From Anaerolineales bacterium (lineage in GTDB: Bacteria; Chloroflexota; Anaerolineae; Anaerolineales; DRMV01): DNA of 50,296 nucleotides. A program made the position numbers and the translations under genes. Below are positions 1-50,296 of the stretch, one piece after another; positions within the stretch are counted from its first letter, which is position 1; every line of letters begins with the position of its first letter. The notes below the pieces were generated by a model. The model had not been told where the DNA came from. It worked only from the letters and a program-made list of their open reading frames with translations, and made no database searches. The stretch covers positions 1 through 50,296 of the forward strand of contig JALXBY010000244.1 in NCBI GenBank assembly GCA_026991215.1, written 5' to 3'.

Positions 1-351
1 GCGCGCCTGGTCGGGAAAGGTCCGGGTATTGATGGGCTTGGCGATGTAGCCATCACAGCCGGCCTCGTAGCATTTGGCCGGCGTATCCCGGAGCACGTCC
101 GCGGTCAGGGCGATGATGGGCACCTGCTGGAACTCCGGACGGCTGCGCAGTTCCTGGATGAGGGTGAAGCCGTCCACACCGGGCAGGTGCAGATCCATGA
201 GGATGAGGTCCGGACGCGCGGTTTCCAGCAAGCGCCGCATGGCCTGGGCGTCCTCGGCTTCCAGCAGGTCGTAGCCCGCGGCGCTCAACAAGCGGCGGAT
301 GAGCATCCGGTTGGCGGGATTGTCCTCGACGTACAGAATCAAAGGCGGCAT
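1..351 (-). CDS. Response regulator receiver (CheY-like REC) domain protein, C-terminus cut by the window edge
   Basis: My own minus-strand translation from the ATG at 351 gives MPPLILYVEDNPANRMLIRRLL...DLILMDLHLPGVDGF...PIIALTAD...GYIAKP. These are the acidic pocket, phospho-acceptor Asp, and Thr and Lys positions of REC domains. GAGG lies 8 nt upstream. The ORF is missing from the track because it runs off the edge. Confidence 0.85.
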   Translation of the reverse strand, partial: MPPLILYVEDNPANRMLIRRLLSAAGYDLLEAEDAQAMRRLLETARPDLILMDLHLPGVDGFTLIQELRSRPEFQQVPIIALTADVLRDTPAKCYEAGCDGYIAKPINTRTFPDQAR

Positions 352-391
352 GGGCATCGCCTCGGCGGAAAAAGTTACGGGGCTTCCTGTT

Positions 392-400
392 AATATAGCA
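392..400 (-). promoter_or_regulatory. Possible extended -10 element (TGCTATATT on the minus strand) upstream of the response-regulator gene
   Basis: A TGnTATATT match lies about 40 nt upstream of the REC start codon in the 141-nt gap between the PRTase and REC genes. No good -35 is visible. Confidence 0.2.
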
Positions 401-492
401 CACCCGGTGCAGGATTGCGGAAGGAAACCTAAAAAGCAGATGAAACGCTCTGTTCCCCCTGGCAGCGGTTTTGGGGGGTTTTGCATTAAGGC

Positions 493-1200
493 TCAAGGGT
501 TGGGGGAAGACGCGACCCGACCGGCCCGCGCGAGCCAGTCCAGCAGGGCCTGGTCGTCCAGGTCGGTCCAGGTCTGGTAGGCTTCGGCCACCGCGTAGGG
601 GGTTTCCTCCCGGATGTTGGGGCAGTAGACGGTCTCGACCTGGCGGGCCAGATGCCACAGGGCGGTCTGGTGCGCGGTGGGCACGGCCAGGGCCAGTCGG
701 CCCGCGCCCGCGTTCCGGGCCACCCGGATGGCCACCTGCATGGTCGCGCCCGTGGCCAGGCCGTCGTCCACCAGGAACACGCTGTGCTGGCTCAGGTCGG
801 GCAGGGGCCGGGCGCCCCGCAGTACCTGCAAGCGGCGGGCAACTTTCTCCCGTGTCCGCCGGATATCGGCCTCGACCTCCGCGGGGGAAAGGCCCAGGTG
901 CTCCACCAGGGCCTCGTTGAGCATCAGGGTGCCATCCCAGGCCAGGGCGCCGTACCCCATCTCCGGGTTCCACGAAGGCGTGATTTTGCTCACCACCGCG
1001 AGTTCCAGGGGCCATCCGAGCCGTTCGTGCAGGGCCACGGCTACGGGCACCCCGCCGGCGGGGATGGCCAAAAGCAGCGGCCGGGGCCACCGGTCGGCTT
1101 CCATGGCAATCAACTCGGCCAGTACCTGCCCGGCGTGGTACCTGTCCCGGAAGACCCGTCGGCGGTTCCGCAGGTTGGGCAGGTCAATTACCCGCGGCAT
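493..1200 (-). CDS. Phosphoribosyltransferase-family protein
   Basis: 235-aa ORF with the PRPP-binding loop SVFLVDDGLATGATM. It overlaps the upstream cytidylyltransferase gene by 17 nt. Confidence 0.85.
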   Translation of the reverse strand: MPRVIDLPNLRNRRRVFRDRYHAGQVLAELIAMEADRWPRPLLLAIPAGGVPVAVALHERLGWPLELAVVSKITPSWNPEMGYGALAWDGTLMLNEALVEHLGLSPAEVEADIRRTREKVARRLQVLRGARPLPDLSQHSVFLVDDGLATGATMQVAIRVARNAGAGRLALAVPTAHQTALWHLARQVETVYCPNIREETPYAVAEAYQTWTDLDDQALLDWLARAGRVASSPNP

Positions 1201-1987
1201 GGGGTCCTTCCTCCTGCCCCAGGGATTTCAAGTACCCCTCGTTGCGGGGCACCCGGCGGGGCAACCGGGCCAGTTCGGGTTCGGCTTCCAGCAGGGCCAG
1301 GATGTCTTCCATGGTGAACAGGGGGGTATGGGGGTAAAGGCGGGCGTAGACCGCGCGGGCAAAGGCCAGGTCCTCCGGGTAGTCCACGGTCCAGCGCAGG
1401 TGGGCCAGGTTCACCGGCCCTTTCCAGGAAAACAGCCGGAAGCGGTGGGGCCGCTTCCATATATATGGGGTGACATGCTCCCGGTCCGCGGGGTGTACGG
1501 CCTCCTTCCAGGCGGTCGCCAGGGCCTCGAAGGTGAAGATTTCCAGGTCCAGACCCTCTGGATAGGTTGGCTCCAGGGTGTTGCTCAGGTAGTCCCAGGC
1601 GGGGTAGGTCTCCAGCCAGAAGCGGAGCATCAGGGTGAGCAAGCCGGGGTCCTTGAAGGGGTCGTCCGCGGTGATGCGGACGATGGTCCGGGCCTGGAAG
1701 GTTTTCGCCGCGTGGTAGAAGCGGTCCAGCACGTCTTCGGAACTGCCCCGGTAGACGGGGTATCCCAGCCGTTGGCTTTCCTCCACCAGGGCGTCGTCTT
1801 CGGGAAGCGTGGTGGTGGCCACGACCAGGCCGTCCAGGAGGGGGCACGCGGCCATCCGCTCCAGGATGTGGGCCAGCATGGACTTACCGGCCAGGGGTTC
1901 CAGCACCTTGCCCGGCAGCCGGGTGGACCCCATCCGGGCCTGGACGATGCCAATGACAGGGCGGGGCACAAGACGCAAGGCGGCCAT
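1184..1987 (-). CDS. Cytidylyltransferase-family protein (SpsF / acylneuraminate cytidylyltransferase-like)
   Basis: 267-aa ORF with the N-terminal motif GIVQARMGSTRLPGKVL, typical of CMP-sugar and SpsF-type nucleotidyltransferases. Confidence 0.8.
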   Translation of the reverse strand: MAALRLVPRPVIGIVQARMGSTRLPGKVLEPLAGKSMLAHILERMAACPLLDGLVVATTTLPEDDALVEESQRLGYPVYRGSSEDVLDRFYHAAKTFQARTIVRITADDPFKDPGLLTLMLRFWLETYPAWDYLSNTLEPTYPEGLDLEIFTFEALATAWKEAVHPADREHVTPYIWKRPHRFRLFSWKGPVNLAHLRWTVDYPEDLAFARAVYARLYPHTPLFTMEDILALLEAEPELARLPRRVPRNEGYLKSLGQEEGPHAAGN

Positions 1988-1990
1988 GGG

Positions 1991-2488
1991 TTACCTCTGG
2001 GCCCGCAACCACGCGGTGACCACCAACACGGCCAGAACCAGCACCTGCTGCCAGCGCAGGGAGCGAATCAGGCTGCGGCGCAGGGCTTCCTGGTCGCCTT
2101 CGGGGGCAGGCTGCCCGGCTTGCAGGCGTAAAGCCCAGCGTTCCCAGGCCGGCAGCCGGACCCATTGCAGGTAGGCCAGGCCCACGATCCAGGCCAGCAC
2201 CAGGATGTGCTTGAACAGCAAACCTTTGGCCCAGGGGGTGCTGAAGTTCAACGTGCCCTGGTACAGGGGGTGCTTGGTCATCTGGAACATCCCCGTAGCC
2301 CACAGCAGGGCCACGGCCATCCAGGTCAACCGCAGGAAGGCCCGGTAACGACGTATCCAGGAGGGGACCGGCTGTTGGGGGAGGAAGAGGATGCGCGTCA
2401 GGTCGAAGGCGGAAAGCAGGGCGCCCAGGCTCACCACCGTGGCGACCAGATGAATCCCATAGGCCAGGGCCAGCAGCCATGTCTCCAT
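1991..2488 (-). CDS. Integral membrane protein, unknown function
   Basis: 165-aa ORF with about four hydrophobic segments (LLALAYGIHLVATVVSLGALL, WMAVALLWATGMF, ILVLAWIVGLAYL, VLVLAVLVVTAWL). GAGG lies 8 nt upstream, and there is a 3-nt gap to the next gene. Confidence 0.7.
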   Translation of the reverse strand: METWLLALAYGIHLVATVVSLGALLSAFDLTRILFLPQQPVPSWIRRYRAFLRLTWMAVALLWATGMFQMTKHPLYQGTLNFSTPWAKGLLFKHILVLAWIVGLAYLQWVRLPAWERWALRLQAGQPAPEGDQEALRRSLIRSLRWQQVLVLAVLVVTAWLRAQR

Positions 2489-2504
2489 ACGGCCGGCCTC
2501 GCGT

Positions 2505-2660
2505 TCACTGAATCACCAGGGTCACCAGGAAGGAGATGACCAGAAGGATGCCAACGACCGTGAGGATGATGCGGTACCGTCGCTGTTGCCGCTCATAATA
2601 ACTCATGGTTTGGGTCTGCCGTTTGTTGCGCCGCTTTTTCCGCTGCTTTTTCTTGGCCAT
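2505..2660 (-). CDS. Small basic single-pass membrane protein (51 aa)
   Basis: The internal ATG of track ORF 2505..3176 gives MAKKKQRKKRRNKRQTQTMSYYERQQRRYRIILTVVGILLVISFLVTLVIQ, a Lys/Arg-rich head plus one TM helix. GGAG lies 8 nt upstream. The rest of the 223-aa ORF is antisense to the kinase gene and looks spurious. Confidence 0.5.
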   Translation of the reverse strand: MAKKKQRKKRRNKRQTQTMSYYERQQRRYRIILTVVGILLVISFLVTLVIQ

Positions 2661-2756
2661 GGCTGCGCTCCAGGGGAAATGGTGTAGGCTATTATACACG
2701 CGGCCCGGAACGGCCATTCTCCAGAGGAAGGATACGACGCCTCCGCCAAAAGGACG

Positions 2757-3134
2757 ATGTCTGCCATGGAAAAGCCCCCCGTTCGACCGCCCAGGCGTAT
2801 TGGCATCGTGGGGCCGTGCGGTGCGGGGAAGAGCACCCTGGCCCGGGCCCTGCAGGCTTTGGGGTTCCAGGCCAAGGCCATTGCCCAGGAGCATTCCCAC
2901 GTGCCCGACATGTGGCAGCGCCTCACCCGGCCCGACCTGCTGGTCTACCTGGACGCCTCTTTCGAGACCTGCACCCAACGTAAGGGCCTGCACTGGACGC
3001 GGGCCGACTATGAAGAAGAACTGCGCCGGCTGGCCCACGCCCGGTCCCACGCAGATATCTACATCCCCACCGACGACCTCAGCCCGGAAGAGGTGCTGCA
3101 ACGGGTTCTGGAGGCGCTGTTTTCCAGTTGTTGA
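2757..3134 (+). CDS. Small P-loop NTPase / nucleotide-kinase-like protein
   Basis: 125-aa ORF with Walker A IGIVGPCGAGKSTLARAL and a hhhhD-like LLVYLD. Its GC is high like the housekeeping flanks. Confidence 0.75.
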   Translation: MSAMEKPPVRPPRRIGIVGPCGAGKSTLARALQALGFQAKAIAQEHSHVPDMWQRLTRPDLLVYLDASFETCTQRKGLHWTRADYEEELRRLAHARSHADIYIPTDDLSPEEVLQRVLEALFSSC

Positions 3135-3144
3135 CCGTGGTCTG

Positions 3145-4260
3145 CTAACCCTGGAAGGTATCTGCCCGGAACCCAAAAATTGTCACAGCCCGTTGCAAGC
3201 GGGGTTCCCATACCGCAATGTGGGGGATGCGTCGCGCCAGGGCCTGTGCATACGTGCCGTAGACCCAGCGTGGCAGTCGGCCCCAAAGAATGACGGAACG
3301 CATGGCTTTGGGCCAGTTGGGTTCAGGTAAAGTGGTGGGCATGAGAAAGCCGCGAAGTTGGATTCGCAGAAGCCACCGTCCCGCGTCCACGGGCTCCATG
3401 TGAAGGAGCACGTCCTTTGTGCCTGAAGTATCCACCTGGGGCAGGTGGACCCATCCCAAATGGGCATCAAAGACCGCCATGGGAGCGGGCGCCACATGCG
3501 CCGCTATGGCCGCGGCCAGCCAGGTCGGTCCGCGACCGTACAGGGATACAGGTCCACGCGGAATCACTCGAAGCAGACGAGGGAGGTCCTCTGGAGTCCA
3601 CCAGGCAGGTAAAGGTTTCCCCAGGGTGCGGGCCAGCTCCCGCTCACTAAGGAACGGATACGGTGCGGTTTTCCGATGCAGGGCTTCCAGGTCTTCCTCC
3701 CGGAGGCGGAACAAGGCAAACACCCGGCGGGCTAAAGCCTCAAAGGTCTTTCCCAGGCGGGGATGGTGCCGGTCCAGCCCGGTAATGGTTCCGGTGAGAT
3801 ACGGATGCGTCCCCGCGAGGACATCCTCCCCCTGAAGGCGGCTTTCCAGGACAGCAAGGAGGGAGAGGTCCGTGGCGCGAATGTGGGCCATCCAATATTC
3901 CCGTTCCTCGGGTGTACGGTAAAGCAAGATACCGTGGGTACATGCCCGAAGGATTTCCCACTGTTCACCCCGTGGCCGTCCGCCCATATCCACCAGGAGC
4001 GGGGTGTGCCGGTGCTGGAGAAGCGTCACCATGCGTCGTACCAGGTCCGGCGTATAACGGCCTTTGGCCGCAAGACGCAGGGAGAGCACCTTATTTCGGG
4101 GCCCTTCATAAAACCAGTTCCCTTCGCCATCCGGCGCGGTGCGCAACAGATAATGGGCGAGACCCGCCCGATATAAACGCCGGCTGAGGTGATACGCCAA
4201 TACGGACTTGCCACTATGCGGTGGCCCCATGACCAATAAGGCGGGGAGATTTAAGCCCAT
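3145..4260 (-). CDS. csx3: P-loop NTPase fused to a C-terminal Csx3-like (cA4 ring-nuclease family) domain, preceded by a second partial Csx3-like motif
   Basis: 371 aa. It has Walker A GPPHSGKS (res 12-19) and Walker-B-like PLLVDMGG. Res 285-371 (LLHMEPVDAGRWLLRIQL...VILWGRLPRWVYGTYAQALARRIPHIAVWEPRLQRAVTI) matches, from memory, A. fulgidus Csx3 (...VVISGRGPIWLHCFLAHKYHHTPFVAVYDPRLGAVVV). A second copy of the motif, YGRGPTWLAAAIAAHVAPAPMAVFDAHLGWV, lies at res 241-271. Confidence 0.65.
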   Translation of the reverse strand: MGLNLPALLVMGPPHSGKSVLAYHLSRRLYRAGLAHYLLRTAPDGEGNWFYEGPRNKVLSLRLAAKGRYTPDLVRRMVTLLQHRHTPLLVDMGGRPRGEQWEILRACTHGILLYRTPEEREYWMAHIRATDLSLLAVLESRLQGEDVLAGTHPYLTGTITGLDRHHPRLGKTFEALARRVFALFRLREEDLEALHRKTAPYPFLSERELARTLGKPLPAWWTPEDLPRLLRVIPRGPVSLYGRGPTWLAAAIAAHVAPAPMAVFDAHLGWVHLPQVDTSGTKDVLLHMEPVDAGRWLLRIQLRGFLMPTTLPEPNWPKAMRSVILWGRLPRWVYGTYAQALARRIPHIAVWEPRLQRAVTIFGFRADTFQG

Positions 4261-4332
4261 GGCACCCCCTTTCCCTATATCGGCATGGTATCATTCAAAC
4301 ACATCATTTTGAGCCTCCGAAGAGGAAAAAAC
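4261..4332. promoter_or_regulatory. 72-nt divergent control region between the csx3-fusion gene and the CARF-LuxR / cas operon
   Basis: This is the only sizeable non-coding gap in the CRISPR island. It contains TGGTATCAT (extended -10-like, 4286-4294, + strand) and the direct repeat ATCATT-N7-ATCATT (4290-4308). GAGGA (4322-4326) lies 6 nt before the ATG at 4333. Confidence 0.35.
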
Positions 4333-5253
4333 ATGCTGGGGGAAAGGCTTCTGGCCTCCTTGGGAGGCCAACCTCAAATTTTGACTTTTACGTTGGATGC
4401 TTTGCTAGCACGGGGAATCCGCCCGCAAGTGGTGGAAGTTGTCTTTCCGGGAGGAAACCCCGTCTACCAAGCCGCTTTTCGTCGGCTTCAACGTGAATTT
4501 ACGCGCTATCAAGCATACCAATCCATTCCTTTGCAGGCCTGTAGCCTTACAGACCGAGACGGCCATCCTCTTCCGGATTTACTTTCTGATTTGCATTTAG
4601 ATGAAGCCTGGCAACAGGTGCGTGACCGCGTACGTACGCTGAAAGCCGAAGGTTGGCGTTTGCATTTTAGCATTACCGGCGGCCGCCGTGCGCTGGGCCT
4701 GATGCTCTACGCCGCGGCCATGACCTATGGCTCGCCCCAGGATAAGGTCTGGCACATCTACACCCCGCCCGAATGGCTGGCCCAGGTCAAGGATGGCGCG
4801 CGCATGCACCTGCCCCAGGGCACGGTGCGGTTGTTGGAGATTCCCTTCGTGCCCTGGACCGCGTATTTCCCCGGTTTGCGAAGCCTGTTGGAGATGTCCC
4901 CGGAAGTGTTGCGTCGGTTGATGGGGGAAGGGCTGGATGAGGAAACCCAACGCCGTTGTGCCCGGGTGTGGGCGCGGCTGACCCCTCGCCAGAAAGATGC
5001 GCTACGGGCCTTGGCCACCACGGAAACCCGGGCCGAAGCCGCGCGGGCCATGGGCGTCGACCTGGATACCCTGGATTCCCATCGCAAGGCCATTCTGCGG
5101 GTGTGCCGCGCGGCCTGGCCGGAGGCCAGGGTGGATTTGCGCTTTGTGCGCCGGGTCTTCCGGCTGTGGCTGACCGCCACTAACGGCCTCCCCACTTTGC
5201 GGGGAGATTTTCAGGAGGAGATGGGGATGGAAACTACGAATTTTTCCTCATAA
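4333..5253 (+). CDS. CARF (NE0113/TIGR02584-like) domain fused to a LuxR/FixJ-type HTH: predicted cOA-responsive transcription regulator
   Basis: The start is placed at the internal ATG with an SD; the track start at 4285 has none. N-terminal SLGGQPQILTFTLDAL and SITGGRRALG are the two hallmark CARF/NE0113 motifs. Res 216-257 (LTPRQKDALRALATTETRAEAARAMGVDLDTLDSHRKAILRV) fits the LuxR-type HTH pattern. Confidence 0.7.
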   Translation: MLGERLLASLGGQPQILTFTLDALLARGIRPQVVEVVFPGGNPVYQAAFRRLQREFTRYQAYQSIPLQACSLTDRDGHPLPDLLSDLHLDEAWQQVRDRVRTLKAEGWRLHFSITGGRRALGLMLYAAAMTYGSPQDKVWHIYTPPEWLAQVKDGARMHLPQGTVRLLEIPFVPWTAYFPGLRSLLEMSPEVLRRLMGEGLDEETQRRCARVWARLTPRQKDALRALATTETRAEAARAMGVDLDTLDSHRKAILRVCRAAWPEARVDLRFVRRVFRLWLTATNGLPTLRGDFQEEMGMETTNFSS

Positions 5254-5281
5254 AGTCATTCTTGGTCAGGGAGGTTTTGCC

Positions 5282-5449
5282 ATGGCGGATGAATGGCTGG
5301 AGCACCTTTTGGAAAGGCCTTCGTCCACGGCCCGCCAGATGCTGGAACAACGCACCGGCATGCAGGTTCTCTCCCTCAGCGACCTGCCGGCCTTTCTGGA
5401 AGCAGCCATGCGGGCGTGGGTGGAGGCGCAAGCCGAGCCCACATCCTGA
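5282..5449 (+). CDS. Hypothetical 55-aa acidic protein directly upstream of cas10
   Basis: My own translation gives MADEWLEHLLERPSSTARQMLEQRTGMQVLSLSDLPAFLEAAMRAWVEAQAEPTS*. GGGAGG (5269-5274) lies 7 nt before the ATG, and the stop is 15 nt before the cas10 ATG. It is below the 60-aa cutoff of the ORF track. Confidence 0.45.
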   Translation: MADEWLEHLLERPSSTARQMLEQRTGMQVLSLSDLPAFLEAAMRAWVEAQAEPTS

Positions 5450-5464
5450 ACTTTAGGAGGTTGT

Positions 5465-7090
5465 ATGAGCCAGAAAAACGTACTTCTCCAAGGCGATGTA
5501 GACGCCATCAAATCCTATGTATTTGAGGCTTCCGGGCTACCCCAAATTCGCGGTGGCAGTCAACGGCTCATCAAATGTGAGCAAGAAGTGGAAAAGTTGG
5601 TAGAACAGCGGGGAGGGCGCACGATTTATTGCGGAGGAGGTGGTTTCCTGTTTGAAATACCTGCGGACGAAGCAGAAAATCTCAAACGCGAAATCGAGCG
5701 CATCTACCTAAAGTACACCCAAGTGGCTACTGTGACGGTAGTGTATGAAGACGCTCCTGAGCTCCCTCTTCCCGAGCCAAACATCACGGATGGCTGGGCA
5801 GGTCGTCTGGTCAAGGCCCATCAGGAAGCCCAGAGCGCCGGCGAATTTGCCCGTCGCACCGCGTTCCTGGCCGCGAGGTTGCGGGAGGCAAAACAACAAA
5901 AGCAGGTCGTACCCTTTATTGAAGCCTTCCCCTTCGGTAAGCGGTGTGAGATTTGCGGTAAGCGGGTGGCGGAAAGGAAGGTGACTTACACCCAAAGCGG
6001 GATGTTTGAAACGAAACATGTGTGTCGTGTGTGTTACCGGAGACATCGCACAGGTCGTATATGCCGCCACCGTGGTTTTGAGCGATTCTTAGAGAAGAGG
6101 AGATATAACTTACCATCCACTCCTCCCAAGGATGTGAACGAACTGGCTGCAAGTGCACGACGCCCTTATGTGGCCTTTCTCTATGCTGATGGGAACAACG
6201 TCGGCGACCTGTTACAGAAGGTCAAAGACGAGAATGAATATGCAGTCCTATCCAAGGCCCTAACAGAGGGCACAGAACAAGCCCTGTACGAGGCCCTTTG
6301 GGAGGTCTGCCAAAAGCCACTGGAACAAGAGAAAGCCTGGCCCTTTGAAATCCTCAACATCGGCGGTGATGACGTTACCCTGCTTATACAAGCCGGGTAT
6401 GCCTGGGATGTGGCCGTGGCGTTTCTGGGGAAATTCGAGCAATATGTACAAGAGAAGGTGAAGGATAATCTCGGTTATTGGCCCGCGGCTTGGCCCATGC
6501 CTATTACCGCTTCGGTGGGTATTGCTATCGCCGATGCCAAACACCCCGTGTGGTATCTGGAAGCGCTGGCCACCGACCTGCTCAAGAAAGCCAAAGTCAA
6601 GGCCCGGCAGGCGGAAACAAGCGCCATCAACTTCCTGTGGTTGCCCAACGCCATTGCCATTACCAGAGCCGAAGCCGTCACCGAGCAATACAAAGTGGGC
6701 GATTTTCATCTGACCGCACGGCCTTTTACCCTGGCGCAAGCGAGAAAGATGCAAGATGTGGTCAATATCCTCGCTTCATGGCCCCGCAGCCTGCGCCATC
6801 GGTGGGGCAAGGCCCTGGAACGCGGGCGTTGGACCGCTCTCTCCCAAATCCTTTATGACCTGGCCCGACGGCGGAACGGTGAGCATCGTGAAAAGGTGGG
6901 AAGATTCATCGATGCCTTAGAAGACTTGGCCACGACGTTTCAGGCTGAGCGGGAAGACGAGGCCCCCATTTATCTCTGGTGGCCCACCGAGGAAAATGGG
7001 CGCCGCATCTGGAAAACGCCTTTGCTGGACGCCTTGGAACTGGCCGAACTTCGCGCCATGCGGTCGGATATTCAAGAGGAGGGCGACTAA
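5465..7090 (+). CDS. cas10: Cas10 large subunit, compact (541 aa), no HD domain, intact GGDD cyclase motif
   Basis: AGGAGG lies upstream. The N-terminus starts directly with the Palm1-type motif LLQGDVDAIKSYVF...IRGGSQRL. A treble-clef Zn finger is present (C161-x2-C164...C187-x2-C190; nt 5945-6034). The Palm2 motif is ILNIGGDDVTLL, with GGDD at aa 300-303 (nt 6362-6373). Confidence 0.88.
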   Translation: MSQKNVLLQGDVDAIKSYVFEASGLPQIRGGSQRLIKCEQEVEKLVEQRGGRTIYCGGGGFLFEIPADEAENLKREIERIYLKYTQVATVTVVYEDAPELPLPEPNITDGWAGRLVKAHQEAQSAGEFARRTAFLAARLREAKQQKQVVPFIEAFPFGKRCEICGKRVAERKVTYTQSGMFETKHVCRVCYRRHRTGRICRHRGFERFLEKRRYNLPSTPPKDVNELAASARRPYVAFLYADGNNVGDLLQKVKDENEYAVLSKALTEGTEQALYEALWEVCQKPLEQEKAWPFEILNIGGDDVTLLIQAGYAWDVAVAFLGKFEQYVQEKVKDNLGYWPAAWPMPITASVGIAIADAKHPVWYLEALATDLLKKAKVKARQAETSAINFLWLPNAIAITRAEAVTEQYKVGDFHLTARPFTLAQARKMQDVVNILASWPRSLRHRWGKALERGRWTALSQILYDLARRRNGEHREKVGRFIDALEDLATTFQAEREDEAPIYLWWPTEENGRRIWKTPLLDALELAELRAMRSDIQEEGD

Positions 7091-7750
7091 ATGGTGCATC
7101 TCAAAATCGCCTTGCGTCTCAAATGGCGAACCGCGTTCCACACCACAGGCAACCGCTGGCGATGGGGCGCGGACAAGGCCCTGGTCCAGCGATATGACGA
7201 CACCTATGTACTCCCTGCCACCTCCCTCAAAGGTGCCCTGCGAGACCAGGCTGAACAATTGCTACGTGGCCATGTGCACATCTGTAATGCACCCGACCCC
7301 GGTCAAATGTGCTCGGATCTTGAGAACTTGTGCTTAGTCTGTCGGGTCTTTGGCAACCCCCGGCGGCCTTCTCTCTTACGATTTCAGGACGGGGTTTTGA
7401 GGAGAAAGAATATAGGCGAGATAGAGACCCAAATCCGCGCCGGTGTAGCCATCAGCCGACGCCGTCGTGCAGCGGTTCCCCAGCGGTTGTATTTTGTGGA
7501 AACCACCGTGGCAGGCCCCGTGGAAGCCCAGACAGTTATCGAAGGCTTCTTTCCTTCTCAACAAGAGGCCGAAGAGGCCGCGGCCCTGGTAGTTTTGGCG
7601 GCCCGGATGCTCCCGGCGTTGGGCGCGGGGCGTACCCGCGGCCTGGGTTGGCTGGAAGCCATTGAGACCGAATGCACGATGGACGGCCAGCCGTTAGCCG
7701 GGACGGCGCTGGAACGCTATTGGAACCGGTGGTTAGGAGGCGGCCAATGA
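7091..7750 (+). CDS. cas7: Cas7-family RAMP (Csm3/Cmr4-like)
   Basis: The ATG immediately follows the cas10 TAA. Motifs present are GADKALV...LPATSLKGALRD, CRVFG and the glycine-rich loop GAGRTRGLGW. Confidence 0.85.
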   Translation: MVHLKIALRLKWRTAFHTTGNRWRWGADKALVQRYDDTYVLPATSLKGALRDQAEQLLRGHVHICNAPDPGQMCSDLENLCLVCRVFGNPRRPSLLRFQDGVLRRKNIGEIETQIRAGVAISRRRRAAVPQRLYFVETTVAGPVEAQTVIEGFFPSQQEAEEAAALVVLAARMLPALGAGRTRGLGWLEAIETECTMDGQPLAGTALERYWNRWLGGGQ

Positions 7751-8985
7751 AGCCGATATGGTTGAAAATTACCCCCGAGGAGCCCCTGGTGCTGGGTTCG
7801 GTGCGGCCCGATGCCCAATTTCTGACCACCCGCGCCTACATTCCCGGCCGCCTGTTGCGGGGTGCCTGGGCCGAGTGGCTCAAAACACAAGGCGAGGAAG
7901 ATGAGGGCATTCTCGCTCAAGTCAAAAAACTGCGAATCTGGAATTTCTACCCCGCGGTGGATGATGGCCAGTTATTGTACACGTTACCCCTCCCCCTCAC
8001 GGCCATGACGTGCAAGCACGAATCGGGCTTCCAGACCGCCTTCCTGTCTAAGAACAAAGGGCACGGGGTGGTAGATACCTTGCTCCCCCAACTGGCCTAT
8101 CACTTGTTGCGCGAAGCCGGAGCCCAAATGACCGCCCCCTTCGCCCTTACATGTGCCCAATGTGATGGCCGGATGGAACCGGCAGAAGGCTTCTACGGCG
8201 TATATGAAGCCCATGGCAGGGTGGGTTACGAGCAATTTCGTCCTCGGTACCATGCCCAAACCAAAGTGGCCTTAAGCCGCTTCCGTCGGGCTTCCCAGTT
8301 TCAGATGCTTTACACCGTGAACGCACTCGCGCCCCAAGCCCCGGCGGTGATAACAAGCAACAAAAAGGATGAGCCCAAAAACAAGTCTGTGGTGTTCCTG
8401 GGGCGAGTGTACGGGGACCCACAAGCCGTACAAGAACTGCGGCAGGCCCTGGACCATGTAGCCATCGGCGCACTGCACACCCGAGGGTATGGGCGGGTGC
8501 ACGTTGAGGAGAGCGACCCCCCTCAATGGCCTGGCCTCAAGGAGCGGGTCGAAACCTTCAACCGCATTTTGACCGATCTCTGGCAGGACCTTAAACGCCT
8601 CGCGGCCAACCCGGACGGACTTCCGGAGAAGCCCGACGGCCTGTACTTCTCGGTGGACTTGCTTTCGCCCGGTGTGTTCGTCAACCACGGCCTGCCCGAA
8701 CTGGTTCCGGAGTTGTACATCAACGGTCGCGTCCTCCGGCCCATCTGGTGGGCGACTCGACCGGATATGGCCAGCGGCTGGTCCACCGCGTGGGGCCTGC
8801 CCAAGCCCACCAACCTGGCCGCACGCATGGGGAGCGTCTACGTCTACCGCTGGGACGGTAGCATGGACGACCTGCTTCCCGCACTGCAAGCCCTGGAAGC
8901 CGAAGGCCTGGGCCTGCGCCGAGACGAGGGCTTCGGCGAAATCTTGGTGTGTCATCCCTTTCATCAGGAGGTAGAAGAGCGATGA
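7747..8985 (+). CDS. csx10: Csx10-like Cas5-family RAMP (type III-D)
   Basis: The start is taken at the ATGA overlap with the upstream stop (MKPIWLKITPEEPLVLGS...YIPGRLLRGAW). G-rich loops HTRGYGRV and RRDEGFGEILV are present. Its 412-aa size and its position after cas10-cas7 match csx10 in III-D loci. Confidence 0.7.
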   Translation: MKPIWLKITPEEPLVLGSVRPDAQFLTTRAYIPGRLLRGAWAEWLKTQGEEDEGILAQVKKLRIWNFYPAVDDGQLLYTLPLPLTAMTCKHESGFQTAFLSKNKGHGVVDTLLPQLAYHLLREAGAQMTAPFALTCAQCDGRMEPAEGFYGVYEAHGRVGYEQFRPRYHAQTKVALSRFRRASQFQMLYTVNALAPQAPAVITSNKKDEPKNKSVVFLGRVYGDPQAVQELRQALDHVAIGALHTRGYGRVHVEESDPPQWPGLKERVETFNRILTDLWQDLKRLAANPDGLPEKPDGLYFSVDLLSPGVFVNHGLPELVPELYINGRVLRPIWWATRPDMASGWSTAWGLPKPTNLAARMGSVYVYRWDGSMDDLLPALQALEAEGLGLRRDEGFGEILVCHPFHQEVEER

Positions 8986-9392
8986 AGAAGTTAAATTCGA
9001 GAACCCGTCAGGCACTCGCGACGAAAGAGGACGAGTTGGTGCAACAGGCCCGCGAAGTGGCGAAGGCATTATGGGAGTCCTTAAACGAAAAACAGCGGAA
9101 AGACGGTAAGGTGCGCCAACTGCGCAACATCCTGGAAGTCGCCAAGAGCACCGACTCATGGAAGGCTTTGGCCTTGTTTGTCCGATACCAGGCTGCACGC
9201 ACTACAGATAACATTCCCCGAGATTGGGCAGAGTATCTGATTGATGAGATGGAGAACTTAACGGACACTGCCAATGAGATTGCAAAACAAACCCATGATG
9301 ACCCTAAGACAATTCACCTGGAAATGGTCACCCGCGTTTTGGGCCACGCGGTGCGCTGGCATCTCTGGGATGTGAAAAGCCAGGAGGGATAA
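8982..9392 (+). CDS. cas11: Cas11 small subunit (Csm2/Cmr5-like), all-helical, 136 aa
   Basis: The ATGA overlaps the csx10 stop. The sequence is helical with a KVRQLRNILEVAK segment resembling the Csm2 (T/S)QhRKh motif. The position is canonical. Confidence 0.65.
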   Translation: MKKLNSRTRQALATKEDELVQQAREVAKALWESLNEKQRKDGKVRQLRNILEVAKSTDSWKALALFVRYQAARTTDNIPRDWAEYLIDEMENLTDTANEIAKQTHDDPKTIHLEMVTRVLGHAVRWHLWDVKSQEG

Positions 9393-9395
9393 GCC

Positions 9396-10193
9396 ATGTT
9401 TGACACCTTTAACAACCGTGTGGTGCTGCGGGCCACTTTGGAAATGCAAACTGCCCTTTCCGTGGGTAGCCGCATTTCGCTGGAGCCCGTGGGCACGGAC
9501 CTACCCGTTATGAAAGGGCCGGATGGTCTTCCGTTCATCCCCGGCTCGTCCATCAAGGGCACGGTACGGGCGCTGACCGAGCGCATTTTGCGCAGCCTTC
9601 CCAACGGGGAGGAAATTGGTCTATGGGCCTGTGACCCCTTCGCAGACCCGTGTGTGGATCGGAACCAGGCCCGCATCTGGCTGCAGGATGAAGCAACTGA
9701 GCATCTGGTTTGGGATGAAGCCTGCACCGCGTGCCGCATCTTTGGTTCCCCCTGGCTGGCCAGCCGGGTGTCCTTTAAGGATGCCTACCTGGAGAACTCC
9801 GAAGACCTGCCTGTGGTCACCCAGATACGCGATGGCGTGGGCATTGACCGGGACCTGGGCGCGGCCCGCCAGGGCATCAAGTACGACTTTGAGGTGGTTG
9901 TGCCAGGGGCCAGGTTCGGCATTGAGATTCTGACCGAAAACCTGGACGATTGGGAGTTGGGCCTTCTCCTTTCGGTTTTGCGGTTCTGGCAAGAAGGCCA
10001 GTTGCCCTTGGGCGGCAAAGTGACTCGCGGCCCCGGCTGGGGAAAACTGAAGGACCTGCGCCTGGAGCGAATTGACCAAACCAATTTGGTGAACTACCTG
10101 ACAGGCGGCCAACCGGCCCAGGACAGCCCGGAGAAATACCTTCAGGCCTTCCGCGACTACCTGAGCCAGCAACTGAACCAAGGGGAGGGATGA
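9396..10193 (+). CDS. cas7: Cas7-family RAMP (Csm3-like, probable target-RNA-cleaving subunit)
   Basis: Motifs present are VGTDLPVMKGPDGLPFIPGSSIKGTVR (Asp loop plus the GSSxKG motif), CRIFGSPW and LGGKVTRGPGWGKL. Confidence 0.88.
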   Translation: MFDTFNNRVVLRATLEMQTALSVGSRISLEPVGTDLPVMKGPDGLPFIPGSSIKGTVRALTERILRSLPNGEEIGLWACDPFADPCVDRNQARIWLQDEATEHLVWDEACTACRIFGSPWLASRVSFKDAYLENSEDLPVVTQIRDGVGIDRDLGAARQGIKYDFEVVVPGARFGIEILTENLDDWELGLLLSVLRFWQEGQLPLGGKVTRGPGWGKLKDLRLERIDQTNLVNYLTGGQPAQDSPEKYLQAFRDYLSQQLNQGEG

Positions 10194-10196
10194 CCC

Positions 10197-11078
10197 ATGC
10201 ATAAGACCCGATACAACGCCCTGCACTTGACCGTGCGCATTCGTCCTAAAGGCCCCTTGCTGATTAAGGCCGGCGGTATCTCCGCCAACCCCGCATTGCC
10301 GGATATGCAATTCGTGCGCACGTTTCACCCTGACCGAGGCGAAACAGTCTACATTCCCGGTTCATCCCTCAAAGGGGTTGTGCGGGGATTTGTGGAGAAG
10401 GCCCTGCGCACCTTTGATGCCCGAGACAGTTGGCGTTGGGCCTGTCCAACATTCCCCGATGAAGCGGAGAGTTGTGCCCGACGCTTGCAGAATGAGACGG
10501 ATACAGCATCGGTGTACCGCCAATCCTGCGGTGCCTGCCGCATCTTCGGCCATACCCGGCTGCGGGGCCGGCTTTCCTTCACCGATTTCTTCCCCGTGGA
10601 AGAAGTGCGCACCGAAATCCGCTACGGTGTGGCCATCTCGCGGCTGACCCACGCGGTGGCCCATGGGCCTTTTGAAATGGAAGTAGCCGTCTCGGGGACG
10701 TTTGAAGGGCACCTGGTGCTGGAGAACTTTGAAATCTGGCAGTTGGGACTGGTGGCTACGGCCCTGGCCGCTATGAATCAAGGCCTGGTGAAAGTGGGCT
10801 TTGGCAAAAACCGGGGATTCGGTGAGGTAGAAGTGGAGGTGCGCGAGGCCTGGGTGGACGAAGTTGTTGTGAACTATCACCCCGAGCGCCTCCGGGGCCT
10901 GAGGGCTTTTGTGGACAACGCAACGGCGCAGGCCTATGGTTTGTTCCCACCGGCCGATTTGGACCTGCAAAACGGCCCTGAATTCACCCGTGAAGAACCG
11001 TTGGGCGTGTACACGCGGCGGGTATACGGCACGCAGGGCTGGAATGAATTAGCCCGGCTTGCCATCCAGGCACTGTGA
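10197..11078 (+). CDS. cas7: Cas7-family RAMP (Csm3/Csm5-like)
   Basis: Motifs present are LPDMQFVR...VYIPGSSLKGVVRG, CGACRIFGHTRLRG and GFGKNRGFGEVEV. Confidence 0.88.
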   Translation: MHKTRYNALHLTVRIRPKGPLLIKAGGISANPALPDMQFVRTFHPDRGETVYIPGSSLKGVVRGFVEKALRTFDARDSWRWACPTFPDEAESCARRLQNETDTASVYRQSCGACRIFGHTRLRGRLSFTDFFPVEEVRTEIRYGVAISRLTHAVAHGPFEMEVAVSGTFEGHLVLENFEIWQLGLVATALAAMNQGLVKVGFGKNRGFGEVEVEVREAWVDEVVVNYHPERLRGLRAFVDNATAQAYGLFPPADLDLQNGPEFTREEPLGVYTRRVYGTQGWNELARLAIQAL

Positions 11079-11089
11079 GGGTTGGAGCC

Positions 11090-11533
11090 ATGCAGGGATT
11101 CGTCTACTACCTGACAGGCACCAGCGAAGAGCTGCAACGCCTTGCCCAAACCCATCTGGGCGAGGCTGTCTGGCATTGGGTCGCCGACGCTGCCCGTCTC
11201 ACTGTGGGAGAAGGCTACCCTGCAGACTGGAAAGAGCAGGGGGCGGTTTTCAATACCCAAGGCGAATTGTGTTGGCGCGCGTTGGGTAATGAGCAGTACG
11301 AGGCCCTCTTGCTCACCACAAAGGCCTTGCCCAACCACAAAGTGCTGCCCGGCGAATGGACGGTAGAGGAACAGACGCTTTATCTGCAGGACTTGCGAGA
11401 AGCCCGGGTTTTGCCTCAATTCGCCCAGTATCCCACAGGAAAGTCAACAGGCAAGATTCGGATCCGGCTCTACCGTCGCAATGGTGTGCCCACCTTTGTG
11501 AGTTTGTGTGAATTCCTTGAGGAGGAAGCATGA
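11090..11533 (+). CDS. csx19: Csx19 (all1473)-like type III-D associated protein
   Basis: A protein of 147-152 aa with no RAMP motifs sits exactly where all1473/csx19 sits in III-D operons, between the third cas7 and the last RAMP. The start is either the ATG at 11090 (GAGG 7 nt upstream) or the GTG at 11075 overlapping the upstream stop. The family assignment rests on position and size only. Confidence 0.5.
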   Translation: MQGFVYYLTGTSEELQRLAQTHLGEAVWHWVADAARLTVGEGYPADWKEQGAVFNTQGELCWRALGNEQYEALLLTTKALPNHKVLPGEWTVEEQTLYLQDLREARVLPQFAQYPTGKSTGKIRIRLYRRNGVPTFVSLCEFLEEEA

Positions 11534-12537
11534 TGGCACGGCGTTCTGAACCTGAACCCAAGCCCTTCTTCTGGGTCTTGCTGGACGAGTCTCCGCAGAA
11601 AACCCGGCCGGTGTTCCACGAAAAATTTGAGGGCTGGACAGGCCGTTTGGTTTGGGAGATTGAGGTGCTCTCGGACTACCTTTATGTGGGAAGCGGGAAC
11701 CTGGACTTGGTGCGGTTGCCCGATGGCCGCGAACAGGCCCGCTATGCCTTTGCCCGCCGGGATGGGCAGTTGGTGATACCCGCGACCAGTATCAAGGGCG
11801 CGGTGCGGGCAGTGTTTGAGGCCATCACAAACTCGTGCGTTTCTCAACGAAACCGTCGGGAGCGGCCCCTTTCTACTGCTCATATGGCATGCGGTCTGGT
11901 TCGCAAAGGGAAAGAGGAGAAGGCCCGACTCTGCCCGGCCTGCCGCGTTTTTGGCACAACGGGCTACCGCGGCCGGGTGCATTTCTCCGACGCGGTCCCG
12001 GTAGGCGAGGTGCGCACCGAGACCATCAAAATCGCTGACCTGTGGCCCCCGCGCCAAGTCCGTAAGGCGCGTAAGTTTTATCAAACCAAGGCTTTCCAGA
12101 AGCAAGACCTGCACCCTCGCAAGAACACCCGTTTTCTGGAAGTTGTCCCCAAAGGAAGCCGTTTCCGTACCACCCTGTACTTTGAAAACCTGAGTGGTGC
12201 AGAAATGGGCGCACTGATGAGGGCGCTGGGCTTGGGCCTCCATTCCAGCAAGCCCAACACGATTGTTTACGCCTTCCCCCTCAAATTGGGCGGGGCCAAG
12301 CCGCGGTGTTTAGGAAGCGTCCGCTTTCATCCCCGTGGTGTATTCATTCAAACATCCCCGTCTACGGACGCAGATGATCTTTGGCAGCGGTTCCTTCAAT
12401 CTGCTCCAGGGGGGGTGAAAAACTTGCTCCTCCAGTGGCTCCAATCCGAGGCATTGTTGGACGAAGAGGCCTGGCACCAATTCCGTGCCGAAGCCCAACC
12501 CCAGACGGATGAAGCCTGCCCGCGGGAGGTGTACTGA
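11530..12537 (+). CDS. cas7: Large Cas7-like RAMP (TIGR03986-like, III-D terminal RAMP)
   Basis: The ATGA overlaps the upstream stop. Motifs present are LVIPATSIKGAVRAVFE, CPACRVFGTTGYRG and KLGGAKPRCLGSVRF. Confidence 0.8.
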   Translation: MMARRSEPEPKPFFWVLLDESPQKTRPVFHEKFEGWTGRLVWEIEVLSDYLYVGSGNLDLVRLPDGREQARYAFARRDGQLVIPATSIKGAVRAVFEAITNSCVSQRNRRERPLSTAHMACGLVRKGKEEKARLCPACRVFGTTGYRGRVHFSDAVPVGEVRTETIKIADLWPPRQVRKARKFYQTKAFQKQDLHPRKNTRFLEVVPKGSRFRTTLYFENLSGAEMGALMRALGLGLHSSKPNTIVYAFPLKLGGAKPRCLGSVRFHPRGVFIQTSPSTDADDLWQRFLQSAPGGVKNLLLQWLQSEALLDEEAWHQFRAEAQPQTDEACPREVY

Positions 12538-12872
12538 TGAGCCGCGAGGATGAACTGGTGACCCTGGCGGAACAAATCGCCGATGGCCTGCCGGGGGTCA
12601 CGCGCAACGAGTGGATGAAGTGGGTGCAGATTCTTCAGGCCTATCAAGCCCAATATCGCGATGCGCTTCAACGAGCCATCCATTACGCACAACGTTTATC
12701 CAAAGACCCCACAATGCGGCCGGCCATACAGCGGGCCCACCGCTTGATTGCGCAAACCATGCAGCGCTATGCCCGGCGCGTTGCCTCTTTGCCTCGTACC
12801 GAACAACAGCGCCTGTTCGGTTATGTGGCCTGGAGCCTGGTTGTTCAGGGTAAACAGGGGCGGAGGCGATGA
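12537..12872 (+). CDS. Hypothetical 111-aa helical protein, operon-coupled to the effector genes
   Basis: Its ATG shares one nt with the upstream TGA. The sequence looks all-helical (MSREDELVTLAEQIADGL...QRLFGYVAWSLVVQGK). I recognise no motif. Confidence 0.6.
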   Translation: MSREDELVTLAEQIADGLPGVTRNEWMKWVQILQAYQAQYRDALQRAIHYAQRLSKDPTMRPAIQRAHRLIAQTMQRYARRVASLPRTEQQRLFGYVAWSLVVQGKQGRRR

Positions 12873-12875
12873 GGA

Positions 12876-13595
12876 ATGCCACGATTTGTTTTCGATACAA
12901 ACGTACTCATCAATTATATTCGCTATGATGATCAAGAGGTGCATGATGCTTTAACAGTAGCCGCGGATTTGGGGGAAATTCTTATCTCACAGATATCTGT
13001 TTTAGAAATGTGGGCACCAGTGAAATGGAAGATCAAGGAAGAATCTCCTAACTTGGTGCCTTTATGGATTCGGAAATTAGAGGAAGGTGAGGTTCCTGCA
13101 GGAATGCAGGAGGTGCTTTTGCATGAATTAAGCGAATATCAACAACCTCTTCCAAACCAGTTTTTTGTAGATACTCTTCGAAAAGGTCGAAGATGGTCTA
13201 TTTCGGACGAAAATAAACAGCTGATTTCAGTTGTTGAATACACAGGCAATTCTCTTATCCTAATGTCTCCGGATATACGCCGCAGTCAAGTGGAACAGGA
13301 AATATCTACGCTAAAACATATTTGTGAGACGTTCGACGCTCAAATTATCCCCGTCTCAGAACGCGCCCAATATTATGCAGAGCTTATAGTTCAGCACTAT
13401 AGGGATACCCTGGGCAGAAACACCATTACGGATAGCCTCATTATAGCAACAGGACTCGAACATGACGCATGGTTGGTGACTTATGATAATAATTGGGAAA
13501 AAGTTAAGAAAGATATGAAAAACAGATCTTTGCCTTTACCTGAAATGAAAGTAATTGATCCTGCACGCGTGGCTCACGGGGAGGTGCATTCATGA
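12876..13595 (+). CDS. PIN-domain (VapC-like) nuclease with a roughly 100-aa insertion; AT-rich gene
   Basis: PIN acidic positions are FVFDTNVLI (D7), SVLEMW (E44), TITDSLIIATG and LVTYDNNW. At 239 aa it is far longer than the roughly 130 aa of a canonical VapC. Hand-counted GC on 60-nt samples is about 37-38%, against 53-58% in neighbouring cas genes. Confidence 0.75.
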   Translation: MPRFVFDTNVLINYIRYDDQEVHDALTVAADLGEILISQISVLEMWAPVKWKIKEESPNLVPLWIRKLEEGEVPAGMQEVLLHELSEYQQPLPNQFFVDTLRKGRRWSISDENKQLISVVEYTGNSLILMSPDIRRSQVEQEISTLKHICETFDAQIIPVSERAQYYAELIVQHYRDTLGRNTITDSLIIATGLEHDAWLVTYDNNWEKVKKDMKNRSLPLPEMKVIDPARVAHGEVHS

Positions 13596-14608
13596 CCAAA
13601 GTCAAAAACATCCTTCTGGCCACCCTGGGTACCGCACCTGCCGTAATTACAGAAGCCGTAGATTTGTTGCGGGAAGAAGGCGTTCACATTGATGGCATCT
13701 CGCTATTCTTGACCGAAGATTCCGATGTGCGGGATAGCTTTTCTTTGCTCGCCCAACACCTTCCTGCCCACGATGGAATTGTGTGGATTTCACCTATTCA
13801 GATCGGCGTGTACACCGATATCGACAGCACACAGGCTGCGGCCGAATTTCTCCAACTGGCCAGCCAATACCTCAAGACCCTACGAGATGCAGGCCATCGT
13901 GTGTATGTATCCATTGCAGGCGGGCGTAAAGCGATGTCTGCGCTTCTCGCGCTGGCCGTGCAATTTTTCGGCGCCGAGCGACTTTTCCATATTTGGGTTC
14001 CACCCTGGTTGGAAGAAGAAGGTGAAATCCATGAACTGCGCAAGTGGAAGCATTTACCTGAGGAATTGACCCGAAAACTGCATCCTACCTTGAACGCCGA
14101 GCCAACTGACCGCCCGCGTTTGGTTACTCTTCCTGTTATCGGACTCTTTCCTTTTCTTGAAGATATCCGCCTTGCCTTAACGGAGCAGGGCGAAGTGCCA
14201 CGCGACATTCGTCGCTTGCTCCGTGAAAACGGCCTACTTACTTCCCAGGGCGAGGTCACCGAACTGGGGCGGCTCATTAGCCAGATTCTTGAAAGCGTTG
14301 AGGGGTTGCCACCGGCCCGCCAGGAGGAATGCAAAGTCCATATTGCTCCGCATCATTACAAGGACCGACTGGAGAAATTTGCCTGGCAACTGTGTGGGCG
14401 TTTTCCCTTTATCACGGAAATTCAAAGCGGAGAGTGGCGAAGCGGTGAAGGCAAGATCAAAACCGAGCCTCCAAATCGTATCCGAATCTTTGAGCCCTTA
14501 GGCACCGACTTCCCCTTGCAATTGATTCTGACCACGACTGCCAAAACGTCGGGCCAATTGGAAGCTGCCCGGCGAGCGATTGAGCGATTCTTAAAAGCAC
14601 GGAGGTAA
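13592..14608 (+). CDS. CARF (NE0113/TIGR02584-like) protein with a wHTH-like linker and an unassigned C-terminal domain
   Basis: The ATGA overlaps the PIN stop. CARF motifs are LLATLGTAPAVITEAVDLL and SIAGGRKAMSALLA. Res 195-235 are HTH-like (RDIRRLLRENGLLTSQGEVTELGRLI). Res 245-338 match nothing I recognise. Confidence 0.7.
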   Translation: MTKVKNILLATLGTAPAVITEAVDLLREEGVHIDGISLFLTEDSDVRDSFSLLAQHLPAHDGIVWISPIQIGVYTDIDSTQAAAEFLQLASQYLKTLRDAGHRVYVSIAGGRKAMSALLALAVQFFGAERLFHIWVPPWLEEEGEIHELRKWKHLPEELTRKLHPTLNAEPTDRPRLVTLPVIGLFPFLEDIRLALTEQGEVPRDIRRLLRENGLLTSQGEVTELGRLISQILESVEGLPPARQEECKVHIAPHHYKDRLEKFAWQLCGRFPFITEIQSGEWRSGEGKIKTEPPNRIRIFEPLGTDFPLQLILTTTAKTSGQLEAARRAIERFLKARR

Positions 14609-14610
14609 CT

Positions 14611-15585
14611 ATGGGTGTCTATCACCTGATGGGTCTGGGGCGCTCACCAGGTGCCATTACTGGCCCTATCTCTTATCTGGCCTCCCGCTATCAGCGGTGG
14701 AACGAGGAGGACCGGGCCTTTTTCGCCCGCTCAGGGGAGGTTCGTCAACGGGAAGCAGGCGAGAAGGTGGGCGATATACAGGCCGTTGTGTTGTTTACGA
14801 CTCGGGAGATTCTCAGCGGAACCGTTCCAGCGTTTGACTATGTGGACAATCCACTTGGACGGATCGCAAAGGACCCGCGGGTGTCTGGCGGGCCGATGAA
14901 GGAGGTGCTTCGTCGGTTATTGCGCCGTGAATGGCCTGCCATCAGCGGCGGTCGTCCCGAAGGCACCGTCTTCTGGTGCGAAGTCGATCGCCGGGATATC
15001 CGCACCACCTATGAGCGAGTGATCTGGGTCGTGGCCGCGCTGGCCGGCGTCGGCGGGCAAGGAAAAGAGATGTGGGTCAACTTGACGGGAGGTAACAACG
15101 TGATCAACTTCGCCCTGGAACTGGCTGCTACCCTCTCCGGTGCTGTGGCGCGGCTTTATTACGTGCAGGCGGAAAACCCGGACGCTGAGAAATGTGTGCG
15201 CTTTACAGCGGAGGACGGATACTGGGTGGAATTACCGGTTATGCCCTTGGCATTGAGCCCTTTGACACGCGCTATCATTGATTTGCTTGCGCAAAAAGGC
15301 CCTATATCTTTGGGCGATCTGTACAGCATCTTGAGGAACAAGTACTGGAACTTAAGCTATGGACTCACATCGGAGGAAGTTCTGCGGGAGGCCTATCTGG
15401 CTCCAATGTGGAAACAAGGCCTTATCGTTGAGACACTTGAAGGCTATAAAATTGGCCCACAATGGGAATTGGTGCAACCTTACCAAGAATTATGGGAAGA
15501 AGCCCTCAGATGCAATGAGACCATCGAACAACTGGCCCAAACAGAGCTTTGGCTCGAACGCGAAATCATTACATGGGAGCGCTAA
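14611..15585 (+). CDS. CARF domain protein with C-terminal winged-helix (Csa3-like architecture)
   Basis: CARF-type motifs are the N-terminal LMGLGRSPGAITGPISYL and NLTGGNNVINFALELA. The C-terminal LTRAIIDLLAQKGPISLGDLYSILR...MWKQGLIVETLEGYKIGP looks like a wHTH. Confidence 0.6.
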   Translation: MGVYHLMGLGRSPGAITGPISYLASRYQRWNEEDRAFFARSGEVRQREAGEKVGDIQAVVLFTTREILSGTVPAFDYVDNPLGRIAKDPRVSGGPMKEVLRRLLRREWPAISGGRPEGTVFWCEVDRRDIRTTYERVIWVVAALAGVGGQGKEMWVNLTGGNNVINFALELAATLSGAVARLYYVQAENPDAEKCVRFTAEDGYWVELPVMPLALSPLTRAIIDLLAQKGPISLGDLYSILRNKYWNLSYGLTSEEVLREAYLAPMWKQGLIVETLEGYKIGPQWELVQPYQELWEEALRCNETIEQLAQTELWLEREIITWER

Positions 15586-15588
15586 CCC

Positions 15589-15987
15589 ATGCTCATCCTC
15601 AACTTTGCCCACCCCCTGACCGACGAACACCTGGCGCAAATCGAGAAACTCACAGGCCAGAAGCCCGAGCGGGTGGTAGTCATCAACAGCCAGATTGACC
15701 CTCAGCAGCCCCTGGCACCACAAGTCTCGGCCATGGCCGATGCTGCGGGATTGACCCCTGAAGAGTGGCAAACCCTTCCCCTCCTCATCAACCCGCCCGC
15801 GCTCAACTTTAGCGCGGTCGCGCTCATCGCGGAATTGCACGGACGCATGGGCTACTTCCCGCCCTGCATCCGCATGCGGCCCGTGGTCGGCCCAGACGGC
15901 CAGCGTGTGGTTCCGCCCCGCTTCGAGGTGGCGGAGATTTTGAACCTGCAGGCCATTCGGGATGAGGCGCGCAGGTCCCGTGCATAG
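15589..15987 (+). CDS. Small CRISPR-associated protein, possibly Csx15 family (candidate ring nuclease)
   Basis: This 132-aa ORF is the last gene of the operon. From memory, MLILNFAHPLTDEHLAQIEKLTG...LIAELHGRMGYFP...FEVAEILNLQAIRDEAR resembles the cyanobacterial Csx15-type proteins that accompany type III loci. This has not been verified. Confidence 0.4.
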   Translation: MLILNFAHPLTDEHLAQIEKLTGQKPERVVVINSQIDPQQPLAPQVSAMADAAGLTPEEWQTLPLLINPPALNFSAVALIAELHGRMGYFPPCIRMRPVVGPDGQRVVPPRFEVAEILNLQAIRDEARRSRA

Positions 15988-16014
15988 CCAGCCGCAGAAG
16001 GCAGTGCGCGCCCA

Positions 16015-17517
16015 TCAATGCCGGAAGTGCCGCACACCGGTGAACACCATGGCCAGGCCCAGGCGGTCCGCGGCTGCGATGACTTCTTTATCCCGAATGG
16101 AGCCGCCGGGCTGAATCACCGCGGTGACGCCGGCTTTGGCCGCCTCTTCCACGCCGTCCGGGAAGGGGAAGAAGGCATCCGAGGCCAGCACCGCGCCCCG
16201 GGCCCGTTCGCCCGCGCGCATGACCGCCAGACGCACCGCGTCCACCCGGTTGGGCTGGCCCCCGCCAATGCCCACGGTGGCCCGGTTCTTGACCAGGACC
16301 ACCGCGTTGGAAAGTACCGGCTGCACCGCCAGCCAGGCAAAGCGCAGGTCCTCCCATTCGGCCTCGGTCGGCTCCCGGCGGGTGACCACCTGCCAGGTGG
16401 TTCCTTCGGGGTCGCCGGGGTCGTCGTCCTGGCGGAGCATCCCCCCAAGGACCGAACGCCAGCGGGCTTCGGCCGGCGGCGCCTCAGGCAACGCCAGCAC
16501 CCGCAGGTTCTTGCGCCGCTGCAGGATTTCCAGCGCGCCCTCGGTGAAGTCGGGCGCGGCCAGCACCTCGATGAACAGGGTCCACATGGCCTGGGCCGCG
16601 GCCTCGTCCAGGGTGGTGTTCACCGCAATCACGCTGCCGAAGGCAGAAACCGGGTCCGAGGCCAGGGCCTTGCGGAAGGCCTCCGCGACGGTGCTCCCGG
16701 TGGCCAGCCCACACGGGGAGGCGTGTTTGACGATGACCACGCCAGGTTTGGGCAGCCGCTGCACCGCGCGCCAGGCCGCGTCCAGGTCCACCAGGTTGTT
16801 GAAGGAAAGGGGTTTGCCTTCCTTGAGCACCCGGCCGCCCAGGATGCCTGCCTCGGGCTGCAGGCTCCAGAGTTCGGCCTGCTGGTGGGGGTTTTCCCCA
16901 TAGCGCAACACCCGCTGACGGTAAAGGGGCAGCGCGGTGAACGCGCCTTCCGAAAGGTAGTGGGCAATGGCCGCATCGTACGCGGTGCTCCGGGCAAAGG
17001 CTTTCCAGGCCAGGCCGCGGCGGGTGGCCAGGGTGGTTTCCCCCTGGGTTTCGAGTTCGTGCAACACGGGGGCCGCATCCTGGGGGTCCACCAACACGGT
17101 GACGTGGGGGAAGTTCTTGGCCGCGGCCCGCAGCAGCGCGACCCCGCCAATGTCGATGTGTTCCAGCACGGTCTCCAGGGAAGCCTCCGGCTGGCGGATG
17201 ACCTCCTGGAAGGGGTACAGGGAGACGGCCACCAGGTCGATGCGCGGGGCCTGCAGGCGCTCCAGGTCGGCCTGGTCCTGGGGCAGGTCCCGGGCCAGGA
17301 TGCCCGCGAACACCTTAGGGTGCAGGGTTTTCACCCGGCCCTCCAGCAAGGGGGGCACCTGGGTGAGGTCCGTGATGGTCCGGGCGGGGATGCCGTGTTC
17401 GGCCAGCCAGCGGGCCGTGCCTTCTGAGGCTATCAGGGACCAACCCAGGCGGTGCAGGCCCTGGGCCAGGGGGAGCCAGGGGTCCTTTTCCCAGAAGGAA
17501 AGCAGAGCCAGGGGCAT
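16015..17517 (-). CDS. purH: Bifunctional AICAR transformylase / IMP cyclohydrolase
   Basis: Motifs present are the MGS-like N-terminus (GTARWLAEHGIPARTITDLT...EGRVKTLHPKVFAGILAR), YGENPHQ, LSFNNLVDLDAA, KHASPCG and QPGGSIRD. The start is placed at the MPLALLSF ATG, with GGAGG 7 nt upstream. Confidence 0.93.
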   Translation of the reverse strand: MPLALLSFWEKDPWLPLAQGLHRLGWSLIASEGTARWLAEHGIPARTITDLTQVPPLLEGRVKTLHPKVFAGILARDLPQDQADLERLQAPRIDLVAVSLYPFQEVIRQPEASLETVLEHIDIGGVALLRAAAKNFPHVTVLVDPQDAAPVLHELETQGETTLATRRGLAWKAFARSTAYDAAIAHYLSEGAFTALPLYRQRVLRYGENPHQQAELWSLQPEAGILGGRVLKEGKPLSFNNLVDLDAAWRAVQRLPKPGVVIVKHASPCGLATGSTVAEAFRKALASDPVSAFGSVIAVNTTLDEAAAQAMWTLFIEVLAAPDFTEGALEILQRRKNLRVLALPEAPPAEARWRSVLGGMLRQDDDPGDPEGTTWQVVTRREPTEAEWEDLRFAWLAVQPVLSNAVVLVKNRATVGIGGGQPNRVDAVRLAVMRAGERARGAVLASDAFFPFPDGVEEAAKAGVTAVIQPGGSIRDKEVIAAADRLGLAMVFTGVRHFRH

Positions 17518-17644
17518 GGCGCAACCTCCACAGGGCAGGGATGGACGCGCAAGGGGTCGGGACACAGGTCAGGGGGACCGGCCCCCGAAACACGGGGCAA
17601 GTATACTTGAATCAGCCTTTCCAGGAGGCATGCCCATGGACGTC

Positions 17645-17944
17645 AAGACCGAAGTGTACACCTGCCCCCGTTGCGGCAAAGCCATCCACATCCCCACGGG
17701 GGACTGCCCCTACTGCGGCTACCACCTGGACCTGAAGCCCCAGGACGTGTTGCGCATTCTGCGGAGCAACCCCGCGGTGCGCTACGTGCGGGTGGTGGTC
17801 AGCGATGACGCCTGCGCAGCCTGCCGTTTTGTTGAGGGCACGTATCCCAAGGAAGAAGCGCCGGAACTGCCGGTCCCGGATTGTTCCCACCCCCTGGGTT
17901 GCCGCTGCACCTACGAACCGTTGCTGGAGGATATCTTCCCGTAA
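17645..17944 (+). CDS. Small zinc-ribbon protein (99 aa)
   Basis: The sequence is MDVKTEVYTCPRCGKAIHIPTGDCPYCGYHL...CAACRF...CSHPLGCRC. AGGAGG lies 7 nt upstream. The reading frame is embedded in a long spurious track ORF (16967..17944). Confidence 0.6.
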   Translation, partial: KTEVYTCPRCGKAIHIPTGDCPYCGYHLDLKPQDVLRILRSNPAVRYVRVVVSDDACAACRFVEGTYPKEEAPELPVPDCSHPLGCRCTYEPLLEDIFP

Positions 17945-19425
17945 TCCGGCCCCTGGGTTTGCAGCCAGGCACGGACCCAGTCCAGGGCCTGTTCCCGGGT
18001 GGTCACCTCGCCGGCGACCTGGGCCTCTTTCAGGGCTTCGAGAATCCGGCCCAGGAGGGGGCCCGGGCTCAGGCCCAGGGCCTGCATCAGGTCATGGCCC
18101 CGGAGCAGGGGCACCGGGTCCACCCACGTCTCCCGGTGTTCCCACCAGGCCTCCCACATGCGGCGGACCACATCCACCTGGTGGTTCCAGGCCGAACGGG
18201 GGACCTTGAGGCCGGCTTTGGCCCGGAAATCGGCCAGGTGGAGCAGCCCAAGGGCCACCCCTGCTTCGCCGGCCGTACGGTAGAAGCGATACAGGTCCAC
18301 CGGCTCCGGAAGCGTCCCTTTCTGGTAACGCCGGGGCCACATGTGCTGCCCTACGAAGCGGCCCAGCCAGCGGACCTCTTCCCGGGCCAGGCGCAAGGCC
18401 CTGGCCCGTTCCTCGATGATGACCCGGCCGGCCCGGGCGTGGGCTTCGGGGTCGGGATGCAGGACCGGTACCTGCTGTTTGCCCACGTCGTGATACAGCA
18501 CCCCCAGTTTGAGCAGGCCCAGCCGCGGGCGGAAGCCGGCCATCTCTTCCCGCAGGTAGTCGGCCAGCCGGTGGCGGTAACGGCCCAGCCGCCAGGAGAC
18601 CTGGGCCAAAAAGACGTTGGCCACCTTGTCCGGGTCGTAGGGGGGCAGCAGCGCGTCCAGCAGGTCCTGCAGGTGTTCCAGCGTATGCAGGGTATGGTCC
18701 CACAGGGTCCGGTCCTCGCCGTAACTGGGGGGCAGGGCCACTTCGGTCATGGCCTCGGCTTCGGGGAGCACCGGCGCCAGCCCGTTCAACCGCTGTAGCA
18801 GCCGCAGGGCCGAAGGGAAGGCCCGGAGGCCCAAAAGCCGGAAGAGTTCGTCCCGTACACGTTCGGGGGAAACCAGGGTGAGCCGGGCCGCGGCCAGTCG
18901 CAGGGCCTTGCGGGTTTCGGGCAGGATGGTCAGGTTCAACTCCAGCGCGAAGCGAACGGCCCGGAGCACCCGCACGGGGTCGTCCAGCGCGGCCTGGGGG
19001 TAGCACAGGCGCAACCGGCGGTCCTTGAGGTCCTGCAGGCCGTGGGTGGGGTCGATGAGGCGGTGGGGCTGCAGGGGGTCTACGGCCAGGGCGTTGATGG
19101 TGAAGTCCCGCAGGCGGAGGTCGTCCTCTAAGGTCGGGCCCCGGTAGGCCGCGAAGTCCAGCACCCGCCGACCCTGGGCGGTCTGGAGGATGACGCGGGC
19201 CACGTCCCGCTCCGGGTCCAGGGGGAAGACATCGGCCTGCAGGTGCCGGGCCACGTGCCGGGCCCAGCCCAGGGCGCCATGGGGCAGCACGAAGTCCATA
19301 TCGACCACAGGCCGCTGCAAGAGCCAATCCCGGACCGCGCCGCCCACCAGGTGCACGGGCAGGTCGGCCGGCAGGAGCCGGCGCACCTCAACGGCCAGTT
19401 CGGGCAGGGGGTGCAGCGTACTCAA
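17911..19425 (-). CDS. CCA-adding enzyme / poly(A) polymerase-family nucleotidyltransferase with HD domain
   Basis: The head motif is VHLVGGAVRDWLLQRPVVDMDFV and the HD motif is LGVLYHDVGK. The start is proposed at a TTG overlapping the hpt stop (TTGA). The 65 codons upstream in the track ORF overlap hpt and look spurious. Confidence 0.8.
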   Translation of the reverse strand: MSTLHPLPELAVEVRRLLPADLPVHLVGGAVRDWLLQRPVVDMDFVLPHGALGWARHVARHLQADVFPLDPERDVARVILQTAQGRRVLDFAAYRGPTLEDDLRLRDFTINALAVDPLQPHRLIDPTHGLQDLKDRRLRLCYPQAALDDPVRVLRAVRFALELNLTILPETRKALRLAAARLTLVSPERVRDELFRLLGLRAFPSALRLLQRLNGLAPVLPEAEAMTEVALPPSYGEDRTLWDHTLHTLEHLQDLLDALLPPYDPDKVANVFLAQVSWRLGRYRHRLADYLREEMAGFRPRLGLLKLGVLYHDVGKQQVPVLHPDPEAHARAGRVIIEERARALRLAREEVRWLGRFVGQHMWPRRYQKGTLPEPVDLYRFYRTAGEAGVALGLLHLADFRAKAGLKVPRSAWNHQVDVVRRMWEAWWEHRETWVDPVPLLRGHDLMQALGLSPGPLLGRILEALKEAQVAGEVTTREQALDWVRAWLQTQGPDYGKISSSNGS

Positions 19426-20012
19426 TCCTTTTCCTCCCCAGGCAGGGTACGCGGGGGCCGGTACTTGTTCAGGTCCGGCACCGCGATGAAGGGGAGGTTG
19501 CGCCAGTAGCCGTCCATATCCAGCCCATAGCCGAACACGAAGTAATTGGGGATTTCGAACCCCCGGTAGTGGATGGGTACGTCCACTTCCCGGCGGGCCC
19601 GCTTGTCCAACAGGACGCACACCCGGATGGACTTGGGCTGCCGCACCTCCAGCAGGCGGAGCACCTGGGAGATGGTGTGGCCGGTATCGATGATGTCTTC
19701 GACCAGGATGACGTGCCGGTCCCGGATGGAACTCTGCAGGTCCATGGTGAGGCGGATTTCGCCTGGCTCGCGGCGGCCCACGCCGTAGGACTGGATGGCC
19801 ATGAAGTCGATTTCATGGGGGATGCGCAGGTAGCGCACCAGGTCGGTGAGGAACATCACGCCGCCCCGCAAGATGCAGACCAGCAGGGGGACCTTGCCTT
19901 CGTAGTCCCGGTTGATTTCCTCGGCCAGTTCCGCGATGCGCTGCTGGAGCACGTCTTCGGGAATCAGGATTTCCTTAAGGTACTCCCGGTAGTCCTGCAC
20001 CATCCTGGTCAT
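19422..20012 (-). CDS. hpt: Hypoxanthine-guanine phosphoribosyltransferase
   Basis: Motifs present are [12 protein letters not shown], the PRPP loop [14 protein letters not shown] and [24 protein letters not shown]. Confidence 0.92.
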
Positions 20013-20607
20013 GGTCCTTCTCCTCCTTCACGGGCGGAAGCACTCGGTGGTGGGCGCGGCAGCGGGGTTCGTACAGTTCCTGCGCGCCCACCAGCACCAC
20101 GGGGTCGTCGTACCGGGCCGGACGGCCGTCGATCAACCGCTGGGAGCGGGTCGCGGGGCCCCCGCAGACCATGCAAATCGCGTGGAGTTTGGTGACCTCG
20201 TCGGCCAGGGCCAGCAGCAGGGGCATGGGGCCGAAGGGCTCGCCCCGGAAGTCCATATCCAGGCCGCTGACGATGACCCGCAGGCCCCGGTCCGTGAGTT
20301 TCCGCACCACGTCCACGATGGTCTCGTCGAAGAACTGGGCTTCGTCGATGGCCACCACCCGGGTTTCGGGCTTCAGGTGGCGGAAGACTTCTTCTGGGCG
20401 GGCGATGGGGATGGCTTCAAACCGGGCCCCCGCGTGGGAGGCAACTTGCTTGCGGTCGTAACGGTTGTCCAGCAGGGGTTTGAAGACCTGAACGGGTTGG
20501 CGGGCAATCCGGGCGCGGCGCAACCGGCGGATGAGTTCTTCGGTCTTGCCGCTGAACATGGGTCCGGTGATGACCTCAAGCCAGCCATGGATAAGGCCAT
20601 GGTCCAT
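19975..20607 (-). CDS. tdk: Thymidine kinase
   Basis: Motifs present are the P-loop [23 protein letters not shown] and the Zn ribbon [13 protein letters not shown]...CRAHH. The start is at MDHGLIHG, with GGAGGAG 9 nt upstream. The 3' end overlaps hpt by 38 nt. Confidence 0.9.
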
Positions 20608-20653
20608 GCGTTCAGCCTCCTCCACGATGGGGTGCCTTCGATTGTACTTGATG

Positions 20654-20716
20654 TGGTTGGTGGTCGATGGTCGATGGTCGTTGGTCGTTGGTCGGTGGTC
20701 GGTGGTCGTTCGTCGG
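20654..20716. repeat. Heptanucleotide tandem repeat, 9 units (TGGTTGG TGGTCGA x2 TGGTCGT x2 TGGTCGG x2 TGGTCGT TCGTCGG)
   Basis: Read directly and period exactly 7. It lies in the divergent tdk / pfpI-like intergenic region. Confidence 0.9.
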
Positions 20717-20757
20717 GGGAGGGCAGTGCCCGCCCCTGAGGTGGGGGAAGGGCCAGG

Positions 20758-20763
20758 TATAAT
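20758..20763 (+). promoter_or_regulatory. Consensus TATAAT -10 hexamer, candidate promoter of the PfpI-like gene
   Basis: TATAAT lies 90 nt upstream of the ATG at 20853. No convincing -35 is visible. Confidence 0.25.
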
Positions 20764-20852
20764 CGCCAGGGGTTGTGAAGCCATCCGCGAGGGGGCCGGA
20801 TAGCGGGCGTGAACGCCTGAGGCCCCGAAGCCCATTCCATAAGGAGGCGTGT

Positions 20853-21377
20853 ATGACGTTGCAGGGCAAGCGCGTGGTCGTGCTGGTCGAAGAGGGGTTT
20901 GAGGACCTGGAGTTCTGGGTGCCCCGGATGCGCCTGGAAGAGGCCGGTGCGGAGGTCATCGTGGCCAGCCGCAAGCCCGGCACCTACCGGGGCAAGCACT
21001 GCCTGACCGCGACCGCGACGGTCGCCGCGAAGGACCTTTCCCCCAACGATGTGGACGCGGTGGTGGTACCCGGCGGCTGGGCGCCGGATAAACTCCGCCG
21101 CGACCCCGGCGTGCTGGATTTGGTCCGGGGGGTGTACCAGCAGGGCAAAATCGTGGCCAGCATCTGCCATGGCGGTTGGGTGCTGATTTCCGCAGGCATC
21201 GTGGCCGGGCACCGGGCCACGGGTTCGGTGGGCATCCGCGACGACCTCATCAACGCCGGGGCCACCTGGGTGGACGAACCCGCCTTCCAGGAGGGCAACC
21301 TGGTCTGGGGCCGGGTGGTCCAGGACATCCCCGCCTTCTGCCGGATCCTCATCCAGGCCCTGGAACAGGCGAAGTGA
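20853..21377 (+). CDS. DJ-1/PfpI-family protein (intracellular protease/deglycase-like)
   Basis: Motifs present are [28 protein letters not shown] and the nucleophile elbow [21 protein letters not shown] lies 5 nt upstream of the chosen ATG. Confidence 0.88.
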
Positions 21378-21387
21378 CGGCGGGCGG

Positions 21388-21478
21388 CAGTCCGCAGTCA
21401 GCGGTCGGCAGTCGGCGGTCGGCTAACTGCTAACTGCTAACGGCCAACGACCATCGACTAACGACCATCGACGAATGA
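21388..21478. repeat. Heptanucleotide tandem repeat, 13 drifting units (CAGTCCG CAGTCAG CGGTCGG CAGTCGG CGGTCGG CTAACTG x2 CTAACGG CCAACGA CCATCGA CTAACGA CCATCGA CGAATGA)
   Basis: Read directly and period 7 throughout. It fills the gap between the PfpI-like gene and the COG2403 gene. Confidence 0.9.
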
Positions 21479-21495
21479 CGAAGGAGGAATCTCCA

Positions 21496-22842
21496 ATGAC
21501 CCAACGGGAAAGCGCAAGGCCCCGAAGGGTGGTCATTCTGGGCGCGGCAGGCCGGGATTTCCACAACTTCAACGTGTTCTTCCGGGAGAACCCTGCCTAC
21601 CACGTGGTGGCCTTTACCGCGACGCAGATTCCCAACATCGAAGGCCGTCGGTACCCGCCGGAACTCGCGGGACCCCGTTACCCCGAAGGCATCCCCATCT
21701 ACCCCGAAAGCGACCTCCCCCGCTTGATTCGGGAGCACGACATCGACGTCGCGGTCTTTTCCTACAGCGACGTCTCCCATGAATACGTGATGCACCGCGC
21801 GGCCATAGCCCAGGCCGCGGGCGCGGATTTCTGGCTGCTGGGGCCAAAGCGCACCCAACTCAAGGCGGCAAAGCCCGTGGTCGCGGTCACCGCGGTGCGC
21901 ACGGGCGCGGGCAAAAGCCCGACCACCCGCCGGGTGGCCCGCCTGCTCCGTGATTGGGGTTACCGGGTGGTCATCGTCCGGCATCCCATGCCCTATGGCG
22001 ACCTCCGCAAGCAGGTAGTGCAGCGCTTCGCCACCTTCGAGGACCTGGACCGCTACGAGTGCACCATCGAGGAACGGGAGGAGTACGAGCCGCACCTGCG
22101 CAACGGCATGGTGGTGTACGCAGGCGTGGACTATGCCCGCATCCTGGAACAGGCCCAGGCCGAGGCTGACGTCATCCTCTGGGACGGGGGCAACAACGAC
22201 CTGCCCTTCTTCGTGCCCGACGTGCACATCGTGGTGGCCGACCCCTTGCGCAAGGGCCATGAGGCCACCTATTACCCTGGCGAGACCAACGCGCGCATGG
22301 CCCACATCGCGGTCATCACCAAGGTGGATACCGCGGCCTACGAGGACGTGCTGGCCGTGCGGCAGCGCCTTCTGGAACTGAACCCGGACCTGCGCATCGT
22401 CGAGGCCGCGATGCCCTTTACGCTGGAAGGGGACGTGCACGCGGTCATGGGCCGCCGCGTGCTGGCCGTGGAAGACGGCCCCACGGTGACCCACGGTGAG
22501 ATGGGCTACGGCGCGGCGTACCTGGCCGCGCGGCGCTTCCATGCCCAACCGGTGGACCCCAGGCCCTTCGCGGTGGGTTCGATTCGTGAAGCCTACGAGC
22601 GTTACCCTCACCTGGGGCCGGTGCTCCCTGCCCTGGGGTATGGCCGGGAGCAGATTCGGGAACTGGAGGCGACCATCCGCCGCGCCCAGGTGGACGCGGT
22701 GCTCGCGGCCACGCCCATCGACCTGCGGCGGGTGGTGCAGGTGGACGTGCCCGTGTTCCCCGTACGGTACGAACTGCAAGAGATTGGCCAGCCCACGTTG
22801 GCGGAACTCCTCAAAGGCATGCTCCCCCGCGAGCAGGATTAA
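21496..22842 (+). CDS. COG2403-type P-loop protein (cyclic 2,3-diphosphoglycerate synthetase-like / predicted GTPase)
   Basis: Motifs present are VVILGAAGRDFHNFNVFFRENP...FTATQIP, the P-loop AVRTGAGKSPTTR, VRHPMPYGDL, CTIEEREEYEP and WDGGNNDLPF. The family is recalled from memory. The start is set at the second ATG, with AAGGAGGA 7 nt upstream. Confidence 0.6.
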   Translation: MTQRESARPRRVVILGAAGRDFHNFNVFFRENPAYHVVAFTATQIPNIEGRRYPPELAGPRYPEGIPIYPESDLPRLIREHDIDVAVFSYSDVSHEYVMHRAAIAQAAGADFWLLGPKRTQLKAAKPVVAVTAVRTGAGKSPTTRRVARLLRDWGYRVVIVRHPMPYGDLRKQVVQRFATFEDLDRYECTIEEREEYEPHLRNGMVVYAGVDYARILEQAQAEADVILWDGGNNDLPFFVPDVHIVVADPLRKGHEATYYPGETNARMAHIAVITKVDTAAYEDVLAVRQRLLELNPDLRIVEAAMPFTLEGDVHAVMGRRVLAVEDGPTVTHGEMGYGAAYLAARRFHAQPVDPRPFAVGSIREAYERYPHLGPVLPALGYGREQIRELEATIRRAQVDAVLAATPIDLRRVVQVDVPVFPVRYELQEIGQPTLAELLKGMLPREQD

Positions 22843-22863
22843 AGGCCCTTCAGGACCTATGGG

Positions 22864-23571
22864 ATGAGCACCGCGGCCCCGCTCCCCCTGCCCGAACGGG
22901 ACGAGGACTGGCAACGACGCCTGGCCGCGCTGAGCCAGGCCGCCCGCCACCTGCCCTGGCTGGGCCCGCCGGGTTCGGAACGTACCGCACGACCGGCCGC
23001 GGTGCTGGTCCCCCTGCTTCGGCATGAGGGCATCTGGCACCTGCTTTTCATCCGGCGGGCCCGGCACGAACACGACCCCCACAGCGGCCAGGTCTCCTTC
23101 CCTGGCGGCCGGGTGGAACCCCAGGACCCTTCGCCAGAGGCCACCGCGCTGCGGGAGGCCGCGGAGGAAATCGGGCTGCGGCCCCAGGACGTGCGGGTGC
23201 TGGGCCGGCTGCCCCGGGTCCGCACGGTGACCGATTACCTGGTCACGCCGGTGGTGGGGCGCATCCCCTGGCCGTACCCCCTCCGGCCGGCCCAGGAGGA
23301 AGTGGCCGAGGTGTTCACCGTGCCCCTGGACTGGCTGGCCCGGCCGGAGCACCGGGTGCAGGTCTGGCGGGCCCTGCCGGGCGCGAGGCCCTACCCCGTG
23401 TTCTTCTTTCACCCCTATGGCCCCCAGGAACACGTTATCTGGGGGGCCACGGCTCGCATGGTGCTCGCGCTCCTGGCCGCCCTGGACCTGCTGGACCCCA
23501 CCACAACCCAGGCCCTGGGCCTCAACCCCCAATCCACCATCGACCAACGACCATCGACCACCAACCACTGA
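22864..23571 (+). CDS. Nudix hydrolase (CoA pyrophosphatase-like)
   Basis: The Nudix box is GGRVEPQDPSPEATALREAAEEIGL. The last roughly 12 codons read through a heptamer repeat tract. Confidence 0.85.
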   Translation: MSTAAPLPLPERDEDWQRRLAALSQAARHLPWLGPPGSERTARPAAVLVPLLRHEGIWHLLFIRRARHEHDPHSGQVSFPGGRVEPQDPSPEATALREAAEEIGLRPQDVRVLGRLPRVRTVTDYLVTPVVGRIPWPYPLRPAQEEVAEVFTVPLDWLARPEHRVQVWRALPGARPYPVFFFHPYGPQEHVIWGATARMVLALLAALDLLDPTTTQALGLNPQSTIDQRPSTTNH

Positions 23572-23627
23572 CGACCACCGACGATCGACCACTGACGACC
23601 ATCGACCAACGACCATCGACTGATAAA
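23534..23627. repeat. Heptanucleotide tandem repeat, about 13 units (CCATCGA CCAACGA CCATCGA CCACCAA CCACTGA ...)
   Basis: Read directly. It is the reverse-complement family of the 20654 tract (NCGACCA vs TGGTCGN). It overlaps the 3' end of the Nudix gene. Confidence 0.85.
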
Positions 23628-23651
23628 TCGATGAAAATTCCGGTTCGAGGC

Positions 23652-23680
23652 TTGACAGCCCCGCCATATGGCCTTACGCT
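23652..23680 (+). promoter_or_regulatory. Sigma70-like promoter candidate: TTGACA - 17 nt - TACGCT
   Basis: A consensus -35 (23652-23657), a 17-nt spacer and a TAnnnT -10 (23675-23680) are present. It lies 38 nt upstream of the mini-ORF ATG, which also has an AAGGAGG SD. Confidence 0.4.
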
Positions 23681-23717
23681 ATTTGACGCAATTTTCTTAC
23701 ACTAAGGAGGGGGAGCG

Positions 23718-23792
23718 ATGCGCACGAAGTTGTTGCTCATCGGGCTGATGGTGATGGCGCTGGTGTTGGCTGCGGGCTGCGTCCCGGCCTGA
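23718..23792 (+). CDS. 24-codon mini-ORF encoding only a lipoprotein-type signal peptide (MRTKLLLIGLMVMALVLAAGCVPA)
   Basis: My own translation shows AAGGAGG 7 nt upstream, a positively charged N-terminus, a hydrophobic core and a lipobox LAAG|C followed by 3 residues and TGA. It could be a leader peptide, a micro-lipoprotein or a gene remnant. Confidence 0.35.
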   Translation: MRTKLLLIGLMVMALVLAAGCVPA

Positions 23793-23813
23793 AGCCATCG
23801 CCCTACGGCCCAG

Positions 23814-23833
23814 GGGCCGCCGCAAGGCGGCCC
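23814..23833 (+). terminator. GC hairpin GGGCCGCC-GCAA-GGCGGCCC downstream of the mini-ORF (weak U-tract)
   Basis: An 8-bp perfect stem with a GNRA loop lies 21 nt after the mini-ORF stop. It is followed by TGATAATTGT. Confidence 0.3.
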
Positions 23834-23890
23834 TGATAATTGTCAAAAGAAAGCGGGTGGGGGAGGGCATTGCCCTCCCCGGAATTTCGG

Positions 23891-23936
23891 GGCCGCTGCA
23901 AGGCGGCCGGTTTTTGTGTCTGCTCCGGCTTTTTTG
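23891..23936 (+). terminator. Two overlapping intrinsic-terminator-like hairpins, each followed by a T-run
   Basis: The first is GGCCGC(t)-GCAA-(g)GCGGCC followed by GGTTTTTGTGT. The second is GCCGG-N14-CCGGC followed by TTTTTT. The two stems share nt 23906-23908, so they are mutually exclusive. Confidence 0.45.
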
Positions 23937-24028
23937 GTATCCTCAAAACGACATGCCCCCCTGTGGGTTTTGGGAAAGCGGCACCGCCAGCATCCAGGTT
24001 GGGTGTATCCTCACGTGGAGAGCAAGCC

Positions 24029-25123
24029 ATGGGGACGCAAACGGCCCGACGTATCCGCATCCTGGCCCTGGAATCCTCCTGTGACGAAACCGCGGCCTCG
24101 GTGGTGGAAAACGGTCGGGTGATTTTGAGCCACGTGGTGGCTTCCCAGGCCGCGCTGCACAGCCAGTACGGTGGGGTCTTCCCGGAGATGGCGGCGCGGC
24201 AGCACCTGCGCACCTTCTACCCCGTGGTGGAACAGGCCTTGAAGGAAGCCCACGTGGGCTGGAAGGACATCGACGCCCTGGCCGTGACGCGGGGGCCGGG
24301 CCTGCCGGGTTCCCTGGTGGTGGGCGTCAACTTCGCCAAGGGCCTGGCCCTGGCCACGGGGTTGCCCCTGCTGGGCATCCACCATCTGGAGGCCCATATC
24401 TACGCCACCTGGTTGCACTTCGAAGGCGCACGGCCGCCCAAGGTCCCGGGCTTCCCCCTGGTCATCCTCATCGTTTCCGGCGGCCACACGGAACTCATCT
24501 GGATGAAGGACCACTTCCAGTACCGTCGCCTGGGCGGTACCCGGGACGACGCGGCCGGTGAGGCCTTTGACAAGGTGGCCCGCCTGTTGGGTCTGGGCTA
24601 CCCCGGCGGGCCGGAAATCGAGCGCGCGGCCAAGGACGGCAACCCCCGGGCCTTCGACTTCCCCCGGGCCCGGCTGCCCGGCACCTGGGACTTTTCCTTC
24701 AGCGGCCTGAAGACCGCGGTGCTCCGCACCGTGCAGACCTGGCAGAAGACCCGCCGCGACCCCCTGCCTGTGGCTGACCTGGCCGCGTCCTTCCAGGAGG
24801 CCGTGGTGGACGTGCTGGTGGAAAAGACCGTGGCCGCGGCCCTGGAATATGGCGCGCAGGGCATCGTCCTGGTGGGCGGCGTGGCCGCGAACCAGCGGCT
24901 TCGGACCCGCCTCAAGGAGGCGGCCACCGTGCCCGTGTACGTCCCCCCGCGGCCCCTGTGCACCGATAACGCCTCCATGGTGGCCGCGGCCGCGTACTAC
25001 CGCTTCGTGGCCGGGCAGCGGGACGACCTGGCCTTCGACGTGCTCCCCACCTGGCCCCCGCCCGAACTGGAACCGCCGCCCCACCCCGAAGCCCTCGCCG
25101 CGGAAAACGGCGCCGACCGCTAA
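24029..25123 (+). CDS. tsaD: tRNA N6-adenosine threonylcarbamoyltransferase
   Basis: Motifs present are RILALESSCDETAASVV, GIHHLEAHIYA, LIVSGGHTEL, DDAAGEAFDKVARLLGLGYPGGP and LVGGVAANQRLR. The start is moved to MGTQTARR because the track start at 23840 reads through the terminator hairpins. Confidence 0.93.
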   Translation: MGTQTARRIRILALESSCDETAASVVENGRVILSHVVASQAALHSQYGGVFPEMAARQHLRTFYPVVEQALKEAHVGWKDIDALAVTRGPGLPGSLVVGVNFAKGLALATGLPLLGIHHLEAHIYATWLHFEGARPPKVPGFPLVILIVSGGHTELIWMKDHFQYRRLGGTRDDAAGEAFDKVARLLGLGYPGGPEIERAAKDGNPRAFDFPRARLPGTWDFSFSGLKTAVLRTVQTWQKTRRDPLPVADLAASFQEAVVDVLVEKTVAAALEYGAQGIVLVGGVAANQRLRTRLKEAATVPVYVPPRPLCTDNASMVAAAAYYRFVAGQRDDLAFDVLPTWPPPELEPPPHPEALAAENGADR

Positions 25124-25186
25124 CCGCCGACCGCGCAGTCCGCAGTGCGCACTGCGGACTGCGCGGTCGGCGGTTAGCGGTCGGCG
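25111..25186. repeat. Period-7 tract (CGCCGAC CGCTAAC CGCCGAC CGCGCAG TCCGCAG TGC|) and its mirror, containing the palindrome centre
   Basis: Read directly. The tract begins in the last codons of tsaD, and the centre forms GTGCGCAC at 25145-25152. Confidence 0.8.
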
Positions 25187-26268
25187 CCGTTTTCCGCGGC
25201 GAGGGCTTCGGGGTGGGGCGGCGGTTCCAGTTCGGGCGGGGGCCAGGTGGGGAGCACGTCGAAGGCCAGGTCGTCCCGCTGCCCGGCCACGAAGCGGTAG
25301 TACGCGGCCGCGGCCACCATGGAGGCGTTATCGGTGCACAGGGGCCGCGGGGGGACGTACACGGGCACGGTGGCCGCCTCCTTGAGGCGGGTCCGAAGCC
25401 GCTGGTTCGCGGCCACGCCGCCCACCAGGACGATGCCCTGCGCGCCATATTCCAGGGCCGCGGCCACGGTCTTTTCCACCAGCACGTCCACCACGGCCTC
25501 CTGGAAGGACGCGGCCAGGTCAGCCACAGGCAGGGGGTCGCGGCGGGTCTTCTGCCAGGTCTGCACGGTGCGGAGCACCGCGGTCTTCAGGCCGCTGAAG
25601 GAAAAGTCCCAGGTGCCGGGCAGCCGGGCCCGGGGGAAGTCGAAGGCCCGGGGGTTGCCGTCCTTGGCCGCGCGCTCGATTTCCGGCCCGCCGGGGTAGC
25701 CCAGACCCAACAGGCGGGCCACCTTGTCAAAGGCCTCACCGGCCGCGTCGTCCCGGGTACCGCCCAGGCGACGGTACTGGAAGTGGTCCTTCATCCAGAT
25801 GAGTTCCGTGTGGCCGCCGGAAACGATGAGGATGACCAGGGGGAAGCCCGGGACCTTGGGCGGCCGTGCGCCTTCGAAGTGCAACCAGGTGGCGTAGATA
25901 TGGGCCTCCAGATGGTGGATGCCCAGCAGGGGCAACCCCGTGGCCAGGGCCAGGCCCTTGGCGAAGTTGACGCCCACCACCAGGGAACCCGGCAGGCCCG
26001 GCCCCCGCGTCACGGCCAGGGCGTCGATGTCCTTCCAGCCCACGTGGGCTTCCTTCAAGGCCTGTTCCACCACGGGGTAGAAGGTGCGCAGGTGCTGCCG
26101 CGCCGCCATCTCCGGGAAGACCCCACCGTACTGGCTGTGCAGCGCGGCCTGGGAAGCCACCACGTGGCTCAAAATCACCCGACCGTTTTCCACCACCGAG
26201 GCCGCGGTTTCGTCACAGGAGGATTCCAGGGCCAGGATGCGGATACGTCGGGCCGTTTGCGTCCCCAT
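25174..26268 (-). CDS. tsaD: Mirror copy of 24029..25123: tRNA N6-adenosine threonylcarbamoyltransferase
   Basis: Exact reverse-complement twin (x -> 50297-x) with identical translation. Confidence 0.93.
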   Translation of the reverse strand: MGTQTARRIRILALESSCDETAASVVENGRVILSHVVASQAALHSQYGGVFPEMAARQHLRTFYPVVEQALKEAHVGWKDIDALAVTRGPGLPGSLVVGVNFAKGLALATGLPLLGIHHLEAHIYATWLHFEGARPPKVPGFPLVILIVSGGHTELIWMKDHFQYRRLGGTRDDAAGEAFDKVARLLGLGYPGGPEIERAAKDGNPRAFDFPRARLPGTWDFSFSGLKTAVLRTVQTWQKTRRDPLPVADLAASFQEAVVDVLVEKTVAAALEYGAQGIVLVGGVAANQRLRTRLKEAATVPVYVPPRPLCTDNASMVAAAAYYRFVAGQRDDLAFDVLPTWPPPELEPPPHPEALAAENGADR

Positions 26269-26504
26269 GGCTTGCTCTCCACGTGAGGATACACCCAACC
26301 TGGATGCTGGCGGTGCCGCTTTCCCAAAACCCACAGGGGGGCATGTCGTTTTGAGGATACCAAAAAAGCCGGAGCAGACACAAAAACCGGCCGCCTTGCA
26401 GCGGCCCCGAAATTCCGGGGAGGGCAATGCCCTCCCCCACCCGCTTTCTTTTGACAATTATCAGGGCCGCCTTGCGGCGGCCCCTGGGCCGTAGGGCGAT
26501 GGCT

Positions 26505-26579
26505 TCAGGCCGGGACGCAGCCCGCAGCCAACACCAGCGCCATCACCATCAGCCCGATGAGCAACAACTTCGTGCGCAT
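26505..26579 (-). CDS. Mirror copy of 23718..23792: lipobox mini-ORF
   Basis: Exact reverse-complement twin. Confidence 0.35.
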   Translation of the reverse strand: MRTKLLLIGLMVMALVLAAGCVPA

Positions 26580-26669
26580 CGCTCCCCCTCCTTAGTGTAA
26601 GAAAATTGCGTCAAATAGCGTAAGGCCATATGGCGGGGCTGTCAAGCCTCGAACCGGAATTTTCATCGA

Positions 26670-26763
26670 TTTATCAGTCGATGGTCGTTGGTCGATGGTC
26701 GTCAGTGGTCGATCGTCGGTGGTCGTCAGTGGTTGGTGGTCGATGGTCGTTGGTCGATGGTGG
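26670..26763. repeat. Mirror copy of heptamer tract 23534..23627
   Basis: Exact reverse-complement twin. Confidence 0.85.
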
Positions 26764-27433
26764 ATTGGGGGTTGAGGCCCAGGGCCTGGGTTGTGGTGGG
26801 GTCCAGCAGGTCCAGGGCGGCCAGGAGCGCGAGCACCATGCGAGCCGTGGCCCCCCAGATAACGTGTTCCTGGGGGCCATAGGGGTGAAAGAAGAACACG
26901 GGGTAGGGCCTCGCGCCCGGCAGGGCCCGCCAGACCTGCACCCGGTGCTCCGGCCGGGCCAGCCAGTCCAGGGGCACGGTGAACACCTCGGCCACTTCCT
27001 CCTGGGCCGGCCGGAGGGGGTACGGCCAGGGGATGCGCCCCACCACCGGCGTGACCAGGTAATCGGTCACCGTGCGGACCCGGGGCAGCCGGCCCAGCAC
27101 CCGCACGTCCTGGGGCCGCAGCCCGATTTCCTCCGCGGCCTCCCGCAGCGCGGTGGCCTCTGGCGAAGGGTCCTGGGGTTCCACCCGGCCGCCAGGGAAG
27201 GAGACCTGGCCGCTGTGGGGGTCGTGTTCGTGCCGGGCCCGCCGGATGAAAAGCAGGTGCCAGATGCCCTCATGCCGAAGCAGGGGGACCAGCACCGCGG
27301 CCGGTCGTGCGGTACGTTCCGAACCCGGCGGGCCCAGCCAGGGCAGGTGGCGGGCGGCCTGGCTCAGCGCGGCCAGGCGTCGTTGCCAGTCCTCGTCCCG
27401 TTCGGGCAGGGGGAGCGGGGCCGCGGTGCTCAT
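26726..27433 (-). CDS. Mirror copy of 22864..23571: Nudix hydrolase
   Basis: Exact reverse-complement twin, with the identical 235-aa translation in the ORF track. Confidence 0.85.
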   Translation of the reverse strand: MSTAAPLPLPERDEDWQRRLAALSQAARHLPWLGPPGSERTARPAAVLVPLLRHEGIWHLLFIRRARHEHDPHSGQVSFPGGRVEPQDPSPEATALREAAEEIGLRPQDVRVLGRLPRVRTVTDYLVTPVVGRIPWPYPLRPAQEEVAEVFTVPLDWLARPEHRVQVWRALPGARPYPVFFFHPYGPQEHVIWGATARMVLALLAALDLLDPTTTQALGLNPQSTIDQRPSTTNH

Positions 27434-27454
27434 CCCATAGGTCCTGAAGGGCCT

Positions 27455-28801
27455 TTAATCCTGCTCGCGGGGGAGCATGCCTTTGAGGAGTTCCGCCAAC
27501 GTGGGCTGGCCAATCTCTTGCAGTTCGTACCGTACGGGGAACACGGGCACGTCCACCTGCACCACCCGCCGCAGGTCGATGGGCGTGGCCGCGAGCACCG
27601 CGTCCACCTGGGCGCGGCGGATGGTCGCCTCCAGTTCCCGAATCTGCTCCCGGCCATACCCCAGGGCAGGGAGCACCGGCCCCAGGTGAGGGTAACGCTC
27701 GTAGGCTTCACGAATCGAACCCACCGCGAAGGGCCTGGGGTCCACCGGTTGGGCATGGAAGCGCCGCGCGGCCAGGTACGCCGCGCCGTAGCCCATCTCA
27801 CCGTGGGTCACCGTGGGGCCGTCTTCCACGGCCAGCACGCGGCGGCCCATGACCGCGTGCACGTCCCCTTCCAGCGTAAAGGGCATCGCGGCCTCGACGA
27901 TGCGCAGGTCCGGGTTCAGTTCCAGAAGGCGCTGCCGCACGGCCAGCACGTCCTCGTAGGCCGCGGTATCCACCTTGGTGATGACCGCGATGTGGGCCAT
28001 GCGCGCGTTGGTCTCGCCAGGGTAATAGGTGGCCTCATGGCCCTTGCGCAAGGGGTCGGCCACCACGATGTGCACGTCGGGCACGAAGAAGGGCAGGTCG
28101 TTGTTGCCCCCGTCCCAGAGGATGACGTCAGCCTCGGCCTGGGCCTGTTCCAGGATGCGGGCATAGTCCACGCCTGCGTACACCACCATGCCGTTGCGCA
28201 GGTGCGGCTCGTACTCCTCCCGTTCCTCGATGGTGCACTCGTAGCGGTCCAGGTCCTCGAAGGTGGCGAAGCGCTGCACTACCTGCTTGCGGAGGTCGCC
28301 ATAGGGCATGGGATGCCGGACGATGACCACCCGGTAACCCCAATCACGGAGCAGGCGGGCCACCCGGCGGGTGGTCGGGCTTTTGCCCGCGCCCGTGCGC
28401 ACCGCGGTGACCGCGACCACGGGCTTTGCCGCCTTGAGTTGGGTGCGCTTTGGCCCCAGCAGCCAGAAATCCGCGCCCGCGGCCTGGGCTATGGCCGCGC
28501 GGTGCATCACGTATTCATGGGAGACGTCGCTGTAGGAAAAGACCGCGACGTCGATGTCGTGCTCCCGAATCAAGCGGGGGAGGTCGCTTTCGGGGTAGAT
28601 GGGGATGCCTTCGGGGTAACGGGGTCCCGCGAGTTCCGGCGGGTACCGACGGCCTTCGATGTTGGGAATCTGCGTCGCGGTAAAGGCCACCACGTGGTAG
28701 GCAGGGTTCTCCCGGAAGAACACGTTGAAGTTGTGGAAATCCCGGCCTGCCGCGCCCAGAATGACCACCCTTCGGGGCCTTGCGCTTTCCCGTTGGGTCA
28801 T
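27455..28801 (-). CDS. Mirror copy of 21496..22842: COG2403-type P-loop protein
   Basis: Exact reverse-complement twin. Confidence 0.6.
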   Translation of the reverse strand: MTQRESARPRRVVILGAAGRDFHNFNVFFRENPAYHVVAFTATQIPNIEGRRYPPELAGPRYPEGIPIYPESDLPRLIREHDIDVAVFSYSDVSHEYVMHRAAIAQAAGADFWLLGPKRTQLKAAKPVVAVTAVRTGAGKSPTTRRVARLLRDWGYRVVIVRHPMPYGDLRKQVVQRFATFEDLDRYECTIEEREEYEPHLRNGMVVYAGVDYARILEQAQAEADVILWDGGNNDLPFFVPDVHIVVADPLRKGHEATYYPGETNARMAHIAVITKVDTAAYEDVLAVRQRLLELNPDLRIVEAAMPFTLEGDVHAVMGRRVLAVEDGPTVTHGEMGYGAAYLAARRFHAQPVDPRPFAVGSIREAYERYPHLGPVLPALGYGREQIRELEATIRRAQVDAVLAATPIDLRRVVQVDVPVFPVRYELQEIGQPTLAELLKGMLPREQD

Positions 28802-28818
28802 TGGAGATTCCTCCTTCG

Positions 28819-28909
28819 TCATTCGTCGATGGTCGTTAGTCGATGGTCGTTGGCCGTTAGCAGTTAGCAGTTAGCCGACCGCCGACTGCCGACCGCTGAC
28901 TGCGGACTG
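28819..28909. repeat. Mirror copy of heptamer tract 21388..21478
   Basis: Exact reverse-complement twin. Confidence 0.9.
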
Positions 28910-28919
28910 CCGCCCGCCG

Positions 28920-29444
28920 TCACTTCGCCTGTTCCAGGGCCTGGATGAGGATCCGGCAGAAGGCGGGGATGTCCTGGACCACCCGGCCCCAGACCAGGTT
29001 GCCCTCCTGGAAGGCGGGTTCGTCCACCCAGGTGGCCCCGGCGTTGATGAGGTCGTCGCGGATGCCCACCGAACCCGTGGCCCGGTGCCCGGCCACGATG
29101 CCTGCGGAAATCAGCACCCAACCGCCATGGCAGATGCTGGCCACGATTTTGCCCTGCTGGTACACCCCCCGGACCAAATCCAGCACGCCGGGGTCGCGGC
29201 GGAGTTTATCCGGCGCCCAGCCGCCGGGTACCACCACCGCGTCCACATCGTTGGGGGAAAGGTCCTTCGCGGCGACCGTCGCGGTCGCGGTCAGGCAGTG
29301 CTTGCCCCGGTAGGTGCCGGGCTTGCGGCTGGCCACGATGACCTCCGCACCGGCCTCTTCCAGGCGCATCCGGGGCACCCAGAACTCCAGGTCCTCAAAC
29401 CCCTCTTCGACCAGCACGACCACGCGCTTGCCCTGCAACGTCAT
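28920..29444 (-). CDS. Mirror copy of 20853..21377: DJ-1/PfpI-family protein
   Basis: Exact reverse-complement twin. Confidence 0.88.
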
Positions 29445-29580
29445 ACACGCCTCCTTATGGAATGGGCTTCGGGGCCTCAGGCGTTCACGCCCGCTATCCG
29501 GCCCCCTCGCGGATGGCTTCACAACCCCTGGCGATTATACCTGGCCCTTCCCCCACCTCAGGGGCGGGCACTGCCCTCCC

Positions 29581-29643
29581 CCGACGAACGACCACCGACC
29601 ACCGACCAACGACCAACGACCATCGACCATCGACCACCAACCA
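29581..29643. repeat. Mirror copy of heptamer tract 20654..20716
   Basis: Exact reverse-complement twin. Confidence 0.9.
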
Positions 29644-29689
29644 CATCAAGTACAATCGAAGGCACCCCATCGTGGAGGAGGCTGAACGC

Positions 29690-30322
29690 ATGGACCATGG
29701 CCTTATCCATGGCTGGCTTGAGGTCATCACCGGACCCATGTTCAGCGGCAAGACCGAAGAACTCATCCGCCGGTTGCGCCGCGCCCGGATTGCCCGCCAA
29801 CCCGTTCAGGTCTTCAAACCCCTGCTGGACAACCGTTACGACCGCAAGCAAGTTGCCTCCCACGCGGGGGCCCGGTTTGAAGCCATCCCCATCGCCCGCC
29901 CAGAAGAAGTCTTCCGCCACCTGAAGCCCGAAACCCGGGTGGTGGCCATCGACGAAGCCCAGTTCTTCGACGAGACCATCGTGGACGTGGTGCGGAAACT
30001 CACGGACCGGGGCCTGCGGGTCATCGTCAGCGGCCTGGATATGGACTTCCGGGGCGAGCCCTTCGGCCCCATGCCCCTGCTGCTGGCCCTGGCCGACGAG
30101 GTCACCAAACTCCACGCGATTTGCATGGTCTGCGGGGGCCCCGCGACCCGCTCCCAGCGGTTGATCGACGGCCGTCCGGCCCGGTACGACGACCCCGTGG
30201 TGCTGGTGGGCGCGCAGGAACTGTACGAACCCCGCTGCCGCGCCCACCACCGAGTGCTTCCGCCCGTGAAGGAGGAGAAGGACCATGACCAGGATGGTGC
30301 AGGACTACCGGGAGTACCTTAA
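29690..30322 (+). CDS. tdk: Mirror copy of 19975..20607: thymidine kinase
   Basis: Exact reverse-complement twin. Confidence 0.9.
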
Positions 30323-30875
30323 GGAAATCCTGATTCCCGAAGACGTGCTCCAGCAGCGCATCGCGGAACTGGCCGAGGAAATCAACCGGGACTACGAAGG
30401 CAAGGTCCCCCTGCTGGTCTGCATCTTGCGGGGCGGCGTGATGTTCCTCACCGACCTGGTGCGCTACCTGCGCATCCCCCATGAAATCGACTTCATGGCC
30501 ATCCAGTCCTACGGCGTGGGCCGCCGCGAGCCAGGCGAAATCCGCCTCACCATGGACCTGCAGAGTTCCATCCGGGACCGGCACGTCATCCTGGTCGAAG
30601 ACATCATCGATACCGGCCACACCATCTCCCAGGTGCTCCGCCTGCTGGAGGTGCGGCAGCCCAAGTCCATCCGGGTGTGCGTCCTGTTGGACAAGCGGGC
30701 CCGCCGGGAAGTGGACGTACCCATCCACTACCGGGGGTTCGAAATCCCCAATTACTTCGTGTTCGGCTATGGGCTGGATATGGACGGCTACTGGCGCAAC
30801 CTCCCCTTCATCGCGGTGCCGGACCTGAACAAGTACCGGCCCCCGCGTACCCTGCCTGGGGAGGAAAAGGATTGA
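30285..30875 (+). CDS. hpt: Mirror copy of 19422..20012: hypoxanthine-guanine phosphoribosyltransferase
   Basis: Exact reverse-complement twin, with the identical 196-aa translation. Confidence 0.92.
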
Positions 30876-32386
30876 GTACGCTGCACCCCCTGCCCGAACT
30901 GGCCGTTGAGGTGCGCCGGCTCCTGCCGGCCGACCTGCCCGTGCACCTGGTGGGCGGCGCGGTCCGGGATTGGCTCTTGCAGCGGCCTGTGGTCGATATG
31001 GACTTCGTGCTGCCCCATGGCGCCCTGGGCTGGGCCCGGCACGTGGCCCGGCACCTGCAGGCCGATGTCTTCCCCCTGGACCCGGAGCGGGACGTGGCCC
31101 GCGTCATCCTCCAGACCGCCCAGGGTCGGCGGGTGCTGGACTTCGCGGCCTACCGGGGCCCGACCTTAGAGGACGACCTCCGCCTGCGGGACTTCACCAT
31201 CAACGCCCTGGCCGTAGACCCCCTGCAGCCCCACCGCCTCATCGACCCCACCCACGGCCTGCAGGACCTCAAGGACCGCCGGTTGCGCCTGTGCTACCCC
31301 CAGGCCGCGCTGGACGACCCCGTGCGGGTGCTCCGGGCCGTTCGCTTCGCGCTGGAGTTGAACCTGACCATCCTGCCCGAAACCCGCAAGGCCCTGCGAC
31401 TGGCCGCGGCCCGGCTCACCCTGGTTTCCCCCGAACGTGTACGGGACGAACTCTTCCGGCTTTTGGGCCTCCGGGCCTTCCCTTCGGCCCTGCGGCTGCT
31501 ACAGCGGTTGAACGGGCTGGCGCCGGTGCTCCCCGAAGCCGAGGCCATGACCGAAGTGGCCCTGCCCCCCAGTTACGGCGAGGACCGGACCCTGTGGGAC
31601 CATACCCTGCATACGCTGGAACACCTGCAGGACCTGCTGGACGCGCTGCTGCCCCCCTACGACCCGGACAAGGTGGCCAACGTCTTTTTGGCCCAGGTCT
31701 CCTGGCGGCTGGGCCGTTACCGCCACCGGCTGGCCGACTACCTGCGGGAAGAGATGGCCGGCTTCCGCCCGCGGCTGGGCCTGCTCAAACTGGGGGTGCT
31801 GTATCACGACGTGGGCAAACAGCAGGTACCGGTCCTGCATCCCGACCCCGAAGCCCACGCCCGGGCCGGCCGGGTCATCATCGAGGAACGGGCCAGGGCC
31901 TTGCGCCTGGCCCGGGAAGAGGTCCGCTGGCTGGGCCGCTTCGTAGGGCAGCACATGTGGCCCCGGCGTTACCAGAAAGGGACGCTTCCGGAGCCGGTGG
32001 ACCTGTATCGCTTCTACCGTACGGCCGGCGAAGCAGGGGTGGCCCTTGGGCTGCTCCACCTGGCCGATTTCCGGGCCAAAGCCGGCCTCAAGGTCCCCCG
32101 TTCGGCCTGGAACCACCAGGTGGATGTGGTCCGCCGCATGTGGGAGGCCTGGTGGGAACACCGGGAGACGTGGGTGGACCCGGTGCCCCTGCTCCGGGGC
32201 CATGACCTGATGCAGGCCCTGGGCCTGAGCCCGGGCCCCCTCCTGGGCCGGATTCTCGAAGCCCTGAAAGAGGCCCAGGTCGCCGGCGAGGTGACCACCC
32301 GGGAACAGGCCCTGGACTGGGTCCGTGCCTGGCTGCAAACCCAGGGGCCGGATTACGGGAAGATATCCTCCAGCAACGGTTCGTAG
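30872..32386 (+). CDS. Mirror copy of 17911..19425: CCA-adding / poly(A) polymerase-family enzyme with HD domain
   Basis: Exact reverse-complement twin. Confidence 0.8.
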   Translation: MSTLHPLPELAVEVRRLLPADLPVHLVGGAVRDWLLQRPVVDMDFVLPHGALGWARHVARHLQADVFPLDPERDVARVILQTAQGRRVLDFAAYRGPTLEDDLRLRDFTINALAVDPLQPHRLIDPTHGLQDLKDRRLRLCYPQAALDDPVRVLRAVRFALELNLTILPETRKALRLAAARLTLVSPERVRDELFRLLGLRAFPSALRLLQRLNGLAPVLPEAEAMTEVALPPSYGEDRTLWDHTLHTLEHLQDLLDALLPPYDPDKVANVFLAQVSWRLGRYRHRLADYLREEMAGFRPRLGLLKLGVLYHDVGKQQVPVLHPDPEAHARAGRVIIEERARALRLAREEVRWLGRFVGQHMWPRRYQKGTLPEPVDLYRFYRTAGEAGVALGLLHLADFRAKAGLKVPRSAWNHQVDVVRRMWEAWWEHRETWVDPVPLLRGHDLMQALGLSPGPLLGRILEALKEAQVAGEVTTREQALDWVRAWLQTQGPDYGKISSSNGS

Positions 32387-32652
32387 GTGCAGCGGCAACC
32401 CAGGGGGTGGGAACAATCCGGGACCGGCAGTTCCGGCGCTTCTTCCTTGGGATACGTGCCCTCAACAAAACGGCAGGCTGCGCAGGCGTCATCGCTGACC
32501 ACCACCCGCACGTAGCGCACCGCGGGGTTGCTCCGCAGAATGCGCAACACGTCCTGGGGCTTCAGGTCCAGGTGGTAGCCGCAGTAGGGGCAGTCCCCCG
32601 TGGGGATGTGGATGGCTTTGCCGCAACGGGGGCAGGTGTACACTTCGGTCTT
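32353..32652 (-). CDS. Mirror copy of 17645..17944: zinc-ribbon protein
   Basis: Exact reverse-complement twin. Confidence 0.6.
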   Translation of the reverse strand, partial: KTEVYTCPRCGKAIHIPTGDCPYCGYHLDLKPQDVLRILRSNPAVRYVRVVVSDDACAACRFVEGTYPKEEAPELPVPDCSHPLGCRCTYEPLLEDIFP

Positions 32653-32779
32653 GACGTCCATGGGCATGCCTCCTGGAAAGGCTGATTCAAGTATACTTGC
32701 CCCGTGTTTCGGGGGCCGGTCCCCCTGACCTGTGTCCCGACCCCTTGCGCGTCCATCCCTGCCCTGTGGAGGTTGCGCC

Positions 32780-34282
32780 ATGCCCCTGGCTCTGCTTTCC
32801 TTCTGGGAAAAGGACCCCTGGCTCCCCCTGGCCCAGGGCCTGCACCGCCTGGGTTGGTCCCTGATAGCCTCAGAAGGCACGGCCCGCTGGCTGGCCGAAC
32901 ACGGCATCCCCGCCCGGACCATCACGGACCTCACCCAGGTGCCCCCCTTGCTGGAGGGCCGGGTGAAAACCCTGCACCCTAAGGTGTTCGCGGGCATCCT
33001 GGCCCGGGACCTGCCCCAGGACCAGGCCGACCTGGAGCGCCTGCAGGCCCCGCGCATCGACCTGGTGGCCGTCTCCCTGTACCCCTTCCAGGAGGTCATC
33101 CGCCAGCCGGAGGCTTCCCTGGAGACCGTGCTGGAACACATCGACATTGGCGGGGTCGCGCTGCTGCGGGCCGCGGCCAAGAACTTCCCCCACGTCACCG
33201 TGTTGGTGGACCCCCAGGATGCGGCCCCCGTGTTGCACGAACTCGAAACCCAGGGGGAAACCACCCTGGCCACCCGCCGCGGCCTGGCCTGGAAAGCCTT
33301 TGCCCGGAGCACCGCGTACGATGCGGCCATTGCCCACTACCTTTCGGAAGGCGCGTTCACCGCGCTGCCCCTTTACCGTCAGCGGGTGTTGCGCTATGGG
33401 GAAAACCCCCACCAGCAGGCCGAACTCTGGAGCCTGCAGCCCGAGGCAGGCATCCTGGGCGGCCGGGTGCTCAAGGAAGGCAAACCCCTTTCCTTCAACA
33501 ACCTGGTGGACCTGGACGCGGCCTGGCGCGCGGTGCAGCGGCTGCCCAAACCTGGCGTGGTCATCGTCAAACACGCCTCCCCGTGTGGGCTGGCCACCGG
33601 GAGCACCGTCGCGGAGGCCTTCCGCAAGGCCCTGGCCTCGGACCCGGTTTCTGCCTTCGGCAGCGTGATTGCGGTGAACACCACCCTGGACGAGGCCGCG
33701 GCCCAGGCCATGTGGACCCTGTTCATCGAGGTGCTGGCCGCGCCCGACTTCACCGAGGGCGCGCTGGAAATCCTGCAGCGGCGCAAGAACCTGCGGGTGC
33801 TGGCGTTGCCTGAGGCGCCGCCGGCCGAAGCCCGCTGGCGTTCGGTCCTTGGGGGGATGCTCCGCCAGGACGACGACCCCGGCGACCCCGAAGGAACCAC
33901 CTGGCAGGTGGTCACCCGCCGGGAGCCGACCGAGGCCGAATGGGAGGACCTGCGCTTTGCCTGGCTGGCGGTGCAGCCGGTACTTTCCAACGCGGTGGTC
34001 CTGGTCAAGAACCGGGCCACCGTGGGCATTGGCGGGGGCCAGCCCAACCGGGTGGACGCGGTGCGTCTGGCGGTCATGCGCGCGGGCGAACGGGCCCGGG
34101 GCGCGGTGCTGGCCTCGGATGCCTTCTTCCCCTTCCCGGACGGCGTGGAAGAGGCGGCCAAAGCCGGCGTCACCGCGGTGATTCAGCCCGGCGGCTCCAT
34201 TCGGGATAAAGAAGTCATCGCAGCCGCGGACCGCCTGGGCCTGGCCATGGTGTTCACCGGTGTGCGGCACTTCCGGCATTGA
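32780..34282 (+). CDS. purH: Mirror copy of 16015..17517: AICAR transformylase / IMP cyclohydrolase
   Basis: Exact reverse-complement twin. Confidence 0.93.
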   Translation: MPLALLSFWEKDPWLPLAQGLHRLGWSLIASEGTARWLAEHGIPARTITDLTQVPPLLEGRVKTLHPKVFAGILARDLPQDQADLERLQAPRIDLVAVSLYPFQEVIRQPEASLETVLEHIDIGGVALLRAAAKNFPHVTVLVDPQDAAPVLHELETQGETTLATRRGLAWKAFARSTAYDAAIAHYLSEGAFTALPLYRQRVLRYGENPHQQAELWSLQPEAGILGGRVLKEGKPLSFNNLVDLDAAWRAVQRLPKPGVVIVKHASPCGLATGSTVAEAFRKALASDPVSAFGSVIAVNTTLDEAAAQAMWTLFIEVLAAPDFTEGALEILQRRKNLRVLALPEAPPAEARWRSVLGGMLRQDDDPGDPEGTTWQVVTRREPTEAEWEDLRFAWLAVQPVLSNAVVLVKNRATVGIGGGQPNRVDAVRLAVMRAGERARGAVLASDAFFPFPDGVEEAAKAGVTAVIQPGGSIRDKEVIAAADRLGLAMVFTGVRHFRH

Positions 34283-34309
34283 TGGGCGCGCACTGCCTTC
34301 TGCGGCTGG

Positions 34310-34708
34310 CTATGCACGGGACCTGCGCGCCTCATCCCGAATGGCCTGCAGGTTCAAAATCTCCGCCACCTCGAAGCGGGGCGGAACCACACGCTGGCCG
34401 TCTGGGCCGACCACGGGCCGCATGCGGATGCAGGGCGGGAAGTAGCCCATGCGTCCGTGCAATTCCGCGATGAGCGCGACCGCGCTAAAGTTGAGCGCGG
34501 GCGGGTTGATGAGGAGGGGAAGGGTTTGCCACTCTTCAGGGGTCAATCCCGCAGCATCGGCCATGGCCGAGACTTGTGGTGCCAGGGGCTGCTGAGGGTC
34601 AATCTGGCTGTTGATGACTACCACCCGCTCGGGCTTCTGGCCTGTGAGTTTCTCGATTTGCGCCAGGTGTTCGTCGGTCAGGGGGTGGGCAAAGTTGAGG
34701 ATGAGCAT
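34310..34708 (-). CDS. Mirror copy of 15589..15987: possible Csx15-family protein
   Basis: Exact reverse-complement twin. Confidence 0.4.
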   Translation of the reverse strand: MLILNFAHPLTDEHLAQIEKLTGQKPERVVVINSQIDPQQPLAPQVSAMADAAGLTPEEWQTLPLLINPPALNFSAVALIAELHGRMGYFPPCIRMRPVVGPDGQRVVPPRFEVAEILNLQAIRDEARRSRA

Positions 34709-34711
34709 GGG

Positions 34712-35686
34712 TTAGCGCTCCCATGTAATGATTTCGCGTTCGAGCCAAAGCTCTGTTTGGGCCAGTTGTTCGATGGTCTCATTGCATCTGAGGGCTTCTT
34801 CCCATAATTCTTGGTAAGGTTGCACCAATTCCCATTGTGGGCCAATTTTATAGCCTTCAAGTGTCTCAACGATAAGGCCTTGTTTCCACATTGGAGCCAG
34901 ATAGGCCTCCCGCAGAACTTCCTCCGATGTGAGTCCATAGCTTAAGTTCCAGTACTTGTTCCTCAAGATGCTGTACAGATCGCCCAAAGATATAGGGCCT
35001 TTTTGCGCAAGCAAATCAATGATAGCGCGTGTCAAAGGGCTCAATGCCAAGGGCATAACCGGTAATTCCACCCAGTATCCGTCCTCCGCTGTAAAGCGCA
35101 CACATTTCTCAGCGTCCGGGTTTTCCGCCTGCACGTAATAAAGCCGCGCCACAGCACCGGAGAGGGTAGCAGCCAGTTCCAGGGCGAAGTTGATCACGTT
35201 GTTACCTCCCGTCAAGTTGACCCACATCTCTTTTCCTTGCCCGCCGACGCCGGCCAGCGCGGCCACGACCCAGATCACTCGCTCATAGGTGGTGCGGATA
35301 TCCCGGCGATCGACTTCGCACCAGAAGACGGTGCCTTCGGGACGACCGCCGCTGATGGCAGGCCATTCACGGCGCAATAACCGACGAAGCACCTCCTTCA
35401 TCGGCCCGCCAGACACCCGCGGGTCCTTTGCGATCCGTCCAAGTGGATTGTCCACATAGTCAAACGCTGGAACGGTTCCGCTGAGAATCTCCCGAGTCGT
35501 AAACAACACAACGGCCTGTATATCGCCCACCTTCTCGCCTGCTTCCCGTTGACGAACCTCCCCTGAGCGGGCGAAAAAGGCCCGGTCCTCCTCGTTCCAC
35601 CGCTGATAGCGGGAGGCCAGATAAGAGATAGGGCCAGTAATGGCACCTGGTGAGCGCCCCAGACCCATCAGGTGATAGACACCCAT
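34712..35686 (-). CDS. Mirror copy of 14611..15585: CARF-wHTH protein
   Basis: Exact reverse-complement twin. Confidence 0.6.
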   Translation of the reverse strand: MGVYHLMGLGRSPGAITGPISYLASRYQRWNEEDRAFFARSGEVRQREAGEKVGDIQAVVLFTTREILSGTVPAFDYVDNPLGRIAKDPRVSGGPMKEVLRRLLRREWPAISGGRPEGTVFWCEVDRRDIRTTYERVIWVVAALAGVGGQGKEMWVNLTGGNNVINFALELAATLSGAVARLYYVQAENPDAEKCVRFTAEDGYWVELPVMPLALSPLTRAIIDLLAQKGPISLGDLYSILRNKYWNLSYGLTSEEVLREAYLAPMWKQGLIVETLEGYKIGPQWELVQPYQELWEEALRCNETIEQLAQTELWLEREIITWER

Positions 35687-35688
35687 AG

Positions 35689-36705
35689 TTACCTCCGTGC
35701 TTTTAAGAATCGCTCAATCGCTCGCCGGGCAGCTTCCAATTGGCCCGACGTTTTGGCAGTCGTGGTCAGAATCAATTGCAAGGGGAAGTCGGTGCCTAAG
35801 GGCTCAAAGATTCGGATACGATTTGGAGGCTCGGTTTTGATCTTGCCTTCACCGCTTCGCCACTCTCCGCTTTGAATTTCCGTGATAAAGGGAAAACGCC
35901 CACACAGTTGCCAGGCAAATTTCTCCAGTCGGTCCTTGTAATGATGCGGAGCAATATGGACTTTGCATTCCTCCTGGCGGGCCGGTGGCAACCCCTCAAC
36001 GCTTTCAAGAATCTGGCTAATGAGCCGCCCCAGTTCGGTGACCTCGCCCTGGGAAGTAAGTAGGCCGTTTTCACGGAGCAAGCGACGAATGTCGCGTGGC
36101 ACTTCGCCCTGCTCCGTTAAGGCAAGGCGGATATCTTCAAGAAAAGGAAAGAGTCCGATAACAGGAAGAGTAACCAAACGCGGGCGGTCAGTTGGCTCGG
36201 CGTTCAAGGTAGGATGCAGTTTTCGGGTCAATTCCTCAGGTAAATGCTTCCACTTGCGCAGTTCATGGATTTCACCTTCTTCTTCCAACCAGGGTGGAAC
36301 CCAAATATGGAAAAGTCGCTCGGCGCCGAAAAATTGCACGGCCAGCGCGAGAAGCGCAGACATCGCTTTACGCCCGCCTGCAATGGATACATACACACGA
36401 TGGCCTGCATCTCGTAGGGTCTTGAGGTATTGGCTGGCCAGTTGGAGAAATTCGGCCGCAGCCTGTGTGCTGTCGATATCGGTGTACACGCCGATCTGAA
36501 TAGGTGAAATCCACACAATTCCATCGTGGGCAGGAAGGTGTTGGGCGAGCAAAGAAAAGCTATCCCGCACATCGGAATCTTCGGTCAAGAATAGCGAGAT
36601 GCCATCAATGTGAACGCCTTCTTCCCGCAACAAATCTACGGCTTCTGTAATTACGGCAGGTGCGGTACCCAGGGTGGCCAGAAGGATGTTTTTGACTTTG
36701 GTCAT
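35689..36705 (-). CDS. Mirror copy of 13592..14608: NE0113-type CARF protein with unassigned C-terminal domain
   Basis: Exact reverse-complement twin. Confidence 0.7.
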   Translation of the reverse strand: MTKVKNILLATLGTAPAVITEAVDLLREEGVHIDGISLFLTEDSDVRDSFSLLAQHLPAHDGIVWISPIQIGVYTDIDSTQAAAEFLQLASQYLKTLRDAGHRVYVSIAGGRKAMSALLALAVQFFGAERLFHIWVPPWLEEEGEIHELRKWKHLPEELTRKLHPTLNAEPTDRPRLVTLPVIGLFPFLEDIRLALTEQGEVPRDIRRLLRENGLLTSQGEVTELGRLISQILESVEGLPPARQEECKVHIAPHHYKDRLEKFAWQLCGRFPFITEIQSGEWRSGEGKIKTEPPNRIRIFEPLGTDFPLQLILTTTAKTSGQLEAARRAIERFLKARR

Positions 36706-37421
36706 GAATGCACCTCCCCGTGAGCCACGCGTGCAGGATCAATTACTTTCATTTCAGGTAAAGGCAAAGATCTGTTTTTCATATCTTTCTTAACTTTTTC
36801 CCAATTATTATCATAAGTCACCAACCATGCGTCATGTTCGAGTCCTGTTGCTATAATGAGGCTATCCGTAATGGTGTTTCTGCCCAGGGTATCCCTATAG
36901 TGCTGAACTATAAGCTCTGCATAATATTGGGCGCGTTCTGAGACGGGGATAATTTGAGCGTCGAACGTCTCACAAATATGTTTTAGCGTAGATATTTCCT
37001 GTTCCACTTGACTGCGGCGTATATCCGGAGACATTAGGATAAGAGAATTGCCTGTGTATTCAACAACTGAAATCAGCTGTTTATTTTCGTCCGAAATAGA
37101 CCATCTTCGACCTTTTCGAAGAGTATCTACAAAAAACTGGTTTGGAAGAGGTTGTTGATATTCGCTTAATTCATGCAAAAGCACCTCCTGCATTCCTGCA
37201 GGAACCTCACCTTCCTCTAATTTCCGAATCCATAAAGGCACCAAGTTAGGAGATTCTTCCTTGATCTTCCATTTCACTGGTGCCCACATTTCTAAAACAG
37301 ATATCTGTGAGATAAGAATTTCCCCCAAATCCGCGGCTACTGTTAAAGCATCATGCACCTCTTGATCATCATAGCGAATATAATTGATGAGTACGTTTGT
37401 ATCGAAAACAAATCGTGGCAT
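36702..37421 (-). CDS. Mirror copy of 12876..13595: AT-rich PIN-domain protein
   Basis: Exact reverse-complement twin. Confidence 0.75.
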   Translation of the reverse strand: MPRFVFDTNVLINYIRYDDQEVHDALTVAADLGEILISQISVLEMWAPVKWKIKEESPNLVPLWIRKLEEGEVPAGMQEVLLHELSEYQQPLPNQFFVDTLRKGRRWSISDENKQLISVVEYTGNSLILMSPDIRRSQVEQEISTLKHICETFDAQIIPVSERAQYYAELIVQHYRDTLGRNTITDSLIIATGLEHDAWLVTYDNNWEKVKKDMKNRSLPLPEMKVIDPARVAHGEVHS

Positions 37422-37424
37422 TCC

Positions 37425-37760
37425 TCATCGCCTCCGCCCCTGTTTACCCTGAACAACCAGGCTCCAGGCCACATAACCGAACAGGCGCTGTTGTTCGGTA
37501 CGAGGCAAAGAGGCAACGCGCCGGGCATAGCGCTGCATGGTTTGCGCAATCAAGCGGTGGGCCCGCTGTATGGCCGGCCGCATTGTGGGGTCTTTGGATA
37601 AACGTTGTGCGTAATGGATGGCTCGTTGAAGCGCATCGCGATATTGGGCTTGATAGGCCTGAAGAATCTGCACCCACTTCATCCACTCGTTGCGCGTGAC
37701 CCCCGGCAGGCCATCGGCGATTTGTTCCGCCAGGGTCACCAGTTCATCCTCGCGGCTCAT
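37425..37760 (-). CDS. Mirror copy of 12537..12872: hypothetical helical protein
   Basis: Exact reverse-complement twin. Confidence 0.6.
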   Translation of the reverse strand: MSREDELVTLAEQIADGLPGVTRNEWMKWVQILQAYQAQYRDALQRAIHYAQRLSKDPTMRPAIQRAHRLIAQTMQRYARRVASLPRTEQQRLFGYVAWSLVVQGKQGRRR

Positions 37761-38767
37761 CAGTACACCTCCCGCGGGCAGGCTTCATCCGTCTGGGGTT
37801 GGGCTTCGGCACGGAATTGGTGCCAGGCCTCTTCGTCCAACAATGCCTCGGATTGGAGCCACTGGAGGAGCAAGTTTTTCACCCCCCCTGGAGCAGATTG
37901 AAGGAACCGCTGCCAAAGATCATCTGCGTCCGTAGACGGGGATGTTTGAATGAATACACCACGGGGATGAAAGCGGACGCTTCCTAAACACCGCGGCTTG
38001 GCCCCGCCCAATTTGAGGGGGAAGGCGTAAACAATCGTGTTGGGCTTGCTGGAATGGAGGCCCAAGCCCAGCGCCCTCATCAGTGCGCCCATTTCTGCAC
38101 CACTCAGGTTTTCAAAGTACAGGGTGGTACGGAAACGGCTTCCTTTGGGGACAACTTCCAGAAAACGGGTGTTCTTGCGAGGGTGCAGGTCTTGCTTCTG
38201 GAAAGCCTTGGTTTGATAAAACTTACGCGCCTTACGGACTTGGCGCGGGGGCCACAGGTCAGCGATTTTGATGGTCTCGGTGCGCACCTCGCCTACCGGG
38301 ACCGCGTCGGAGAAATGCACCCGGCCGCGGTAGCCCGTTGTGCCAAAAACGCGGCAGGCCGGGCAGAGTCGGGCCTTCTCCTCTTTCCCTTTGCGAACCA
38401 GACCGCATGCCATATGAGCAGTAGAAAGGGGCCGCTCCCGACGGTTTCGTTGAGAAACGCACGAGTTTGTGATGGCCTCAAACACTGCCCGCACCGCGCC
38501 CTTGATACTGGTCGCGGGTATCACCAACTGCCCATCCCGGCGGGCAAAGGCATAGCGGGCCTGTTCGCGGCCATCGGGCAACCGCACCAAGTCCAGGTTC
38601 CCGCTTCCCACATAAAGGTAGTCCGAGAGCACCTCAATCTCCCAAACCAAACGGCCTGTCCAGCCCTCAAATTTTTCGTGGAACACCGGCCGGGTTTTCT
38701 GCGGAGACTCGTCCAGCAAGACCCAGAAGAAGGGCTTGGGTTCAGGTTCAGAACGCCGTGCCATCAT
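37760..38767 (-). CDS. cas7: Mirror copy of 11530..12537: large Cas7-like RAMP
   Basis: Exact reverse-complement twin. Confidence 0.8.
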   Translation of the reverse strand: MMARRSEPEPKPFFWVLLDESPQKTRPVFHEKFEGWTGRLVWEIEVLSDYLYVGSGNLDLVRLPDGREQARYAFARRDGQLVIPATSIKGAVRAVFEAITNSCVSQRNRRERPLSTAHMACGLVRKGKEEKARLCPACRVFGTTGYRGRVHFSDAVPVGEVRTETIKIADLWPPRQVRKARKFYQTKAFQKQDLHPRKNTRFLEVVPKGSRFRTTLYFENLSGAEMGALMRALGLGLHSSKPNTIVYAFPLKLGGAKPRCLGSVRFHPRGVFIQTSPSTDADDLWQRFLQSAPGGVKNLLLQWLQSEALLDEEAWHQFRAEAQPQTDEACPREVY

Positions 38768-39207
38768 GCTTCCTCCTCAAGGAATTCACACAAACTCACA
38801 AAGGTGGGCACACCATTGCGACGGTAGAGCCGGATCCGAATCTTGCCTGTTGACTTTCCTGTGGGATACTGGGCGAATTGAGGCAAAACCCGGGCTTCTC
38901 GCAAGTCCTGCAGATAAAGCGTCTGTTCCTCTACCGTCCATTCGCCGGGCAGCACTTTGTGGTTGGGCAAGGCCTTTGTGGTGAGCAAGAGGGCCTCGTA
39001 CTGCTCATTACCCAACGCGCGCCAACACAATTCGCCTTGGGTATTGAAAACCGCCCCCTGCTCTTTCCAGTCTGCAGGGTAGCCTTCTCCCACAGTGAGA
39101 CGGGCAGCGTCGGCGACCCAATGCCAGACAGCCTCGCCCAGATGGGTTTGGGCAAGGCGTTGCAGCTCTTCGCTGGTGCCTGTCAGGTAGTAGACGAATC
39201 CCTGCAT
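38764..39207 (-). CDS. csx19: Mirror copy of 11090..11533: Csx19-like protein
   Basis: Exact reverse-complement twin. Confidence 0.5.
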   Translation of the reverse strand: MQGFVYYLTGTSEELQRLAQTHLGEAVWHWVADAARLTVGEGYPADWKEQGAVFNTQGELCWRALGNEQYEALLLTTKALPNHKVLPGEWTVEEQTLYLQDLREARVLPQFAQYPTGKSTGKIRIRLYRRNGVPTFVSLCEFLEEEA

Positions 39208-39218
39208 GGCTCCAACCC

Positions 39219-40100
39219 TCACAGTGCCTGGATGGCAAGCCGGGCTAATTCATTCCAGCCCTGCGTGCCGTATACCCGCCGCGTGTACACGCCCAACGGT
39301 TCTTCACGGGTGAATTCAGGGCCGTTTTGCAGGTCCAAATCGGCCGGTGGGAACAAACCATAGGCCTGCGCCGTTGCGTTGTCCACAAAAGCCCTCAGGC
39401 CCCGGAGGCGCTCGGGGTGATAGTTCACAACAACTTCGTCCACCCAGGCCTCGCGCACCTCCACTTCTACCTCACCGAATCCCCGGTTTTTGCCAAAGCC
39501 CACTTTCACCAGGCCTTGATTCATAGCGGCCAGGGCCGTAGCCACCAGTCCCAACTGCCAGATTTCAAAGTTCTCCAGCACCAGGTGCCCTTCAAACGTC
39601 CCCGAGACGGCTACTTCCATTTCAAAAGGCCCATGGGCCACCGCGTGGGTCAGCCGCGAGATGGCCACACCGTAGCGGATTTCGGTGCGCACTTCTTCCA
39701 CGGGGAAGAAATCGGTGAAGGAAAGCCGGCCCCGCAGCCGGGTATGGCCGAAGATGCGGCAGGCACCGCAGGATTGGCGGTACACCGATGCTGTATCCGT
39801 CTCATTCTGCAAGCGTCGGGCACAACTCTCCGCTTCATCGGGGAATGTTGGACAGGCCCAACGCCAACTGTCTCGGGCATCAAAGGTGCGCAGGGCCTTC
39901 TCCACAAATCCCCGCACAACCCCTTTGAGGGATGAACCGGGAATGTAGACTGTTTCGCCTCGGTCAGGGTGAAACGTGCGCACGAATTGCATATCCGGCA
40001 ATGCGGGGTTGGCGGAGATACCGCCGGCCTTAATCAGCAAGGGGCCTTTAGGACGAATGCGCACGGTCAAGTGCAGGGCGTTGTATCGGGTCTTATGCAT
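39219..40100 (-). CDS. cas7: Mirror copy of 10197..11078: Cas7-family RAMP
   Basis: Exact reverse-complement twin. Confidence 0.88.
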   Translation of the reverse strand: MHKTRYNALHLTVRIRPKGPLLIKAGGISANPALPDMQFVRTFHPDRGETVYIPGSSLKGVVRGFVEKALRTFDARDSWRWACPTFPDEAESCARRLQNETDTASVYRQSCGACRIFGHTRLRGRLSFTDFFPVEEVRTEIRYGVAISRLTHAVAHGPFEMEVAVSGTFEGHLVLENFEIWQLGLVATALAAMNQGLVKVGFGKNRGFGEVEVEVREAWVDEVVVNYHPERLRGLRAFVDNATAQAYGLFPPADLDLQNGPEFTREEPLGVYTRRVYGTQGWNELARLAIQAL

Positions 40101-40103
40101 GGG

Positions 40104-40901
40104 TCATCCCTCCCCTTGGTTCAGTTGCTGGCTCAGGTAGTCGCGGAAGGCCTGAAGGTATTTCTCCGGGCTGTCCTGGGCCGGTTGGCCGCCTGTCAGG
40201 TAGTTCACCAAATTGGTTTGGTCAATTCGCTCCAGGCGCAGGTCCTTCAGTTTTCCCCAGCCGGGGCCGCGAGTCACTTTGCCGCCCAAGGGCAACTGGC
40301 CTTCTTGCCAGAACCGCAAAACCGAAAGGAGAAGGCCCAACTCCCAATCGTCCAGGTTTTCGGTCAGAATCTCAATGCCGAACCTGGCCCCTGGCACAAC
40401 CACCTCAAAGTCGTACTTGATGCCCTGGCGGGCCGCGCCCAGGTCCCGGTCAATGCCCACGCCATCGCGTATCTGGGTGACCACAGGCAGGTCTTCGGAG
40501 TTCTCCAGGTAGGCATCCTTAAAGGACACCCGGCTGGCCAGCCAGGGGGAACCAAAGATGCGGCACGCGGTGCAGGCTTCATCCCAAACCAGATGCTCAG
40601 TTGCTTCATCCTGCAGCCAGATGCGGGCCTGGTTCCGATCCACACACGGGTCTGCGAAGGGGTCACAGGCCCATAGACCAATTTCCTCCCCGTTGGGAAG
40701 GCTGCGCAAAATGCGCTCGGTCAGCGCCCGTACCGTGCCCTTGATGGACGAGCCGGGGATGAACGGAAGACCATCCGGCCCTTTCATAACGGGTAGGTCC
40801 GTGCCCACGGGCTCCAGCGAAATGCGGCTACCCACGGAAAGGGCAGTTTGCATTTCCAAAGTGGCCCGCAGCACCACACGGTTGTTAAAGGTGTCAAACA
40901 T
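40104..40901 (-). CDS. cas7: Mirror copy of 9396..10193: Cas7-family RAMP
   Basis: Exact reverse-complement twin. Confidence 0.88.
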   Translation of the reverse strand: MFDTFNNRVVLRATLEMQTALSVGSRISLEPVGTDLPVMKGPDGLPFIPGSSIKGTVRALTERILRSLPNGEEIGLWACDPFADPCVDRNQARIWLQDEATEHLVWDEACTACRIFGSPWLASRVSFKDAYLENSEDLPVVTQIRDGVGIDRDLGAARQGIKYDFEVVVPGARFGIEILTENLDDWELGLLLSVLRFWQEGQLPLGGKVTRGPGWGKLKDLRLERIDQTNLVNYLTGGQPAQDSPEKYLQAFRDYLSQQLNQGEG

Positions 40902-40904
40902 GGC

Positions 40905-41315
40905 TTATCCCTCCTGGCTTTTCACATCCCAGAGATGCCAGCGCACCGCGTGGCCCAAAACGCGGGTGACCATTTCCAGGTGAATTGTCTTAGGGTCATC
41001 ATGGGTTTGTTTTGCAATCTCATTGGCAGTGTCCGTTAAGTTCTCCATCTCATCAATCAGATACTCTGCCCAATCTCGGGGAATGTTATCTGTAGTGCGT
41101 GCAGCCTGGTATCGGACAAACAAGGCCAAAGCCTTCCATGAGTCGGTGCTCTTGGCGACTTCCAGGATGTTGCGCAGTTGGCGCACCTTACCGTCTTTCC
41201 GCTGTTTTTCGTTTAAGGACTCCCATAATGCCTTCGCCACTTCGCGGGCCTGTTGCACCAACTCGTCCTCTTTCGTCGCGAGTGCCTGACGGGTTCTCGA
41301 ATTTAACTTCTTCAT
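40905..41315 (-). CDS. cas11: Mirror copy of 8982..9392: Cas11 small subunit
   Basis: Exact reverse-complement twin. Confidence 0.65.
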   Translation of the reverse strand: MKKLNSRTRQALATKEDELVQQAREVAKALWESLNEKQRKDGKVRQLRNILEVAKSTDSWKALALFVRYQAARTTDNIPRDWAEYLIDEMENLTDTANEIAKQTHDDPKTIHLEMVTRVLGHAVRWHLWDVKSQEG

Positions 41316-42550
41316 CGCTCTTCTACCTCCTGATGAAAGGGATGACACACCAAGATTTCGCCGAAGCCCTCGTCTCGGCGCAGGCCCAGGCCTTCGGCTT
41401 CCAGGGCTTGCAGTGCGGGAAGCAGGTCGTCCATGCTACCGTCCCAGCGGTAGACGTAGACGCTCCCCATGCGTGCGGCCAGGTTGGTGGGCTTGGGCAG
41501 GCCCCACGCGGTGGACCAGCCGCTGGCCATATCCGGTCGAGTCGCCCACCAGATGGGCCGGAGGACGCGACCGTTGATGTACAACTCCGGAACCAGTTCG
41601 GGCAGGCCGTGGTTGACGAACACACCGGGCGAAAGCAAGTCCACCGAGAAGTACAGGCCGTCGGGCTTCTCCGGAAGTCCGTCCGGGTTGGCCGCGAGGC
41701 GTTTAAGGTCCTGCCAGAGATCGGTCAAAATGCGGTTGAAGGTTTCGACCCGCTCCTTGAGGCCAGGCCATTGAGGGGGGTCGCTCTCCTCAACGTGCAC
41801 CCGCCCATACCCTCGGGTGTGCAGTGCGCCGATGGCTACATGGTCCAGGGCCTGCCGCAGTTCTTGTACGGCTTGTGGGTCCCCGTACACTCGCCCCAGG
41901 AACACCACAGACTTGTTTTTGGGCTCATCCTTTTTGTTGCTTGTTATCACCGCCGGGGCTTGGGGCGCGAGTGCGTTCACGGTGTAAAGCATCTGAAACT
42001 GGGAAGCCCGACGGAAGCGGCTTAAGGCCACTTTGGTTTGGGCATGGTACCGAGGACGAAATTGCTCGTAACCCACCCTGCCATGGGCTTCATATACGCC
42101 GTAGAAGCCTTCTGCCGGTTCCATCCGGCCATCACATTGGGCACATGTAAGGGCGAAGGGGGCGGTCATTTGGGCTCCGGCTTCGCGCAACAAGTGATAG
42201 GCCAGTTGGGGGAGCAAGGTATCTACCACCCCGTGCCCTTTGTTCTTAGACAGGAAGGCGGTCTGGAAGCCCGATTCGTGCTTGCACGTCATGGCCGTGA
42301 GGGGGAGGGGTAACGTGTACAATAACTGGCCATCATCCACCGCGGGGTAGAAATTCCAGATTCGCAGTTTTTTGACTTGAGCGAGAATGCCCTCATCTTC
42401 CTCGCCTTGTGTTTTGAGCCACTCGGCCCAGGCACCCCGCAACAGGCGGCCGGGAATGTAGGCGCGGGTGGTCAGAAATTGGGCATCGGGCCGCACCGAA
42501 CCCAGCACCAGGGGCTCCTCGGGGGTAATTTTCAACCATATCGGCTTCAT
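41312..42550 (-). CDS. csx10: Mirror copy of 7747..8985: Csx10-like RAMP
   Basis: Exact reverse-complement twin. Confidence 0.7.
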   Translation of the reverse strand: MKPIWLKITPEEPLVLGSVRPDAQFLTTRAYIPGRLLRGAWAEWLKTQGEEDEGILAQVKKLRIWNFYPAVDDGQLLYTLPLPLTAMTCKHESGFQTAFLSKNKGHGVVDTLLPQLAYHLLREAGAQMTAPFALTCAQCDGRMEPAEGFYGVYEAHGRVGYEQFRPRYHAQTKVALSRFRRASQFQMLYTVNALAPQAPAVITSNKKDEPKNKSVVFLGRVYGDPQAVQELRQALDHVAIGALHTRGYGRVHVEESDPPQWPGLKERVETFNRILTDLWQDLKRLAANPDGLPEKPDGLYFSVDLLSPGVFVNHGLPELVPELYINGRVLRPIWWATRPDMASGWSTAWGLPKPTNLAARMGSVYVYRWDGSMDDLLPALQALEAEGLGLRRDEGFGEILVCHPFHQEVEER

Positions 42551-43206
42551 TGGCCGCCTCCTAACCACCGGTTCCAATAGCGTTCCAGCGCCGTCCCGGC
42601 TAACGGCTGGCCGTCCATCGTGCATTCGGTCTCAATGGCTTCCAGCCAACCCAGGCCGCGGGTACGCCCCGCGCCCAACGCCGGGAGCATCCGGGCCGCC
42701 AAAACTACCAGGGCCGCGGCCTCTTCGGCCTCTTGTTGAGAAGGAAAGAAGCCTTCGATAACTGTCTGGGCTTCCACGGGGCCTGCCACGGTGGTTTCCA
42801 CAAAATACAACCGCTGGGGAACCGCTGCACGACGGCGTCGGCTGATGGCTACACCGGCGCGGATTTGGGTCTCTATCTCGCCTATATTCTTTCTCCTCAA
42901 AACCCCGTCCTGAAATCGTAAGAGAGAAGGCCGCCGGGGGTTGCCAAAGACCCGACAGACTAAGCACAAGTTCTCAAGATCCGAGCACATTTGACCGGGG
43001 TCGGGTGCATTACAGATGTGCACATGGCCACGTAGCAATTGTTCAGCCTGGTCTCGCAGGGCACCTTTGAGGGAGGTGGCAGGGAGTACATAGGTGTCGT
43101 CATATCGCTGGACCAGGGCCTTGTCCGCGCCCCATCGCCAGCGGTTGCCTGTGGTGTGGAACGCGGTTCGCCATTTGAGACGCAAGGCGATTTTGAGATG
43201 CACCAT
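42547..43206 (-). CDS. cas7: Mirror copy of 7091..7750: Cas7-family RAMP
   Basis: Exact reverse-complement twin. Confidence 0.85.
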   Translation of the reverse strand: MVHLKIALRLKWRTAFHTTGNRWRWGADKALVQRYDDTYVLPATSLKGALRDQAEQLLRGHVHICNAPDPGQMCSDLENLCLVCRVFGNPRRPSLLRFQDGVLRRKNIGEIETQIRAGVAISRRRRAAVPQRLYFVETTVAGPVEAQTVIEGFFPSQQEAEEAAALVVLAARMLPALGAGRTRGLGWLEAIETECTMDGQPLAGTALERYWNRWLGGGQ

Positions 43207-44832
43207 TTAGTCGCCCTCCTCTTGAATATCCGACCGCATGGCGCGAAGTTCGGCCAGTTCCAAGGCGTCCAGCAAAGGCGTTTTCCAGATGCGGCGCCCA
43301 TTTTCCTCGGTGGGCCACCAGAGATAAATGGGGGCCTCGTCTTCCCGCTCAGCCTGAAACGTCGTGGCCAAGTCTTCTAAGGCATCGATGAATCTTCCCA
43401 CCTTTTCACGATGCTCACCGTTCCGCCGTCGGGCCAGGTCATAAAGGATTTGGGAGAGAGCGGTCCAACGCCCGCGTTCCAGGGCCTTGCCCCACCGATG
43501 GCGCAGGCTGCGGGGCCATGAAGCGAGGATATTGACCACATCTTGCATCTTTCTCGCTTGCGCCAGGGTAAAAGGCCGTGCGGTCAGATGAAAATCGCCC
43601 ACTTTGTATTGCTCGGTGACGGCTTCGGCTCTGGTAATGGCAATGGCGTTGGGCAACCACAGGAAGTTGATGGCGCTTGTTTCCGCCTGCCGGGCCTTGA
43701 CTTTGGCTTTCTTGAGCAGGTCGGTGGCCAGCGCTTCCAGATACCACACGGGGTGTTTGGCATCGGCGATAGCAATACCCACCGAAGCGGTAATAGGCAT
43801 GGGCCAAGCCGCGGGCCAATAACCGAGATTATCCTTCACCTTCTCTTGTACATATTGCTCGAATTTCCCCAGAAACGCCACGGCCACATCCCAGGCATAC
43901 CCGGCTTGTATAAGCAGGGTAACGTCATCACCGCCGATGTTGAGGATTTCAAAGGGCCAGGCTTTCTCTTGTTCCAGTGGCTTTTGGCAGACCTCCCAAA
44001 GGGCCTCGTACAGGGCTTGTTCTGTGCCCTCTGTTAGGGCCTTGGATAGGACTGCATATTCATTCTCGTCTTTGACCTTCTGTAACAGGTCGCCGACGTT
44101 GTTCCCATCAGCATAGAGAAAGGCCACATAAGGGCGTCGTGCACTTGCAGCCAGTTCGTTCACATCCTTGGGAGGAGTGGATGGTAAGTTATATCTCCTC
44201 TTCTCTAAGAATCGCTCAAAACCACGGTGGCGGCATATACGACCTGTGCGATGTCTCCGGTAACACACACGACACACATGTTTCGTTTCAAACATCCCGC
44301 TTTGGGTGTAAGTCACCTTCCTTTCCGCCACCCGCTTACCGCAAATCTCACACCGCTTACCGAAGGGGAAGGCTTCAATAAAGGGTACGACCTGCTTTTG
44401 TTGTTTTGCCTCCCGCAACCTCGCGGCCAGGAACGCGGTGCGACGGGCAAATTCGCCGGCGCTCTGGGCTTCCTGATGGGCCTTGACCAGACGACCTGCC
44501 CAGCCATCCGTGATGTTTGGCTCGGGAAGAGGGAGCTCAGGAGCGTCTTCATACACTACCGTCACAGTAGCCACTTGGGTGTACTTTAGGTAGATGCGCT
44601 CGATTTCGCGTTTGAGATTTTCTGCTTCGTCCGCAGGTATTTCAAACAGGAAACCACCTCCTCCGCAATAAATCGTGCGCCCTCCCCGCTGTTCTACCAA
44701 CTTTTCCACTTCTTGCTCACATTTGATGAGCCGTTGACTGCCACCGCGAATTTGGGGTAGCCCGGAAGCCTCAAATACATAGGATTTGATGGCGTCTACA
44801 TCGCCTTGGAGAAGTACGTTTTTCTGGCTCAT
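43207..44832 (-). CDS. cas10: Mirror copy of 5465..7090: HD-less Cas10
   Basis: Exact reverse-complement twin, with the identical 541-aa translation. Confidence 0.88.
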   Translation of the reverse strand: MSQKNVLLQGDVDAIKSYVFEASGLPQIRGGSQRLIKCEQEVEKLVEQRGGRTIYCGGGGFLFEIPADEAENLKREIERIYLKYTQVATVTVVYEDAPELPLPEPNITDGWAGRLVKAHQEAQSAGEFARRTAFLAARLREAKQQKQVVPFIEAFPFGKRCEICGKRVAERKVTYTQSGMFETKHVCRVCYRRHRTGRICRHRGFERFLEKRRYNLPSTPPKDVNELAASARRPYVAFLYADGNNVGDLLQKVKDENEYAVLSKALTEGTEQALYEALWEVCQKPLEQEKAWPFEILNIGGDDVTLLIQAGYAWDVAVAFLGKFEQYVQEKVKDNLGYWPAAWPMPITASVGIAIADAKHPVWYLEALATDLLKKAKVKARQAETSAINFLWLPNAIAITRAEAVTEQYKVGDFHLTARPFTLAQARKMQDVVNILASWPRSLRHRWGKALERGRWTALSQILYDLARRRNGEHREKVGRFIDALEDLATTFQAEREDEAPIYLWWPTEENGRRIWKTPLLDALELAELRAMRSDIQEEGD

Positions 44833-44847
44833 ACAACCTCCTAAAGT

Positions 44848-45015
44848 TCAGGATGTGGGCTCGGCTTGCGCCTCCACCCACGCCCGCATGGCTGCTTCCA
44901 GAAAGGCCGGCAGGTCGCTGAGGGAGAGAACCTGCATGCCGGTGCGTTGTTCCAGCATCTGGCGGGCCGTGGACGAAGGCCTTTCCAAAAGGTGCTCCAG
45001 CCATTCATCCGCCAT
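44848..45015 (-). CDS. Mirror copy of 5282..5449: hypothetical 55-aa protein
   Basis: Exact reverse-complement twin. Confidence 0.45.
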   Translation of the reverse strand: MADEWLEHLLERPSSTARQMLEQRTGMQVLSLSDLPAFLEAAMRAWVEAQAEPTS

Positions 45016-45043
45016 GGCAAAACCTCCCTGACCAAGAATGACT

Positions 45044-45964
45044 TTATGAGGAAAAATTCGTAGTTTCCATCCCCATCTCCTCCTGAAAATCTCCCCGCAA
45101 AGTGGGGAGGCCGTTAGTGGCGGTCAGCCACAGCCGGAAGACCCGGCGCACAAAGCGCAAATCCACCCTGGCCTCCGGCCAGGCCGCGCGGCACACCCGC
45201 AGAATGGCCTTGCGATGGGAATCCAGGGTATCCAGGTCGACGCCCATGGCCCGCGCGGCTTCGGCCCGGGTTTCCGTGGTGGCCAAGGCCCGTAGCGCAT
45301 CTTTCTGGCGAGGGGTCAGCCGCGCCCACACCCGGGCACAACGGCGTTGGGTTTCCTCATCCAGCCCTTCCCCCATCAACCGACGCAACACTTCCGGGGA
45401 CATCTCCAACAGGCTTCGCAAACCGGGGAAATACGCGGTCCAGGGCACGAAGGGAATCTCCAACAACCGCACCGTGCCCTGGGGCAGGTGCATGCGCGCG
45501 CCATCCTTGACCTGGGCCAGCCATTCGGGCGGGGTGTAGATGTGCCAGACCTTATCCTGGGGCGAGCCATAGGTCATGGCCGCGGCGTAGAGCATCAGGC
45601 CCAGCGCACGGCGGCCGCCGGTAATGCTAAAATGCAAACGCCAACCTTCGGCTTTCAGCGTACGTACGCGGTCACGCACCTGTTGCCAGGCTTCATCTAA
45701 ATGCAAATCAGAAAGTAAATCCGGAAGAGGATGGCCGTCTCGGTCTGTAAGGCTACAGGCCTGCAAAGGAATGGATTGGTATGCTTGATAGCGCGTAAAT
45801 TCACGTTGAAGCCGACGAAAAGCGGCTTGGTAGACGGGGTTTCCTCCCGGAAAGACAACTTCCACCACTTGCGGGCGGATTCCCCGTGCTAGCAAAGCAT
45901 CCAACGTAAAAGTCAAAATTTGAGGTTGGCCTCCCAAGGAGGCCAGAAGCCTTTCCCCCAGCAT
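45044..45964 (-). CDS. Mirror copy of 4333..5253: CARF-LuxR HTH regulator
   Basis: Exact reverse-complement twin. Confidence 0.7.
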   Translation of the reverse strand: MLGERLLASLGGQPQILTFTLDALLARGIRPQVVEVVFPGGNPVYQAAFRRLQREFTRYQAYQSIPLQACSLTDRDGHPLPDLLSDLHLDEAWQQVRDRVRTLKAEGWRLHFSITGGRRALGLMLYAAAMTYGSPQDKVWHIYTPPEWLAQVKDGARMHLPQGTVRLLEIPFVPWTAYFPGLRSLLEMSPEVLRRLMGEGLDEETQRRCARVWARLTPRQKDALRALATTETRAEAARAMGVDLDTLDSHRKAILRVCRAAWPEARVDLRFVRRVFRLWLTATNGLPTLRGDFQEEMGMETTNFSS

Positions 45965-46036
45965 GTTTTTTCCTCTTCGGAGGCTCAAAATGATGTGTTT
46001 GAATGATACCATGCCGATATAGGGAAAGGGGGTGCC

Positions 46037-47152
46037 ATGGGCTTAAATCTCCCCGCCTTATTGGTCATGGGGCCACCGCATAGTGGCAAGTCCGTATTGG
46101 CGTATCACCTCAGCCGGCGTTTATATCGGGCGGGTCTCGCCCATTATCTGTTGCGCACCGCGCCGGATGGCGAAGGGAACTGGTTTTATGAAGGGCCCCG
46201 AAATAAGGTGCTCTCCCTGCGTCTTGCGGCCAAAGGCCGTTATACGCCGGACCTGGTACGACGCATGGTGACGCTTCTCCAGCACCGGCACACCCCGCTC
46301 CTGGTGGATATGGGCGGACGGCCACGGGGTGAACAGTGGGAAATCCTTCGGGCATGTACCCACGGTATCTTGCTTTACCGTACACCCGAGGAACGGGAAT
46401 ATTGGATGGCCCACATTCGCGCCACGGACCTCTCCCTCCTTGCTGTCCTGGAAAGCCGCCTTCAGGGGGAGGATGTCCTCGCGGGGACGCATCCGTATCT
46501 CACCGGAACCATTACCGGGCTGGACCGGCACCATCCCCGCCTGGGAAAGACCTTTGAGGCTTTAGCCCGCCGGGTGTTTGCCTTGTTCCGCCTCCGGGAG
46601 GAAGACCTGGAAGCCCTGCATCGGAAAACCGCACCGTATCCGTTCCTTAGTGAGCGGGAGCTGGCCCGCACCCTGGGGAAACCTTTACCTGCCTGGTGGA
46701 CTCCAGAGGACCTCCCTCGTCTGCTTCGAGTGATTCCGCGTGGACCTGTATCCCTGTACGGTCGCGGACCGACCTGGCTGGCCGCGGCCATAGCGGCGCA
46801 TGTGGCGCCCGCTCCCATGGCGGTCTTTGATGCCCATTTGGGATGGGTCCACCTGCCCCAGGTGGATACTTCAGGCACAAAGGACGTGCTCCTTCACATG
46901 GAGCCCGTGGACGCGGGACGGTGGCTTCTGCGAATCCAACTTCGCGGCTTTCTCATGCCCACCACTTTACCTGAACCCAACTGGCCCAAAGCCATGCGTT
47001 CCGTCATTCTTTGGGGCCGACTGCCACGCTGGGTCTACGGCACGTATGCACAGGCCCTGGCGCGACGCATCCCCCACATTGCGGTATGGGAACCCCGCTT
47101 GCAACGGGCTGTGACAATTTTTGGGTTCCGGGCAGATACCTTCCAGGGTTAG
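46037..47152 (+). CDS. csx3: Mirror copy of 3145..4260: P-loop NTPase-Csx3 fusion
   Basis: Exact reverse-complement twin. Confidence 0.65.
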   Translation: MGLNLPALLVMGPPHSGKSVLAYHLSRRLYRAGLAHYLLRTAPDGEGNWFYEGPRNKVLSLRLAAKGRYTPDLVRRMVTLLQHRHTPLLVDMGGRPRGEQWEILRACTHGILLYRTPEEREYWMAHIRATDLSLLAVLESRLQGEDVLAGTHPYLTGTITGLDRHHPRLGKTFEALARRVFALFRLREEDLEALHRKTAPYPFLSERELARTLGKPLPAWWTPEDLPRLLRVIPRGPVSLYGRGPTWLAAAIAAHVAPAPMAVFDAHLGWVHLPQVDTSGTKDVLLHMEPVDAGRWLLRIQLRGFLMPTTLPEPNWPKAMRSVILWGRLPRWVYGTYAQALARRIPHIAVWEPRLQRAVTIFGFRADTFQG

Positions 47153-47162
47153 CAGACCACGG

Positions 47163-47540
47163 TCAACAACTGGAAAACAGCGCCTCCAGAACCCGTTGCA
47201 GCACCTCTTCCGGGCTGAGGTCGTCGGTGGGGATGTAGATATCTGCGTGGGACCGGGCGTGGGCCAGCCGGCGCAGTTCTTCTTCATAGTCGGCCCGCGT
47301 CCAGTGCAGGCCCTTACGTTGGGTGCAGGTCTCGAAAGAGGCGTCCAGGTAGACCAGCAGGTCGGGCCGGGTGAGGCGCTGCCACATGTCGGGCACGTGG
47401 GAATGCTCCTGGGCAATGGCCTTGGCCTGGAACCCCAAAGCCTGCAGGGCCCGGGCCAGGGTGCTCTTCCCCGCACCGCACGGCCCCACGATGCCAATAC
47501 GCCTGGGCGGTCGAACGGGGGGCTTTTCCATGGCAGACAT
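47163..47540 (-). CDS. Mirror copy of 2757..3134: small P-loop kinase-like protein
   Basis: Exact reverse-complement twin. Confidence 0.75.
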   Translation of the reverse strand: MSAMEKPPVRPPRRIGIVGPCGAGKSTLARALQALGFQAKAIAQEHSHVPDMWQRLTRPDLLVYLDASFETCTQRKGLHWTRADYEEELRRLAHARSHADIYIPTDDLSPEEVLQRVLEALFSSC

Positions 47541-47636
47541 CGTCCTTTTGGCGGAGGCGTCGTATCCTTCCTCTGGAGAATGGCCGTTCCGGGCCGCGTG
47601 TATAATAGCCTACACCATTTCCCCTGGAGCGCAGCC

Positions 47637-47792
47637 ATGGCCAAGAAAAAGCAGCGGAAAAAGCGGCGCAACAAACGGCAGACCCAAACCATGAGTTATT
47701 ATGAGCGGCAACAGCGACGGTACCGCATCATCCTCACGGTCGTTGGCATCCTTCTGGTCATCTCCTTCCTGGTGACCCTGGTGATTCAGTGA
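47637..47792 (+). CDS. Mirror copy of 2505..2660: small basic membrane protein
   Basis: Exact reverse-complement twin. Confidence 0.5.
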   Translation: MAKKKQRKKRRNKRQTQTMSYYERQQRRYRIILTVVGILLVISFLVTLVIQ

Positions 47793-47808
47793 ACGCGAGG
47801 CCGGCCGT

Positions 47809-48306
47809 ATGGAGACATGGCTGCTGGCCCTGGCCTATGGGATTCATCTGGTCGCCACGGTGGTGAGCCTGGGCGCCCTGCTTTCCGCCTTCGACCTGAC
47901 GCGCATCCTCTTCCTCCCCCAACAGCCGGTCCCCTCCTGGATACGTCGTTACCGGGCCTTCCTGCGGTTGACCTGGATGGCCGTGGCCCTGCTGTGGGCT
48001 ACGGGGATGTTCCAGATGACCAAGCACCCCCTGTACCAGGGCACGTTGAACTTCAGCACCCCCTGGGCCAAAGGTTTGCTGTTCAAGCACATCCTGGTGC
48101 TGGCCTGGATCGTGGGCCTGGCCTACCTGCAATGGGTCCGGCTGCCGGCCTGGGAACGCTGGGCTTTACGCCTGCAAGCCGGGCAGCCTGCCCCCGAAGG
48201 CGACCAGGAAGCCCTGCGCCGCAGCCTGATTCGCTCCCTGCGCTGGCAGCAGGTGCTGGTTCTGGCCGTGTTGGTGGTCACCGCGTGGTTGCGGGCCCAG
48301 AGGTAA
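47809..48306 (+). CDS. Mirror copy of 1991..2488: integral membrane protein
   Basis: Exact reverse-complement twin. Confidence 0.7.
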   Translation: METWLLALAYGIHLVATVVSLGALLSAFDLTRILFLPQQPVPSWIRRYRAFLRLTWMAVALLWATGMFQMTKHPLYQGTLNFSTPWAKGLLFKHILVLAWIVGLAYLQWVRLPAWERWALRLQAGQPAPEGDQEALRRSLIRSLRWQQVLVLAVLVVTAWLRAQR

Positions 48307-48309
48307 CCC

Positions 48310-49113
48310 ATGGCCGCCTTGCGTCTTGTGCCCCGCCCTGTCATTGGCATCGTCCAGGCCCGGATGGGGTCCACCCGGCTGCCGGGCAAGGTGCTGGAAC
48401 CCCTGGCCGGTAAGTCCATGCTGGCCCACATCCTGGAGCGGATGGCCGCGTGCCCCCTCCTGGACGGCCTGGTCGTGGCCACCACCACGCTTCCCGAAGA
48501 CGACGCCCTGGTGGAGGAAAGCCAACGGCTGGGATACCCCGTCTACCGGGGCAGTTCCGAAGACGTGCTGGACCGCTTCTACCACGCGGCGAAAACCTTC
48601 CAGGCCCGGACCATCGTCCGCATCACCGCGGACGACCCCTTCAAGGACCCCGGCTTGCTCACCCTGATGCTCCGCTTCTGGCTGGAGACCTACCCCGCCT
48701 GGGACTACCTGAGCAACACCCTGGAGCCAACCTATCCAGAGGGTCTGGACCTGGAAATCTTCACCTTCGAGGCCCTGGCGACCGCCTGGAAGGAGGCCGT
48801 ACACCCCGCGGACCGGGAGCATGTCACCCCATATATATGGAAGCGGCCCCACCGCTTCCGGCTGTTTTCCTGGAAAGGGCCGGTGAACCTGGCCCACCTG
48901 CGCTGGACCGTGGACTACCCGGAGGACCTGGCCTTTGCCCGCGCGGTCTACGCCCGCCTTTACCCCCATACCCCCCTGTTCACCATGGAAGACATCCTGG
49001 CCCTGCTGGAAGCCGAACCCGAACTGGCCCGGTTGCCCCGCCGGGTGCCCCGCAACGAGGGGTACTTGAAATCCCTGGGGCAGGAGGAAGGACCCCATGC
49101 CGCGGGTAATTGA
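48310..49113 (+). CDS. Mirror copy of 1184..1987: cytidylyltransferase-family protein
   Basis: Exact reverse-complement twin. Confidence 0.8.
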   Translation: MAALRLVPRPVIGIVQARMGSTRLPGKVLEPLAGKSMLAHILERMAACPLLDGLVVATTTLPEDDALVEESQRLGYPVYRGSSEDVLDRFYHAAKTFQARTIVRITADDPFKDPGLLTLMLRFWLETYPAWDYLSNTLEPTYPEGLDLEIFTFEALATAWKEAVHPADREHVTPYIWKRPHRFRLFSWKGPVNLAHLRWTVDYPEDLAFARAVYARLYPHTPLFTMEDILALLEAEPELARLPRRVPRNEGYLKSLGQEEGPHAAGN

Positions 49114-49804
49114 CCTGCCCAACCTGCGGAACCGCCGACGGGTCTTCCGGGACAGGTACCACGCCGGGCAGGTACTGGCCGAGTTGATTGCCATGGAAGC
49201 CGACCGGTGGCCCCGGCCGCTGCTTTTGGCCATCCCCGCCGGCGGGGTGCCCGTAGCCGTGGCCCTGCACGAACGGCTCGGATGGCCCCTGGAACTCGCG
49301 GTGGTGAGCAAAATCACGCCTTCGTGGAACCCGGAGATGGGGTACGGCGCCCTGGCCTGGGATGGCACCCTGATGCTCAACGAGGCCCTGGTGGAGCACC
49401 TGGGCCTTTCCCCCGCGGAGGTCGAGGCCGATATCCGGCGGACACGGGAGAAAGTTGCCCGCCGCTTGCAGGTACTGCGGGGCGCCCGGCCCCTGCCCGA
49501 CCTGAGCCAGCACAGCGTGTTCCTGGTGGACGACGGCCTGGCCACGGGCGCGACCATGCAGGTGGCCATCCGGGTGGCCCGGAACGCGGGCGCGGGCCGA
49601 CTGGCCCTGGCCGTGCCCACCGCGCACCAGACCGCCCTGTGGCATCTGGCCCGCCAGGTCGAGACCGTCTACTGCCCCAACATCCGGGAGGAAACCCCCT
49701 ACGCGGTGGCCGAAGCCTACCAGACCTGGACCGACCTGGACGACCAGGCCCTGCTGGACTGGCTCGCGCGGGCCGGTCGGGTCGCGTCTTCCCCCAACCC
49801 TTGA
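49097..49804 (+). CDS. Mirror copy of 493..1200: phosphoribosyltransferase-family protein
   Basis: Exact reverse-complement twin. Confidence 0.85.
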   Translation: MPRVIDLPNLRNRRRVFRDRYHAGQVLAELIAMEADRWPRPLLLAIPAGGVPVAVALHERLGWPLELAVVSKITPSWNPEMGYGALAWDGTLMLNEALVEHLGLSPAEVEADIRRTREKVARRLQVLRGARPLPDLSQHSVFLVDDGLATGATMQVAIRVARNAGAGRLALAVPTAHQTALWHLARQVETVYCPNIREETPYAVAEAYQTWTDLDDQALLDWLARAGRVASSPNP

Positions 49805-49945
49805 GCCTTAATGCAAAACCCCCCAAAACCGCTGCCAGGGGGAACAGAGCGTTTCATCTGCTTTTTAGGTTTCCTTCCGCAATCCTGCACCGGGTGTGCT
49901 ATATTAACAGGAAGCCCCGTAACTTTTTCCGCCGAGGCGATGCCC

Positions 49946-50296
49946 ATGCCGCCTTTGATTCTGTACGTCGAGGACAATCCCGCCAACCGGATGCTCATCC
50001 GCCGCTTGTTGAGCGCCGCGGGCTACGACCTGCTGGAAGCCGAGGACGCCCAGGCCATGCGGCGCTTGCTGGAAACCGCGCGTCCGGACCTCATCCTCAT
50101 GGATCTGCACCTGCCCGGTGTGGACGGCTTCACCCTCATCCAGGAACTGCGCAGCCGTCCGGAGTTCCAGCAGGTGCCCATCATCGCCCTGACCGCGGAC
50201 GTGCTCCGGGATACGCCGGCCAAATGCTACGAGGCCGGCTGTGATGGCTACATCGCCAAGCCCATCAATACCCGGACCTTTCCCGACCAGGCGCGC
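49946..50296 (+). CDS. Mirror copy of 1..351: REC-domain response regulator, truncated by the window edge
   Basis: Exact reverse-complement twin. This is the strand on which I translated it. Confidence 0.85.
   Translation, partial: MPPLILYVEDNPANRMLIRRLLSAAGYDLLEAEDAQAMRRLLETARPDLILMDLHLPGVDGFTLIQELRSRPEFQQVPIIALTADVLRDTPAKCYEAGCDGYIAKPINTRTFPDQAR

Follow-up and report, generated by a model that had tools for sequence, protein, structure and literature searches.

The window analysed here, a public NCBI contig taken over its entire length of 50,296 nt, opens inside a response-regulator-like open reading frame (ORF) and runs through a type III-D CRISPR-Cas island, a block of housekeeping genes and tsaD into a short tract of tandem repeats, from which everything is read again in mirror image. 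The features on which the analysis turns are listed below.

1..25148, arm X, the only unique sequence (comparison of the palindrome's halves; independent contigs 99.9-100% identical to parts of it)
1..43, outer arm end, inside the response-regulator-like ORF, which runs off the contig
3119..16014, plus strand, type III-D CRISPR-Cas island of 12.9 kb (Csx10 TIGR02674, 392 bits)
16015..23571, housekeeping block (Pfam; gene calls of contigs L082 and L084; collinear with L082)
within 16015..23571, minus strand, purH, CCA-adding enzyme, HPRT and thymidine kinase (Pfam)
within 16015..23571, plus strand, DJ-1, a 448-aa unknown and NUDIX (Pfam)
24029..25123, plus strand, tsaD, 364 aa, the last gene of the arm (PF00814, 322 bits; cluster P0001 at 100% identity)
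25111..25186, tandem-repeat tract of period 7 (TRF), containing the fold-back centre between 25148 and 25149
25149..50296, arm rc(X), exact reverse complement of 1..25148 (0 mismatches), holding no independent information
25174..26268, minus strand, mirror copy of tsaD (from the palindrome)
34283..47178, mirror of the type III-D island (from the palindrome)

The arm is a piece of chromosome from an uncultured, Anaerolineae-like member of the Chloroflexota. Among GTDB species representatives the best relatives of its TsaD belong to metagenome-assembled genomes of Anaerolineales and Anaerolineae at 63-66% amino acid identity and, as no match exceeds 66%, the source species is not one of those representatives. 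The type III-D island encodes a Csx3 fusion, CARF proteins, a short Cas10, Csx10, Csx7-like RAMPs and a PIN protein, has a GC content of 57% against 66-68% in its flanks, and is missing from the conspecific contig L082, which matches the housekeeping block at 96.5% identity across 7.9 kb. A 745-aa minus-strand ORF was rejected as a gene, as the gene calls of L082 and L084 place the real genes on the plus strand. Nor does the arm read as a mobile element: neither resolvase, integrase nor transposase was found among its main ORFs scanned with Pfam and NCBIfam, and the arm yielded no tRNA and no Rfam match.

The sequence-only reading had described the window as a perfect, spacerless palindrome of 2 x 25,148 nt, and direct comparison with its own reverse complement bears this out, with 0 mismatches over 50,296 nt, no spacer between the arms and no N anywhere in the window. 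Its base composition shows the mirror symmetry (9516 each of A and T, 15632 each of G and C), the contig finishes at both ends in one identical sequence, and at the centre CGCAGTGC abuts GCACTGCG. As a sequence that equals its own reverse complement must, the window gives every ORF a partner at 50297-x on the opposite strand, just as that reading had noted (24849..25385 on the plus strand and 24912..25448 on the minus strand, for example). Away from the centre, perfect palindromes in the arm reach 14 nt at most, so a chance origin for one of 50 kb need not be considered. A genuine duplication would have unique outer sequence joining each arm to the replicon; here the palindrome is the whole of the contig, as the NCBI contig on which the window's TsaD cluster is recorded has a length of exactly 50,296 nt, and nothing lies outside the arms. 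Almost certainly, then, the real sequence is confined to one half of the window: one 25-kb stretch written forwards and then again as its reverse complement. The earlier claim that a mere 25.1 kb is unique, and that the second type III locus and second purH are mirror images, holds; the type III-D island is real and single-copy, not present twice.

Assemblies made independently from the same population, 99.9-100% identical to the window, break at both ends of the arm (window positions 40/43 and 25087), and none of them reproduces the fold-back. Towards the centre, the ENA contig L084 follows the arm at 99.89% identity over 12.2 kb and stops at window position 25087, 61 nt short of the fold-back, in an error-like poly-C tail. 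At the outer end, the ENA contig L001 begins at window position 40, with 1 mismatch in 8,196 nt, and the Logan contig L092, 100% identical, terminates at position 43; the outer arm end (1..43) is a reproducible assembly break point. Sequencing run SRR14510437 contains a contig 100% identical to the arm. Differences between the window and the ENA contigs consist of substitutions and a small variable intergenic patch, free of homopolymer indel noise, a pattern consistent with a short-read consensus.

The place at which the sequence folds back is not random, as the centre sits inside a GC-rich tract of heptamer repeats, 25 nt past the stop codon of tsaD. Four period-7 tracts occur in the arm, together amounting to 284 nt or 1.1% of its length, and the centre falls within one of them. 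TRF resolves this tract into three rows (25111-25134, 25133-25164 and 25163-25186), which run TAA CCGCCGA CCGCGCA GTCCGCA GTGC up to the centre and GCA CTGCGGA CTGCGCG GTCGGCG G beyond it. Short inverted motifs lie within it, among them TGCGCA and GTGCGCAC, the latter an alternating purine-pyrimidine palindrome. The tract varies between strains, from a longer array in contig L083 to almost none in L082. We also considered a multi-step strand-switch model, under which the left arm would close with 16 nt of inverted native sequence, and rejected it as needlessly complex because the 12-mer GCAGTCCGCAGT from the centre tract is also native at 21387 in the same orientation.

If the fold-back were an artefact, relatives should run collinearly across the point at which it occurs, and both the conspecific (96-98%) and a sister strain do. 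The conspecific contig JBPNPS010000017.1 (L082; 62,520 nt) aligns to the arm at 96-98% nucleotide identity up to window position 25134, and past tsaD it continues into a 2-hydroxyacid dehydrogenase gene (2-Hacid_dh), a PALP enzyme, a ketoacyl synthase (KAS) and over 10 kb of additional genes. In the REYS20 sister strain, at 94.5% identity, tsaD is followed by a heptamer array and the start of 2-Hacid_dh, and partial 2-Hacid_dh, PALP and KAS are found on another contig, in the order seen in the conspecific. It is on these two, at 96-98% and 94.5%, that the normal gene arrangement past tsaD rests. Within the source population itself (JOHN19-1, BioSample SAMN10217877), protein searches with the conspecific 2-Hacid_dh and PALP, together with look-up, returned no native junction between tsaD and its next gene; all that they brought back was the conspecific and the REYS20 strain. 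Exact look-up of TsaD, the 745-aa minus-strand ORF and a 324-aa ORF found none of these proteins on record, and hence no junction-spanning contig, and the 28-mer immediately before the centre had 0 matches among JGI metagenome contigs. In more distant relatives, with TsaD identities of 84% and 90%, the neighbouring genes differ; these relatives are uninformative for the junction, and conservation of the gene order at tsaD does not run deep.

Contigs of this shape have been met before. In SPAdes assemblies of Mycobacterium bovis isolates, 81 whole-contig palindromes were reported as artefacts (PMC9455707), and others were described as such in single-cell assemblies of hot-spring cyanobacteria (bioRxiv 10.1101/2023.06.06.543983). 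The window shares with palindromic contigs from de Bruijn assemblers the sequence X followed by its exact reverse complement, letter-identical mirror genes, the want of flanks and a GC-rich genome; it differs in coming from a metagenome-assembled genome rather than from isolates or amplified single cells and, at 50 kb, is a long example.

Taken together, the palindrome is very probably an assembly artefact, X joined to the reverse complement of X, and not a structure of the organism's DNA. The sequence-only reading had called it a probable artefact, and that judgement now stands strongly supported, short of proof, by the collinearity of relatives, the independent breaks, the position within the repeat tract, the flankless arms and the literature. 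We infer that a hairpin in the graph of a short-read de Bruijn assembly produced it. The true right end of the assembled sequence would lie just after tsaD, with the continuation, presumably the 2-hydroxyacid dehydrogenase gene found there in conspecifics, left unassembled. The GC-rich heptanucleotide tract at this point could form short palindromes, and an assembler arriving at the dead end might cross a self-complementary junction and retrace its path through the graph on the other strand, until it met the branch at the distant end of X. A path walked twice would explain why the arms are letter-identical and why spacer and unique flanks are absent. Either a short palindrome native to the tract or a small number of chimeric fold-back reads may have been the trigger.

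It is possible, if rather doubtful, that the artefact is of the same class and that the fold-back was present in the sequenced molecules and not in the graph alone, as a snap-back or template-switch chimera from library preparation or whole-genome amplification, as a long read lacking its hairpin adapter or as an unsplit duplex, later extended by ordinary reads on both sides. Snap-back priming would start at short inverted motifs, and the centre offers them (TGCGCA, GTGCGCAC). In template-switch chimeras the inverted segments are usually separated by an asymmetric loop, whereas here there is no spacer; reads with a missing adapter would fold wherever a fragment happened to end, with no preference for a repeat tract occupying 1.1% of the arm; and the indel noise typical of long reads is absent. 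Palindromic chimeric reads are common after multiple displacement amplification (MDA) and yield false inverted duplications (PMC6218980; PMC13265396), an effect that the Pacasus paper describes for palindromic reads following whole-genome amplification (PMC6218980). MDA and missing-adapter reads share with the window its X + rc(X) topology and the false inverted duplication left in a final assembly, but the arms here are 25 kb long, error-free and spacerless, with their junction in a specific repeat tract, and, unlike long-read palindromic chimeras, they bear no sign of long-read error. Arms of 25 kb also exceed typical single chimeric reads, so extension in the graph would be required in any case.

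That the fold-back exists in the organism, either as a real inverted duplication (carrying tsaD, purH and the type III-D island) or as a closed hairpin end, is very unlikely. The former would be a very recent, spacerless chromosomal inverted duplication of 2 x 25 kb in this strain, arising at the heptamer tract 3' of tsaD when replication folded back or switched template, and we regard it as highly improbable. The deposited sequence is, to be sure, a perfect palindrome, centred on short inverted motifs at which a replication template switch could happen, and the normal junction was not found in any same-population contig searched. A perfect repeat of 25 kb is, however, beyond the resolution of a short-read assembler, so such a contig is no evidence for two copies. 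The absence of unique flank on both sides, zero divergence between the arms across 25 kb, and a conspecific and a sister strain that pass collinearly through the site all tell against duplication. So, too, do the same-population assemblies that stop before the centre, as abundant junction reads would have carried them about k/2 past it. As a perfect spacerless inverted repeat, the window resembles the long DNA palindromes, engineered or natural, that SbcCD acts upon in bacteria. Such palindromes are cleaved by SbcCD, or as cruciforms, and are hence unstable, and those known to be viable in bacteria span hundreds of bp at most or require sbcCD mutants; we know of no precedent for a chromosomal spacerless palindrome of 2 x 25 kb.

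Hairpin telomeres cap the linear replicons of phage N15 and Borrelia and the linear chromosome of Agrobacterium. That the centre is a covalently closed telomere of this kind, with reads passing around its tip to give X + rc(X), is scarcely credible: sequencing round a closed hairpin does give exactly a perfect, spacerless palindrome, and the core GTGCGCAC is an alternating purine-pyrimidine palindrome, but what the arm encodes is ordinary chromosomal housekeeping (purH, CCA-adding enzyme, HPRT, tdk and tsaD), its main ORFs scanned with Pfam and NCBIfam include neither a telomere-resolvase-like gene nor any other phage or plasmid gene, the site is unconserved, each strain having a different heptamer tract, and in the conspecific (96-98%) it is no replicon end but lies inside a 62.5-kb contig, which goes on for over 10 kb of genes beyond.

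If this is, as we hold, an assembly artefact, the main value of the finding is as a quality flag, half of a public contig being fictitious. Because of its mirror half, about 25 genes appear at twice their true copy number, a complete type III-D CRISPR-Cas locus, purH and tsaD among them. Left uncut, the contig would inflate estimates of contamination and duplication for its metagenome-assembled genome, add spurious paralogues to pangenomes and to censuses of defence systems, and pass for giant inverted terminal repeats when mobile elements are screened for; it should be cut at 25148 ahead of any use. Were the palindrome real, against the evidence assembled here, a stable, spacerless 50-kb chromosomal palindrome would challenge the known intolerance of palindromes.

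Compared with its own reverse complement, the window shows 0 mismatches in 50,296 nt, contains no N, has symmetric base counts and pairs every ORF with a mirror image (x with 50297-x), bearing out the perfect, spacerless palindrome of the sequence-only reading and its view that the second type III locus, purH and other repeated genes are reflections. At the centre, between 25148 and 25149, CGCAGTGC is followed by GCACTGCG with no spacer. As the next longest perfect palindrome within the arm (the unique half, 1-25148) is 14 nt, the palindromy of the window is not a statistical matter. In the protein database, the window's TsaD is assigned to an NCBI contig whose length is exactly 50,296 nt; thus, the window is the complete deposited contig, and consists of the palindrome only. 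We consider it very probable that this palindrome is not a real genomic structure.

Features of the unique arm (window coordinates, with strand where assigned)
Running off position 1: response-regulator-like ORF
Near the arm start, before the CRISPR-Cas block: phosphoribosyltransferase, cytidylyltransferase, then small genes
3119-16014 (mirror 34283-47178): type III-D CRISPR-Cas block, 12.9 kb
3145-4260, minus: Csx3 (ring nuclease) fusion protein
4285-5253 and 13592-14608: two CARF/NE0113-family proteins
5465-7090, plus: Cas10, 541 aa, GGDD cyclase motif at residue 300
12876-13595: PIN-domain protein
Within 3119-16014: Csx10 (392 bits) and several Csx7-like RAMPs
Between the CRISPR-Cas block and tsaD: purH, CCA-adding enzyme, HPRT, thymidine kinase, DJ-1, 448-aa unknown, NUDIX
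24029-25123, plus: tsaD, TAA stop 25 nt before the centre

The nearest TsaD proteins among GTDB species representatives (63-66% identical) come from Anaerolineales/Anaerolineae MAGs, identifying the organism as an uncultured Chloroflexota, and the 90% TsaD cluster holds two members besides the window's. The 62,520-nt NCBI contig JBPNPS010000017.1 (L082; GCA_054032375.1) comes from a conspecific, as blastn identities of ~96% over arm 16015-25134 and 98.4% over 1157-3118 indicate. It tracks the arm to window 25134, beyond which it carries genes for a 2-hydroxyacid dehydrogenase, a PALP enzyme and a ketoacyl synthase as well as >10 kb of additional genes; an inverted tsaD is absent. In the sister strain sampled as REYS20-1, a 1.3-kb ENA contig (L083, 94.5% identity) carries, 3' of the tsaD stop, a heptamer array (CTGCGCA, CTGCGGA, CCGCCGA and similar), followed by a ribosome-binding site and the start of the 2-hydroxyacid dehydrogenase; other contigs of this strain hold partial dehydrogenase, PALP and ketoacyl synthase genes. 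As both relatives run from tsaD to the dehydrogenase, the ancestral and conspecific arrangement here is ordinary and non-palindromic. Although protein searches and a look-up recovered no contig that shows the normal tsaD-to-next-gene junction in the identical population, we regard a real, very recent inverted duplication as very unlikely: the conspecific arrangement contradicts it, its flanks are missing, short reads could not have resolved one anyway, and long perfect palindromes are unstable in bacteria (SbcCD). A hairpin telomere is more improbable still: the arm carries housekeeping genes, no resolvase turned up in the scanned ORFs, and the site is internal in the conspecific contig.

Independent assemblies of the same population tell of trouble at both arm ends. 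From sample JOHN19-1, ENA scaffold_20365 reproduces window 40-8235 but for a single mismatch, and scaffold_9838 (L084), of which 12,228 nt were read, matches 12864-25087 at 99.89% and ends in an error-like poly-C tail 61 nt short of the centre; Logan contig SRR14510437_283126 (run SRR14510437) equals 43-1306 at 100% and terminates at 43. The arm ends are therefore stops for other assemblers too, and the fold-back is seen in none of these three contigs. Abundant reads over a true palindrome centre would be expected to carry a de Bruijn contig about half a k-mer beyond it, not to leave it 61 nt short. At the distant end, three independent assemblies (window, scaffold_20365 and the Logan contig) stop within 43 nt of one another inside the response-regulator-like ORF, a sign that the graph branches here, at either a strain variant or a repeat that also occurs in paralogues or other genomes. 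Relative to the ENA contigs, the window shows substitutions and one small variable intergenic patch but no homopolymer indel noise, which fits a short-read consensus. Together, the collinear conspecific, the non-folding assemblies and the missing flanks support the earlier suspicion of an X + revcomp(X) artefact.

The centre itself lies in a period-7 tract (25111-25186; Tandem Repeats Finder), one of four in the arm with the intergenic tracts 20653-20716, 21380-21472 and 23532-23620. Their combined 284 nt make up 1.1% of the arm; were the fold-back placed at random, the chance of hitting one of them would be about 1 in 90. The central tract is GC-rich, hypervariable across strains and full of short palindromic motifs (e.g. 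TGCGCA, GTGCGCAC); its rarity and character imply a sequence-driven fold-back at a hard-to-assemble spot. Recurrence of the left arm's terminal 12-mer, GCAGTCCGCAGT, in the same orientation within the tract at 21387 suggests that this arm is native right up to the centre. Most likely, the assembly graph lost the true link between tsaD and the following gene because coverage of this tract was low or its repeats were ambiguous. A self-complementary junction, supplied by a short natural palindrome or a few snap-back chimeric reads, would then have led from the end of X back onto the opposite strand of X, and the assembler would have walked X and rc(X) as far as the branch at the distant end. Both arms would be the same graph nodes, hence their zero divergence, and such a walk would also explain the even length, missing spacer and missing flanks. 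Within the artefact reading, we give a pure graph hairpin about two-thirds of the weight and a trigger by chimeric molecules the remaining one-third. Whole-contig palindromes have been removed as assembly errors from SPAdes assemblies of GC-rich M. bovis (81 cases; PMC9455707) and from single-cell assemblies of hot-spring cyanobacteria (bioRxiv 10.1101/2023.06.06.543983), and palindromic reads from amplified DNA yield false inverted duplications in assemblies (PMC6218980). The window very probably belongs to this known class of palindromic-contig artefacts, and is not a biological feature.

Some observations concern the arm itself. Intergenic tandem heptanucleotide repeats (types TGGTCGT, CGGCAGT, GCTAACT, ATCGACC, CGCCGAC and GCGCACT) vary in copy number and sequence among close strains (the L083 array lies at about 1195-1265), coincide with contig breaks and are visible as a genome-wide habit. 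Of the 14 alignment columns (substitutions and small indels) in which the 99.9%-identical L084 departs from the window, twelve fall within 23880-23982, a ~100-nt intergenic stretch upstream of tsaD that represents either a recombined haplotype or a patch of local hypervariability. The ~448-aa protein (21475-22842, plus), for which Pfam gives no match, is conserved on L084 and on the conspecific's L082 (7534-8880). A 745-aa minus-strand ORF (21430-23667) has no family match and overlaps three plus-strand genes called in relatives (the 448-aa unknown and NUDIX entirely, DJ-1 by its last few bases); we reject it as a spurious long ORF of the high-GC type, and the same probably applies to further long, overlapping ORFs among those listed.

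The type III-D island is real and single-copy. Its GC content is 57%, against 66-68% in the flanks, and it is precisely absent from the conspecific, whose flanks are 96-98% identical and which has just 34 nt of heptamer-like sequence (L082 1963-1996) between an AAA_18-like gene and purH. The arm holds no CRISPR array, cas1, cas2, cas6 or tRNA, and its scanned ORFs no integrase. With its clean boundaries, the island appears to be a defence locus that was acquired or lost recently. Its short Cas10 has neither an HD domain nor an HD motif, and this HD-less GGDD protein, beside the Csx3 fusion, two CARF/NE0113 proteins and the PIN protein, suggests that the system may rely on cyclic-oligoadenylate signalling and not on Cas10 DNase activity. 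We advise cutting the contig at 25148 and disregarding the "second" type III locus, purH, tsaD and other mirrored genes; what is worth keeping is the single type III-D island absent from the conspecific, and the heptanucleotide intergenic repeats.

Follow-up and report, generated by a model that had tools for sequence, protein, structure and literature searches.

An array-less, cas6-less type III-D CRISPR-Cas module with a probable accessory cA4 signalling gene set in a thermophilic Chloroflexota genome, and the likely origin of its guide RNAs

How does a type III-D interference module obtain its guide RNAs when array, cas6 and adaptation genes are all missing from its surroundings? The question is raised by an island at positions 3145-15987 of the window, that is, the whole stretch of 50,296 nucleotides of Anaerolineales DNA (contig JALXBY010000244.1) analysed here. 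The window is its own reverse complement, a perfect fold-back palindrome with a unique part at 1-25148, as an earlier sequence-only reading had assumed. We consider it likely, with a probability of roughly 0.7, that the island is a complete and functional unfused III-D ('III-D1'-type) interference module, equipped with genes for cA4 signalling and regulation, which was horizontally acquired and borrows crRNAs in trans.

The core of the island consists of cas10, cas7, csx10 (cas5), cas11, cas7, cas7, csx19 and a RAMP gene, and it is flanked by accessory genes of cyclic oligoadenylate (cOA) signalling that encode AAA-Csx3, CARF-HTH, PIN, Csx14, CARF-wHTH and Csx15 proteins (Table 1). All 16 genes are intact, with tight or overlapping, operon-like spacing. 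Families were called with three HMM libraries, Pfam, NCBIfam (TIGR and NF models) and PADLOC, and these profiles bear out the order and identities that had been proposed for the eight effectors. On the same profiles the core belongs to subtype III-D and has the unfused "III-D1" layout, and the earlier III-D call holds. Among the three models that had been named as a check, TIGR02674 matches csx10, and TIGR03984 (csx19) and TIGR03986 (RAMP) stay below their cut-offs. The window's Csx19 reaches only 14.4 bits against a TIGR03984 cut-off of 35, a model matched by 20 of 21 Csx19 family members, and the terminal RAMP, a short relative of the TIGR03986 family, falls under that model's cut-off of 161 bits.

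Table 1. Features of the island, with window coordinates, strand and the matches on which each call rests
Feature	Position	Strand	Evidence
AAA(P-loop)-Csx3 fusion	3145..4260	-	PADLOC C3a67 'AAA-Csx3' 266.6 bits, residues 5-362
CARF (NE0113 / CARF3 family) + C-terminal LuxR/GerE-type HTH	4285..5253	+	Pfam Cas_NE0113 110.7 bits; PADLOC CARF3 243.9 bits
Small 55-aa ORF between CARF-HTH gene and cas10	5282..5449	+	Gene call in independent assembly (L001 5243-5410)
Cas10, 541 aa	5465..7090	+	PADLOC Cas10 245 bits, residues 5-423; Pfam Cas10-Cmr2_palm2 74.5 bits
Cas7 (RAMP), first backbone subunit	7091..7750	+	Pfam RAMPs 69.3 bits; PADLOC Csm3 'CAS-III-A,CAS-III-D' 68.2 bits
Csx10 (III-D Cas5), signature gene	7747..8985	+	TIGR02674 391.7 bits (cut-off 177.3), full length
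Cas11 small subunit, III-D type	8982..9392	+	PADLOC Csm2 'CAS-III-D; effector_SS' 115.6 bits
Cas7 / Csx7	9396..10193	+	TIGR02581 242.4 bits (cut-off 108)
Cas7, third backbone subunit	10197..11078	+	Pfam RAMPs 74.6 bits; PADLOC Csm3 120 bits
Csx19 (all1473 family), divergent	11075..11533	+	PADLOC Csx19 PDLC01577 129.8 bits, E 1.6e-38
RAMP / Cas7-like terminal subunit	11530..12537	+	Pfam RAMPs 59.8 bits; TIGR03986 109.4 bits, 3 stretches
Conserved 111-aa protein	12537..12872	+	Same position in at least 21 related loci
PIN-domain nuclease	12876..13595	+	Pfam PIN 45.1 bits, two stretches; PADLOC C3a166 39.7 bits
Csx14	13592..14608	+	TIGR03642 109.1 bits (cut-off 90.35); PADLOC CARF5 476.8 bits, full length
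CARF + winged-helix protein	14611..15585	+	PADLOC CARF3 94.1 bits; public records say 'hypothetical'
Csx15	15589..15987	+	NF040560 164.8 bits (cut-off 35); PADLOC Csx15 130.7 bits

The Cas10 protein has no HD domain and begins directly at Palm1 (GDVDAIKSYVF); it possesses a Zn-finger (CxxC...CxxC) and an intact GGDD motif at residues 300-303, and both Palm1 and GGDD are conserved across related loci. Each of three Cas7s has a conserved candidate catalytic aspartate: at least 80% of 46 homologues share Asp28 of the first Cas7, at least 80% of 51 share Asp35 of Csx7, and at least 95% of 41 share Asp36 of the third backbone subunit. Csx10 is identical to an NCBI-called protein of 412 aa (P0001), and Cas11 gave no matches in Pfam or NCBIfam.

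Among the accessory proteins, AAA-Csx3 carries an N-terminal Walker A motif (GPPHSGKS), and its C-terminal domain (Pfam Cas_csx3, 43.9 bits, residues 304-362) is classed by this match as a Crn3/Csx3-type cA4 ring nuclease domain. The CARF-HTH protein, for which an independent gene call places the start at 4333 and whose orthologue in locus L135 has GerE/Sigma70_r4 matches, is predicted to be a cOA-responsive transcription regulator. The 55-aa ORF gave no matches in family searches and may not be a real gene. Searches of Pfam, NCBIfam, PADLOC and the PDB with the 111-aa protein returned nothing of weight; an hhalign alignment with Cas11 (probability 59.5%, E 9e-05, 96 columns) and a C-terminal LGYVaW motif common to both suggest that it is possibly a second Cas11-like small subunit. 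Csx14 combines a Crn1/Cad1-like CARF domain with a C-terminal alpha/beta domain of about 95 residues that has no family assignment. For Csx14 and the CARF-wHTH protein, both poorly annotated, the identification as CARF proteins draws on AF2 models and Foldseek: the Csx14 model (pLDDT 87.9) is closest to Cad1-CARF and to two ring nucleases, Sis0455 and Sso2081, with target TM scores of up to 0.77, and that of CARF-wHTH (pLDDT 81.6) to the Sis0811 ring nuclease (7pq3), Sso1393 (3qyf) and Csa3 (6wxq), with probability 1.0. Csx15 is assigned by its profile matches to a family of cA4-binding sponges or ring nucleases whose biochemistry has been described (PMC13148439), and Csx3, Crn1 and Csx15 are cA4-specific families (PMC12409355, PMC13148439). 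Canonical cA4-activated effectors (Csm6/Csx1 HEPN, Can1/2, NucC and the like) are absent from the island. The set of ring-nuclease-family genes is unusually large, and the pairing of PIN with Csx14 is a further feature of the island.

The absence of an array from the unique 25.1 kb, already reported from the sequence-only reading, was corroborated by a repeat search, TRF, a custom array finder that does recover arrays in seven related loci, and a two-copy mini-array scan, none of which found CRISPR-like repeats in 1-25148; an Rfam scan of the same half gave no CRISPR-DR matches. Likewise, a scan of all sizeable ORFs in the unique half turned up no cas6, cas1, cas2, cas4 or RT, in agreement with what had been claimed, and tblastn with the Cas6 proteins of relatives against the window gave nothing (best E 0.38).

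The island had also been described as compositionally foreign, and computation across the unique half agrees: its GC is 0.572 versus 0.658 and 0.679 in the flanks, and GC3 is 0.54-0.78 in island genes versus 0.79-0.86 in flank genes. The PIN gene is the outlier (GC 0.414, GC3 0.371). On the left, 10 nt (3135-3144) separate the island from the P-loop gene rather than the 11 nt counted before; on the right, the gap of 27 nt to the purH stop codon (15988-16014) is as given. The genomic contexts of relatives differ, with an ABC transporter in L132, an aminotransferase and a Crp gene in L135, and DeoR in L136; together with the GC and GC3 contrast, these differences support horizontal acquisition of the island, which appears to have been placed between housekeeping genes of a thermophilic, Ardenticatena-like Chloroflexota genome.

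Many genomes of Chloroflexota and other thermophiles share this cassette together with its accessory genes (it is present in Thermoflexus, Caldatribacterium, Fervidibacter, Asgard archaea and Chloroflexus), and the nearest entries in the genome collection are short contigs with 90-92% Csx10 identity. Among 15 related loci with 5 kb or more of flanking sequence to either side, 12 have no array nearby. The array-less and cas6-less arrangement is the majority state in the clade and not an oddity of this locus, and the weight that had been put on the missing array and cas6 is unjustified. In seven related loci (L003, L007, L008, L010, L019, L026 and L049) a cas6 adjoins the cassette on its upstream side (TIGR01877, 134.7 bits), and type I genes (Cas3, Cas7/DevR; a cas3-cas8-cas7 module) lie directly downstream in L007, L008, L010, L017 and L132. 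CARF-wHTH and Csx15 are the most conserved proteins of the cassette, the former being 67-79% identical in loci where Cas10 is at just 46-53%. Gene-sized recombination within the cassette was noted as well.

A close parallel is found in Chloroflexus, for which Csx14 was named (Chloroflexus aurantiacus) and whose Caur_2269 serves as exemplar for the AAA-Csx3 family C3a67. Two metagenome contigs (L136, L137) carry the order cas10-cas7-csx10-cas11-cas7-cas7-csx19-RAMP-(107-aa protein)-PIN-csx14-CARF, and as in the window the cassette is located between housekeeping genes, with no cas6, adaptation genes or multi-repeat array in 21 kb, of which only about 2 kb in L136 is upstream flank of cas10. The Csx14 proteins are 55% identical. 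The Chloroflexus locus differs in a PIN protein of 173 aa that lacks the insertion of about 90 residues present in the window's, in a Card1-type CARF protein as last accessory gene where the window has CARF-wHTH and Csx15, and in a candidate mini-array, two copies of a 40-nt repeat, which lies 400 nt ahead of cas10 in L136.

Among solved structures, the nearest Cas10s are those of III-Dv (8s9t_C) and III-D2 (9wxh_B), both weak matches. In the III-Dv complex of Synechocystis sp. PCC 6803 (PDB 8S9T/8S9U; PMC11026444), of which Csx19 is a subunit, the domain order (Cas10, Cas7-Cas5-Cas11, Cas7-Cas7, Csx19, Cas7 with insertion) matches that of the window. Its Cas10, short at 575 aa and also without an HD domain, is what the window's Cas10 matches best in the PDB, weakly at E about 1e-3, and the subunits of the complex are fused into multi-domain proteins, whereas in the window each is a separate gene. 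The Synechocystis locus has its own array and Cas6. The multi-subunit III-D complex of Saccharolobus solfataricus (PDB 8BMW), the 'III-D1' reference structure, resembles the window in several distinct unfused Cas7 paralogues; however, it is archaeal, and its Cas10 has 829 aa compared with an HD-less protein of 541 aa that starts at Palm1 (marginal match, E 0.0067). Work of the White laboratory is said to have found that it signals with cA4. The III-D2 system of Gammaproteobacteria HyVt-522 (PMC13294483) has in common with the window a PIN (VapC-like) gene and a Cas10 that is short (592 aa chain) and lacks an HD domain. It has Cas7x3 and Cas7-5 fusions, a CorA effector, SAM-AMP/SAM-AMP2 messengers and its own Cas6, whereas in the window the subunits are unfused, CorA is missing, the GGDD is canonical and the accessory proteins belong to cA4 families.

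Guide RNAs are most likely borrowed from a CRISPR locus elsewhere in the genome; this supply in trans is favoured by several relatives, in which a cas6 stands immediately before cas10 or a type I module follows directly on the cassette. Here, crRNAs would be transcribed and processed at that other locus, for which a type I locus and its Cas6 are the likeliest candidates, and would be loaded on a complex of Cas10, Csx10, the Cas7 subunits, Cas11, Csx19 and the terminal RAMP. Once a complementary transcript is bound, the Cas7 subunits would cleave the RNA, and the same event would switch on the HD-less Cas10 to make a cyclic oligoadenylate, probably cA4, at GGDD. The messenger would be read by the CARF-HTH regulator, the CARF-wHTH protein and Csx14, and would be removed or sequestered by Csx14 (as a Crn1 family member), AAA-Csx3 and Csx15. 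The likeliest RNA-degrading output would be the PIN nuclease with the adjacent Csx14, a link suggested by adjacency, the PIN stop overlapping the csx14 start, and by one fusion protein in the same order from a single contig (P0309).

Three other explanations have to be weighed against supply in trans. An array, with or without cas6, may lie just past the true contig end, as the island is only 3.1 kb from window position 1: the contig is short, both independent assemblies break at about the same points, repeats commonly cause such breaks, and the more distant relatives L028, L030 and L032 have arrays 2-7 kb upstream of cas10. However, the 3.1 kb to the left and 9.1 kb to the right hold ordinary housekeeping genes with host-like GC3, the cas6 of relatives sits within the cassette immediately 5′ of cas10 or csx3 and not past host genes, and an array behind host genes would still be a supply in trans; we regard this explanation as unlikely.

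The sequence-only reading had offered supply in trans, an orphaned module or a repurposed one, of which the first is favoured here. In favour of an orphaned remnant, a non-functional relic awaiting decay whose array and cas6 were lost on transfer or rearrangement, speak the lack of any array, cas6 or adaptation gene across 25 kb, the foreign composition, and the upstream cas6 of the closest relative, L003 (92% Csx10 identity). Such a remnant is nevertheless very unlikely, because the reading frames are intact and operon-like, the window retains the GGDD, Palm1 and Cas7 Asp motifs that its relatives conserve, and comparison with four relatives gives a dN/dS of 0.05-0.33, a between-lineage measure of purifying selection that does not by itself prove function in this lineage; moreover, most of the clade is likewise array-less and cas6-less, as is L136 with just its two-copy candidate repeat. 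Highly improbable, too, are guides of a Cas6-independent or non-canonical kind, matured by PIN or a host RNase, or a complex repurposed for non-CRISPR RNAs: the PIN gene matches a PADLOC family (C3a166) labelled 'possible crRNA processing' and occupies the same slot in L007, L009, L012, L014, L015, L017, L019 and L136, and in a cas6-less type III system crRNAs are documented to mature through RNase E (Synechocystis III-Bv, as cited in PMC6546367), yet L007 and L019 have both PIN and cas6, which are therefore not alternatives, many cas6-less relatives (for example L006, L132 and L135) lack PIN, as does the cas6-bearing L008, the overlap and single fusion with csx14 point to a role in signalling output and not in the processing of guides, for repurposing there is no positive evidence, and an Rfam and two-copy repeat scan of the window found no candidate non-CRISPR guide locus.

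Supply of crRNAs in trans has parallels in III-B, III-C, III-E and III-F loci, interference modules that like the window lack array, cas6 and adaptation genes and whose arrays lie elsewhere in the genome. These are the subtypes listed as mostly array-less by Makarova et al. 2025; III-D, the subtype of the window, is not among them, so that the habit is less documented for III-D. The present survey documents the array-less habit for the Csx10-bearing III-D clade.

Genes of the island were identified with the profile libraries NCBIfam, Pfam and PADLOC (the last derived from CRISPRCasTyper), and the matches are collected in the table below. The gene order that the sequence-only reading had given for subtype III-D proved correct by profile hidden Markov models of all three libraries, and the subtype itself is upheld by matches to Csx10, an HD-less Cas10, Csx19 and a III-D-type Cas11. 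The soft spot is Csx19, which scores just 14.4 bits against the NCBIfam model TIGR03984 (cut-off 35), although 20 of the 21 family members match that model; identification from NCBIfam or PDB alone was set aside as sub-threshold, and the PADLOC/CCTyper model decided the case. The terminal RAMP protein is 335 amino acids (aa) long, against 568 positions in the TIGR03986 profile. Cas10, at 541 aa, begins at Palm1 (GDVDAIK), with the PADLOC Cas10 model aligning from residue 5, and no HD domain was matched in it by Pfam or NCBIfam. Loss of the HD domain is reportedly typical of III-D. [quoted passage not shown]

Genes of the island with window coordinates, strand and principal profile evidence
Gene product	Position	Strand	Evidence
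AAA-Csx3 fusion	3145-4260	-	PADLOC C3a67, 266.6 bits
Cas10	5465-7090	+	PADLOC 245 bits; Pfam palm2
Cas7	7091-7750	+	
Csx10/Cas5-IIID	7747-8985	+	TIGR02674, 391.7 bits (cut-off 177.3), full length; PADLOC Cas5_IIId
Cas11	8982-9392	+	PADLOC Csm2 'CAS-III-D; effector_SS', 115.6 bits
Csx7	9396-10193	+	242.4 bits (cut-off 108)
Cas7	10197-11078	+	
Csx19 (all1473)	11075-11533	+	PADLOC 129.8 bits, E 1.6e-38
Short TIGR03986-like RAMP	11530-12537	+	109.4 bits in three stretches (cut-off 161.35)
111-aa protein	12537-12872	+	no family
PIN	12876-13595	+	
Csx14	13592-14608	+	TIGR03642, above cut-off
Csx15	15589-15987	+	164.8 bits (cut-off 35)

Among solved structures, the Cas10 of the island comes nearest to its counterparts in Synechocystis III-Dv (8S9T), III-D2 (9WXH) and Saccharolobus solfataricus III-D (8BMW), every one a weak match. 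The Synechocystis system has the same domain order, but its subunits are fused and it possesses its own array and Cas6; the island is its unfused counterpart. III-D2 differs in its Cas7x3 and Cas7-5 fusions, its CorA protein and its SAM-AMP messengers (PMC13294483), and the S. solfataricus Cas10 has 829 aa, as against 541 aa in the island.

The window is its own reverse complement over positions 1-50296, a perfect inverted duplication that folds back at 25148/25149 and is almost certainly an assembly artefact; unique sequence is confined to 1-25148. The gene content is real, since the same sequence is carried by two independent metagenome contigs of ENA sample ERZ23491050, L001 (8.2 kb) and L141 (12.7 kb), which stop near the true end of the window and near the fold-back point. 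A second ENA sample, ERZ23491340, also contains it. Exact-protein look-ups with Cas10, the left-flank phosphoribosyltransferase and a 324-aa island protein returned only contigs ending where the window ends.

In the ORF map the island consists of a dense co-oriented run (4285-15987) and the single divergent AAA-Csx3 gene. It lies among ordinary genes, between a left flank encoding a phosphoribosyltransferase, a cytidylyltransferase, a CopD-like protein and a P-loop kinase, and a right flank encoding purH, a CCA-adding enzyme, an HPRT-like protein, thymidine kinase, DJ-1, NUDIX and TsaD, with gaps of 10 nt on the P-loop side and 27 nt on the purH side. The proposal that the island is foreign is supported by its composition: its GC content is 0.572, where the flanks have 0.658 and 0.679, and the GC3 of its genes is 0.54-0.78 against 0.79-0.86 in flank genes. 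Within the right flank, heptamer-based tandem repeats (TGGTCGT, CGGCAGT, ATCGACC and others) occur at 20653-20716, 21380-21472 and 23532-23620, around the genes of 21.4-23.6 kb. A 745-aa ORF at 21430-23667 on the minus strand has no protein record. It is probably spurious, since independent gene calling puts two plus-strand genes in that stretch, one of 448 aa and one NUDIX.

Homologues recovered with Csx10 number in the hundreds; of those with a name, the closest (84% identity) is from Ardenticatena sp. Scanning a single genome for each species gave a set of 50 related loci, and synteny shows the cassette conserved in full in Chloroflexota, Thermoflexus, Caldatribacterium, Fervidibacter and Asgard archaeal contigs. 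The conserved part includes the 111-aa gene, Csx14, the 324-aa protein and Csx15, often together with the pair of AAA-Csx3 and a CARF-HTH protein, and one Chloroflexus locus repeats this layout, again between housekeeping genes.

Close relatives of the cassette are found in unrelated contexts, beside an ABC transporter (the Ardenticatena contig L132), an aminotransferase and Crp (L135) or DeoR (the Chloroflexus contig L136). In L019, from a metagenome-assembled genome labelled Thermodesulfobacteriales, a 54%-GC cassette with 77% Csx10 identity lies within 38%-GC flanks, and reflects either recent transfer between phyla or a chimera produced in binning or assembly. Mobility of the cassette is supported by these differing contexts, by the GC mismatch in L019 and by the GC3 contrast in the window. 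No mechanism of integration can be named, because a search for border repeats (direct or inverted), tRNA genes and integrases found none. A search for an empty site, with the P-loop gene and purH side by side, in which metagenome contigs were scanned with purH, gave a best match of 58% identity lacking flank synteny, in a collection without a near purH relative. The window and the Chloroflexus cassettes share a nearby thymidine kinase gene (54% identity); a single common neighbour is slender ground for proposing an ancestral position.

Synonymous divergence from L002 and from L003, the closest relative (92% Csx10 identity), forms a mosaic along window positions 5465-11078, and a similar pattern is seen against L132. 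In the comparison with L002 and L003, dS is 0.24-0.36 in csx10 and 0.40 in csx7, the intervening cas11 is saturated (pS 0.80-0.83), and dS reaches 1.0 or more in cas10 and the first cas7. This mosaic suggests that cas10 and cas11 underwent gene-sized recombinational replacement.

The reported absence of an array, cas6 and adaptation genes holds across the unique 25,148 nt. No CRISPR array was detected in 1-25148 by repeat search, TRF, a custom array finder, a scan for two-copy mini-arrays or Rfam; the custom finder recovers arrays in seven related loci. Among the ORFs of the unique half there was no match to cas1, cas2, cas4, cas6 or a reverse transcriptase, and tblastn of the relatives' Cas6 proteins against the window returned nothing (best E 0.38). 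The weight that the sequence-only reading put on the missing array and cas6 is not justified. Arrays accompany seven of the 50 related loci, and only three of the 15 that have at least 5 kb on either side of the effector genes, so that an array-less state is the norm of the clade and no oddity of the window.

Three readings had been offered for such a module, namely that crRNAs come in trans, that it is orphaned, or that it has been repurposed, and the last two are not supported. Cas10 has an intact GGDD (residues 300-303) and the Palm1 motif GDVDAIK, and the related loci examined share both; three Cas7 proteins keep their candidate catalytic aspartates, and dN/dS against four relatives is 0.05-0.33 in every comparable gene, a measure of selection between lineages. 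These intact motifs and low ratios argue against the island being a decaying remnant. Provision of crRNAs in trans is the best-supported reading, though an inference, and is favoured mainly because relatives' cassettes are physically coupled to type I loci: in the Chloroflexota relatives L007, L008 and L010 (Thermoflexus), L017 and L132, genes of type I systems (Cas3, Cas7/DevR and a protein of Cas8 size) lie directly downstream of the cassette, forming composite III-D and type I loci. In seven relatives (L003, L007, L008, L010, L019, L026 and L049) a Cas6 gene (TIGR01877, 134.7 bits) lies a short way upstream of cas10 or csx3.

Between cas6 and cas10 the Thermoflexus loci also encode a protein of some 340 aa that matches no family (L007, 6596-7618; L008, 7097-7639; L010, 6495-7601), which is absent from the window. 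In the two Chloroflexus contigs with a III-D cassette (L136 and L137), a 40-nt sequence, GCGCTTTACTCCCCGACGGGTCGCCAACACATTCGCAAAC, occurs twice (1548-1587 and 1628-1667), with about 40 nt between the copies and about 400 nt upstream of cas10. This two-copy repeat may be a one-spacer mini-array, which would escape standard detectors; no comparable two-copy repeat is present in the window.

The accessory genes form a dense set for cyclic oligoadenylate signalling, and their families were catalogued by Shah et al. 2019. The C3a67 family of the AAA-Csx3 fusion has Caur_2269 as its exemplar. Profile matches also identify a protein with CARF and LuxR-type HTH domains. The AF2 model of Csx14 (pLDDT 87.9) has a CARF domain that in Foldseek searches resembles Cad1-CARF and the Crn1 ring nucleases Sso2081 and Sis0455; its C-terminal alpha/beta domain of about 95 residues gained no assignment from Foldseek, whose matches were dominated by the CARF domain. 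The 324-aa protein is 'hypothetical' in all sources; its model (pLDDT 81.6) comprises a CARF domain and a winged helix, and structure search relates it to the ring nuclease Sis0811, Sso1393 and Csa3. The 324-aa protein and Csx15 (together 14611-15987) are the best-conserved proteins of the cassette, above any effector subunit, with 64-79% identity in loci where Cas10 has 46-53%.

Csx3/Crn3, Crn1 and Csx15 are cA4-specific families (PMC12409355, PMC13148439). The locus carries three genes of ring-nuclease families (AAA-Csx3, Csx14 of the Crn1 family, and Csx15) and two CARF-HTH proteins, and no classical cA4-activated effector, such as HEPN Csm6/Csx1, Can or NucC, was detected in it. SAM-AMP was considered as the messenger in place of cyclic oligoadenylate because the nearest solved Cas10 proteins include that of III-D2; it is judged unlikely, given that the first acidic residue of Palm1 is Asp as in cyclic oligoadenylate synthases, that GGDD is present, that CorA is absent and that the accessories are of cA4 families.

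The gene for the PIN nuclease is a second-level compositional outlier, its GC of 0.414 and GC3 of 0.371 being far below the rest of the island, and its product carries an insertion of about 90 residues relative to PIN homologues. Its stop codon overlaps the csx14 start, and one homologous protein (P0309, 486 aa, from a single contig) joins PIN and Csx14 in one chain, in the order of the island genes. PIN with Csx14 is, tentatively, the best candidate for the output of the system. That PIN substitutes for Cas6 was rejected as the main reading, since PIN and cas6 occur together in L007 and L019.

At least 21 of the related loci keep the 111-aa protein immediately behind the final RAMP gene. Profile-to-profile alignment (hhalign) with the cassette Cas11 gives a probability of 59.5% and an E-value of 9e-05, and the protein may be a second Cas11-like small subunit.

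Taken jointly, these features could describe an HD-less III-D clade, mostly devoid of arrays and cas6, that would act as a 'satellite' module on the crRNAs of resident type I systems. Its real output would be a cA4-gated PIN RNase held under the CARF protein Csx14 as a toxin-antitoxin-like pair, occasionally fused. An unusually large complement of proteins that bind or degrade cA4 (Csx14/Crn1, AAA-Csx3, Csx15 and the two CARF-HTH proteins) would buffer this output, and the 111-aa protein would be a second, position-specific Cas11. A probability of about one in five is assigned to this reading as a whole.

The recognisable components are all of described families, and the locus itself matters little, as it is another copy of a III-D cassette already annotated in public Chloroflexota genomes. 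The conserved pairing of PIN with Csx14, like the 111-aa and 324-aa proteins that carry no annotation, would be inexpensive to study biochemically. In a recent published survey, of the type III loci with a ring nuclease only about 4% had more than one, and this cassette, with ring nucleases of three families and no classical cA4 effector, is a data point to set against that figure. The 2025 classification update records that most III-B, III-C, III-E and III-F loci are without arrays and does not list III-D; a Csx10-bearing III-D clade that is habitually array-less, and often lies beside type I modules, extends this 'shared array' habit to III-D.

Follow-up and report, generated by a model that had tools for sequence, protein, structure and literature searches.

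The CARF-wHTH transcription factor Csa3 occurs in type I-A/III loci of archaea and bacteria. Its N-terminal CARF sensor is followed by a C-terminal DNA-binding domain, and its gene lies beside the cas genes that it presumably controls. Csa3a binds cA4, lacks the catalytic lysine and has no ring-nuclease activity, and Csa3 provides the precedent for a CARF-wHTH protein that regulates cas promoters (PMC8699464). By 2022, the archaeal Csa3 was the only cOA-responsive transcription factor characterized experimentally (PMC9704534), and no newer experimentally characterized example was found in the literature searched. A second group of CARF proteins, the Crn1 ring nucleases, includes Sso2081, in which Ser11 and Lys106 have catalytic roles (PMC10018336), as well as Sis0455 and the CARF-wHTH forms Sso1393 and Sis0811, which also carry a C-terminal HTH-type domain. 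The LuxR/FixJ/NarL domains are four-helix HTH domains with the signature LTxRExxVL...T..H...I, which in the described regulators are joined to a receiver or an autoinducer-binding domain. For the AAA-Csx3 family (cluster 67 of Shah et al., 2018; Caur_2269 is an example), an ATPase activity that the Csx3 domain controls allosterically has been predicted (PMC6546367). In the locus described here, a NE0113-type CARF domain is joined to a LuxR/GerE-type HTH (CARF-LuxR) and its gene stands head-to-head with that of an AAA-Csx3 family protein. This offers a compact and testable bacterial case, consisting of a sensor CARF, a LuxR-type output and a fixed genomic partner. The combination of CARF and HTH as a regulator is an expected idea and the family is already in catalogues, and its worth is that of a well-defined experimental target instead of a conceptual surprise.

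Locus organization and distribution of the family

In the window (the whole stretch of 50,296 nt that was analyzed), the CARF-LuxR gene occupies positions 4333..5253 of the forward strand and encodes 306 amino acids, the end of the open reading frame at 5253 being borne out. Translation from the ATG at 4333, with GAGG ahead of it at 4322-4325, agrees with the N-termini of 29 homologues; a longer open reading frame from 4285 was rejected because these N-termini fit the ATG at 4333 and give the longer form no support. The partner gene starts at 4260 on the opposite strand, which leaves an intergenic region of 72 nt (4261..4332) between the two divergent start codons. Downstream, 28 nt separate the CARF-LuxR gene from a 55-aa ORF (5282..5449, forward strand) and a further 15 nt separate this ORF from cas10 (5465..7090, forward strand; 541 aa), and both the 72-nt distance to the divergent csx3-fusion start and the gaps of 28 nt or less given in the original prediction were confirmed. 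The 55-aa ORF, directly 5' of cas10, is conserved in close relatives, and a search for a family match to it returned none. In cas10, the Palm1 motif lies at nt 5492-5524 and the GGDD motif at nt 6362-6373; the encoded Cas10 lacks an HD domain and retains an intact GGDD cyclase motif, and cOA signaling is therefore plausible at this locus. Type III-D genes (Csx10 and Csx7-type RAMPs) and ancillary genes follow up to 15987, and the type III-D assignment rests on matches to TIGR02674 Csx10 (E 4e-117), TIGR02581 Csx7 (E 4e-72) and Cas10 palm2 (E 1e-20). No CRISPR array and no Rfam match was found in the window. Since the whole window is a perfect 25-kb foldback, the mirror copy of the CARF-LuxR gene at 45044..45964 on the reverse strand is an artefact and not a second gene.

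The family comprises 258 matching loci among 185,579 species genomes, and among the 80 matches listed nearly all belong to Chloroflexota, including cultured Chloroflexus. Of 82 related Chloroflexota loci, 76 have a gene for a P-loop NTPase-Csx3 protein immediately upstream and on the opposite strand, and another two have it adjacent but on the same strand. In ∼95% of the related loci with enough flank, the head-to-head pair opens a type III operon at its 5' end, and this arrangement is seen in front of III-A, III-D and other type III operons, so that the divergent layout at the head of the cas operon, as originally described for the window, is a conserved one. The protein also matches the PADLOC model PDLC01855 'CARF3--CARF' over its full length (residues 5-280 against 6-285 of 288, 244 bits, E 6e-73), which means that the family has already been catalogued, under a name that bears no effector or HTH label. 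An assignment of the CARF domain to clade CARF7 was dropped, as the PADLOC names say 'CARF3'. No functional description of the 'CARF3--CARF' family was found in the literature searched, and no paper linking CARF with LuxR or GerE was found in the literature surveyed, which excludes the Makarova 2020 CARF classification. The family is thus widespread in Chloroflexota, catalogued and uncharacterized.

The CARF domain: sensor or ring nuclease

The CARF domain spans approximately residues 1-183 (nt 4333-4881) at the N-terminus. The Pfam profile Cas_NE0113 (PF09623) matches the window protein with an E-value of 1e-31 (110 bits, cut-off 23) and matches all of the 30 family members (30/30). The AF2 model of the window protein has a mean pLDDT of 88.8, with 93-98 over residues 1-170, and a Foldseek search with this model gave a probability of 1.00 to Sis0455, Sso2081, Csa3, Cad1 and Csm6, with TM-scores (normalized to the target) of up to 0.73 to solved CARF proteins. 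Membership in the NE0113-type CARF domains is far beyond chance by both profile and fold, in keeping with the motifs first reported for this gene, whose positions were confirmed. Motif I, LGGQPQ, lies at 4360..4377 and motif II, TGGRR, at 4675..4689, both on the forward strand. The pocket loops after strand 1 (G11 G12 Q13 P14 Q15) and strand 4 (G116 G117 R118 R119) are invariant in 30 sequences, and the invariant polar residues of the pocket are Gln13, Gln15, Arg118, Arg119, Asp137, His141 and His159.

A pocket of this kind could in principle receive a ligand other than Cas10-made cOA, such as another nucleotide signal or RNA ends, in which case the link to type III systems would be indirect. 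RtcR, which has a divergent CARF domain and is regulated by damaged tRNAs (PMC7790460), offers a precedent for CARF domains with ligands other than cOA, and in several loci with 8-kb flanks tblastn with the Cas proteins of the window, an insensitive search, detected no type III genes. This reading is nevertheless improbable, given that cas10 and RAMP genes lie directly downstream in every locus inspected with Pfam annotation, that the partner bears Csx3-like cA4-binding repeats, and that the phosphate-binding GGRR loop, typical of cOA-binding CARF domains, is invariant.

Among solved CARF proteins, the Crn1 enzymes Sso2081 and Sis0455 come closest in both sequence profile and fold (Sso2081 with E 1.4e-5; both also being the top Foldseek matches), and one family member carries the NCBI label 'CRISPR-associated ring nuclease'; both observations count against a transcription factor. 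Relative to Sso2081, the helical lid insert is replaced in CARF-LuxR by a Pro/Trp-rich linker and the LuxR-type HTH. When the pockets are aligned, LGTSPG of Sso2081 falls on LGGQPQ of the family, so that Thr10-Ser11 stand opposite Gly12-Gln13, and Arg105-Lys106 stand opposite Arg118-Arg119 of the invariant GGRR. Crn1 enzymes are characterized by a catalytic Ser/Thr that closes strand 1 and by the lysine of the GGRK loop, and CARF-LuxR has Gln13 and Arg119 in their place. With these replacements (Ser11 to Gln13 and Lys106 to Arg119), its CARF domain resembles a sensor more than a degrader. The Csx14 paralogue of the same locus, placed in 'CARF5' by PADLOC model names, retains both the threonine and the lysine (GGRK), and on these residues Csx14 appears to be the better candidate for the ring nuclease of the operon.

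It is accordingly unlikely that CARF-LuxR acts chiefly as a Crn1-type ring nuclease, as Sso1393 and Sis0811 do, and degrades cOA to switch signaling off, with the HTH as an accessory or auto-inhibitory module and not a sequence-specific regulator. In addition to the Crn1 relationships and the NCBI label, this alternative draws on the report that the wHTH of Sis0811 is auto-inhibitory (PMC10018336); it is opposed by the invariant Gln13 and Arg119, by the presence of the Csx14 candidate and by the highly conserved recognition helix of the HTH, which points to selection for DNA binding. A rather small chance is also given to a dual function, in which a cOA-responsive transcription factor slowly cleaves its own ligand in the CARF domain and would therefore be self-limiting, like many CARF effectors. 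Low-level ring-nuclease activity is common among CARF proteins (PMC8699464), and the many invariant polar residues of the pocket would suit such a role, whereas the known Crn1 catalytic residues are absent and Csa3, the sole characterized CARF transcription factor, does not cleave cA4 (PMC8699464).

The LuxR/GerE-type HTH

Between the CARF domain and the HTH lies a conserved linker rich in proline and tryptophan (residues 170-215). The HTH itself consists of four helices over residues 216-283 (nt 4978-5181), with a sequence that begins at nt 4978 with LTPRQKDALRAL, and is followed by a clade-specific disordered tail; the AF2 model places the helices at 218-229, 233-240, 244-261 and 269-283 with pLDDT 90-98. 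The Pfam profile GerE matches 26 of the 30 family members at E ≤ 0.01 (best E 1.9e-11), and the sequence of the window aligns with these members through the HTH without gaps. When compared with the PDB, the family profile matches the DNA-binding domains of LiaR, NarL, VraR, FixJ and GerE with E-values of 4e-7 to 3e-4, among them LiaR (4wt0) at 4.3e-7 and NarL (8u3b, 1je8) at ∼7e-7, with the C-terminal domains of LiaR, NarL, VraR and FixJ at 4e-7 to 2.5e-5; further matches are EL222 and RhlR. Judged by these profiles, the assignment as a LuxR-type HTH is solid at the family level. The LuxR/FixJ-type HTH of the original prediction stands in this sense, whereas the window protein alone reaches just 14.4 bits (E 0.03) against a GerE gathering score of 23.5. 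The accompanying remark that sets the fusion apart from Csa3-type factors with their winged helix was borne out, as the C-terminal domain is GerE-type.

The predicted recognition helix TLDSHRKAIL (5068..5097, forward strand) aligns with STVKVHVKHML of NarL. Within this helix, all members share Thr246, His250 and Ile254, and at least 90% of them have Asp248. Asp248 takes the position of NarL Lys188, which we take to be a DNA-contacting residue, and this conserved aspartate and the sub-threshold GerE score of the window protein are observations that speak against a transcription factor. The family also differs from the LuxR/FixJ/NarL regulators in its input domain, CARF in place of a receiver or autoinducer-binding domain, in an additional conserved N-terminal helix with a conserved Cys209, and in a second conserved cysteine, Cys258, in the recognition helix.

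The comparison with Csa3 shows a shared layout with a different output. The AF2 model of CARF-LuxR matches the Csa3 structures 6wxq and 2wte in Foldseek; in contrast, the Csa3 profile TIGR01884, which has a cut-off of 60, scores only 12.6 bits (E 0.065). The output domain is a LuxR/GerE four-helix HTH in CARF-LuxR and a winged helix in Csa3, the CARF domain belongs to another family (NE0113-type, 'CARF3' in PADLOC), and CARF-LuxR is a bacterial protein of Chloroflexota whose gene has an NTPase-Csx3 gene as its near-constant partner.

The C-terminal domain might alternatively act like region 4 of sigma-70 and, instead of recognizing a specific operator, make contact with RNA polymerase or with some other protein such as the NTPase-Csx3 partner. 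The Sigma70_r4_2 profile matches 16 and the Sigma70_r4 profile 5 of the 30 members, no operator motif was found, and CalpL/CalpT/CalpS gives a precedent for signaling from cOA to a sigma factor (10.1101/2024.05.08.593097). This is highly improbable, since the GerE/LuxR profiles score higher and in more members (26/30), the best PDB matches are the DNA-binding domains of response regulators, and no other sigma regions are present in the protein.

The divergent NTPase-Csx3 partner and a proposed function

The partner gene (3145..4260, reverse strand) encodes 371 amino acids that form a SIMIBI-class P-loop NTPase, with the Walker A motif GPPHSGKS at nt 4227-4204, a helical middle part and two Csx3-like repeats (residues ∼233-271 and ∼298-359). 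It matches the PADLOC model C3a67 'AAA-Csx3' with E 1e-79 and by this match belongs to the AAA-Csx3 family. In comparison with the available part of the published description of that family (PMC6546367), the present protein has tandem Csx3 repeats that lack His57/His60 of Crn3, its NTPase is of the SIMIBI type and not AAA+, and its near-constant pairing with a CARF-LuxR gene is added here.

The original prediction had taken the partner to be a ring nuclease, an enzyme that destroys the signal. In Crn3, His57 and His60 are absolutely conserved, form the Mn site and are essential, and the H60A mutant is inactive (PMC7371418). Neither Csx3-like repeat of the partner has a histidine at the aligned positions, an absence that is no more than indicative, given the weak alignment to AfCsx3 (E 0.14-0.4), and the histidine close by in repeat 1 lacks conservation among 32 homologues. 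For the cA4-binding features of Crn3, the loop S-G-R-G-P and Asp69/Arg71 were used for comparison: repeat 1 has an invariant YGRGPxWL and the consensus FDAR (FDAH in the window), and repeat 2 has SGKLPRW together with a DP(R) that is partly conserved. The label 'ring nuclease' is thus unsupported, given the missing His57/His60. The partner is probably not a Crn3-type ring nuclease, which would correct an annotation error for this neighboring 'Csx3' protein, and judging from its domains a cOA-regulated NTPase appears at least as likely a role as that of an enzyme that destroys the signal.

For CARF-LuxR itself, the most likely function, with odds that we would put slightly in its favor, is that of a cOA-responsive transcription factor. 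As in other CARF proteins, dimerization may occur through the CARF domains. The cOA made by Cas10 on target recognition would then bind, reorient the two HTH domains and alter DNA binding, with the result that its own operon, made up of the type III-D genes, and/or the divergent NTPase-Csx3 gene would be transcribed differently. Of the cOA feedback switch proposed originally, the two domains of CARF-LuxR and the head-to-head arrangement are upheld, and the partner as destroyer of the signal is not. More tentatively, CARF-LuxR and the SIMIBI-NTPase/tandem-Csx3 protein may form a two-gene cOA-sensing control module, Chloroflexota-wide and placed ahead of several type III subtypes, in which the partner would act as another cOA receptor, one that uses NTP to adjust or reset the response, and not as a Crn3 ring nuclease. 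If this were true, CARF-LuxR would turn the infection signal into a transcriptional response and would represent a bacterial equivalent of Csa3 that binds DNA by another chemistry.

The intergenic region

An extended -10-like element, TGGTATCAT, is located at 4286..4294 on the forward strand, 38 nt upstream of the CARF-LuxR start codon; a promoter scan found no canonical -35/-10 pair. Elements of this type (TGnTAnnnT) occur in 18 of 76 loci, compared with 8.7 expected by shuffling, and in the clade of the window and in the Chloroflexus relatives they lie 30-50 nt upstream (71 nt in locus L008). A regulator bound near 4286-4312 would cover the extended -10 element and the start region of its own promoter, and the simplest reading of such binding would be autorepression that is relieved or reinforced by cOA. 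The direct repeat ATCATT-N7-ATCATT (4290..4308, forward strand), whose first copy overlaps the -10 hexamer, had been noted together with the -10-like element, and both are present. As an operator, the repeat was rejected: when the 72-nt region is shuffled, 18-36% of the shuffled versions contain a repeated hexamer of the same spacing, the closest relatives lack the ATCATT repeat, and it is a single site within the window.

The search for a shared operator used k-mer enrichment including coding flanks, with CATCA[AT] and ATCATT tested specifically, and dyad analysis of inverted and direct half-sites of 4-5 nt with spacers of 0-14 nt. In 46 non-redundant, strictly intergenic regions, no k-mer or dyad rose above the null, an observation that counts against a transcription factor. 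Phylogenetic footprinting in the Chloroflexus loci identified no site, the sequences being either too similar (81% identity) or too divergent. The sole strong dyad, GCCGC-N3-GCGGC, is a coding artefact and not an operator because it is the reverse complement of the P-loop codons of the partner (GPPHSGK), and the enrichment of CATCAT is similarly in part the reverse-complemented start codon of the partner gene. The length of the intergenic region varies from 0 to 1196 nt across 75 related loci and is estimated at 30 nt or less in 22 of them, which is again an observation against a transcription factor; in these 22 loci, promoters and operators would fall inside coding sequence.

The CARF-LuxR gene and its domains

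The gene at 4333-5253 (+) encodes a 306-aa protein in which a CARF sensor domain is fused to a LuxR/GerE-type HTH, and the best-supported reading, held with slightly better than even confidence, is that it acts as a cyclic oligoadenylate (cOA)-responsive transcription factor. The start codon (ATG, 4333) agrees with the alignment of 29 homologues and is preceded by GAGG at 4322-4325, while the ORF end at 5253 is that of the original prediction, as are the 72-nt gap (4261-4332) to the start of the divergent gene (3145-4260, -), the 28 nt to a 55-aa ORF (5282-5449, +; no family match) and the further 15 nt to cas10. A longer reading from ATG 4285 is unsupported by the homologues. Positions 1-25148 and 25149-50296 of the window are exact reverse complements (25,148-nt arms, 100% complementary, no spacer), and this inverted repeat almost certainly arose as an artefact of foldback during assembly or amplification, leaving 25,148 nt of unique sequence, each feature of which has a mirror copy in the other arm. 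The CARF-LuxR gene and its neighbours are not affected, and 45044-45964 was rejected as a second CARF-LuxR gene, being the mirror copy from the foldback.

A CARF domain makes up the N-terminal half (Pfam Cas_NE0113, E 1e-31). For an AlphaFold2 model derived from 30 homologues (mean pLDDT 88.8), the best PDB matches, each at probability 1.0, are CARF proteins: the ring nucleases Sis0455 and Sso2081, Csa3, Cad1 and Csm6. The LuxR-type HTH claimed for the C-terminal region is borderline, by the GerE/LuxR-profile test set for it in advance, when the window protein is taken alone, but at family level the GerE profile matches 26 of 30 members (best E 1.9e-11), and the family profile finds the DNA-binding domains of LiaR, NarL, VraR, FixJ, EL222, GerE and RhlR in the PDB (E 4e-7 to 6e-4), so that the LuxR/GerE-type assignment, judged from profiles, is secure at family level. 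The Sigma70_r4_2 profile also matches 16 of 30 members, which would suit a protein-contact role for the HTH like that of sigma region 4, a reading considered extremely unlikely beside the wider GerE matches. In the model, the HTH comprises four helices (218-229, 233-240, 244-261 and 269-283; pLDDT >90), and the family alignment places invariant Thr246, His250 and Ile254 and a nearly invariant Asp248 in the predicted recognition helix. Cys209 (4957-4959), in the helix before the HTH, and Cys258 (5104-5106), at the end of the recognition helix, are each retained by 90% or more of the members and might form a disulfide, redox or metal site.

The family already features in databases: a PADLOC model, PDLC01855 "CARF3--CARF", covers it at full length (244 bits, residues 5-280), both domains appear in Pfam architectures, and members are named "Csx14" in IMG. 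Surveys note many uncharacterised CARF proteins with HTH-like domains (PMC11754643; PMC4012209), and a literature search, with the 2020 CARF classification outside its scope, found no paper on a CARF-LuxR/GerE fusion or on its pairing with AAA-Csx3. Csa3 is the nearest likeness in function, but the CARF-LuxR protein belongs to another CARF family and carries a LuxR-type HTH where Csa3 has a winged helix, a contrast that had been correctly drawn beforehand.

Sensor or nuclease

By sequence, the nearest solved CARF relative is the ring nuclease Crn1/Sso2081 (E 1.4e-5, CARF-only profile). Alignment pairs LGTSPG of Sso2081 with LGGQPQ of the family and TGGRKS with SGGRRI; Crn1 Ser11 is therefore replaced by invariant Gln13 and Lys106 by invariant Arg119, and mutation of Ser11 or Lys106 cripples catalysis in Crn1 enzymes (PMC10018336). 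The Csx14-type CARF paralogue of the same operon (13592-14608, +; PADLOC CARF5--CARF, E 8e-144) retains a Crn1-like Thr (LGTAP) and Lys (GGRK), the exact residues on which Csx14 was predicted to be a ring nuclease (PMC8284326), and for this reason is the better ring-nuclease candidate in the locus; its C-terminal extension of ~125 aa is functionally unassigned. Since the Crn1 catalytic residues are lost from the CARF-LuxR protein and kept in this paralogue, we infer from the alignment that the CARF domain of the former is a binding sensor, for which Csa3a, binding cA4 without cleavage, offers a precedent (PMC8699464). In fold the protein resembles Crn1, and it might instead be a ring nuclease of that kind whose HTH is an accessory module, or a self-limiting factor with both functions; the residue losses make the second reading unlikely and the first less likely still.

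The type III-D locus and its relatives

The CRISPR system of the window is type III-D (Csx10, E 4e-117; Csx7, E 4e-72), with housekeeping genes on both sides of the locus (3145-15987) and neither a CRISPR array nor a cas6 gene seen in the window. Its Cas10 begins directly at the palm domain and therefore lacks an HD domain; the cyclase motif GGDD lies at residue 300. An HFX_2341-like protein (14611-15585, +; PADLOC CARF3--CARF, E 2e-27) and a standalone Csx15 (15589-15987, +; NCBIfam, E 9e-49), a domain lately reported to sense cA4 where it is fused to Schlafen (PMC13462974), are further putative sensors, which would bring the locus to at least four or five predicted cOA-binding-type domains. 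Inside the operon sits a 239-aa PIN-domain protein (12876-13595, +; Pfam PIN, E 2e-11; PADLOC C3a166, "poss. crRNA proc.", E 1e-10).

Clustering at 90% leaves the CARF-LuxR protein with at least 351 relatives, the majority of which carry precomputed PF09623 and PF00196. When each species was represented by one genome, the scan gave 258 loci, the 80 listed being nearly all from Chloroflexota (Anaerolineae, Chloroflexus, Roseiflexus, Caldilinea, Thermoflexus). Of 82 related loci, 76 have a homologue of the window's P-loop-Csx3 gene as their next gene upstream, in the opposite orientation, and two more have it upstream on the same strand; another two loci are truncated by contig ends. Downstream, on the same strand, are type III genes (III-D in the window, Csm-type III-A in locus L083, other variants elsewhere), often with one extra gene, Card1-like or unknown, between regulator and cas10. 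A counterpart of the 55-aa ORF (67-95% identity) directly precedes cas10 in L001 and takes the equivalent place in L002 and L005, whose contigs end before cas10. In these three loci it is separated from the CARF-LuxR gene by an additional gene, 314-317 aa long and of unknown function, which is absent from the window.

On the preferred reading, cOA produced by the HD-less Cas10 would be sensed by a dimer of CARF domains, and the two LuxR-type HTH domains would be reoriented in response, altering transcription of the protein's own type III operon and/or the divergent gene. The domains, the residue losses, the synteny and the cyclase motif are observed, while dimerisation, ligand, DNA binding, targets and sign of regulation belong to the proposed model. 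A CARF ligand other than cOA seems very improbable.

The divergent partner gene

The partner (3145-4260, -) matches PADLOC C3a67 "AAA-Csx3" (E 1e-79), that is, cluster 67 of Shah et al. (example Caur_2269), for which those authors predicted an ATPase under the control of its own Csx3 domain (PMC6546367). In a confident model (pLDDT 89.7), its N-terminal domain is SIMIBI-class-like (FtsY/SRP54, the synthetase domain of CTP synthase, MobB, GPN-loop GTPases), not AAA+. Its Csx3 part is a tandem repeat pair (residues 233-271 and 298-359) that keeps the G-R/K-x-P-x-W loop in both copies and, in the family consensus, the Asp69 and Arg71 equivalents in repeat 1. His57 and His60, absolutely conserved in Csx3 and the latter required for activity, as H60A is inactive (PMC7371418), are missing from both repeats, the alignments to AfCsx3 being weak (E 0.14-0.4) and indicative only. 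The tandem repeats, missing histidines and SIMIBI-type NTPase go beyond the accessible part of the cluster 67 account. The missing histidines and NTPase type make it unsafe to call the partner the enzyme that destroys the signal, as had been proposed, and a cOA-regulated NTPase appears at least as likely. Residues 137-248 (3517-3849, -) show weak similarity to the N-terminal and HTH region of Spo0J/ParB (PDB 6sdk, E 6e-4), so an HTH-like module may be present in the partner as well.

The control region

Both TGGTATCAT (4286-4294) and the repeat ATCATT-N7-ATCATT (4290-4308), whose first copy overlaps the -10 hexamer, are present between the genes as predicted. The repeat is not supported as an operator: it is confined to a single site in the window's unique half, hexamers repeated at the same spacing turn up in 18-36% of shuffled versions of the 72-nt region, and ATCATT-N7-ATCATT is absent from the closest relatives (69-80% protein identity), whose upstream regions share with the window only an extended -10, CATG(G/T)TAT(C/A)(A/C)T. 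Of 76 loci, 18 have the form TGnTAnnnT in the 150 nt that precede the start, where shuffling gives an expectation of 8.7; among them are the clade of the window and eight Chloroflexus loci, in which the element stands 30-50 nt (in L008, 71 nt) ahead of the start. Family intergenic lengths range from 0 to 1196 nt (median 60), and k-mer and dyad searches of 46 non-redundant, strictly intergenic sequences gave nothing above the null. What the family conserves is thus how the two genes adjoin and face each other, rather than any operator that can be recognised. An apparent palindrome, GCCGC-N3-GCGGC, was rejected: it is the Walker A coding sequence of the partner gene in reverse complement.

In nine promoters with a recognisable extended -10 (window, 4295-4312; L022, L026, L028, L035, L041, L043, L048, L053), the -10 is followed after 1-10 nt by an ATCA(A/T/G) element, for example ACATCATTTTGAGCC in the window, within a small inverted repeat TCAAA-N8-TTTGA, and GTATCAAGTTTGAGCC in L028; this post-hoc pattern is suggestive and not significant family-wide. 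Heptanucleotide tandem repeats (TGGTCGT, ATCGACC, GCAGTC-like) occur among housekeeping genes at 20653-20716, 21373-21489 and 23525-23627 and in the mirror copies, and comparable 7-nt arrays fill the csx3/CARF-LuxR intergenic region of L017, L067, L057, L070 and L063. Such repeats resemble the short tandemly repeated heptamers of cyanobacteria.

What the first reader, a model, noticed from the sequence alone, without database searches (positions are those of the whole stretch)
4333..15585. All three CARF sensors of this locus carry DNA-binding-type outputs and none carries a recognisable nuclease
The Cas10 keeps GGDD, so cyclic-oligoadenylate synthesis is expected. The three CARF proteins are CARF + LuxR-type HTH (4333-5253), CARF + HTH-like linker + unknown domain (13592-14608) and CARF + winged helix (14611-15585). 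I see no HEPN, PD-(D/E)xK, RelE, TIR, protease or transmembrane effector fused to any CARF. The only nuclease-like accessory is a stand-alone PIN protein (12876-13595) with no sensor domain. This suggests a type III system whose second messenger mainly rewires transcription, possibly including its own operon, the divergent ring-nuclease gene and the embedded PIN toxin, rather than directly switching on a collateral RNase.
Basis: inference. Interest (0 to 1): 0.7.

Follow-up and report, generated by a model that had tools for sequence, protein, structure and literature searches.

The report
Type III-D CRISPR locus, unusual sensors
This is a type III-D CRISPR locus with three signal-sensing CARF proteins: two look like signal-controlled gene regulators, while the third (Csx14) carries an uncharacterised domain that sits in the toxin position of another phage-defence system, so the locus is probably not "transcription only".

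Summary
The observation largely holds. 4333-5253, 13592-14608 and 14611-15585 are CARF proteins. No Pfam, NCBIfam, PADLOC, PDB-sequence or Foldseek search finds a known nuclease fold in any of them.

- **Two Csa3-clade sensors.** 4333-5253 (LuxR/GerE HTH confirmed in homologs) and 14611-15585 (winged helix only weakly supported) are credible cA4-responsive regulators.
- **Effector slot.** In related loci the slot of 14611-15585 alternates with Can2-like, Csm6 or Csx1 nucleases.
- **Csx14 (13592-14608).** It has a Crn1/Cad1-like CARF with ring-nuclease motifs. Its C-terminal 95 residues are homologous (hhalign 97%) to the "DUF2103-like" effector domain of Menshen NsnC and of CARF7 proteins in III-B loci. 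Csx14 is the only accessory gene present in all 19 related loci.
- **PIN.** Its catalytic residues are intact. It lies between p111 and csx14 in 11 of 19 loci, with 2 further remnants, and is read through into csx14 in one metagenomic protein.
Csx15 (15589-15987), a further cA4 binder.

The whole window is a perfect palindrome, so only 25,148 nt are unique; this is almost certainly an assembly artefact.

Most likely this is a cA4 system with a toxin-type output (Csx14) plus transcriptional regulators. None of this has been tested experimentally.

The parts
3145..4260 (-). AAA(P-loop)-Csx3 fusion. The C-terminal Csx3/Crn3 domain is a cA4 ring-nuclease family. Divergent from the CARF-LuxR gene.
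   Evidence: Pfam Cas_csx3 2.1e-11 at aa 304-362; PADLOC C3a67 'AAA-Csx3' 9.9e-80 over the full length.
4333..5253 (+). Csa3-clade CARF plus C-terminal LuxR/GerE-type HTH (HTH about 4978-5103). Ligand-site motifs LGGQPQ and GGRR, with no Crn1-type Ser or Lys.
   Evidence: GerE in most homologs; motifs invariant in 121 sequences; PADLOC CARF3--CARF 6e-73.
5465..7090 (+). Cas10, 541 aa, no HD domain, cyclase GGDD at 6362-6373.
   Evidence: Pfam Cas10-Cmr2_palm2 1.1e-20; PADLOC Cas10 3.8e-73; GGDD in 17 of 17 related loci.
7091..12537 (+). Type III-D backbone: RAMP 7091-7750; Cas5/Cmr3-like 7672-8985; Csm2 (III-D small subunit) 8949-9392; Cas7 9396-10193; Cas7 10197-11078; Csx19 11075-11533; Cas7 11530-12537.
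   Evidence: Pfam RAMPs and Cas_Cmr3; PADLOC Csm2 III-D 5.3e-34 and Csx19 1.6e-38; same order in 17 loci.
12537..12872 (+). p111, a conserved 111-aa protein of unknown function. It is always the gene between the last Cas7 and PIN/csx14.
   Evidence: No significant family hit; only a sub-cutoff Pfam DUF3847 match (E 7.7e-4, 19.9 bits against a cutoff of 40), nothing in NCBIfam or PADLOC. Detected by tblastn in 18 of the 19 loci that cover the position and recovered by translating the gap in the remaining locus, L023.
12876..13595 (+). VapC-like PIN protein with D7, E44, D186 and D203 intact and an insertion of about 90 aa (13023-13295). Its stop overlaps the csx14 start (ATGA).
   Evidence: Pfam PIN 1.9e-11; PADLOC C3a166 1.1e-10; alignment of 12 PINs; read-through fusion P0069.
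13592..14608 (+). Csx14: CARF5-clade CARF (13592-14131; motifs LGTAP and GGRK), wHTH-like helices (14144-14293), and a DUF2103-like domain (14318-14605; conserved H254, H255, W282, G285, T315, T316, A317, E324, E331).
14611..15585 (+). Csa3/HFX_2341-like CARF (14611-15231; motifs GLGRSPG and TGGNNV) plus a putative winged helix and C-terminal helix (15232-15582). It is the most conserved protein of the locus.
   Evidence: the HFX_2341 to Csa3a link comes from PMC11434293.
15589..15987 (+). Csx15, a CARF-superfamily cA4 ring nuclease or sponge.
   Evidence: NCBIfam NF040560 9.2e-49, 165 bits against a cutoff of 35; PADLOC Csx15 4.3e-39; function from PMC13148439.

Best explanation
This is an HD-less subtype III-D (III-D1-like) CRISPR-Cas locus that most likely signals with cyclic tetra-adenylate (cA4) and has two kinds of output.

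1. **Csx14** is the one accessory gene kept in every related locus. Proposed mechanism: it senses cA4 with a Crn1/Cad1-type CARF dimer that probably also degrades cA4 slowly. It passes the signal through a wHTH-like linker to a C-terminal DUF2103-like domain. That domain is an uncharacterised module with a new or unmatched fold, used elsewhere as a toxin/effector module. Its biochemical activity is unknown. A metal-independent RNase-like activity is my guess from the conserved His, Thr, Glu and Arg residues.
2. **Two Csa3-clade CARF-HTH proteins** add a transcriptional layer. One is CARF-LuxR, upstream of cas10. The other is the highly conserved 14611-15585 protein, which sits in the slot that holds Can2, Csm6 or Csx1 in sister loci.
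3. **AAA-Csx3 and Csx15** remove or sequester cA4.
4. **The PIN** is an optional VapC-like RNase accessory, possibly controlled by Csx14.

Shown: domain identities, homologies and synteny. Inferred: cA4 as the messenger, activation of the DUF2103-like domain, and DNA binding by the HTH proteins.
For: - **Subtype and cyclase:**
- **cA4-specific families in the locus:** Csx3/Crn3, Csx15 and a Crn1-like CARF.
- **Csx14 model:** confident, pLDDT 88.
- **Distribution of the C-terminal domain:** in 1.8 billion representatives it is found almost only at the C-terminus of Csx14-like proteins of about 335 aa. The exceptions are Cas_APE2256 (CARF7) proteins and one NsnC.
- **Homology to NsnC:** hhalign against NsnC P0408 gives Prob 97%, E 1.2e-10.
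- **Context of the homologs:** P0408 lies in an NsnA(DUF262)-NsnB(AAA/DUF3696)-NsnC operon. P0406 lies directly after a cmr operon.
- **Universality of Csx14:** it follows p111 in 19 of 19 loci. It is the only intact CARF gene seen next to the operon in L004, L011 and L019.
- **Conserved polar residues in the domain:**
- **Csa3-clade assignment of the other two sensors:**, with GerE in homologs.
- **Slot alternation with nuclease effectors:**
Against: - No enzymatic fold or family is recognised in the DUF2103-like domain. It could be a dimerisation or partner-binding module.
- Csx14 co-occurs with canonical effectors in 5 loci, and its CARF has ring-nuclease motifs. That is what a pure ring nuclease would look like, and it is the published prediction.
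- In the window protein the Ser equivalent to Crn1 S11 is Ala.
- The winged helix of 14611-15585 is not verified.
- No CRISPR array, cas6 or adaptation genes lie in the window, so function in this genome is unproven.
- No operator motif was found.
Confidence: 0.4

Rival explanations
1. The messenger acts mainly through transcription. The 14611-15585 CARF-wHTH protein is the functional replacement of the collateral nuclease, CARF-LuxR tunes the cas operon and its neighbours, and Csx14 is only a ring nuclease or regulator.
For: - Both proteins are Csa3-clade.
- The slot after csx14 holds Can2-like (L001, L005), Csm6 (L017, L018) or Csx1-Csx3 (L021) where the 14611-type gene is absent. None of these nucleases is found in the 11 loci that have an intact copy.
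- 14611-15585 is the most conserved gene of the locus (67-79% identity, against 35-52% for Cas10 in the same loci).
- Csa3 binds cA4 and regulates transcription (PMC9704534).
Against: - It does not explain the conserved DUF2103-like domain of Csx14 or the PIN.
- The wHTH is only weakly detected.
- Such high conservation is unusual for a DNA-binding regulator.
- No conserved operator was found.
- The 14611-type gene is truncated in L011 and L012 and absent in L004 and L019, while csx14 stays intact.
Confidence: 0.25
2. All local CARF proteins are regulators, ring nucleases or sponges. The real effector is encoded elsewhere in the genome (inter-locus signalling).
For: - Hoikkala et al. 2024 report 133 cyclase-positive, HD-less loci without a known effector, and these are enriched in genomes with several type III loci.
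- NCBI names both NE0113-type proteins 'ring nuclease'.
- The locus carries up to four cA4-removing families.
- There is no array and no cas6 in the window.
Against: - Sister loci keep a dedicated effector right after csx14, so this operon type normally carries its own.
- The CARF-LuxR and 14611-type ligand sites lack the Crn1 Ser/Lys signature.
- The rest of the genome could not be examined.
Confidence: 0.15
3. The PIN protein is the nuclease effector (or a crRNA-processing nuclease) and is held or released by Csx14, so the pair forms a two-gene CARF-PIN effector.
For: - The PIN stop overlaps the csx14 start.
- P0069 is an in-frame PIN-Csx14 fusion.
- A PIN lies at this exact position in 11 of 19 loci, plus 2 remnants, with D-E-D-D conserved.
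- No VapB-like antitoxin is present, because p111 occurs with or without the PIN.
- PADLOC C3a166 is annotated 'poss. crRNA proc.'.
Against: - The PIN is absent in 6 loci and decayed in the closest relative, L004, while full-length Csx14, including its C-terminal domain, is unchanged.
- The fusion is a single read-through on one 4-kb contig and may be an error.
- No interaction test was possible.
Confidence: 0.12

Closest known systems
Csa3 / HFX_2341 (Crr) CARF-wHTH transcription factors
   Same: 4333-5253 and 14611-15585 match PADLOC CARF3-clade models. Both combine an N-terminal CARF with a C-terminal HTH-type region. Csa3 binds cA4 and regulates cas genes.
   Different: The first protein carries a LuxR/GerE HTH rather than a winged helix. 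The second has no PDB sequence hit and is unusually conserved. Both sit in a bacterial III-D locus rather than an archaeal type I-A context.
Crn1 ring nucleases (Sso2081, Sis0455; large form Sso1393/Sis0811 with wHTH)
   Same: The Csx14 CARF aligns to them by sequence and by fold. It keeps GT[S]P and GGRK, which correspond to S11, R105 and K106.
   Different: Csx14 is about 335 aa and has an extra conserved 95-aa domain. The window copy has Ala at the Ser position.
Cad1 (CARF5-adenosine deaminase)
   Same: This is the best PDB match to the Csx14 CARF (E 6e-14 with the family profile). It is in the same CARF5 clade, whose CARF both senses and cleaves cA4.
   Different: The output domain differs entirely: there is no deaminase in Csx14.
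Cami1 / SyCsm6 (CARF7-RelE)
   Same: It is the last gene of a III-D operon, with a CARF, a linker and a small a/b effector domain.
   Different: The CARF clade is different (CARF5). The C-terminal domain gave no RelE/BECR match in Foldseek.
Menshen NsnC with a DUF2103-like C-terminal effector; Makarova's 'CARF7--CARF_DUF2103'
   Same: The Csx14 C-terminal domain is homologous to these domains. They share the H, W-x-x-G, TT and E...(D/E)R(Y/F) motifs.
   Different: The sensor module differs: inactive PIN plus an NsnB ATPase in Menshen, and a CARF7 domain in III-B loci. None of these proteins has a known activity.
VapC-type PIN toxins
   Same: The four acidic catalytic residues and the overall family match.
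   Different: No cognate VapB is present. The gene is embedded in a cas operon and carries a 90-aa insertion.

Membership tests
Type III-D CRISPR-Cas effector module | Cas10 with a cyclase GGDD motif, several Cas7 RAMPs, a III-D Csm2 and Csx19 | tested here: met
Type III-D CRISPR-Cas effector module | Adjacent CRISPR array and crRNA-processing gene | tested here: not met
   No array or cas6 in the 25-kb unique sequence.
Csx14 (TIGR03642) | N-terminal domain scores above the curated cutoff, in a cas context | tested here: met
   109.1 bits against 90.35. Last gene of the operon in 19 of 19 loci.
Crn1-type ring nuclease | Catalytic Ser (S11) in the GTSP loop | tested here: not met
   The window Csx14 has A15. 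Among the 115 homologs aligned at this position, 85 have S, 16 have A and 11 have T.
Crn1-type ring nuclease | R105/K106-equivalent GGRK motif | tested here: met
   R112 and K113, present in 119 of 121 sequences.
Crn1-type ring nuclease | cA4 cleavage activity | not testable with these tools
   Needs an HPLC assay.
Csa3-type CARF-HTH regulator (4333-5253) | CARF3-clade CARF plus a DNA-binding HTH | tested here: met
   PADLOC 6e-73. GerE/Sigma70_r4_2 in most homologs. The direct hit is weak.
Csa3-type CARF-HTH regulator (14611-15585) | CARF3-clade CARF | tested here: met
   PADLOC 2e-27. The motif-II alignment to Csx14 is weak.
Csa3-type CARF-HTH regulator (14611-15585) | Winged-helix DNA-binding domain | tested here: inconclusive
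   Only HTH_9, HTH_20 and AsnC hits at E 0.02-0.25. No PDB hit.
Cami1 (CARF-RelE) | RelE/BECR fold in the C-terminal domain | tested here: not met
   Foldseek against PDB: best E 0.13, TM about 0.3, no RelE among the hits. No Pfam or PDB sequence hit.
DUF2103-like effector domain (NsnC-C / CARF7_DUF2103) | Sequence-profile homology to the domain | tested here: met
   hhalign Prob 97%, E 1.2e-10. PADLOC cross-hits. Genomic contexts checked.
DUF2103-like effector domain (NsnC-C / CARF7_DUF2103) | Toxic or enzymatic activity | not testable with these tools
   No member has been characterised in the held literature.
VapC/PIN toxin | Four conserved acidic residues | tested here: met
   D7, E44, D186 and D203. 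Conserved in 12 aligned PINs.
VapC/PIN toxin | Cognate upstream VapB antitoxin | tested here: not met
   The upstream p111 is present whether or not the PIN is.
Csx15 | Score above the NCBIfam equivalog cutoff | tested here: met
   164.8 bits against 35.
Crn3/Csx3 | Csx3 domain above the Pfam cutoff | tested here: met
   43.9 bits against 21. AAA-Csx3 model matched over the full length.

The most novel reading that the evidence does not exclude
Csx14 is the missing effector of HD-less type III-D loci that are currently scored as 'effector-less' or as carrying only ring nucleases. Its DUF2103-like domain would be a new class of cA4-gated toxin with an unmatched fold, shared with CARF7 proteins of III-B loci and with the Menshen NsnC effector. 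In loci such as this one it would work alongside a Csa3-type regulator that has displaced the usual Can2, Csm6 or Csx1 nuclease.
Probability: 0.35. Interest if true: 0.75.

Novelty: new variant of a known kind. Interest (0 to 1): 0.55.

Why it matters
About one in eight cyclase-positive type III loci has no known effector (133 of 1113 in Hoikkala et al. 2024). Surveys deliberately set aside CARF-HTH proteins and ring nucleases.

This locus family offers two concrete, testable candidates for what such systems do:
- a CARF protein whose output domain is also used as a toxin module by an unrelated defence system;
- a very conserved Csa3-type protein that occupies the nuclease-effector slot.

Either result would widen the known outputs of cyclic-oligoadenylate signalling. 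It would also give the DUF2103-like domain of Menshen its first functional handle.

Tried and rejected
- **RelE or another nuclease fold in the Csx14 C-terminus:** rejected. Pfam on 30 members, a PDB profile search, and Foldseek against PDB and BFVD were all negative.
- **C-terminal domain as a PIN-binding module:** unlikely, because it is equally conserved in loci without a PIN.
- **p111 as a VapB antitoxin:** rejected, because it is present with or without the PIN.
- **S/A at the Crn1 Ser position versus PIN presence:** Ala occurs only in PIN-positive or remnant loci (6 of 13, against 0 of 6). My own hand hypergeometric calculation, not a tool result, gives a chance of roughly 0.06. The loci are not independent, so I did not use this.
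- **Operator search:** inverted repeats and shared k-mers upstream of cas10 in five loci gave nothing convincing.
- **Promoter and terminator scan of 3000-16200:** no more hits than in shuffled sequence.
- **55-aa ORF at 5282-5449:** not conserved in related loci.
- **PDB sequence searches:** nothing for 14611-15585 or its family, and nothing for the PIN.
- **hhalign of the 14611 family against Csx14:** only a weak motif-II alignment.
- **Makarova et al. 2020:** could not be opened.
- **745-aa ORF at 21430-23667 (-):** from its R/G/P/H-rich translation I judge it a probable antisense artefact of a high-GC gene. This is my reading and was not tested further.

Full report
**The sequence itself.** The 50,296-nt window equals its own reverse complement with zero mismatches, centred between 25148 and 25149. 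Only 25,148 nt are unique, and the locus at 3145-15987 reappears mirrored at 34310-47152. An independent 12.7-kb ENA contig (L003) carries identical genes from p111 to csx15 and then continues into ordinary housekeeping genes. The palindrome is therefore almost certainly a fold-back assembly artefact, and the locus is real. The locus has lower G+C (51-59%) than its flanks (63-68%). No CRISPR array is present. The closest genome is an Ardenticatena sp. MAG of the Chloroflexota.

**Gene content.**
- Cas10 (541 aa) has no HD domain and keeps GGDD at 6362-6373. The motif is conserved in 17 of 17 related loci.
- With III-D Csm2, Csx19, four RAMP proteins and a Cmr3-like Cas5, this is a III-D backbone with separate Cas7 genes. 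According to Hoikkala et al. 2024, that subtype almost never has an HD domain and works through signalling.
- The accessory genes are:
  - AAA-Csx3 on the opposite strand (PADLOC 9.9e-80);
  - a CARF-LuxR protein;
  - a conserved 111-aa protein (p111);
  - a PIN protein;
  - Csx14;
  - a third CARF protein;
  - Csx15 (NCBIfam 9e-49).
- Csx3/Crn3, Csx15 and Crn1-like CARFs are all cA4-specific families in the literature. cA4 is therefore the likely messenger, but this is an inference.

**Sensor 1 (4333-5253).**
- Pfam Cas_NE0113 scores 1.1e-31. PADLOC places it over its full length in a 'CARF3--CARF' model (6e-73), which is the clade of Csa3.
- The C-terminal GerE hit in this protein is below threshold (E 0.0057). 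However, the majority of 120 homologs carry precomputed GerE, often with Sigma70_r4_2. The LuxR-type HTH is confirmed at family level.
- The ligand-site motifs are invariant LGGQPQ and GGRR in 121 sequences. The Crn1 catalytic Ser and Lys are therefore absent, despite the NCBI name 'ring nuclease'.
- The gene lies directly upstream of cas10 in L006, L007 and L021, and as a fragment in L008.

**Sensor 2, Csx14 (13592-14608).**
- TIGR03642 scores above its cutoff, and PADLOC 'CARF5--CARF' gives 7.8e-144.
- The CARF matches Cad1 and the Crn1 ring nucleases Sso2081 and Sis0455 by sequence and by fold. Csa3 and Sis0811 follow further down the list, with alignments that run into the helical linker.
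- The Crn1 residues S11, R105 and K106 correspond to positions 15, 112 and 113. The family has GT[S 85 / A 16 / T 11]P and GGRK; the window copy has Ala at position 15.
- The AF2 model (pLDDT 88) shows a CARF domain, three helices with a hairpin, and a separate b-a-b-b-b-b-a domain.
- Predicted on its own (pLDDT 87.5), this last domain has no significant match in PDB (best E 0.13, TM about 0.3) or BFVD. It also has no Pfam or PDB sequence hit. It is not RelE and not any recognised nuclease.

**What the Csx14 C-terminal domain is related to.**
- A profile of the domain was searched against 1.8 billion representative proteins. It found 52 hits. Nearly all are Csx14-like proteins of about 335 aa with the domain at the C-terminus.
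- The informative exceptions are three Cas_APE2256 CARF proteins of 423-526 aa, with the domain in the middle, and P0408.
- PADLOC identifies the first group as 'CARF7--CARF_DUF2103' and P0408 as a full-length Menshen NsnC (1.8e-112). Cross-hits link all three families.
- hhalign of the Csx14 domain against P0408 gives Prob 97%, E 1.2e-10 over 75 columns.
- P0408 lies in a DUF262 - AAA/DUF3696 - NsnC operon. P0406 lies immediately after a cmr operon.
- The domain is therefore a portable output module, joined to two CARF clades and to a non-CARF sensor. It is not a DNA-binding tail.
- Conserved residues are H254/H255, W282, G285, T315/T316/A317, E324 and E331. This set is compatible with a catalytic site but does not prove one.

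**Sensor 3 (14611-15585).**
- PADLOC 'CARF3--CARF' gives 2e-27 over residues 1-243. There is a weak Pfam HFX_2341_N hit, and that family is present in about a quarter of the homologs.
- HFX_2341 is a Csa3a-like repressor according to PMC11434293.
- The C-terminal 117 residues give only weak HTH hits.
- There is no room for a large enzyme domain.
- In six of the seven related loci that carry it intact alongside other locus genes, this protein is the most conserved of the locus (67-79% identity, against 35-52% for Cas10). In L015 it ties with Csx14 and the last Cas7 at 49%.

**Synteny in 19 informative related loci**.
- csx14 always follows p111 at the end of the effector operon.
- A PIN gene sits between p111 and csx14 in 11 loci. 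It is a decayed remnant in 2 (L004, the closest relative, and L024) and is absent in 6.
- The four acidic PIN residues are conserved. The insertion after the second acidic residue varies: about 90 aa here and in L005, and a zinc ribbon in L022.
- One metagenomic protein (P0069) is a read-through PIN-Csx14 fusion.
- The gene after csx14 takes one of these forms:
  - the 14611-type protein, intact in 11 loci and truncated in L011 and L012;
  - a Can2-like CARF4-PD-(D/E)xK protein (C. aurantiacus, 1.5e-114; L005);
  - a Csm6-type CARF1-HEPN protein (L017, L018);
  - a Csx1-Csx3 fusion (L021);
  - nothing, because type I cas3 follows directly (L004, L019).
- None of these nuclease effectors is detectable in the loci that carry the 14611-type gene.

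**Reading.**
The slot alternation gives real support to the idea that a Csa3-type protein has taken the place of the collateral nuclease here.
- Csx14, however, is the only universal accessory gene. It carries ring-nuclease motifs and an effector-slot domain. In some loci it is the only intact CARF gene beside the operon.
- I therefore rank a dual-output model first: a Csx14 toxin-type output plus Csa3-type regulation, with AAA-Csx3 and Csx15 as off-switches (confidence 0.4).
- The rivals are a transcription-only model (0.25), effectors encoded in trans (0.15) and a Csx14-controlled PIN (0.12). These models overlap and are not exclusive.
- All functional statements are inference. No binding, cleavage or toxicity has been tested.

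Noticed in passing
window 1-50296 (centre 25148/25149): The whole window is a perfect palindrome, identical to its reverse complement with 0 mismatches. Every gene occurs twice in mirror image. A contig of this exact length is deposited in NCBI/ENA. This is almost certainly a fold-back assembly artefact.
   Followed up: yes
window 12537-12872: p111 is an all-helical-looking 111-aa protein with no significant family hit. tblastn detects it in 18 of the 19 related loci directly after the last Cas7, and translating the gap recovers it in the remaining locus (L023). It may be an unrecognised III-D subunit.
   Followed up: partly
window 13023-13295 (PIN aa 50-140): An insertion of about 90 aa follows the second catalytic residue of the PIN. 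It is shared with L005 and absent from most PINs at this position. L022 has a Cys-rich zinc-ribbon insertion at the same point.
   Followed up: partly
window 14611-15585 and homologs in L006-L024: This protein, annotated 'hypothetical', is the most conserved gene of the locus. For example, it shows 70% identity in L024, where Cas10 is 35% and Csx14 is 44%. That is unusual for a transcription factor.
   Followed up: partly
L004:989-1162; L024:9706-10001; L011:11003-11515; L012:11006-11518: Signs of decay in relatives. PIN remnants survive in L004 and L024. In two Thermoflexus loci the 14611-type gene is truncated to 170 aa; in L011 it abuts a type I-B cas8b (PADLOC), and L012 has a near-identical 507-aa ORF at the same position that was not scanned.
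   Followed up: partly
window 5282-5449: A 55-aa ORF with a good Shine-Dalgarno sequence lies between the CARF-LuxR gene and cas10. It is not conserved in related loci by tblastn.
   Followed up: partly
window 14531-14605 (Csx14 aa 314-338): The most conserved stretch of the DUF2103-like domain is TTA..GQLEAARRAIER. It gives weak local Pfam hits to Ribosomal_L16 in 4 of 30 members (best E 0.0059). This is probably a chance motif resemblance.
   Followed up: no
window 20653-20716, 21380-21472, 23532-23620 (mirrored at 26677-29644): There are short arrays of 7-nt repeats (TGGTCGT / ACGACCA and variants) around the gene at about 21475-22842. Their purpose is unknown.
   Followed up: no
window 3145-15987 against the flanks: The cas island has 51-59% G+C against 63-68% in the flanks, which suggests horizontal acquisition. 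No CRISPR array, cas6, cas1 or cas2 lies in the unique 25 kb.
   Followed up: no
L010:9184-10925: Three small ORFs that, by eye, look like a HEPN / nucleotidyltransferase toxin-antitoxin set are inserted between csx14 and the 14611-type gene. This was not checked with any profile.
   Followed up: no

Follow-up and report, generated by a model that had tools for sequence, protein, structure and literature searches.

A VapC-like PIN-domain gene with an orphan insertion and a persistently AT-rich composition in a rare clade of type III-D CRISPR operons

PIN-superfamily nucleases have been described in type III CRISPR loci in several arrangements. CARF-PIN fusion effectors are known (Shah cluster 104, Msed_1167; S. 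tokodaii ST0035; PMC6546367), and PIN RNases are listed among the cOA-activated effectors (PMC12669027). [quoted passage not shown] In the III-D lineage, a VapBC-like module of the III-D2 type from Gammaproteobacteria bacterium HyVt-522 is reported to be required for phage defence, not growth arrest, and its authors propose that it acts by SAM-AMP degradation (PMC13294483). A previous sequence-only reading of the DNA analysed here held that PIN domains fall outside the standard type III effectors; given the published CARF-PIN fusions, C3a166, NYN RNase and III-D2 VapBC-like modules (PMC6546367, PMC11346440, PMC13294483, PMC12669027), this is overstated.

Here we describe a standalone PIN gene encoded within a type III-D operon. 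The window (the whole stretch of DNA analysed, 50,296 nt) is a perfect reverse-complement palindrome with 0 mismatches, its unique part being positions 1-25148. The features relevant to the PIN gene are as follows.

5465..12537, + strand: type III-D effector genes, namely Cas10 (GGDD, no HD), Cas7, Cas5-like, Csm2/Cas11, Cas7, Cas7, Csx19 and Cas7 (Pfam, NCBIfam, PADLOC)
12537..12872, + strand: 111-aa partner gene, predicted five-helix bundle, directly upstream of PIN in every locus where the contig extends
12862..12878, + strand: 5' coupling signal of the PIN gene, read directly from the sequence
12876..13595, + strand: VapC-like PIN-domain gene, 239 aa, an ATG ORF (GC 41.4%, GC3 37.1%)
13580..13595, + strand: 3' coupling signal, a GGAGG within the PIN gene plus the ATGA overlap into the CARF gene, read from the sequence
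13592..14608, + strand: CARF5/Csx14-type CARF protein, 338 aa (PADLOC CARF5--CARF, E = 7.8e-144; NCBIfam Csx14, E = 1.6e-31)
36702..37421, - strand: second, identical PIN gene on the mirrored half of the palindrome, an assembly artefact

The assignment of the operon to type III-D, made at the first reading, holds: Csx19 (PADLOC E = 1.6e-38), a III-D Csm2 (E = 5.3e-34), an HD-less GGDD Cas10 and four Cas7-like RAMPs are all present. The 111-aa protein belongs to no family in Pfam, NCBIfam or PADLOC; its AF2 model (pLDDT 94.4) consists of five helices and has no significant Foldseek match among PDB structures (best E = 0.5), the weak matches to the Cas11 family (Cmr5, E = 1.0; Csm2, E = 4.7) being a lead only. 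The CARF domain of the downstream CARF5/Csx14 protein is similar to the CARF of Cad1 and to Crn1, a ring nuclease. A search of Rfam over the unique half of the window returned no family at threshold.

The PIN gene is translationally coupled to its neighbours on either side. Both junctions described earlier, a 3-nt gap upstream and an ATGA overlap downstream, can be read in the sequence. The upstream ORF stops with TGA at 12870-12872, one codon (3 nt) before the PIN ATG at 12876, in the same frame, and a GGAGG at 12862-12866 lies 9 nt before that ATG. At the 3' end, the ATGA at 13592-13595 serves as PIN stop and CARF start, with another GGAGG at 13580-13584. An identical 3-nt gap precedes PIN in six homologous loci (L001, L004, L008 and L011-L013), and the 4-nt PIN/CARF overlap is kept across homologous loci. 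Scanned between 12000 and 14500, promoter and terminator sites were no more frequent than in shuffled sequence.

This arrangement is similar to the III-D2 'TA module', also a standalone VapC-like PIN with a small partner gene within a III-D-lineage locus (PMC13294483), the two being likened by description only; there, however, Cas7 is fused and accompanied by CorA and SAM-AMP signalling, whereas here Cas7 is unfused and Csx19 and CARF genes are found. As in the CARF-PIN fusions, a PIN nuclease would be paired with a CARF sensor for type III signalling, but here the two are encoded by separate, adjacent and overlapping genes, of which the CARF gene persists where PIN has decayed. Like the NYN RNase and C3a166, the protein is a standalone member of the PIN superfamily encoded in a type III locus; unlike them, it has no NYN family match by Pfam at E <= 0.1, its best structural matches are VapC proteins, and its subtype and genomic context differ.

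The PIN protein is of the VapC type and is under purifying selection (dN/dS 0.15-0.27, somewhat above that of the neighbour genes). Pfam PIN (PF01850) matches it at 45.1 bits (cut-off 23.6), the match being split in two by an insertion, and the family profile matches VapC 7by2_B with E = 6.5e-5; a PDB sequence search with the protein itself returned zero matches. In Foldseek searches of PDB structures, ranks 1-33 are nearly all VapC or PIN proteins, topped by VapC toxins of type II VapBC systems (Rickettsia felis VapC2 3zvk, Shigella VapC 5ecw/3tnd, Klebsiella VapC 7by2) with a TM of 0.71-0.77 normalised to target length, while a Foldseek search of viral structures gave nothing meaningful. The alpha/beta/alpha PIN fold is seen in an AF2 model of pLDDT 81.5, the other four of five models scoring 42-65. 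Also as in VapC toxins, there is a small gene directly upstream and an acidic set composed of D7, E44, D186 and D/E204. Earlier, all four PIN acidic positions had been said to be present; the first three are indeed invariant in 18 close homologues, whereas position 204 is not, being D or E in 17/18. Across the broader family (16 members), E44 and D186 are invariant, and position 7 is E in one member (P0025) and N in the aberrant P0044. Besides the catalytic residues, ~60 other positions are invariant among homologues. We infer that the protein is a metal-dependent endoribonuclease.

What sets it apart from VapC toxins is, in the first place, an insertion of ~87 aa.

13020..13286, + strand: insertion within the PIN gene, residues ~49-137, absent in insert-less same-slot homologues (AF2 secondary structure)

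It lies between helices 2 and 3, and the ~110 residues claimed for it earlier shrink to ~86-88 when measured against insert-less homologues of the same slot (151 aa in L005, ~144-170 aa in L006). AF2 predicts a strand, two helices and a four-strand beta-meander, which may form an orphan alpha/beta subdomain; the fold is tentative because a single one of the five AF2 models was confident. Foldseek, a PDB profile search and Pfam gave no significant match to the insertion, and matches to PI3K at E of about 0.02 were judged spurious. It is the part of PIN that diverges most between alleles. The loop holding the insertion carries Cys-rich mini-inserts in relatives.

In the second place, and again unlike VapC toxins, the PIN family is confined to type III-D operons. 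It is rare, with 34 representatives among 1.84 billion (1.84e9) proteins. Every locus examined (35 distinct PIN sequences, insert-less relatives included) has the same order of the last Cas7, a ~105-111-aa five-helix gene, PIN and CARF5/Csx14, and no PIN relatives were found in viral contigs (IMG/VR), phage records or plasmid records. That the homologues retain the acidic positions, the insertion and a III-D setting supports the first reading. We conclude that PIN is a dedicated component of one rare type III-D clade, found mainly in Chloroflexota-like hosts.

Within this clade the alleles in the PIN slot do not always follow the operon. When the window is compared with L010 or L012, the flank proteins are 89-95% identical (dS 0.19-0.60), whereas PIN is 57-62% identical (dS 1.6-1.75), identity falling off within the ORF only; the 111-aa protein is still 93-98% identical where the PIN allele falls to these values. 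Long and short PIN alleles are likewise discordant with the operon phylogeny. A uniformly faster evolution of PIN was rejected as the cause: PIN and flanks have equal dS in the deep pairs and when the window is paired with L001 or L008, and only in specific pairs does PIN exceed the flanks, three- to eight-fold. In the Ardenticatena locus L020, PIN is reduced to 5' and 3' remnants (an ATA in place of the start codon ATG, a frameshift, and two deletions, one of 509 nt and one of about 49 nt) in which the 3' coupling segment is still present; in every other locus the ORF is intact. We conclude that whole PIN alleles are exchanged among closely related operons, and that the slot can also lose its gene. 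The CARF and 111-aa genes are intact in L020 beside the decayed PIN, and are therefore not dependent on it. Neither of the two co-varies with the PIN alleles, which makes a tight allele-specific interface with PIN unlikely.

As to function, we lean, tentatively and at slightly less than an even chance, towards PIN being a dosage-limited accessory RNase of this III-D clade that acts most likely with the signalling module. A partnership with signalling is suggested because the locus encodes a cyclase-competent (GGDD) Cas10, three CARF proteins and one Csx3, with no other recognisable effector nuclease, no nuclease domain being recognisable in the CARF proteins and Csx3. PIN would provide the accessory RNase arm of the III-D system. 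Acting in trans with the signalling module, it would correspond to a CARF-PIN fusion effector divided over two genes, rather than to an addiction toxin of the classical VapBC kind. The ~87-aa insertion would be a clade-specific add-on, probably tuning substrate or partner recognition or serving as a lid. Poor codons would keep a dosage-sensitive nuclease scarce compared with the structural subunits made from the same mRNA, and the slot is evolutionarily active, with alleles replaced between related operons and the gene sometimes lost. Counting against the accessory-RNase reading, besides the independence of both neighbour genes noted above, PIN has no sensor domain of its own: Pfam, NCBIfam and PADLOC gave no CARF match within its 239 aa, the CARF being encoded by the next gene.

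It may be, alternatively, that PIN is a maturation nuclease that would trim or otherwise process intermediates of crRNA for use by the III-D complex, as has been suggested for the NYN RNase and for C3a166; we hold this reading to be unlikely. The sole PADLOC match to the protein is C3a166 (PDLC01081, E = 1.1e-10), labelled 'poss. crRNA proc.', and such a role was proposed by Shah et al. for type III modules devoid of cas6 (PMC6546367). Neither a CRISPR array nor cas6 was found in the unique 25 kb of the window, and the PIN gene sits within the final part of the effector operon. However, the C3a166 match spans only PIN residues 136-218 (profile positions 62-141 of 157), that is, the generic C-terminal half of the domain, and could reflect generic PIN similarity; the structures matched are those of VapC toxins, not of Nob1 or NYN; and cas6 genes occur nearby in the homologous loci L001 and L020. 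Further to that, neither anciently swapped alleles nor loss from an otherwise intact operon, as in L020, would be expected of a housekeeping maturation enzyme.

Less probable still is a signal off-switch, with PIN degrading the second messenger made by Cas10 and so resetting the response. The gene does adjoin CARF signalling genes, and the III-D2 VapBC-like module offers a parallel in its postulated action on SAM-AMP (PMC13294483), which is itself a proposal only. Against this, the locus already has several candidate ring nucleases (the Crn1-like CARF5 and Csx3), and an enzyme with one small-molecule substrate does not predict allele diversification. We know of no PIN/VapC enzyme that cleaves cyclic oligoadenylates or SAM-AMP.

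Comparably doubtful is a classical VapBC addiction module, in which the 111-aa protein would be the antitoxin and PIN the toxin, together stabilising the CRISPR island. The gene order, with a small gene first and PIN tightly coupled behind it, and the VapC-like fold would both fit, and toxin-antitoxin modules have been described in III-D2 loci (PMC13294483). The 111-aa protein, however, lacks the DNA-binding N-terminus, toxin-wrapping tail and co-evolution of a VapB-type antitoxin. It is modelled as a compact five-helix bundle devoid of an RHH, AbrB or Phd-type domain and of an extended C-terminal tail, and its fold resembles nothing significantly; it hardly changes across PIN alleles that share little more than half of their residues, as described above. 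Its gene being intact beside the PIN remnant argues for a PIN-independent role, possibly as a Cas11-like subunit. Lastly, the pair was absent outside III-D operons in the protein, phage, plasmid and viral collections searched.

We now turn to composition. The sequence-only reading had reported a sharp GC drop at the gene boundaries, from ~55-58% to 37-38%. The drop itself is real, but exact values are 41.4% for PIN, 52-60% for the operon neighbours and 66-72% for the host flanks. The maximum-likelihood low-GC segment runs from 12884 to 13558 (GC 0.40 inside vs 0.569 outside), with a sharp, gene-sized break. PIN has the lowest GC of any 720-nt span in the unique 25 kb (0.525 in the runner-up that does not overlap it), and it deviates from the cas island with z = -6.4. 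All three segments of the gene (N-terminal core, insert and C-terminal core) are low in GC (0.39-0.48), and the idea that AT-richness is a property of the insertion alone was rejected, given that both cores fall within this range.

Such sharp, gene-exact boundaries could suggest that an AT-rich cassette was recently inserted into a GC-rich operon by horizontal transfer, as had been considered, and whole-gene replacement does occur in this slot. That explanation is largely refuted by the present data and is now very improbable. GC and GC3 of PIN are below the flank mean in 35/35 distinct loci, including those of insert-less relatives whose PIN shares only 31-40% identity with that of the window, and PIN is the lowest-GC gene in 34/34 loci. 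Among the window, L001 and L008, PIN and flanks have diverged together at similar dS, and phages, plasmids and viral contigs supplied no donor pool. The gene is, moreover, at or near a low-GC equilibrium of its own, with no amelioration towards the flanks: from third-position parsimony counts, equilibrium GC3 is 0.35 for PIN vs 0.53 for the flanks (95% CI of the difference, -0.27 to -0.09), and a second trio shows a weaker effect (0.475 vs 0.585; CI -0.20 to -0.015). We conclude that AT-richness is a gene-specific steady state common to the family, and not the scar of a recent transfer.

Measured against host genes, the CAI of PIN is 0.29, compared to 0.39-0.57 for the other cas genes, and 28% of its codons are rare (TTA, AGA, TCT, ACA and GCA among them) vs 10-18%. 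These values fit better with the other possibility raised initially, a rare-codon-rich gene with throttled translation, and selection for poorly adapted codons is in our opinion the best explanation of the AT-richness, favoured but unproven, as judged from composition alone. Part of the pattern could also come from AT-rich alleles that recombine as a pool across III-D loci.

Combining these elements, one can propose a more specific scheme, which as a whole we consider unlikely. PIN would supply the nuclease of a two-part effector under cOA control, as a VapC-like toxin restrained in trans by CARF5 or the 111-aa protein, or else by the lid inserted in PIN itself; its codons would have been selected to be poor, leading to trace amounts of protein; and alleles with or without the insertion would be shuffled between III-D operons under phage counter-defence. 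If this split-effector scheme were true, the CRISPR operon would contain a 'hot-swappable' effector slot with selected codon de-optimisation as dosage control.

Standalone PIN/VapC-like genes of the III-D lineage have recently been shown to be necessary for defence (PMC13294483), and the family described here is a second, independent case. It offers testable handles in the form of an orphan insertion marking one sub-clade, natural allele swaps together with one natural knockout, and a composition that argues for a selected expression level. If codon de-optimisation is truly maintained to limit a toxic nuclease within a polycistronic defence operon, this would be a clear case of selection for poor codons, and a warning against reading each AT-rich gene of a GC-rich genome as a recent transfer.

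Finally, gene decay, with relaxed constraint and mutation bias driving PIN towards AT, is very improbable: at least one lineage does without the gene (the L020 remnant) and the dN/dS of PIN is somewhat above that of its neighbours, but that ratio is nonetheless low, the catalytic residues and the further ~60 positions noted above are invariant, the ORF is intact at all other loci, and in several locus pairs PIN has accumulated synonymous changes at a rate equal to that of its flanks.

The PIN gene is the closing member of a type III-D effector operon, in the order Cas10, Cas7, a Cas5-like RAMP, III-D Csm2, two Cas7 genes, Csx19, a TIGR03986-like Cas7, the 111-aa protein, PIN, CARF5/Csx14, CARF3 and Csx15, with genes for another CARF protein and for AAA-Csx3 upstream of it.

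3145-4260 (-), 4285-5253, 13592-15585 and 15589-15987: genes of the candidate signalling proteins and Csx15
5465-7090: Cas10, short (541 aa), GGDD as ILNIGGDDVT
12537-12872 (+): ORF of the 111-aa protein, ending three bases before the PIN ATG
12876-13595 (+): PIN ORF, 239 aa
36702-37421 (-): mirror copy of PIN from the assembly fold-back

The whole window (1-50296) is identical to its reverse complement (0 mismatches), centred between 25148 and 25149, and is almost certainly a 25,148-nt sequence plus its mirror image, produced by an assembly fold-back artefact; every feature is thus present twice and only 1-25148 is unique. GGAGG lies 9 nt upstream of the PIN ATG, and at 13592-13595 the PIN stop codon shares bases with the start codon of the gene that follows (ATGA). 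The 111-aa and PIN genes (12537-13595) share a reading frame, with a stop codon and one codon between them, a layout common to most homologous loci (including L005, L014 and L017, with longer gaps) and absent from L006 and L016.

Cas10 carries a Cys-rich segment (CEICGK...CRVCY) and, since it has GGDD and no HD domain was detected in it, the system is likely to work through signalling rather than through DNase action of Cas10. Four candidate cOA-binding or -degrading proteins are encoded (AAA-Csx3, CARF3, CARF5/Csx14 and a second CARF3), as well as Csx15, none of them with a recognisable effector domain; the CARF proteins have no domain assignment in their C-terminal halves. No CRISPR array or cas6 was found within the unique 25 kb. 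The Cas7 ORF 7091-7750 overlaps the listed start of the Cas5-like ORF 7672-8985 by 79 nt; because homologous loci show a 4-nt overlap and a product of ~405 aa, the true start is probably later than 7672.

The family is unnamed and rare; its insertion is an orphan, and its evolutionary signature is unusual. Among 5.8 billion clustered proteins, 18 clusters match PIN at full length, all of 237-242 aa bar one mis-started 284-aa entry. When 1.84 billion representatives were searched exhaustively with a profile, 34 proteins emerged: the insertion is present in three, at identities down to 36-40%; some 25 lack it and are PINs of 140-180 aa; and a small number have a Cys-rich mini-insert at the loop where the insertion sits. 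No relatives were found in viral contigs, phage genomes or plasmids. Every member with readable context occupies one slot (last Cas7, ~105-aa protein, PIN, CARF5), in MAGs of Caldilineae and Thermoflexus as well as in another 24 metagenome loci. The case that would have refuted the sequence-only reading, homologues restricted to non-CRISPR loci and without conservation of the acidic residues, clearly does not apply.

The Pfam PIN match to the 239-aa protein is split in two stretches. In the AlphaFold model (pLDDT 81.5; the remaining four models were poor) residues ~49-135 interrupt the PIN core with a strand, two helices and a four-strand meander. The top Foldseek matches are VapC toxins (3zvk, 5ecw, 9h6a and 3tnd; TM 0.71-0.77 normalised to target length); Foldseek gave no structural match to the insert, and no credible sequence relatives of it were found. 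An alignment of 18 close homologues shows no variation at D7, E44, D186 or ~11 positions within the insert, and all but one have D or E at position 204. With a dN/dS of 0.15-0.27, this is a functional protein, not a relic. Two insert-less homologues, P0021 (L017 1645-2148) and P0043 (L019 8001-8699), carry short, zinc-ribbon-like Cys-rich segments (CPxC, CxxxC...CPxC) at the helix 2 / helix 3 loop that holds the ~87-aa insertion in the window's protein. This loop is an insertion hot spot in the family.

The family combines a VapC-like fold, conserved catalytic residues, purifying selection and an obligate III-D context with translational coupling, a persistently AT-rich, rare-codon composition, allele exchange and occasional loss of PIN. 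We tentatively read PIN, with slightly less than even confidence, as a dosage-limited accessory endoRNase of the III-D system. It would be a metal-dependent enzyme held at low dosage, serving as accessory nuclease in a signalling-competent system without another recognisable effector nuclease, and would probably act together with the adjacent CARF module, as a split counterpart of CARF-PIN fusions; for the effector role specifically our confidence is a shade lower. CARF-PIN fusions are known, as is the Nob1-like cluster C3a166 (PMC6546367), and PIN RNases are listed among cOA-activated effectors (PMC12669027), but the window's PIN is not fused to CARF. Trimming of crRNA by PIN, for which an NYN RNase offers a precedent (PMC11346440), is unlikely. 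Less probable still is a second-messenger off-switch, as proposed for III-D2, where defence requires VapBC-like modules (PMC13294483).

A VapBC addiction module formed by PIN and the 111-aa protein is similarly improbable. The family satisfies PIN/VapC definitions but not those of a VapBC pair or a CARF fusion. The 111-aa protein is more conserved than PIN (75-98% identity) and is predicted to form a five-helix bundle (pLDDT 94.4) with no significant structural match, weak Cas11-family matches being a lead only. Its variation does not track that of the PIN alleles, and it persists after PIN loss. It is not a VapB, and a classical toxin-antitoxin pair is therefore unlikely; that it serves as an additional small subunit or as an adaptor is more plausible.

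The sharp GC drop noted in the sequence-only reading stands, but its 37-38% is the GC3 value: overall GC is 41.4% (GC1 54%, GC2 33%, GC3 37%), vs 52-60% in other cas genes (GC3 54-73%) and 66-72% in housekeeping flanks. A two-breakpoint likelihood scan placed the low-GC block at 12884-13558; no 720-nt window of the unique sequence has a lower GC than PIN (runner-up 0.525; z = -6.4 against the cas island), and its low GC is uniform across N-terminal core, insert and C-terminal core. Measured against the window's host-type genes (purH, the CCA/poly(A) polymerase-family nucleotidyltransferase, tdk, tsaD and others), CAI is 0.29 vs 0.39-0.57 for other cas genes, and 28% of codons are rare (under 10% of their codon family; TTA, AGA, TCT, ACA and GCA among them) vs 10-18% in the others. 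The CRISPR island (4285-15987, 55-60% GC) itself lies ~10 points below the housekeeping flanks (1-4000 and 16000-25148, 66-72%), and PIN drops by a further step within it.

This AT-richness belongs to the family as a whole and is not the scar of a transfer. PIN GC and GC3 fall below the mean of flanking genes in 35/35 distinct loci (mean differences -0.094 and -0.157), PIN is the lowest-GC gene in 34/34, and insert-less homologues ~31-33% identical are also AT-rich (0.44-0.46 vs 0.59-0.68 at the Thermoflexus locus). A recently imported AT-rich gene is expected to show an excess of AT-to-GC changes. Third-position changes polarised in the trio window/L001/L008 gave 37 AT-to-GC changes over 146 sites and 44 GC-to-AT over 93, with no such excess; the implied equilibrium GC3 of 0.35 matches the observed 0.36-0.40, vs 0.53 for the flanks (bootstrap difference -0.18, 95% CI -0.27 to -0.09). 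The trio L004/L011/L021 pointed the same way more weakly (0.475 vs 0.585, CI -0.20 to -0.015). The recent cassette insertion suggested earlier is therefore not borne out, and we regard it as very improbable. A gene-specific cause keeps PIN AT-rich, for which selection for poorly adapted codons, limiting expression, would be the simplest candidate.

Compared with loci L010 and L012, the flanking Cas7, 111-aa and CARF5 proteins of the window are 89-95% identical (nucleotide identity ~0.9, dS 0.19-0.60), vs only 57-62% for PIN (0.60-0.68, dS 1.6-1.75), a divergence equal to the deepest split in the sample. The identity drop starts just inside the PIN start codon and stops at the PIN stop. As it is absent against L001 and L008, the discordance is pair-specific, a uniformly fast PIN clock is rejected, and whole-gene allele replacement or long-maintained allele classes are indicated. 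The operon that carries the insert-bearing allele L016 has 111-aa and CARF genes that share 79% identity with their counterparts in the insert-less Caldilineae locus.

Outright loss has occurred in Ardenticatena sp. (GCA_027075665.1, JALTAX010000046.1; L020), where only PIN remnants persist in a 166-nt spacer (10337-10502): the start ATG is ATA, the D7 codon has a 1-base deletion, and 509 nt and ~49 nt are deleted. The 111-aa and CARF genes are intact in an otherwise whole, syntenic III-D operon, and the remnant keeps the PIN 3' end, including the ATGA and the Shine-Dalgarno sequence that serve the CARF gene. That the window's own PIN, under purifying selection, is a decaying gene is hard to credit.

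Three further ORFs lie downstream:

16015-17565 (-): purH, AICARFT/IMPCHase E = 3e-106
16018-17427 (+): 469-aa ORF antisense to purH, GC1 0.87, no Pfam match
21430-23667 (-): 745-aa ORF, no Pfam match

The antisense ORF was rejected as a gene, being a spurious shadow ORF of the kind that high-GC DNA typically produces. Tandem heptad and 14-nt repeats (TGGTCGT / ACCATCGACCAACG) at 20653-20716, 21380-21486 and 23532-23620 sit at both ends of, and beside, the 745-aa ORF.
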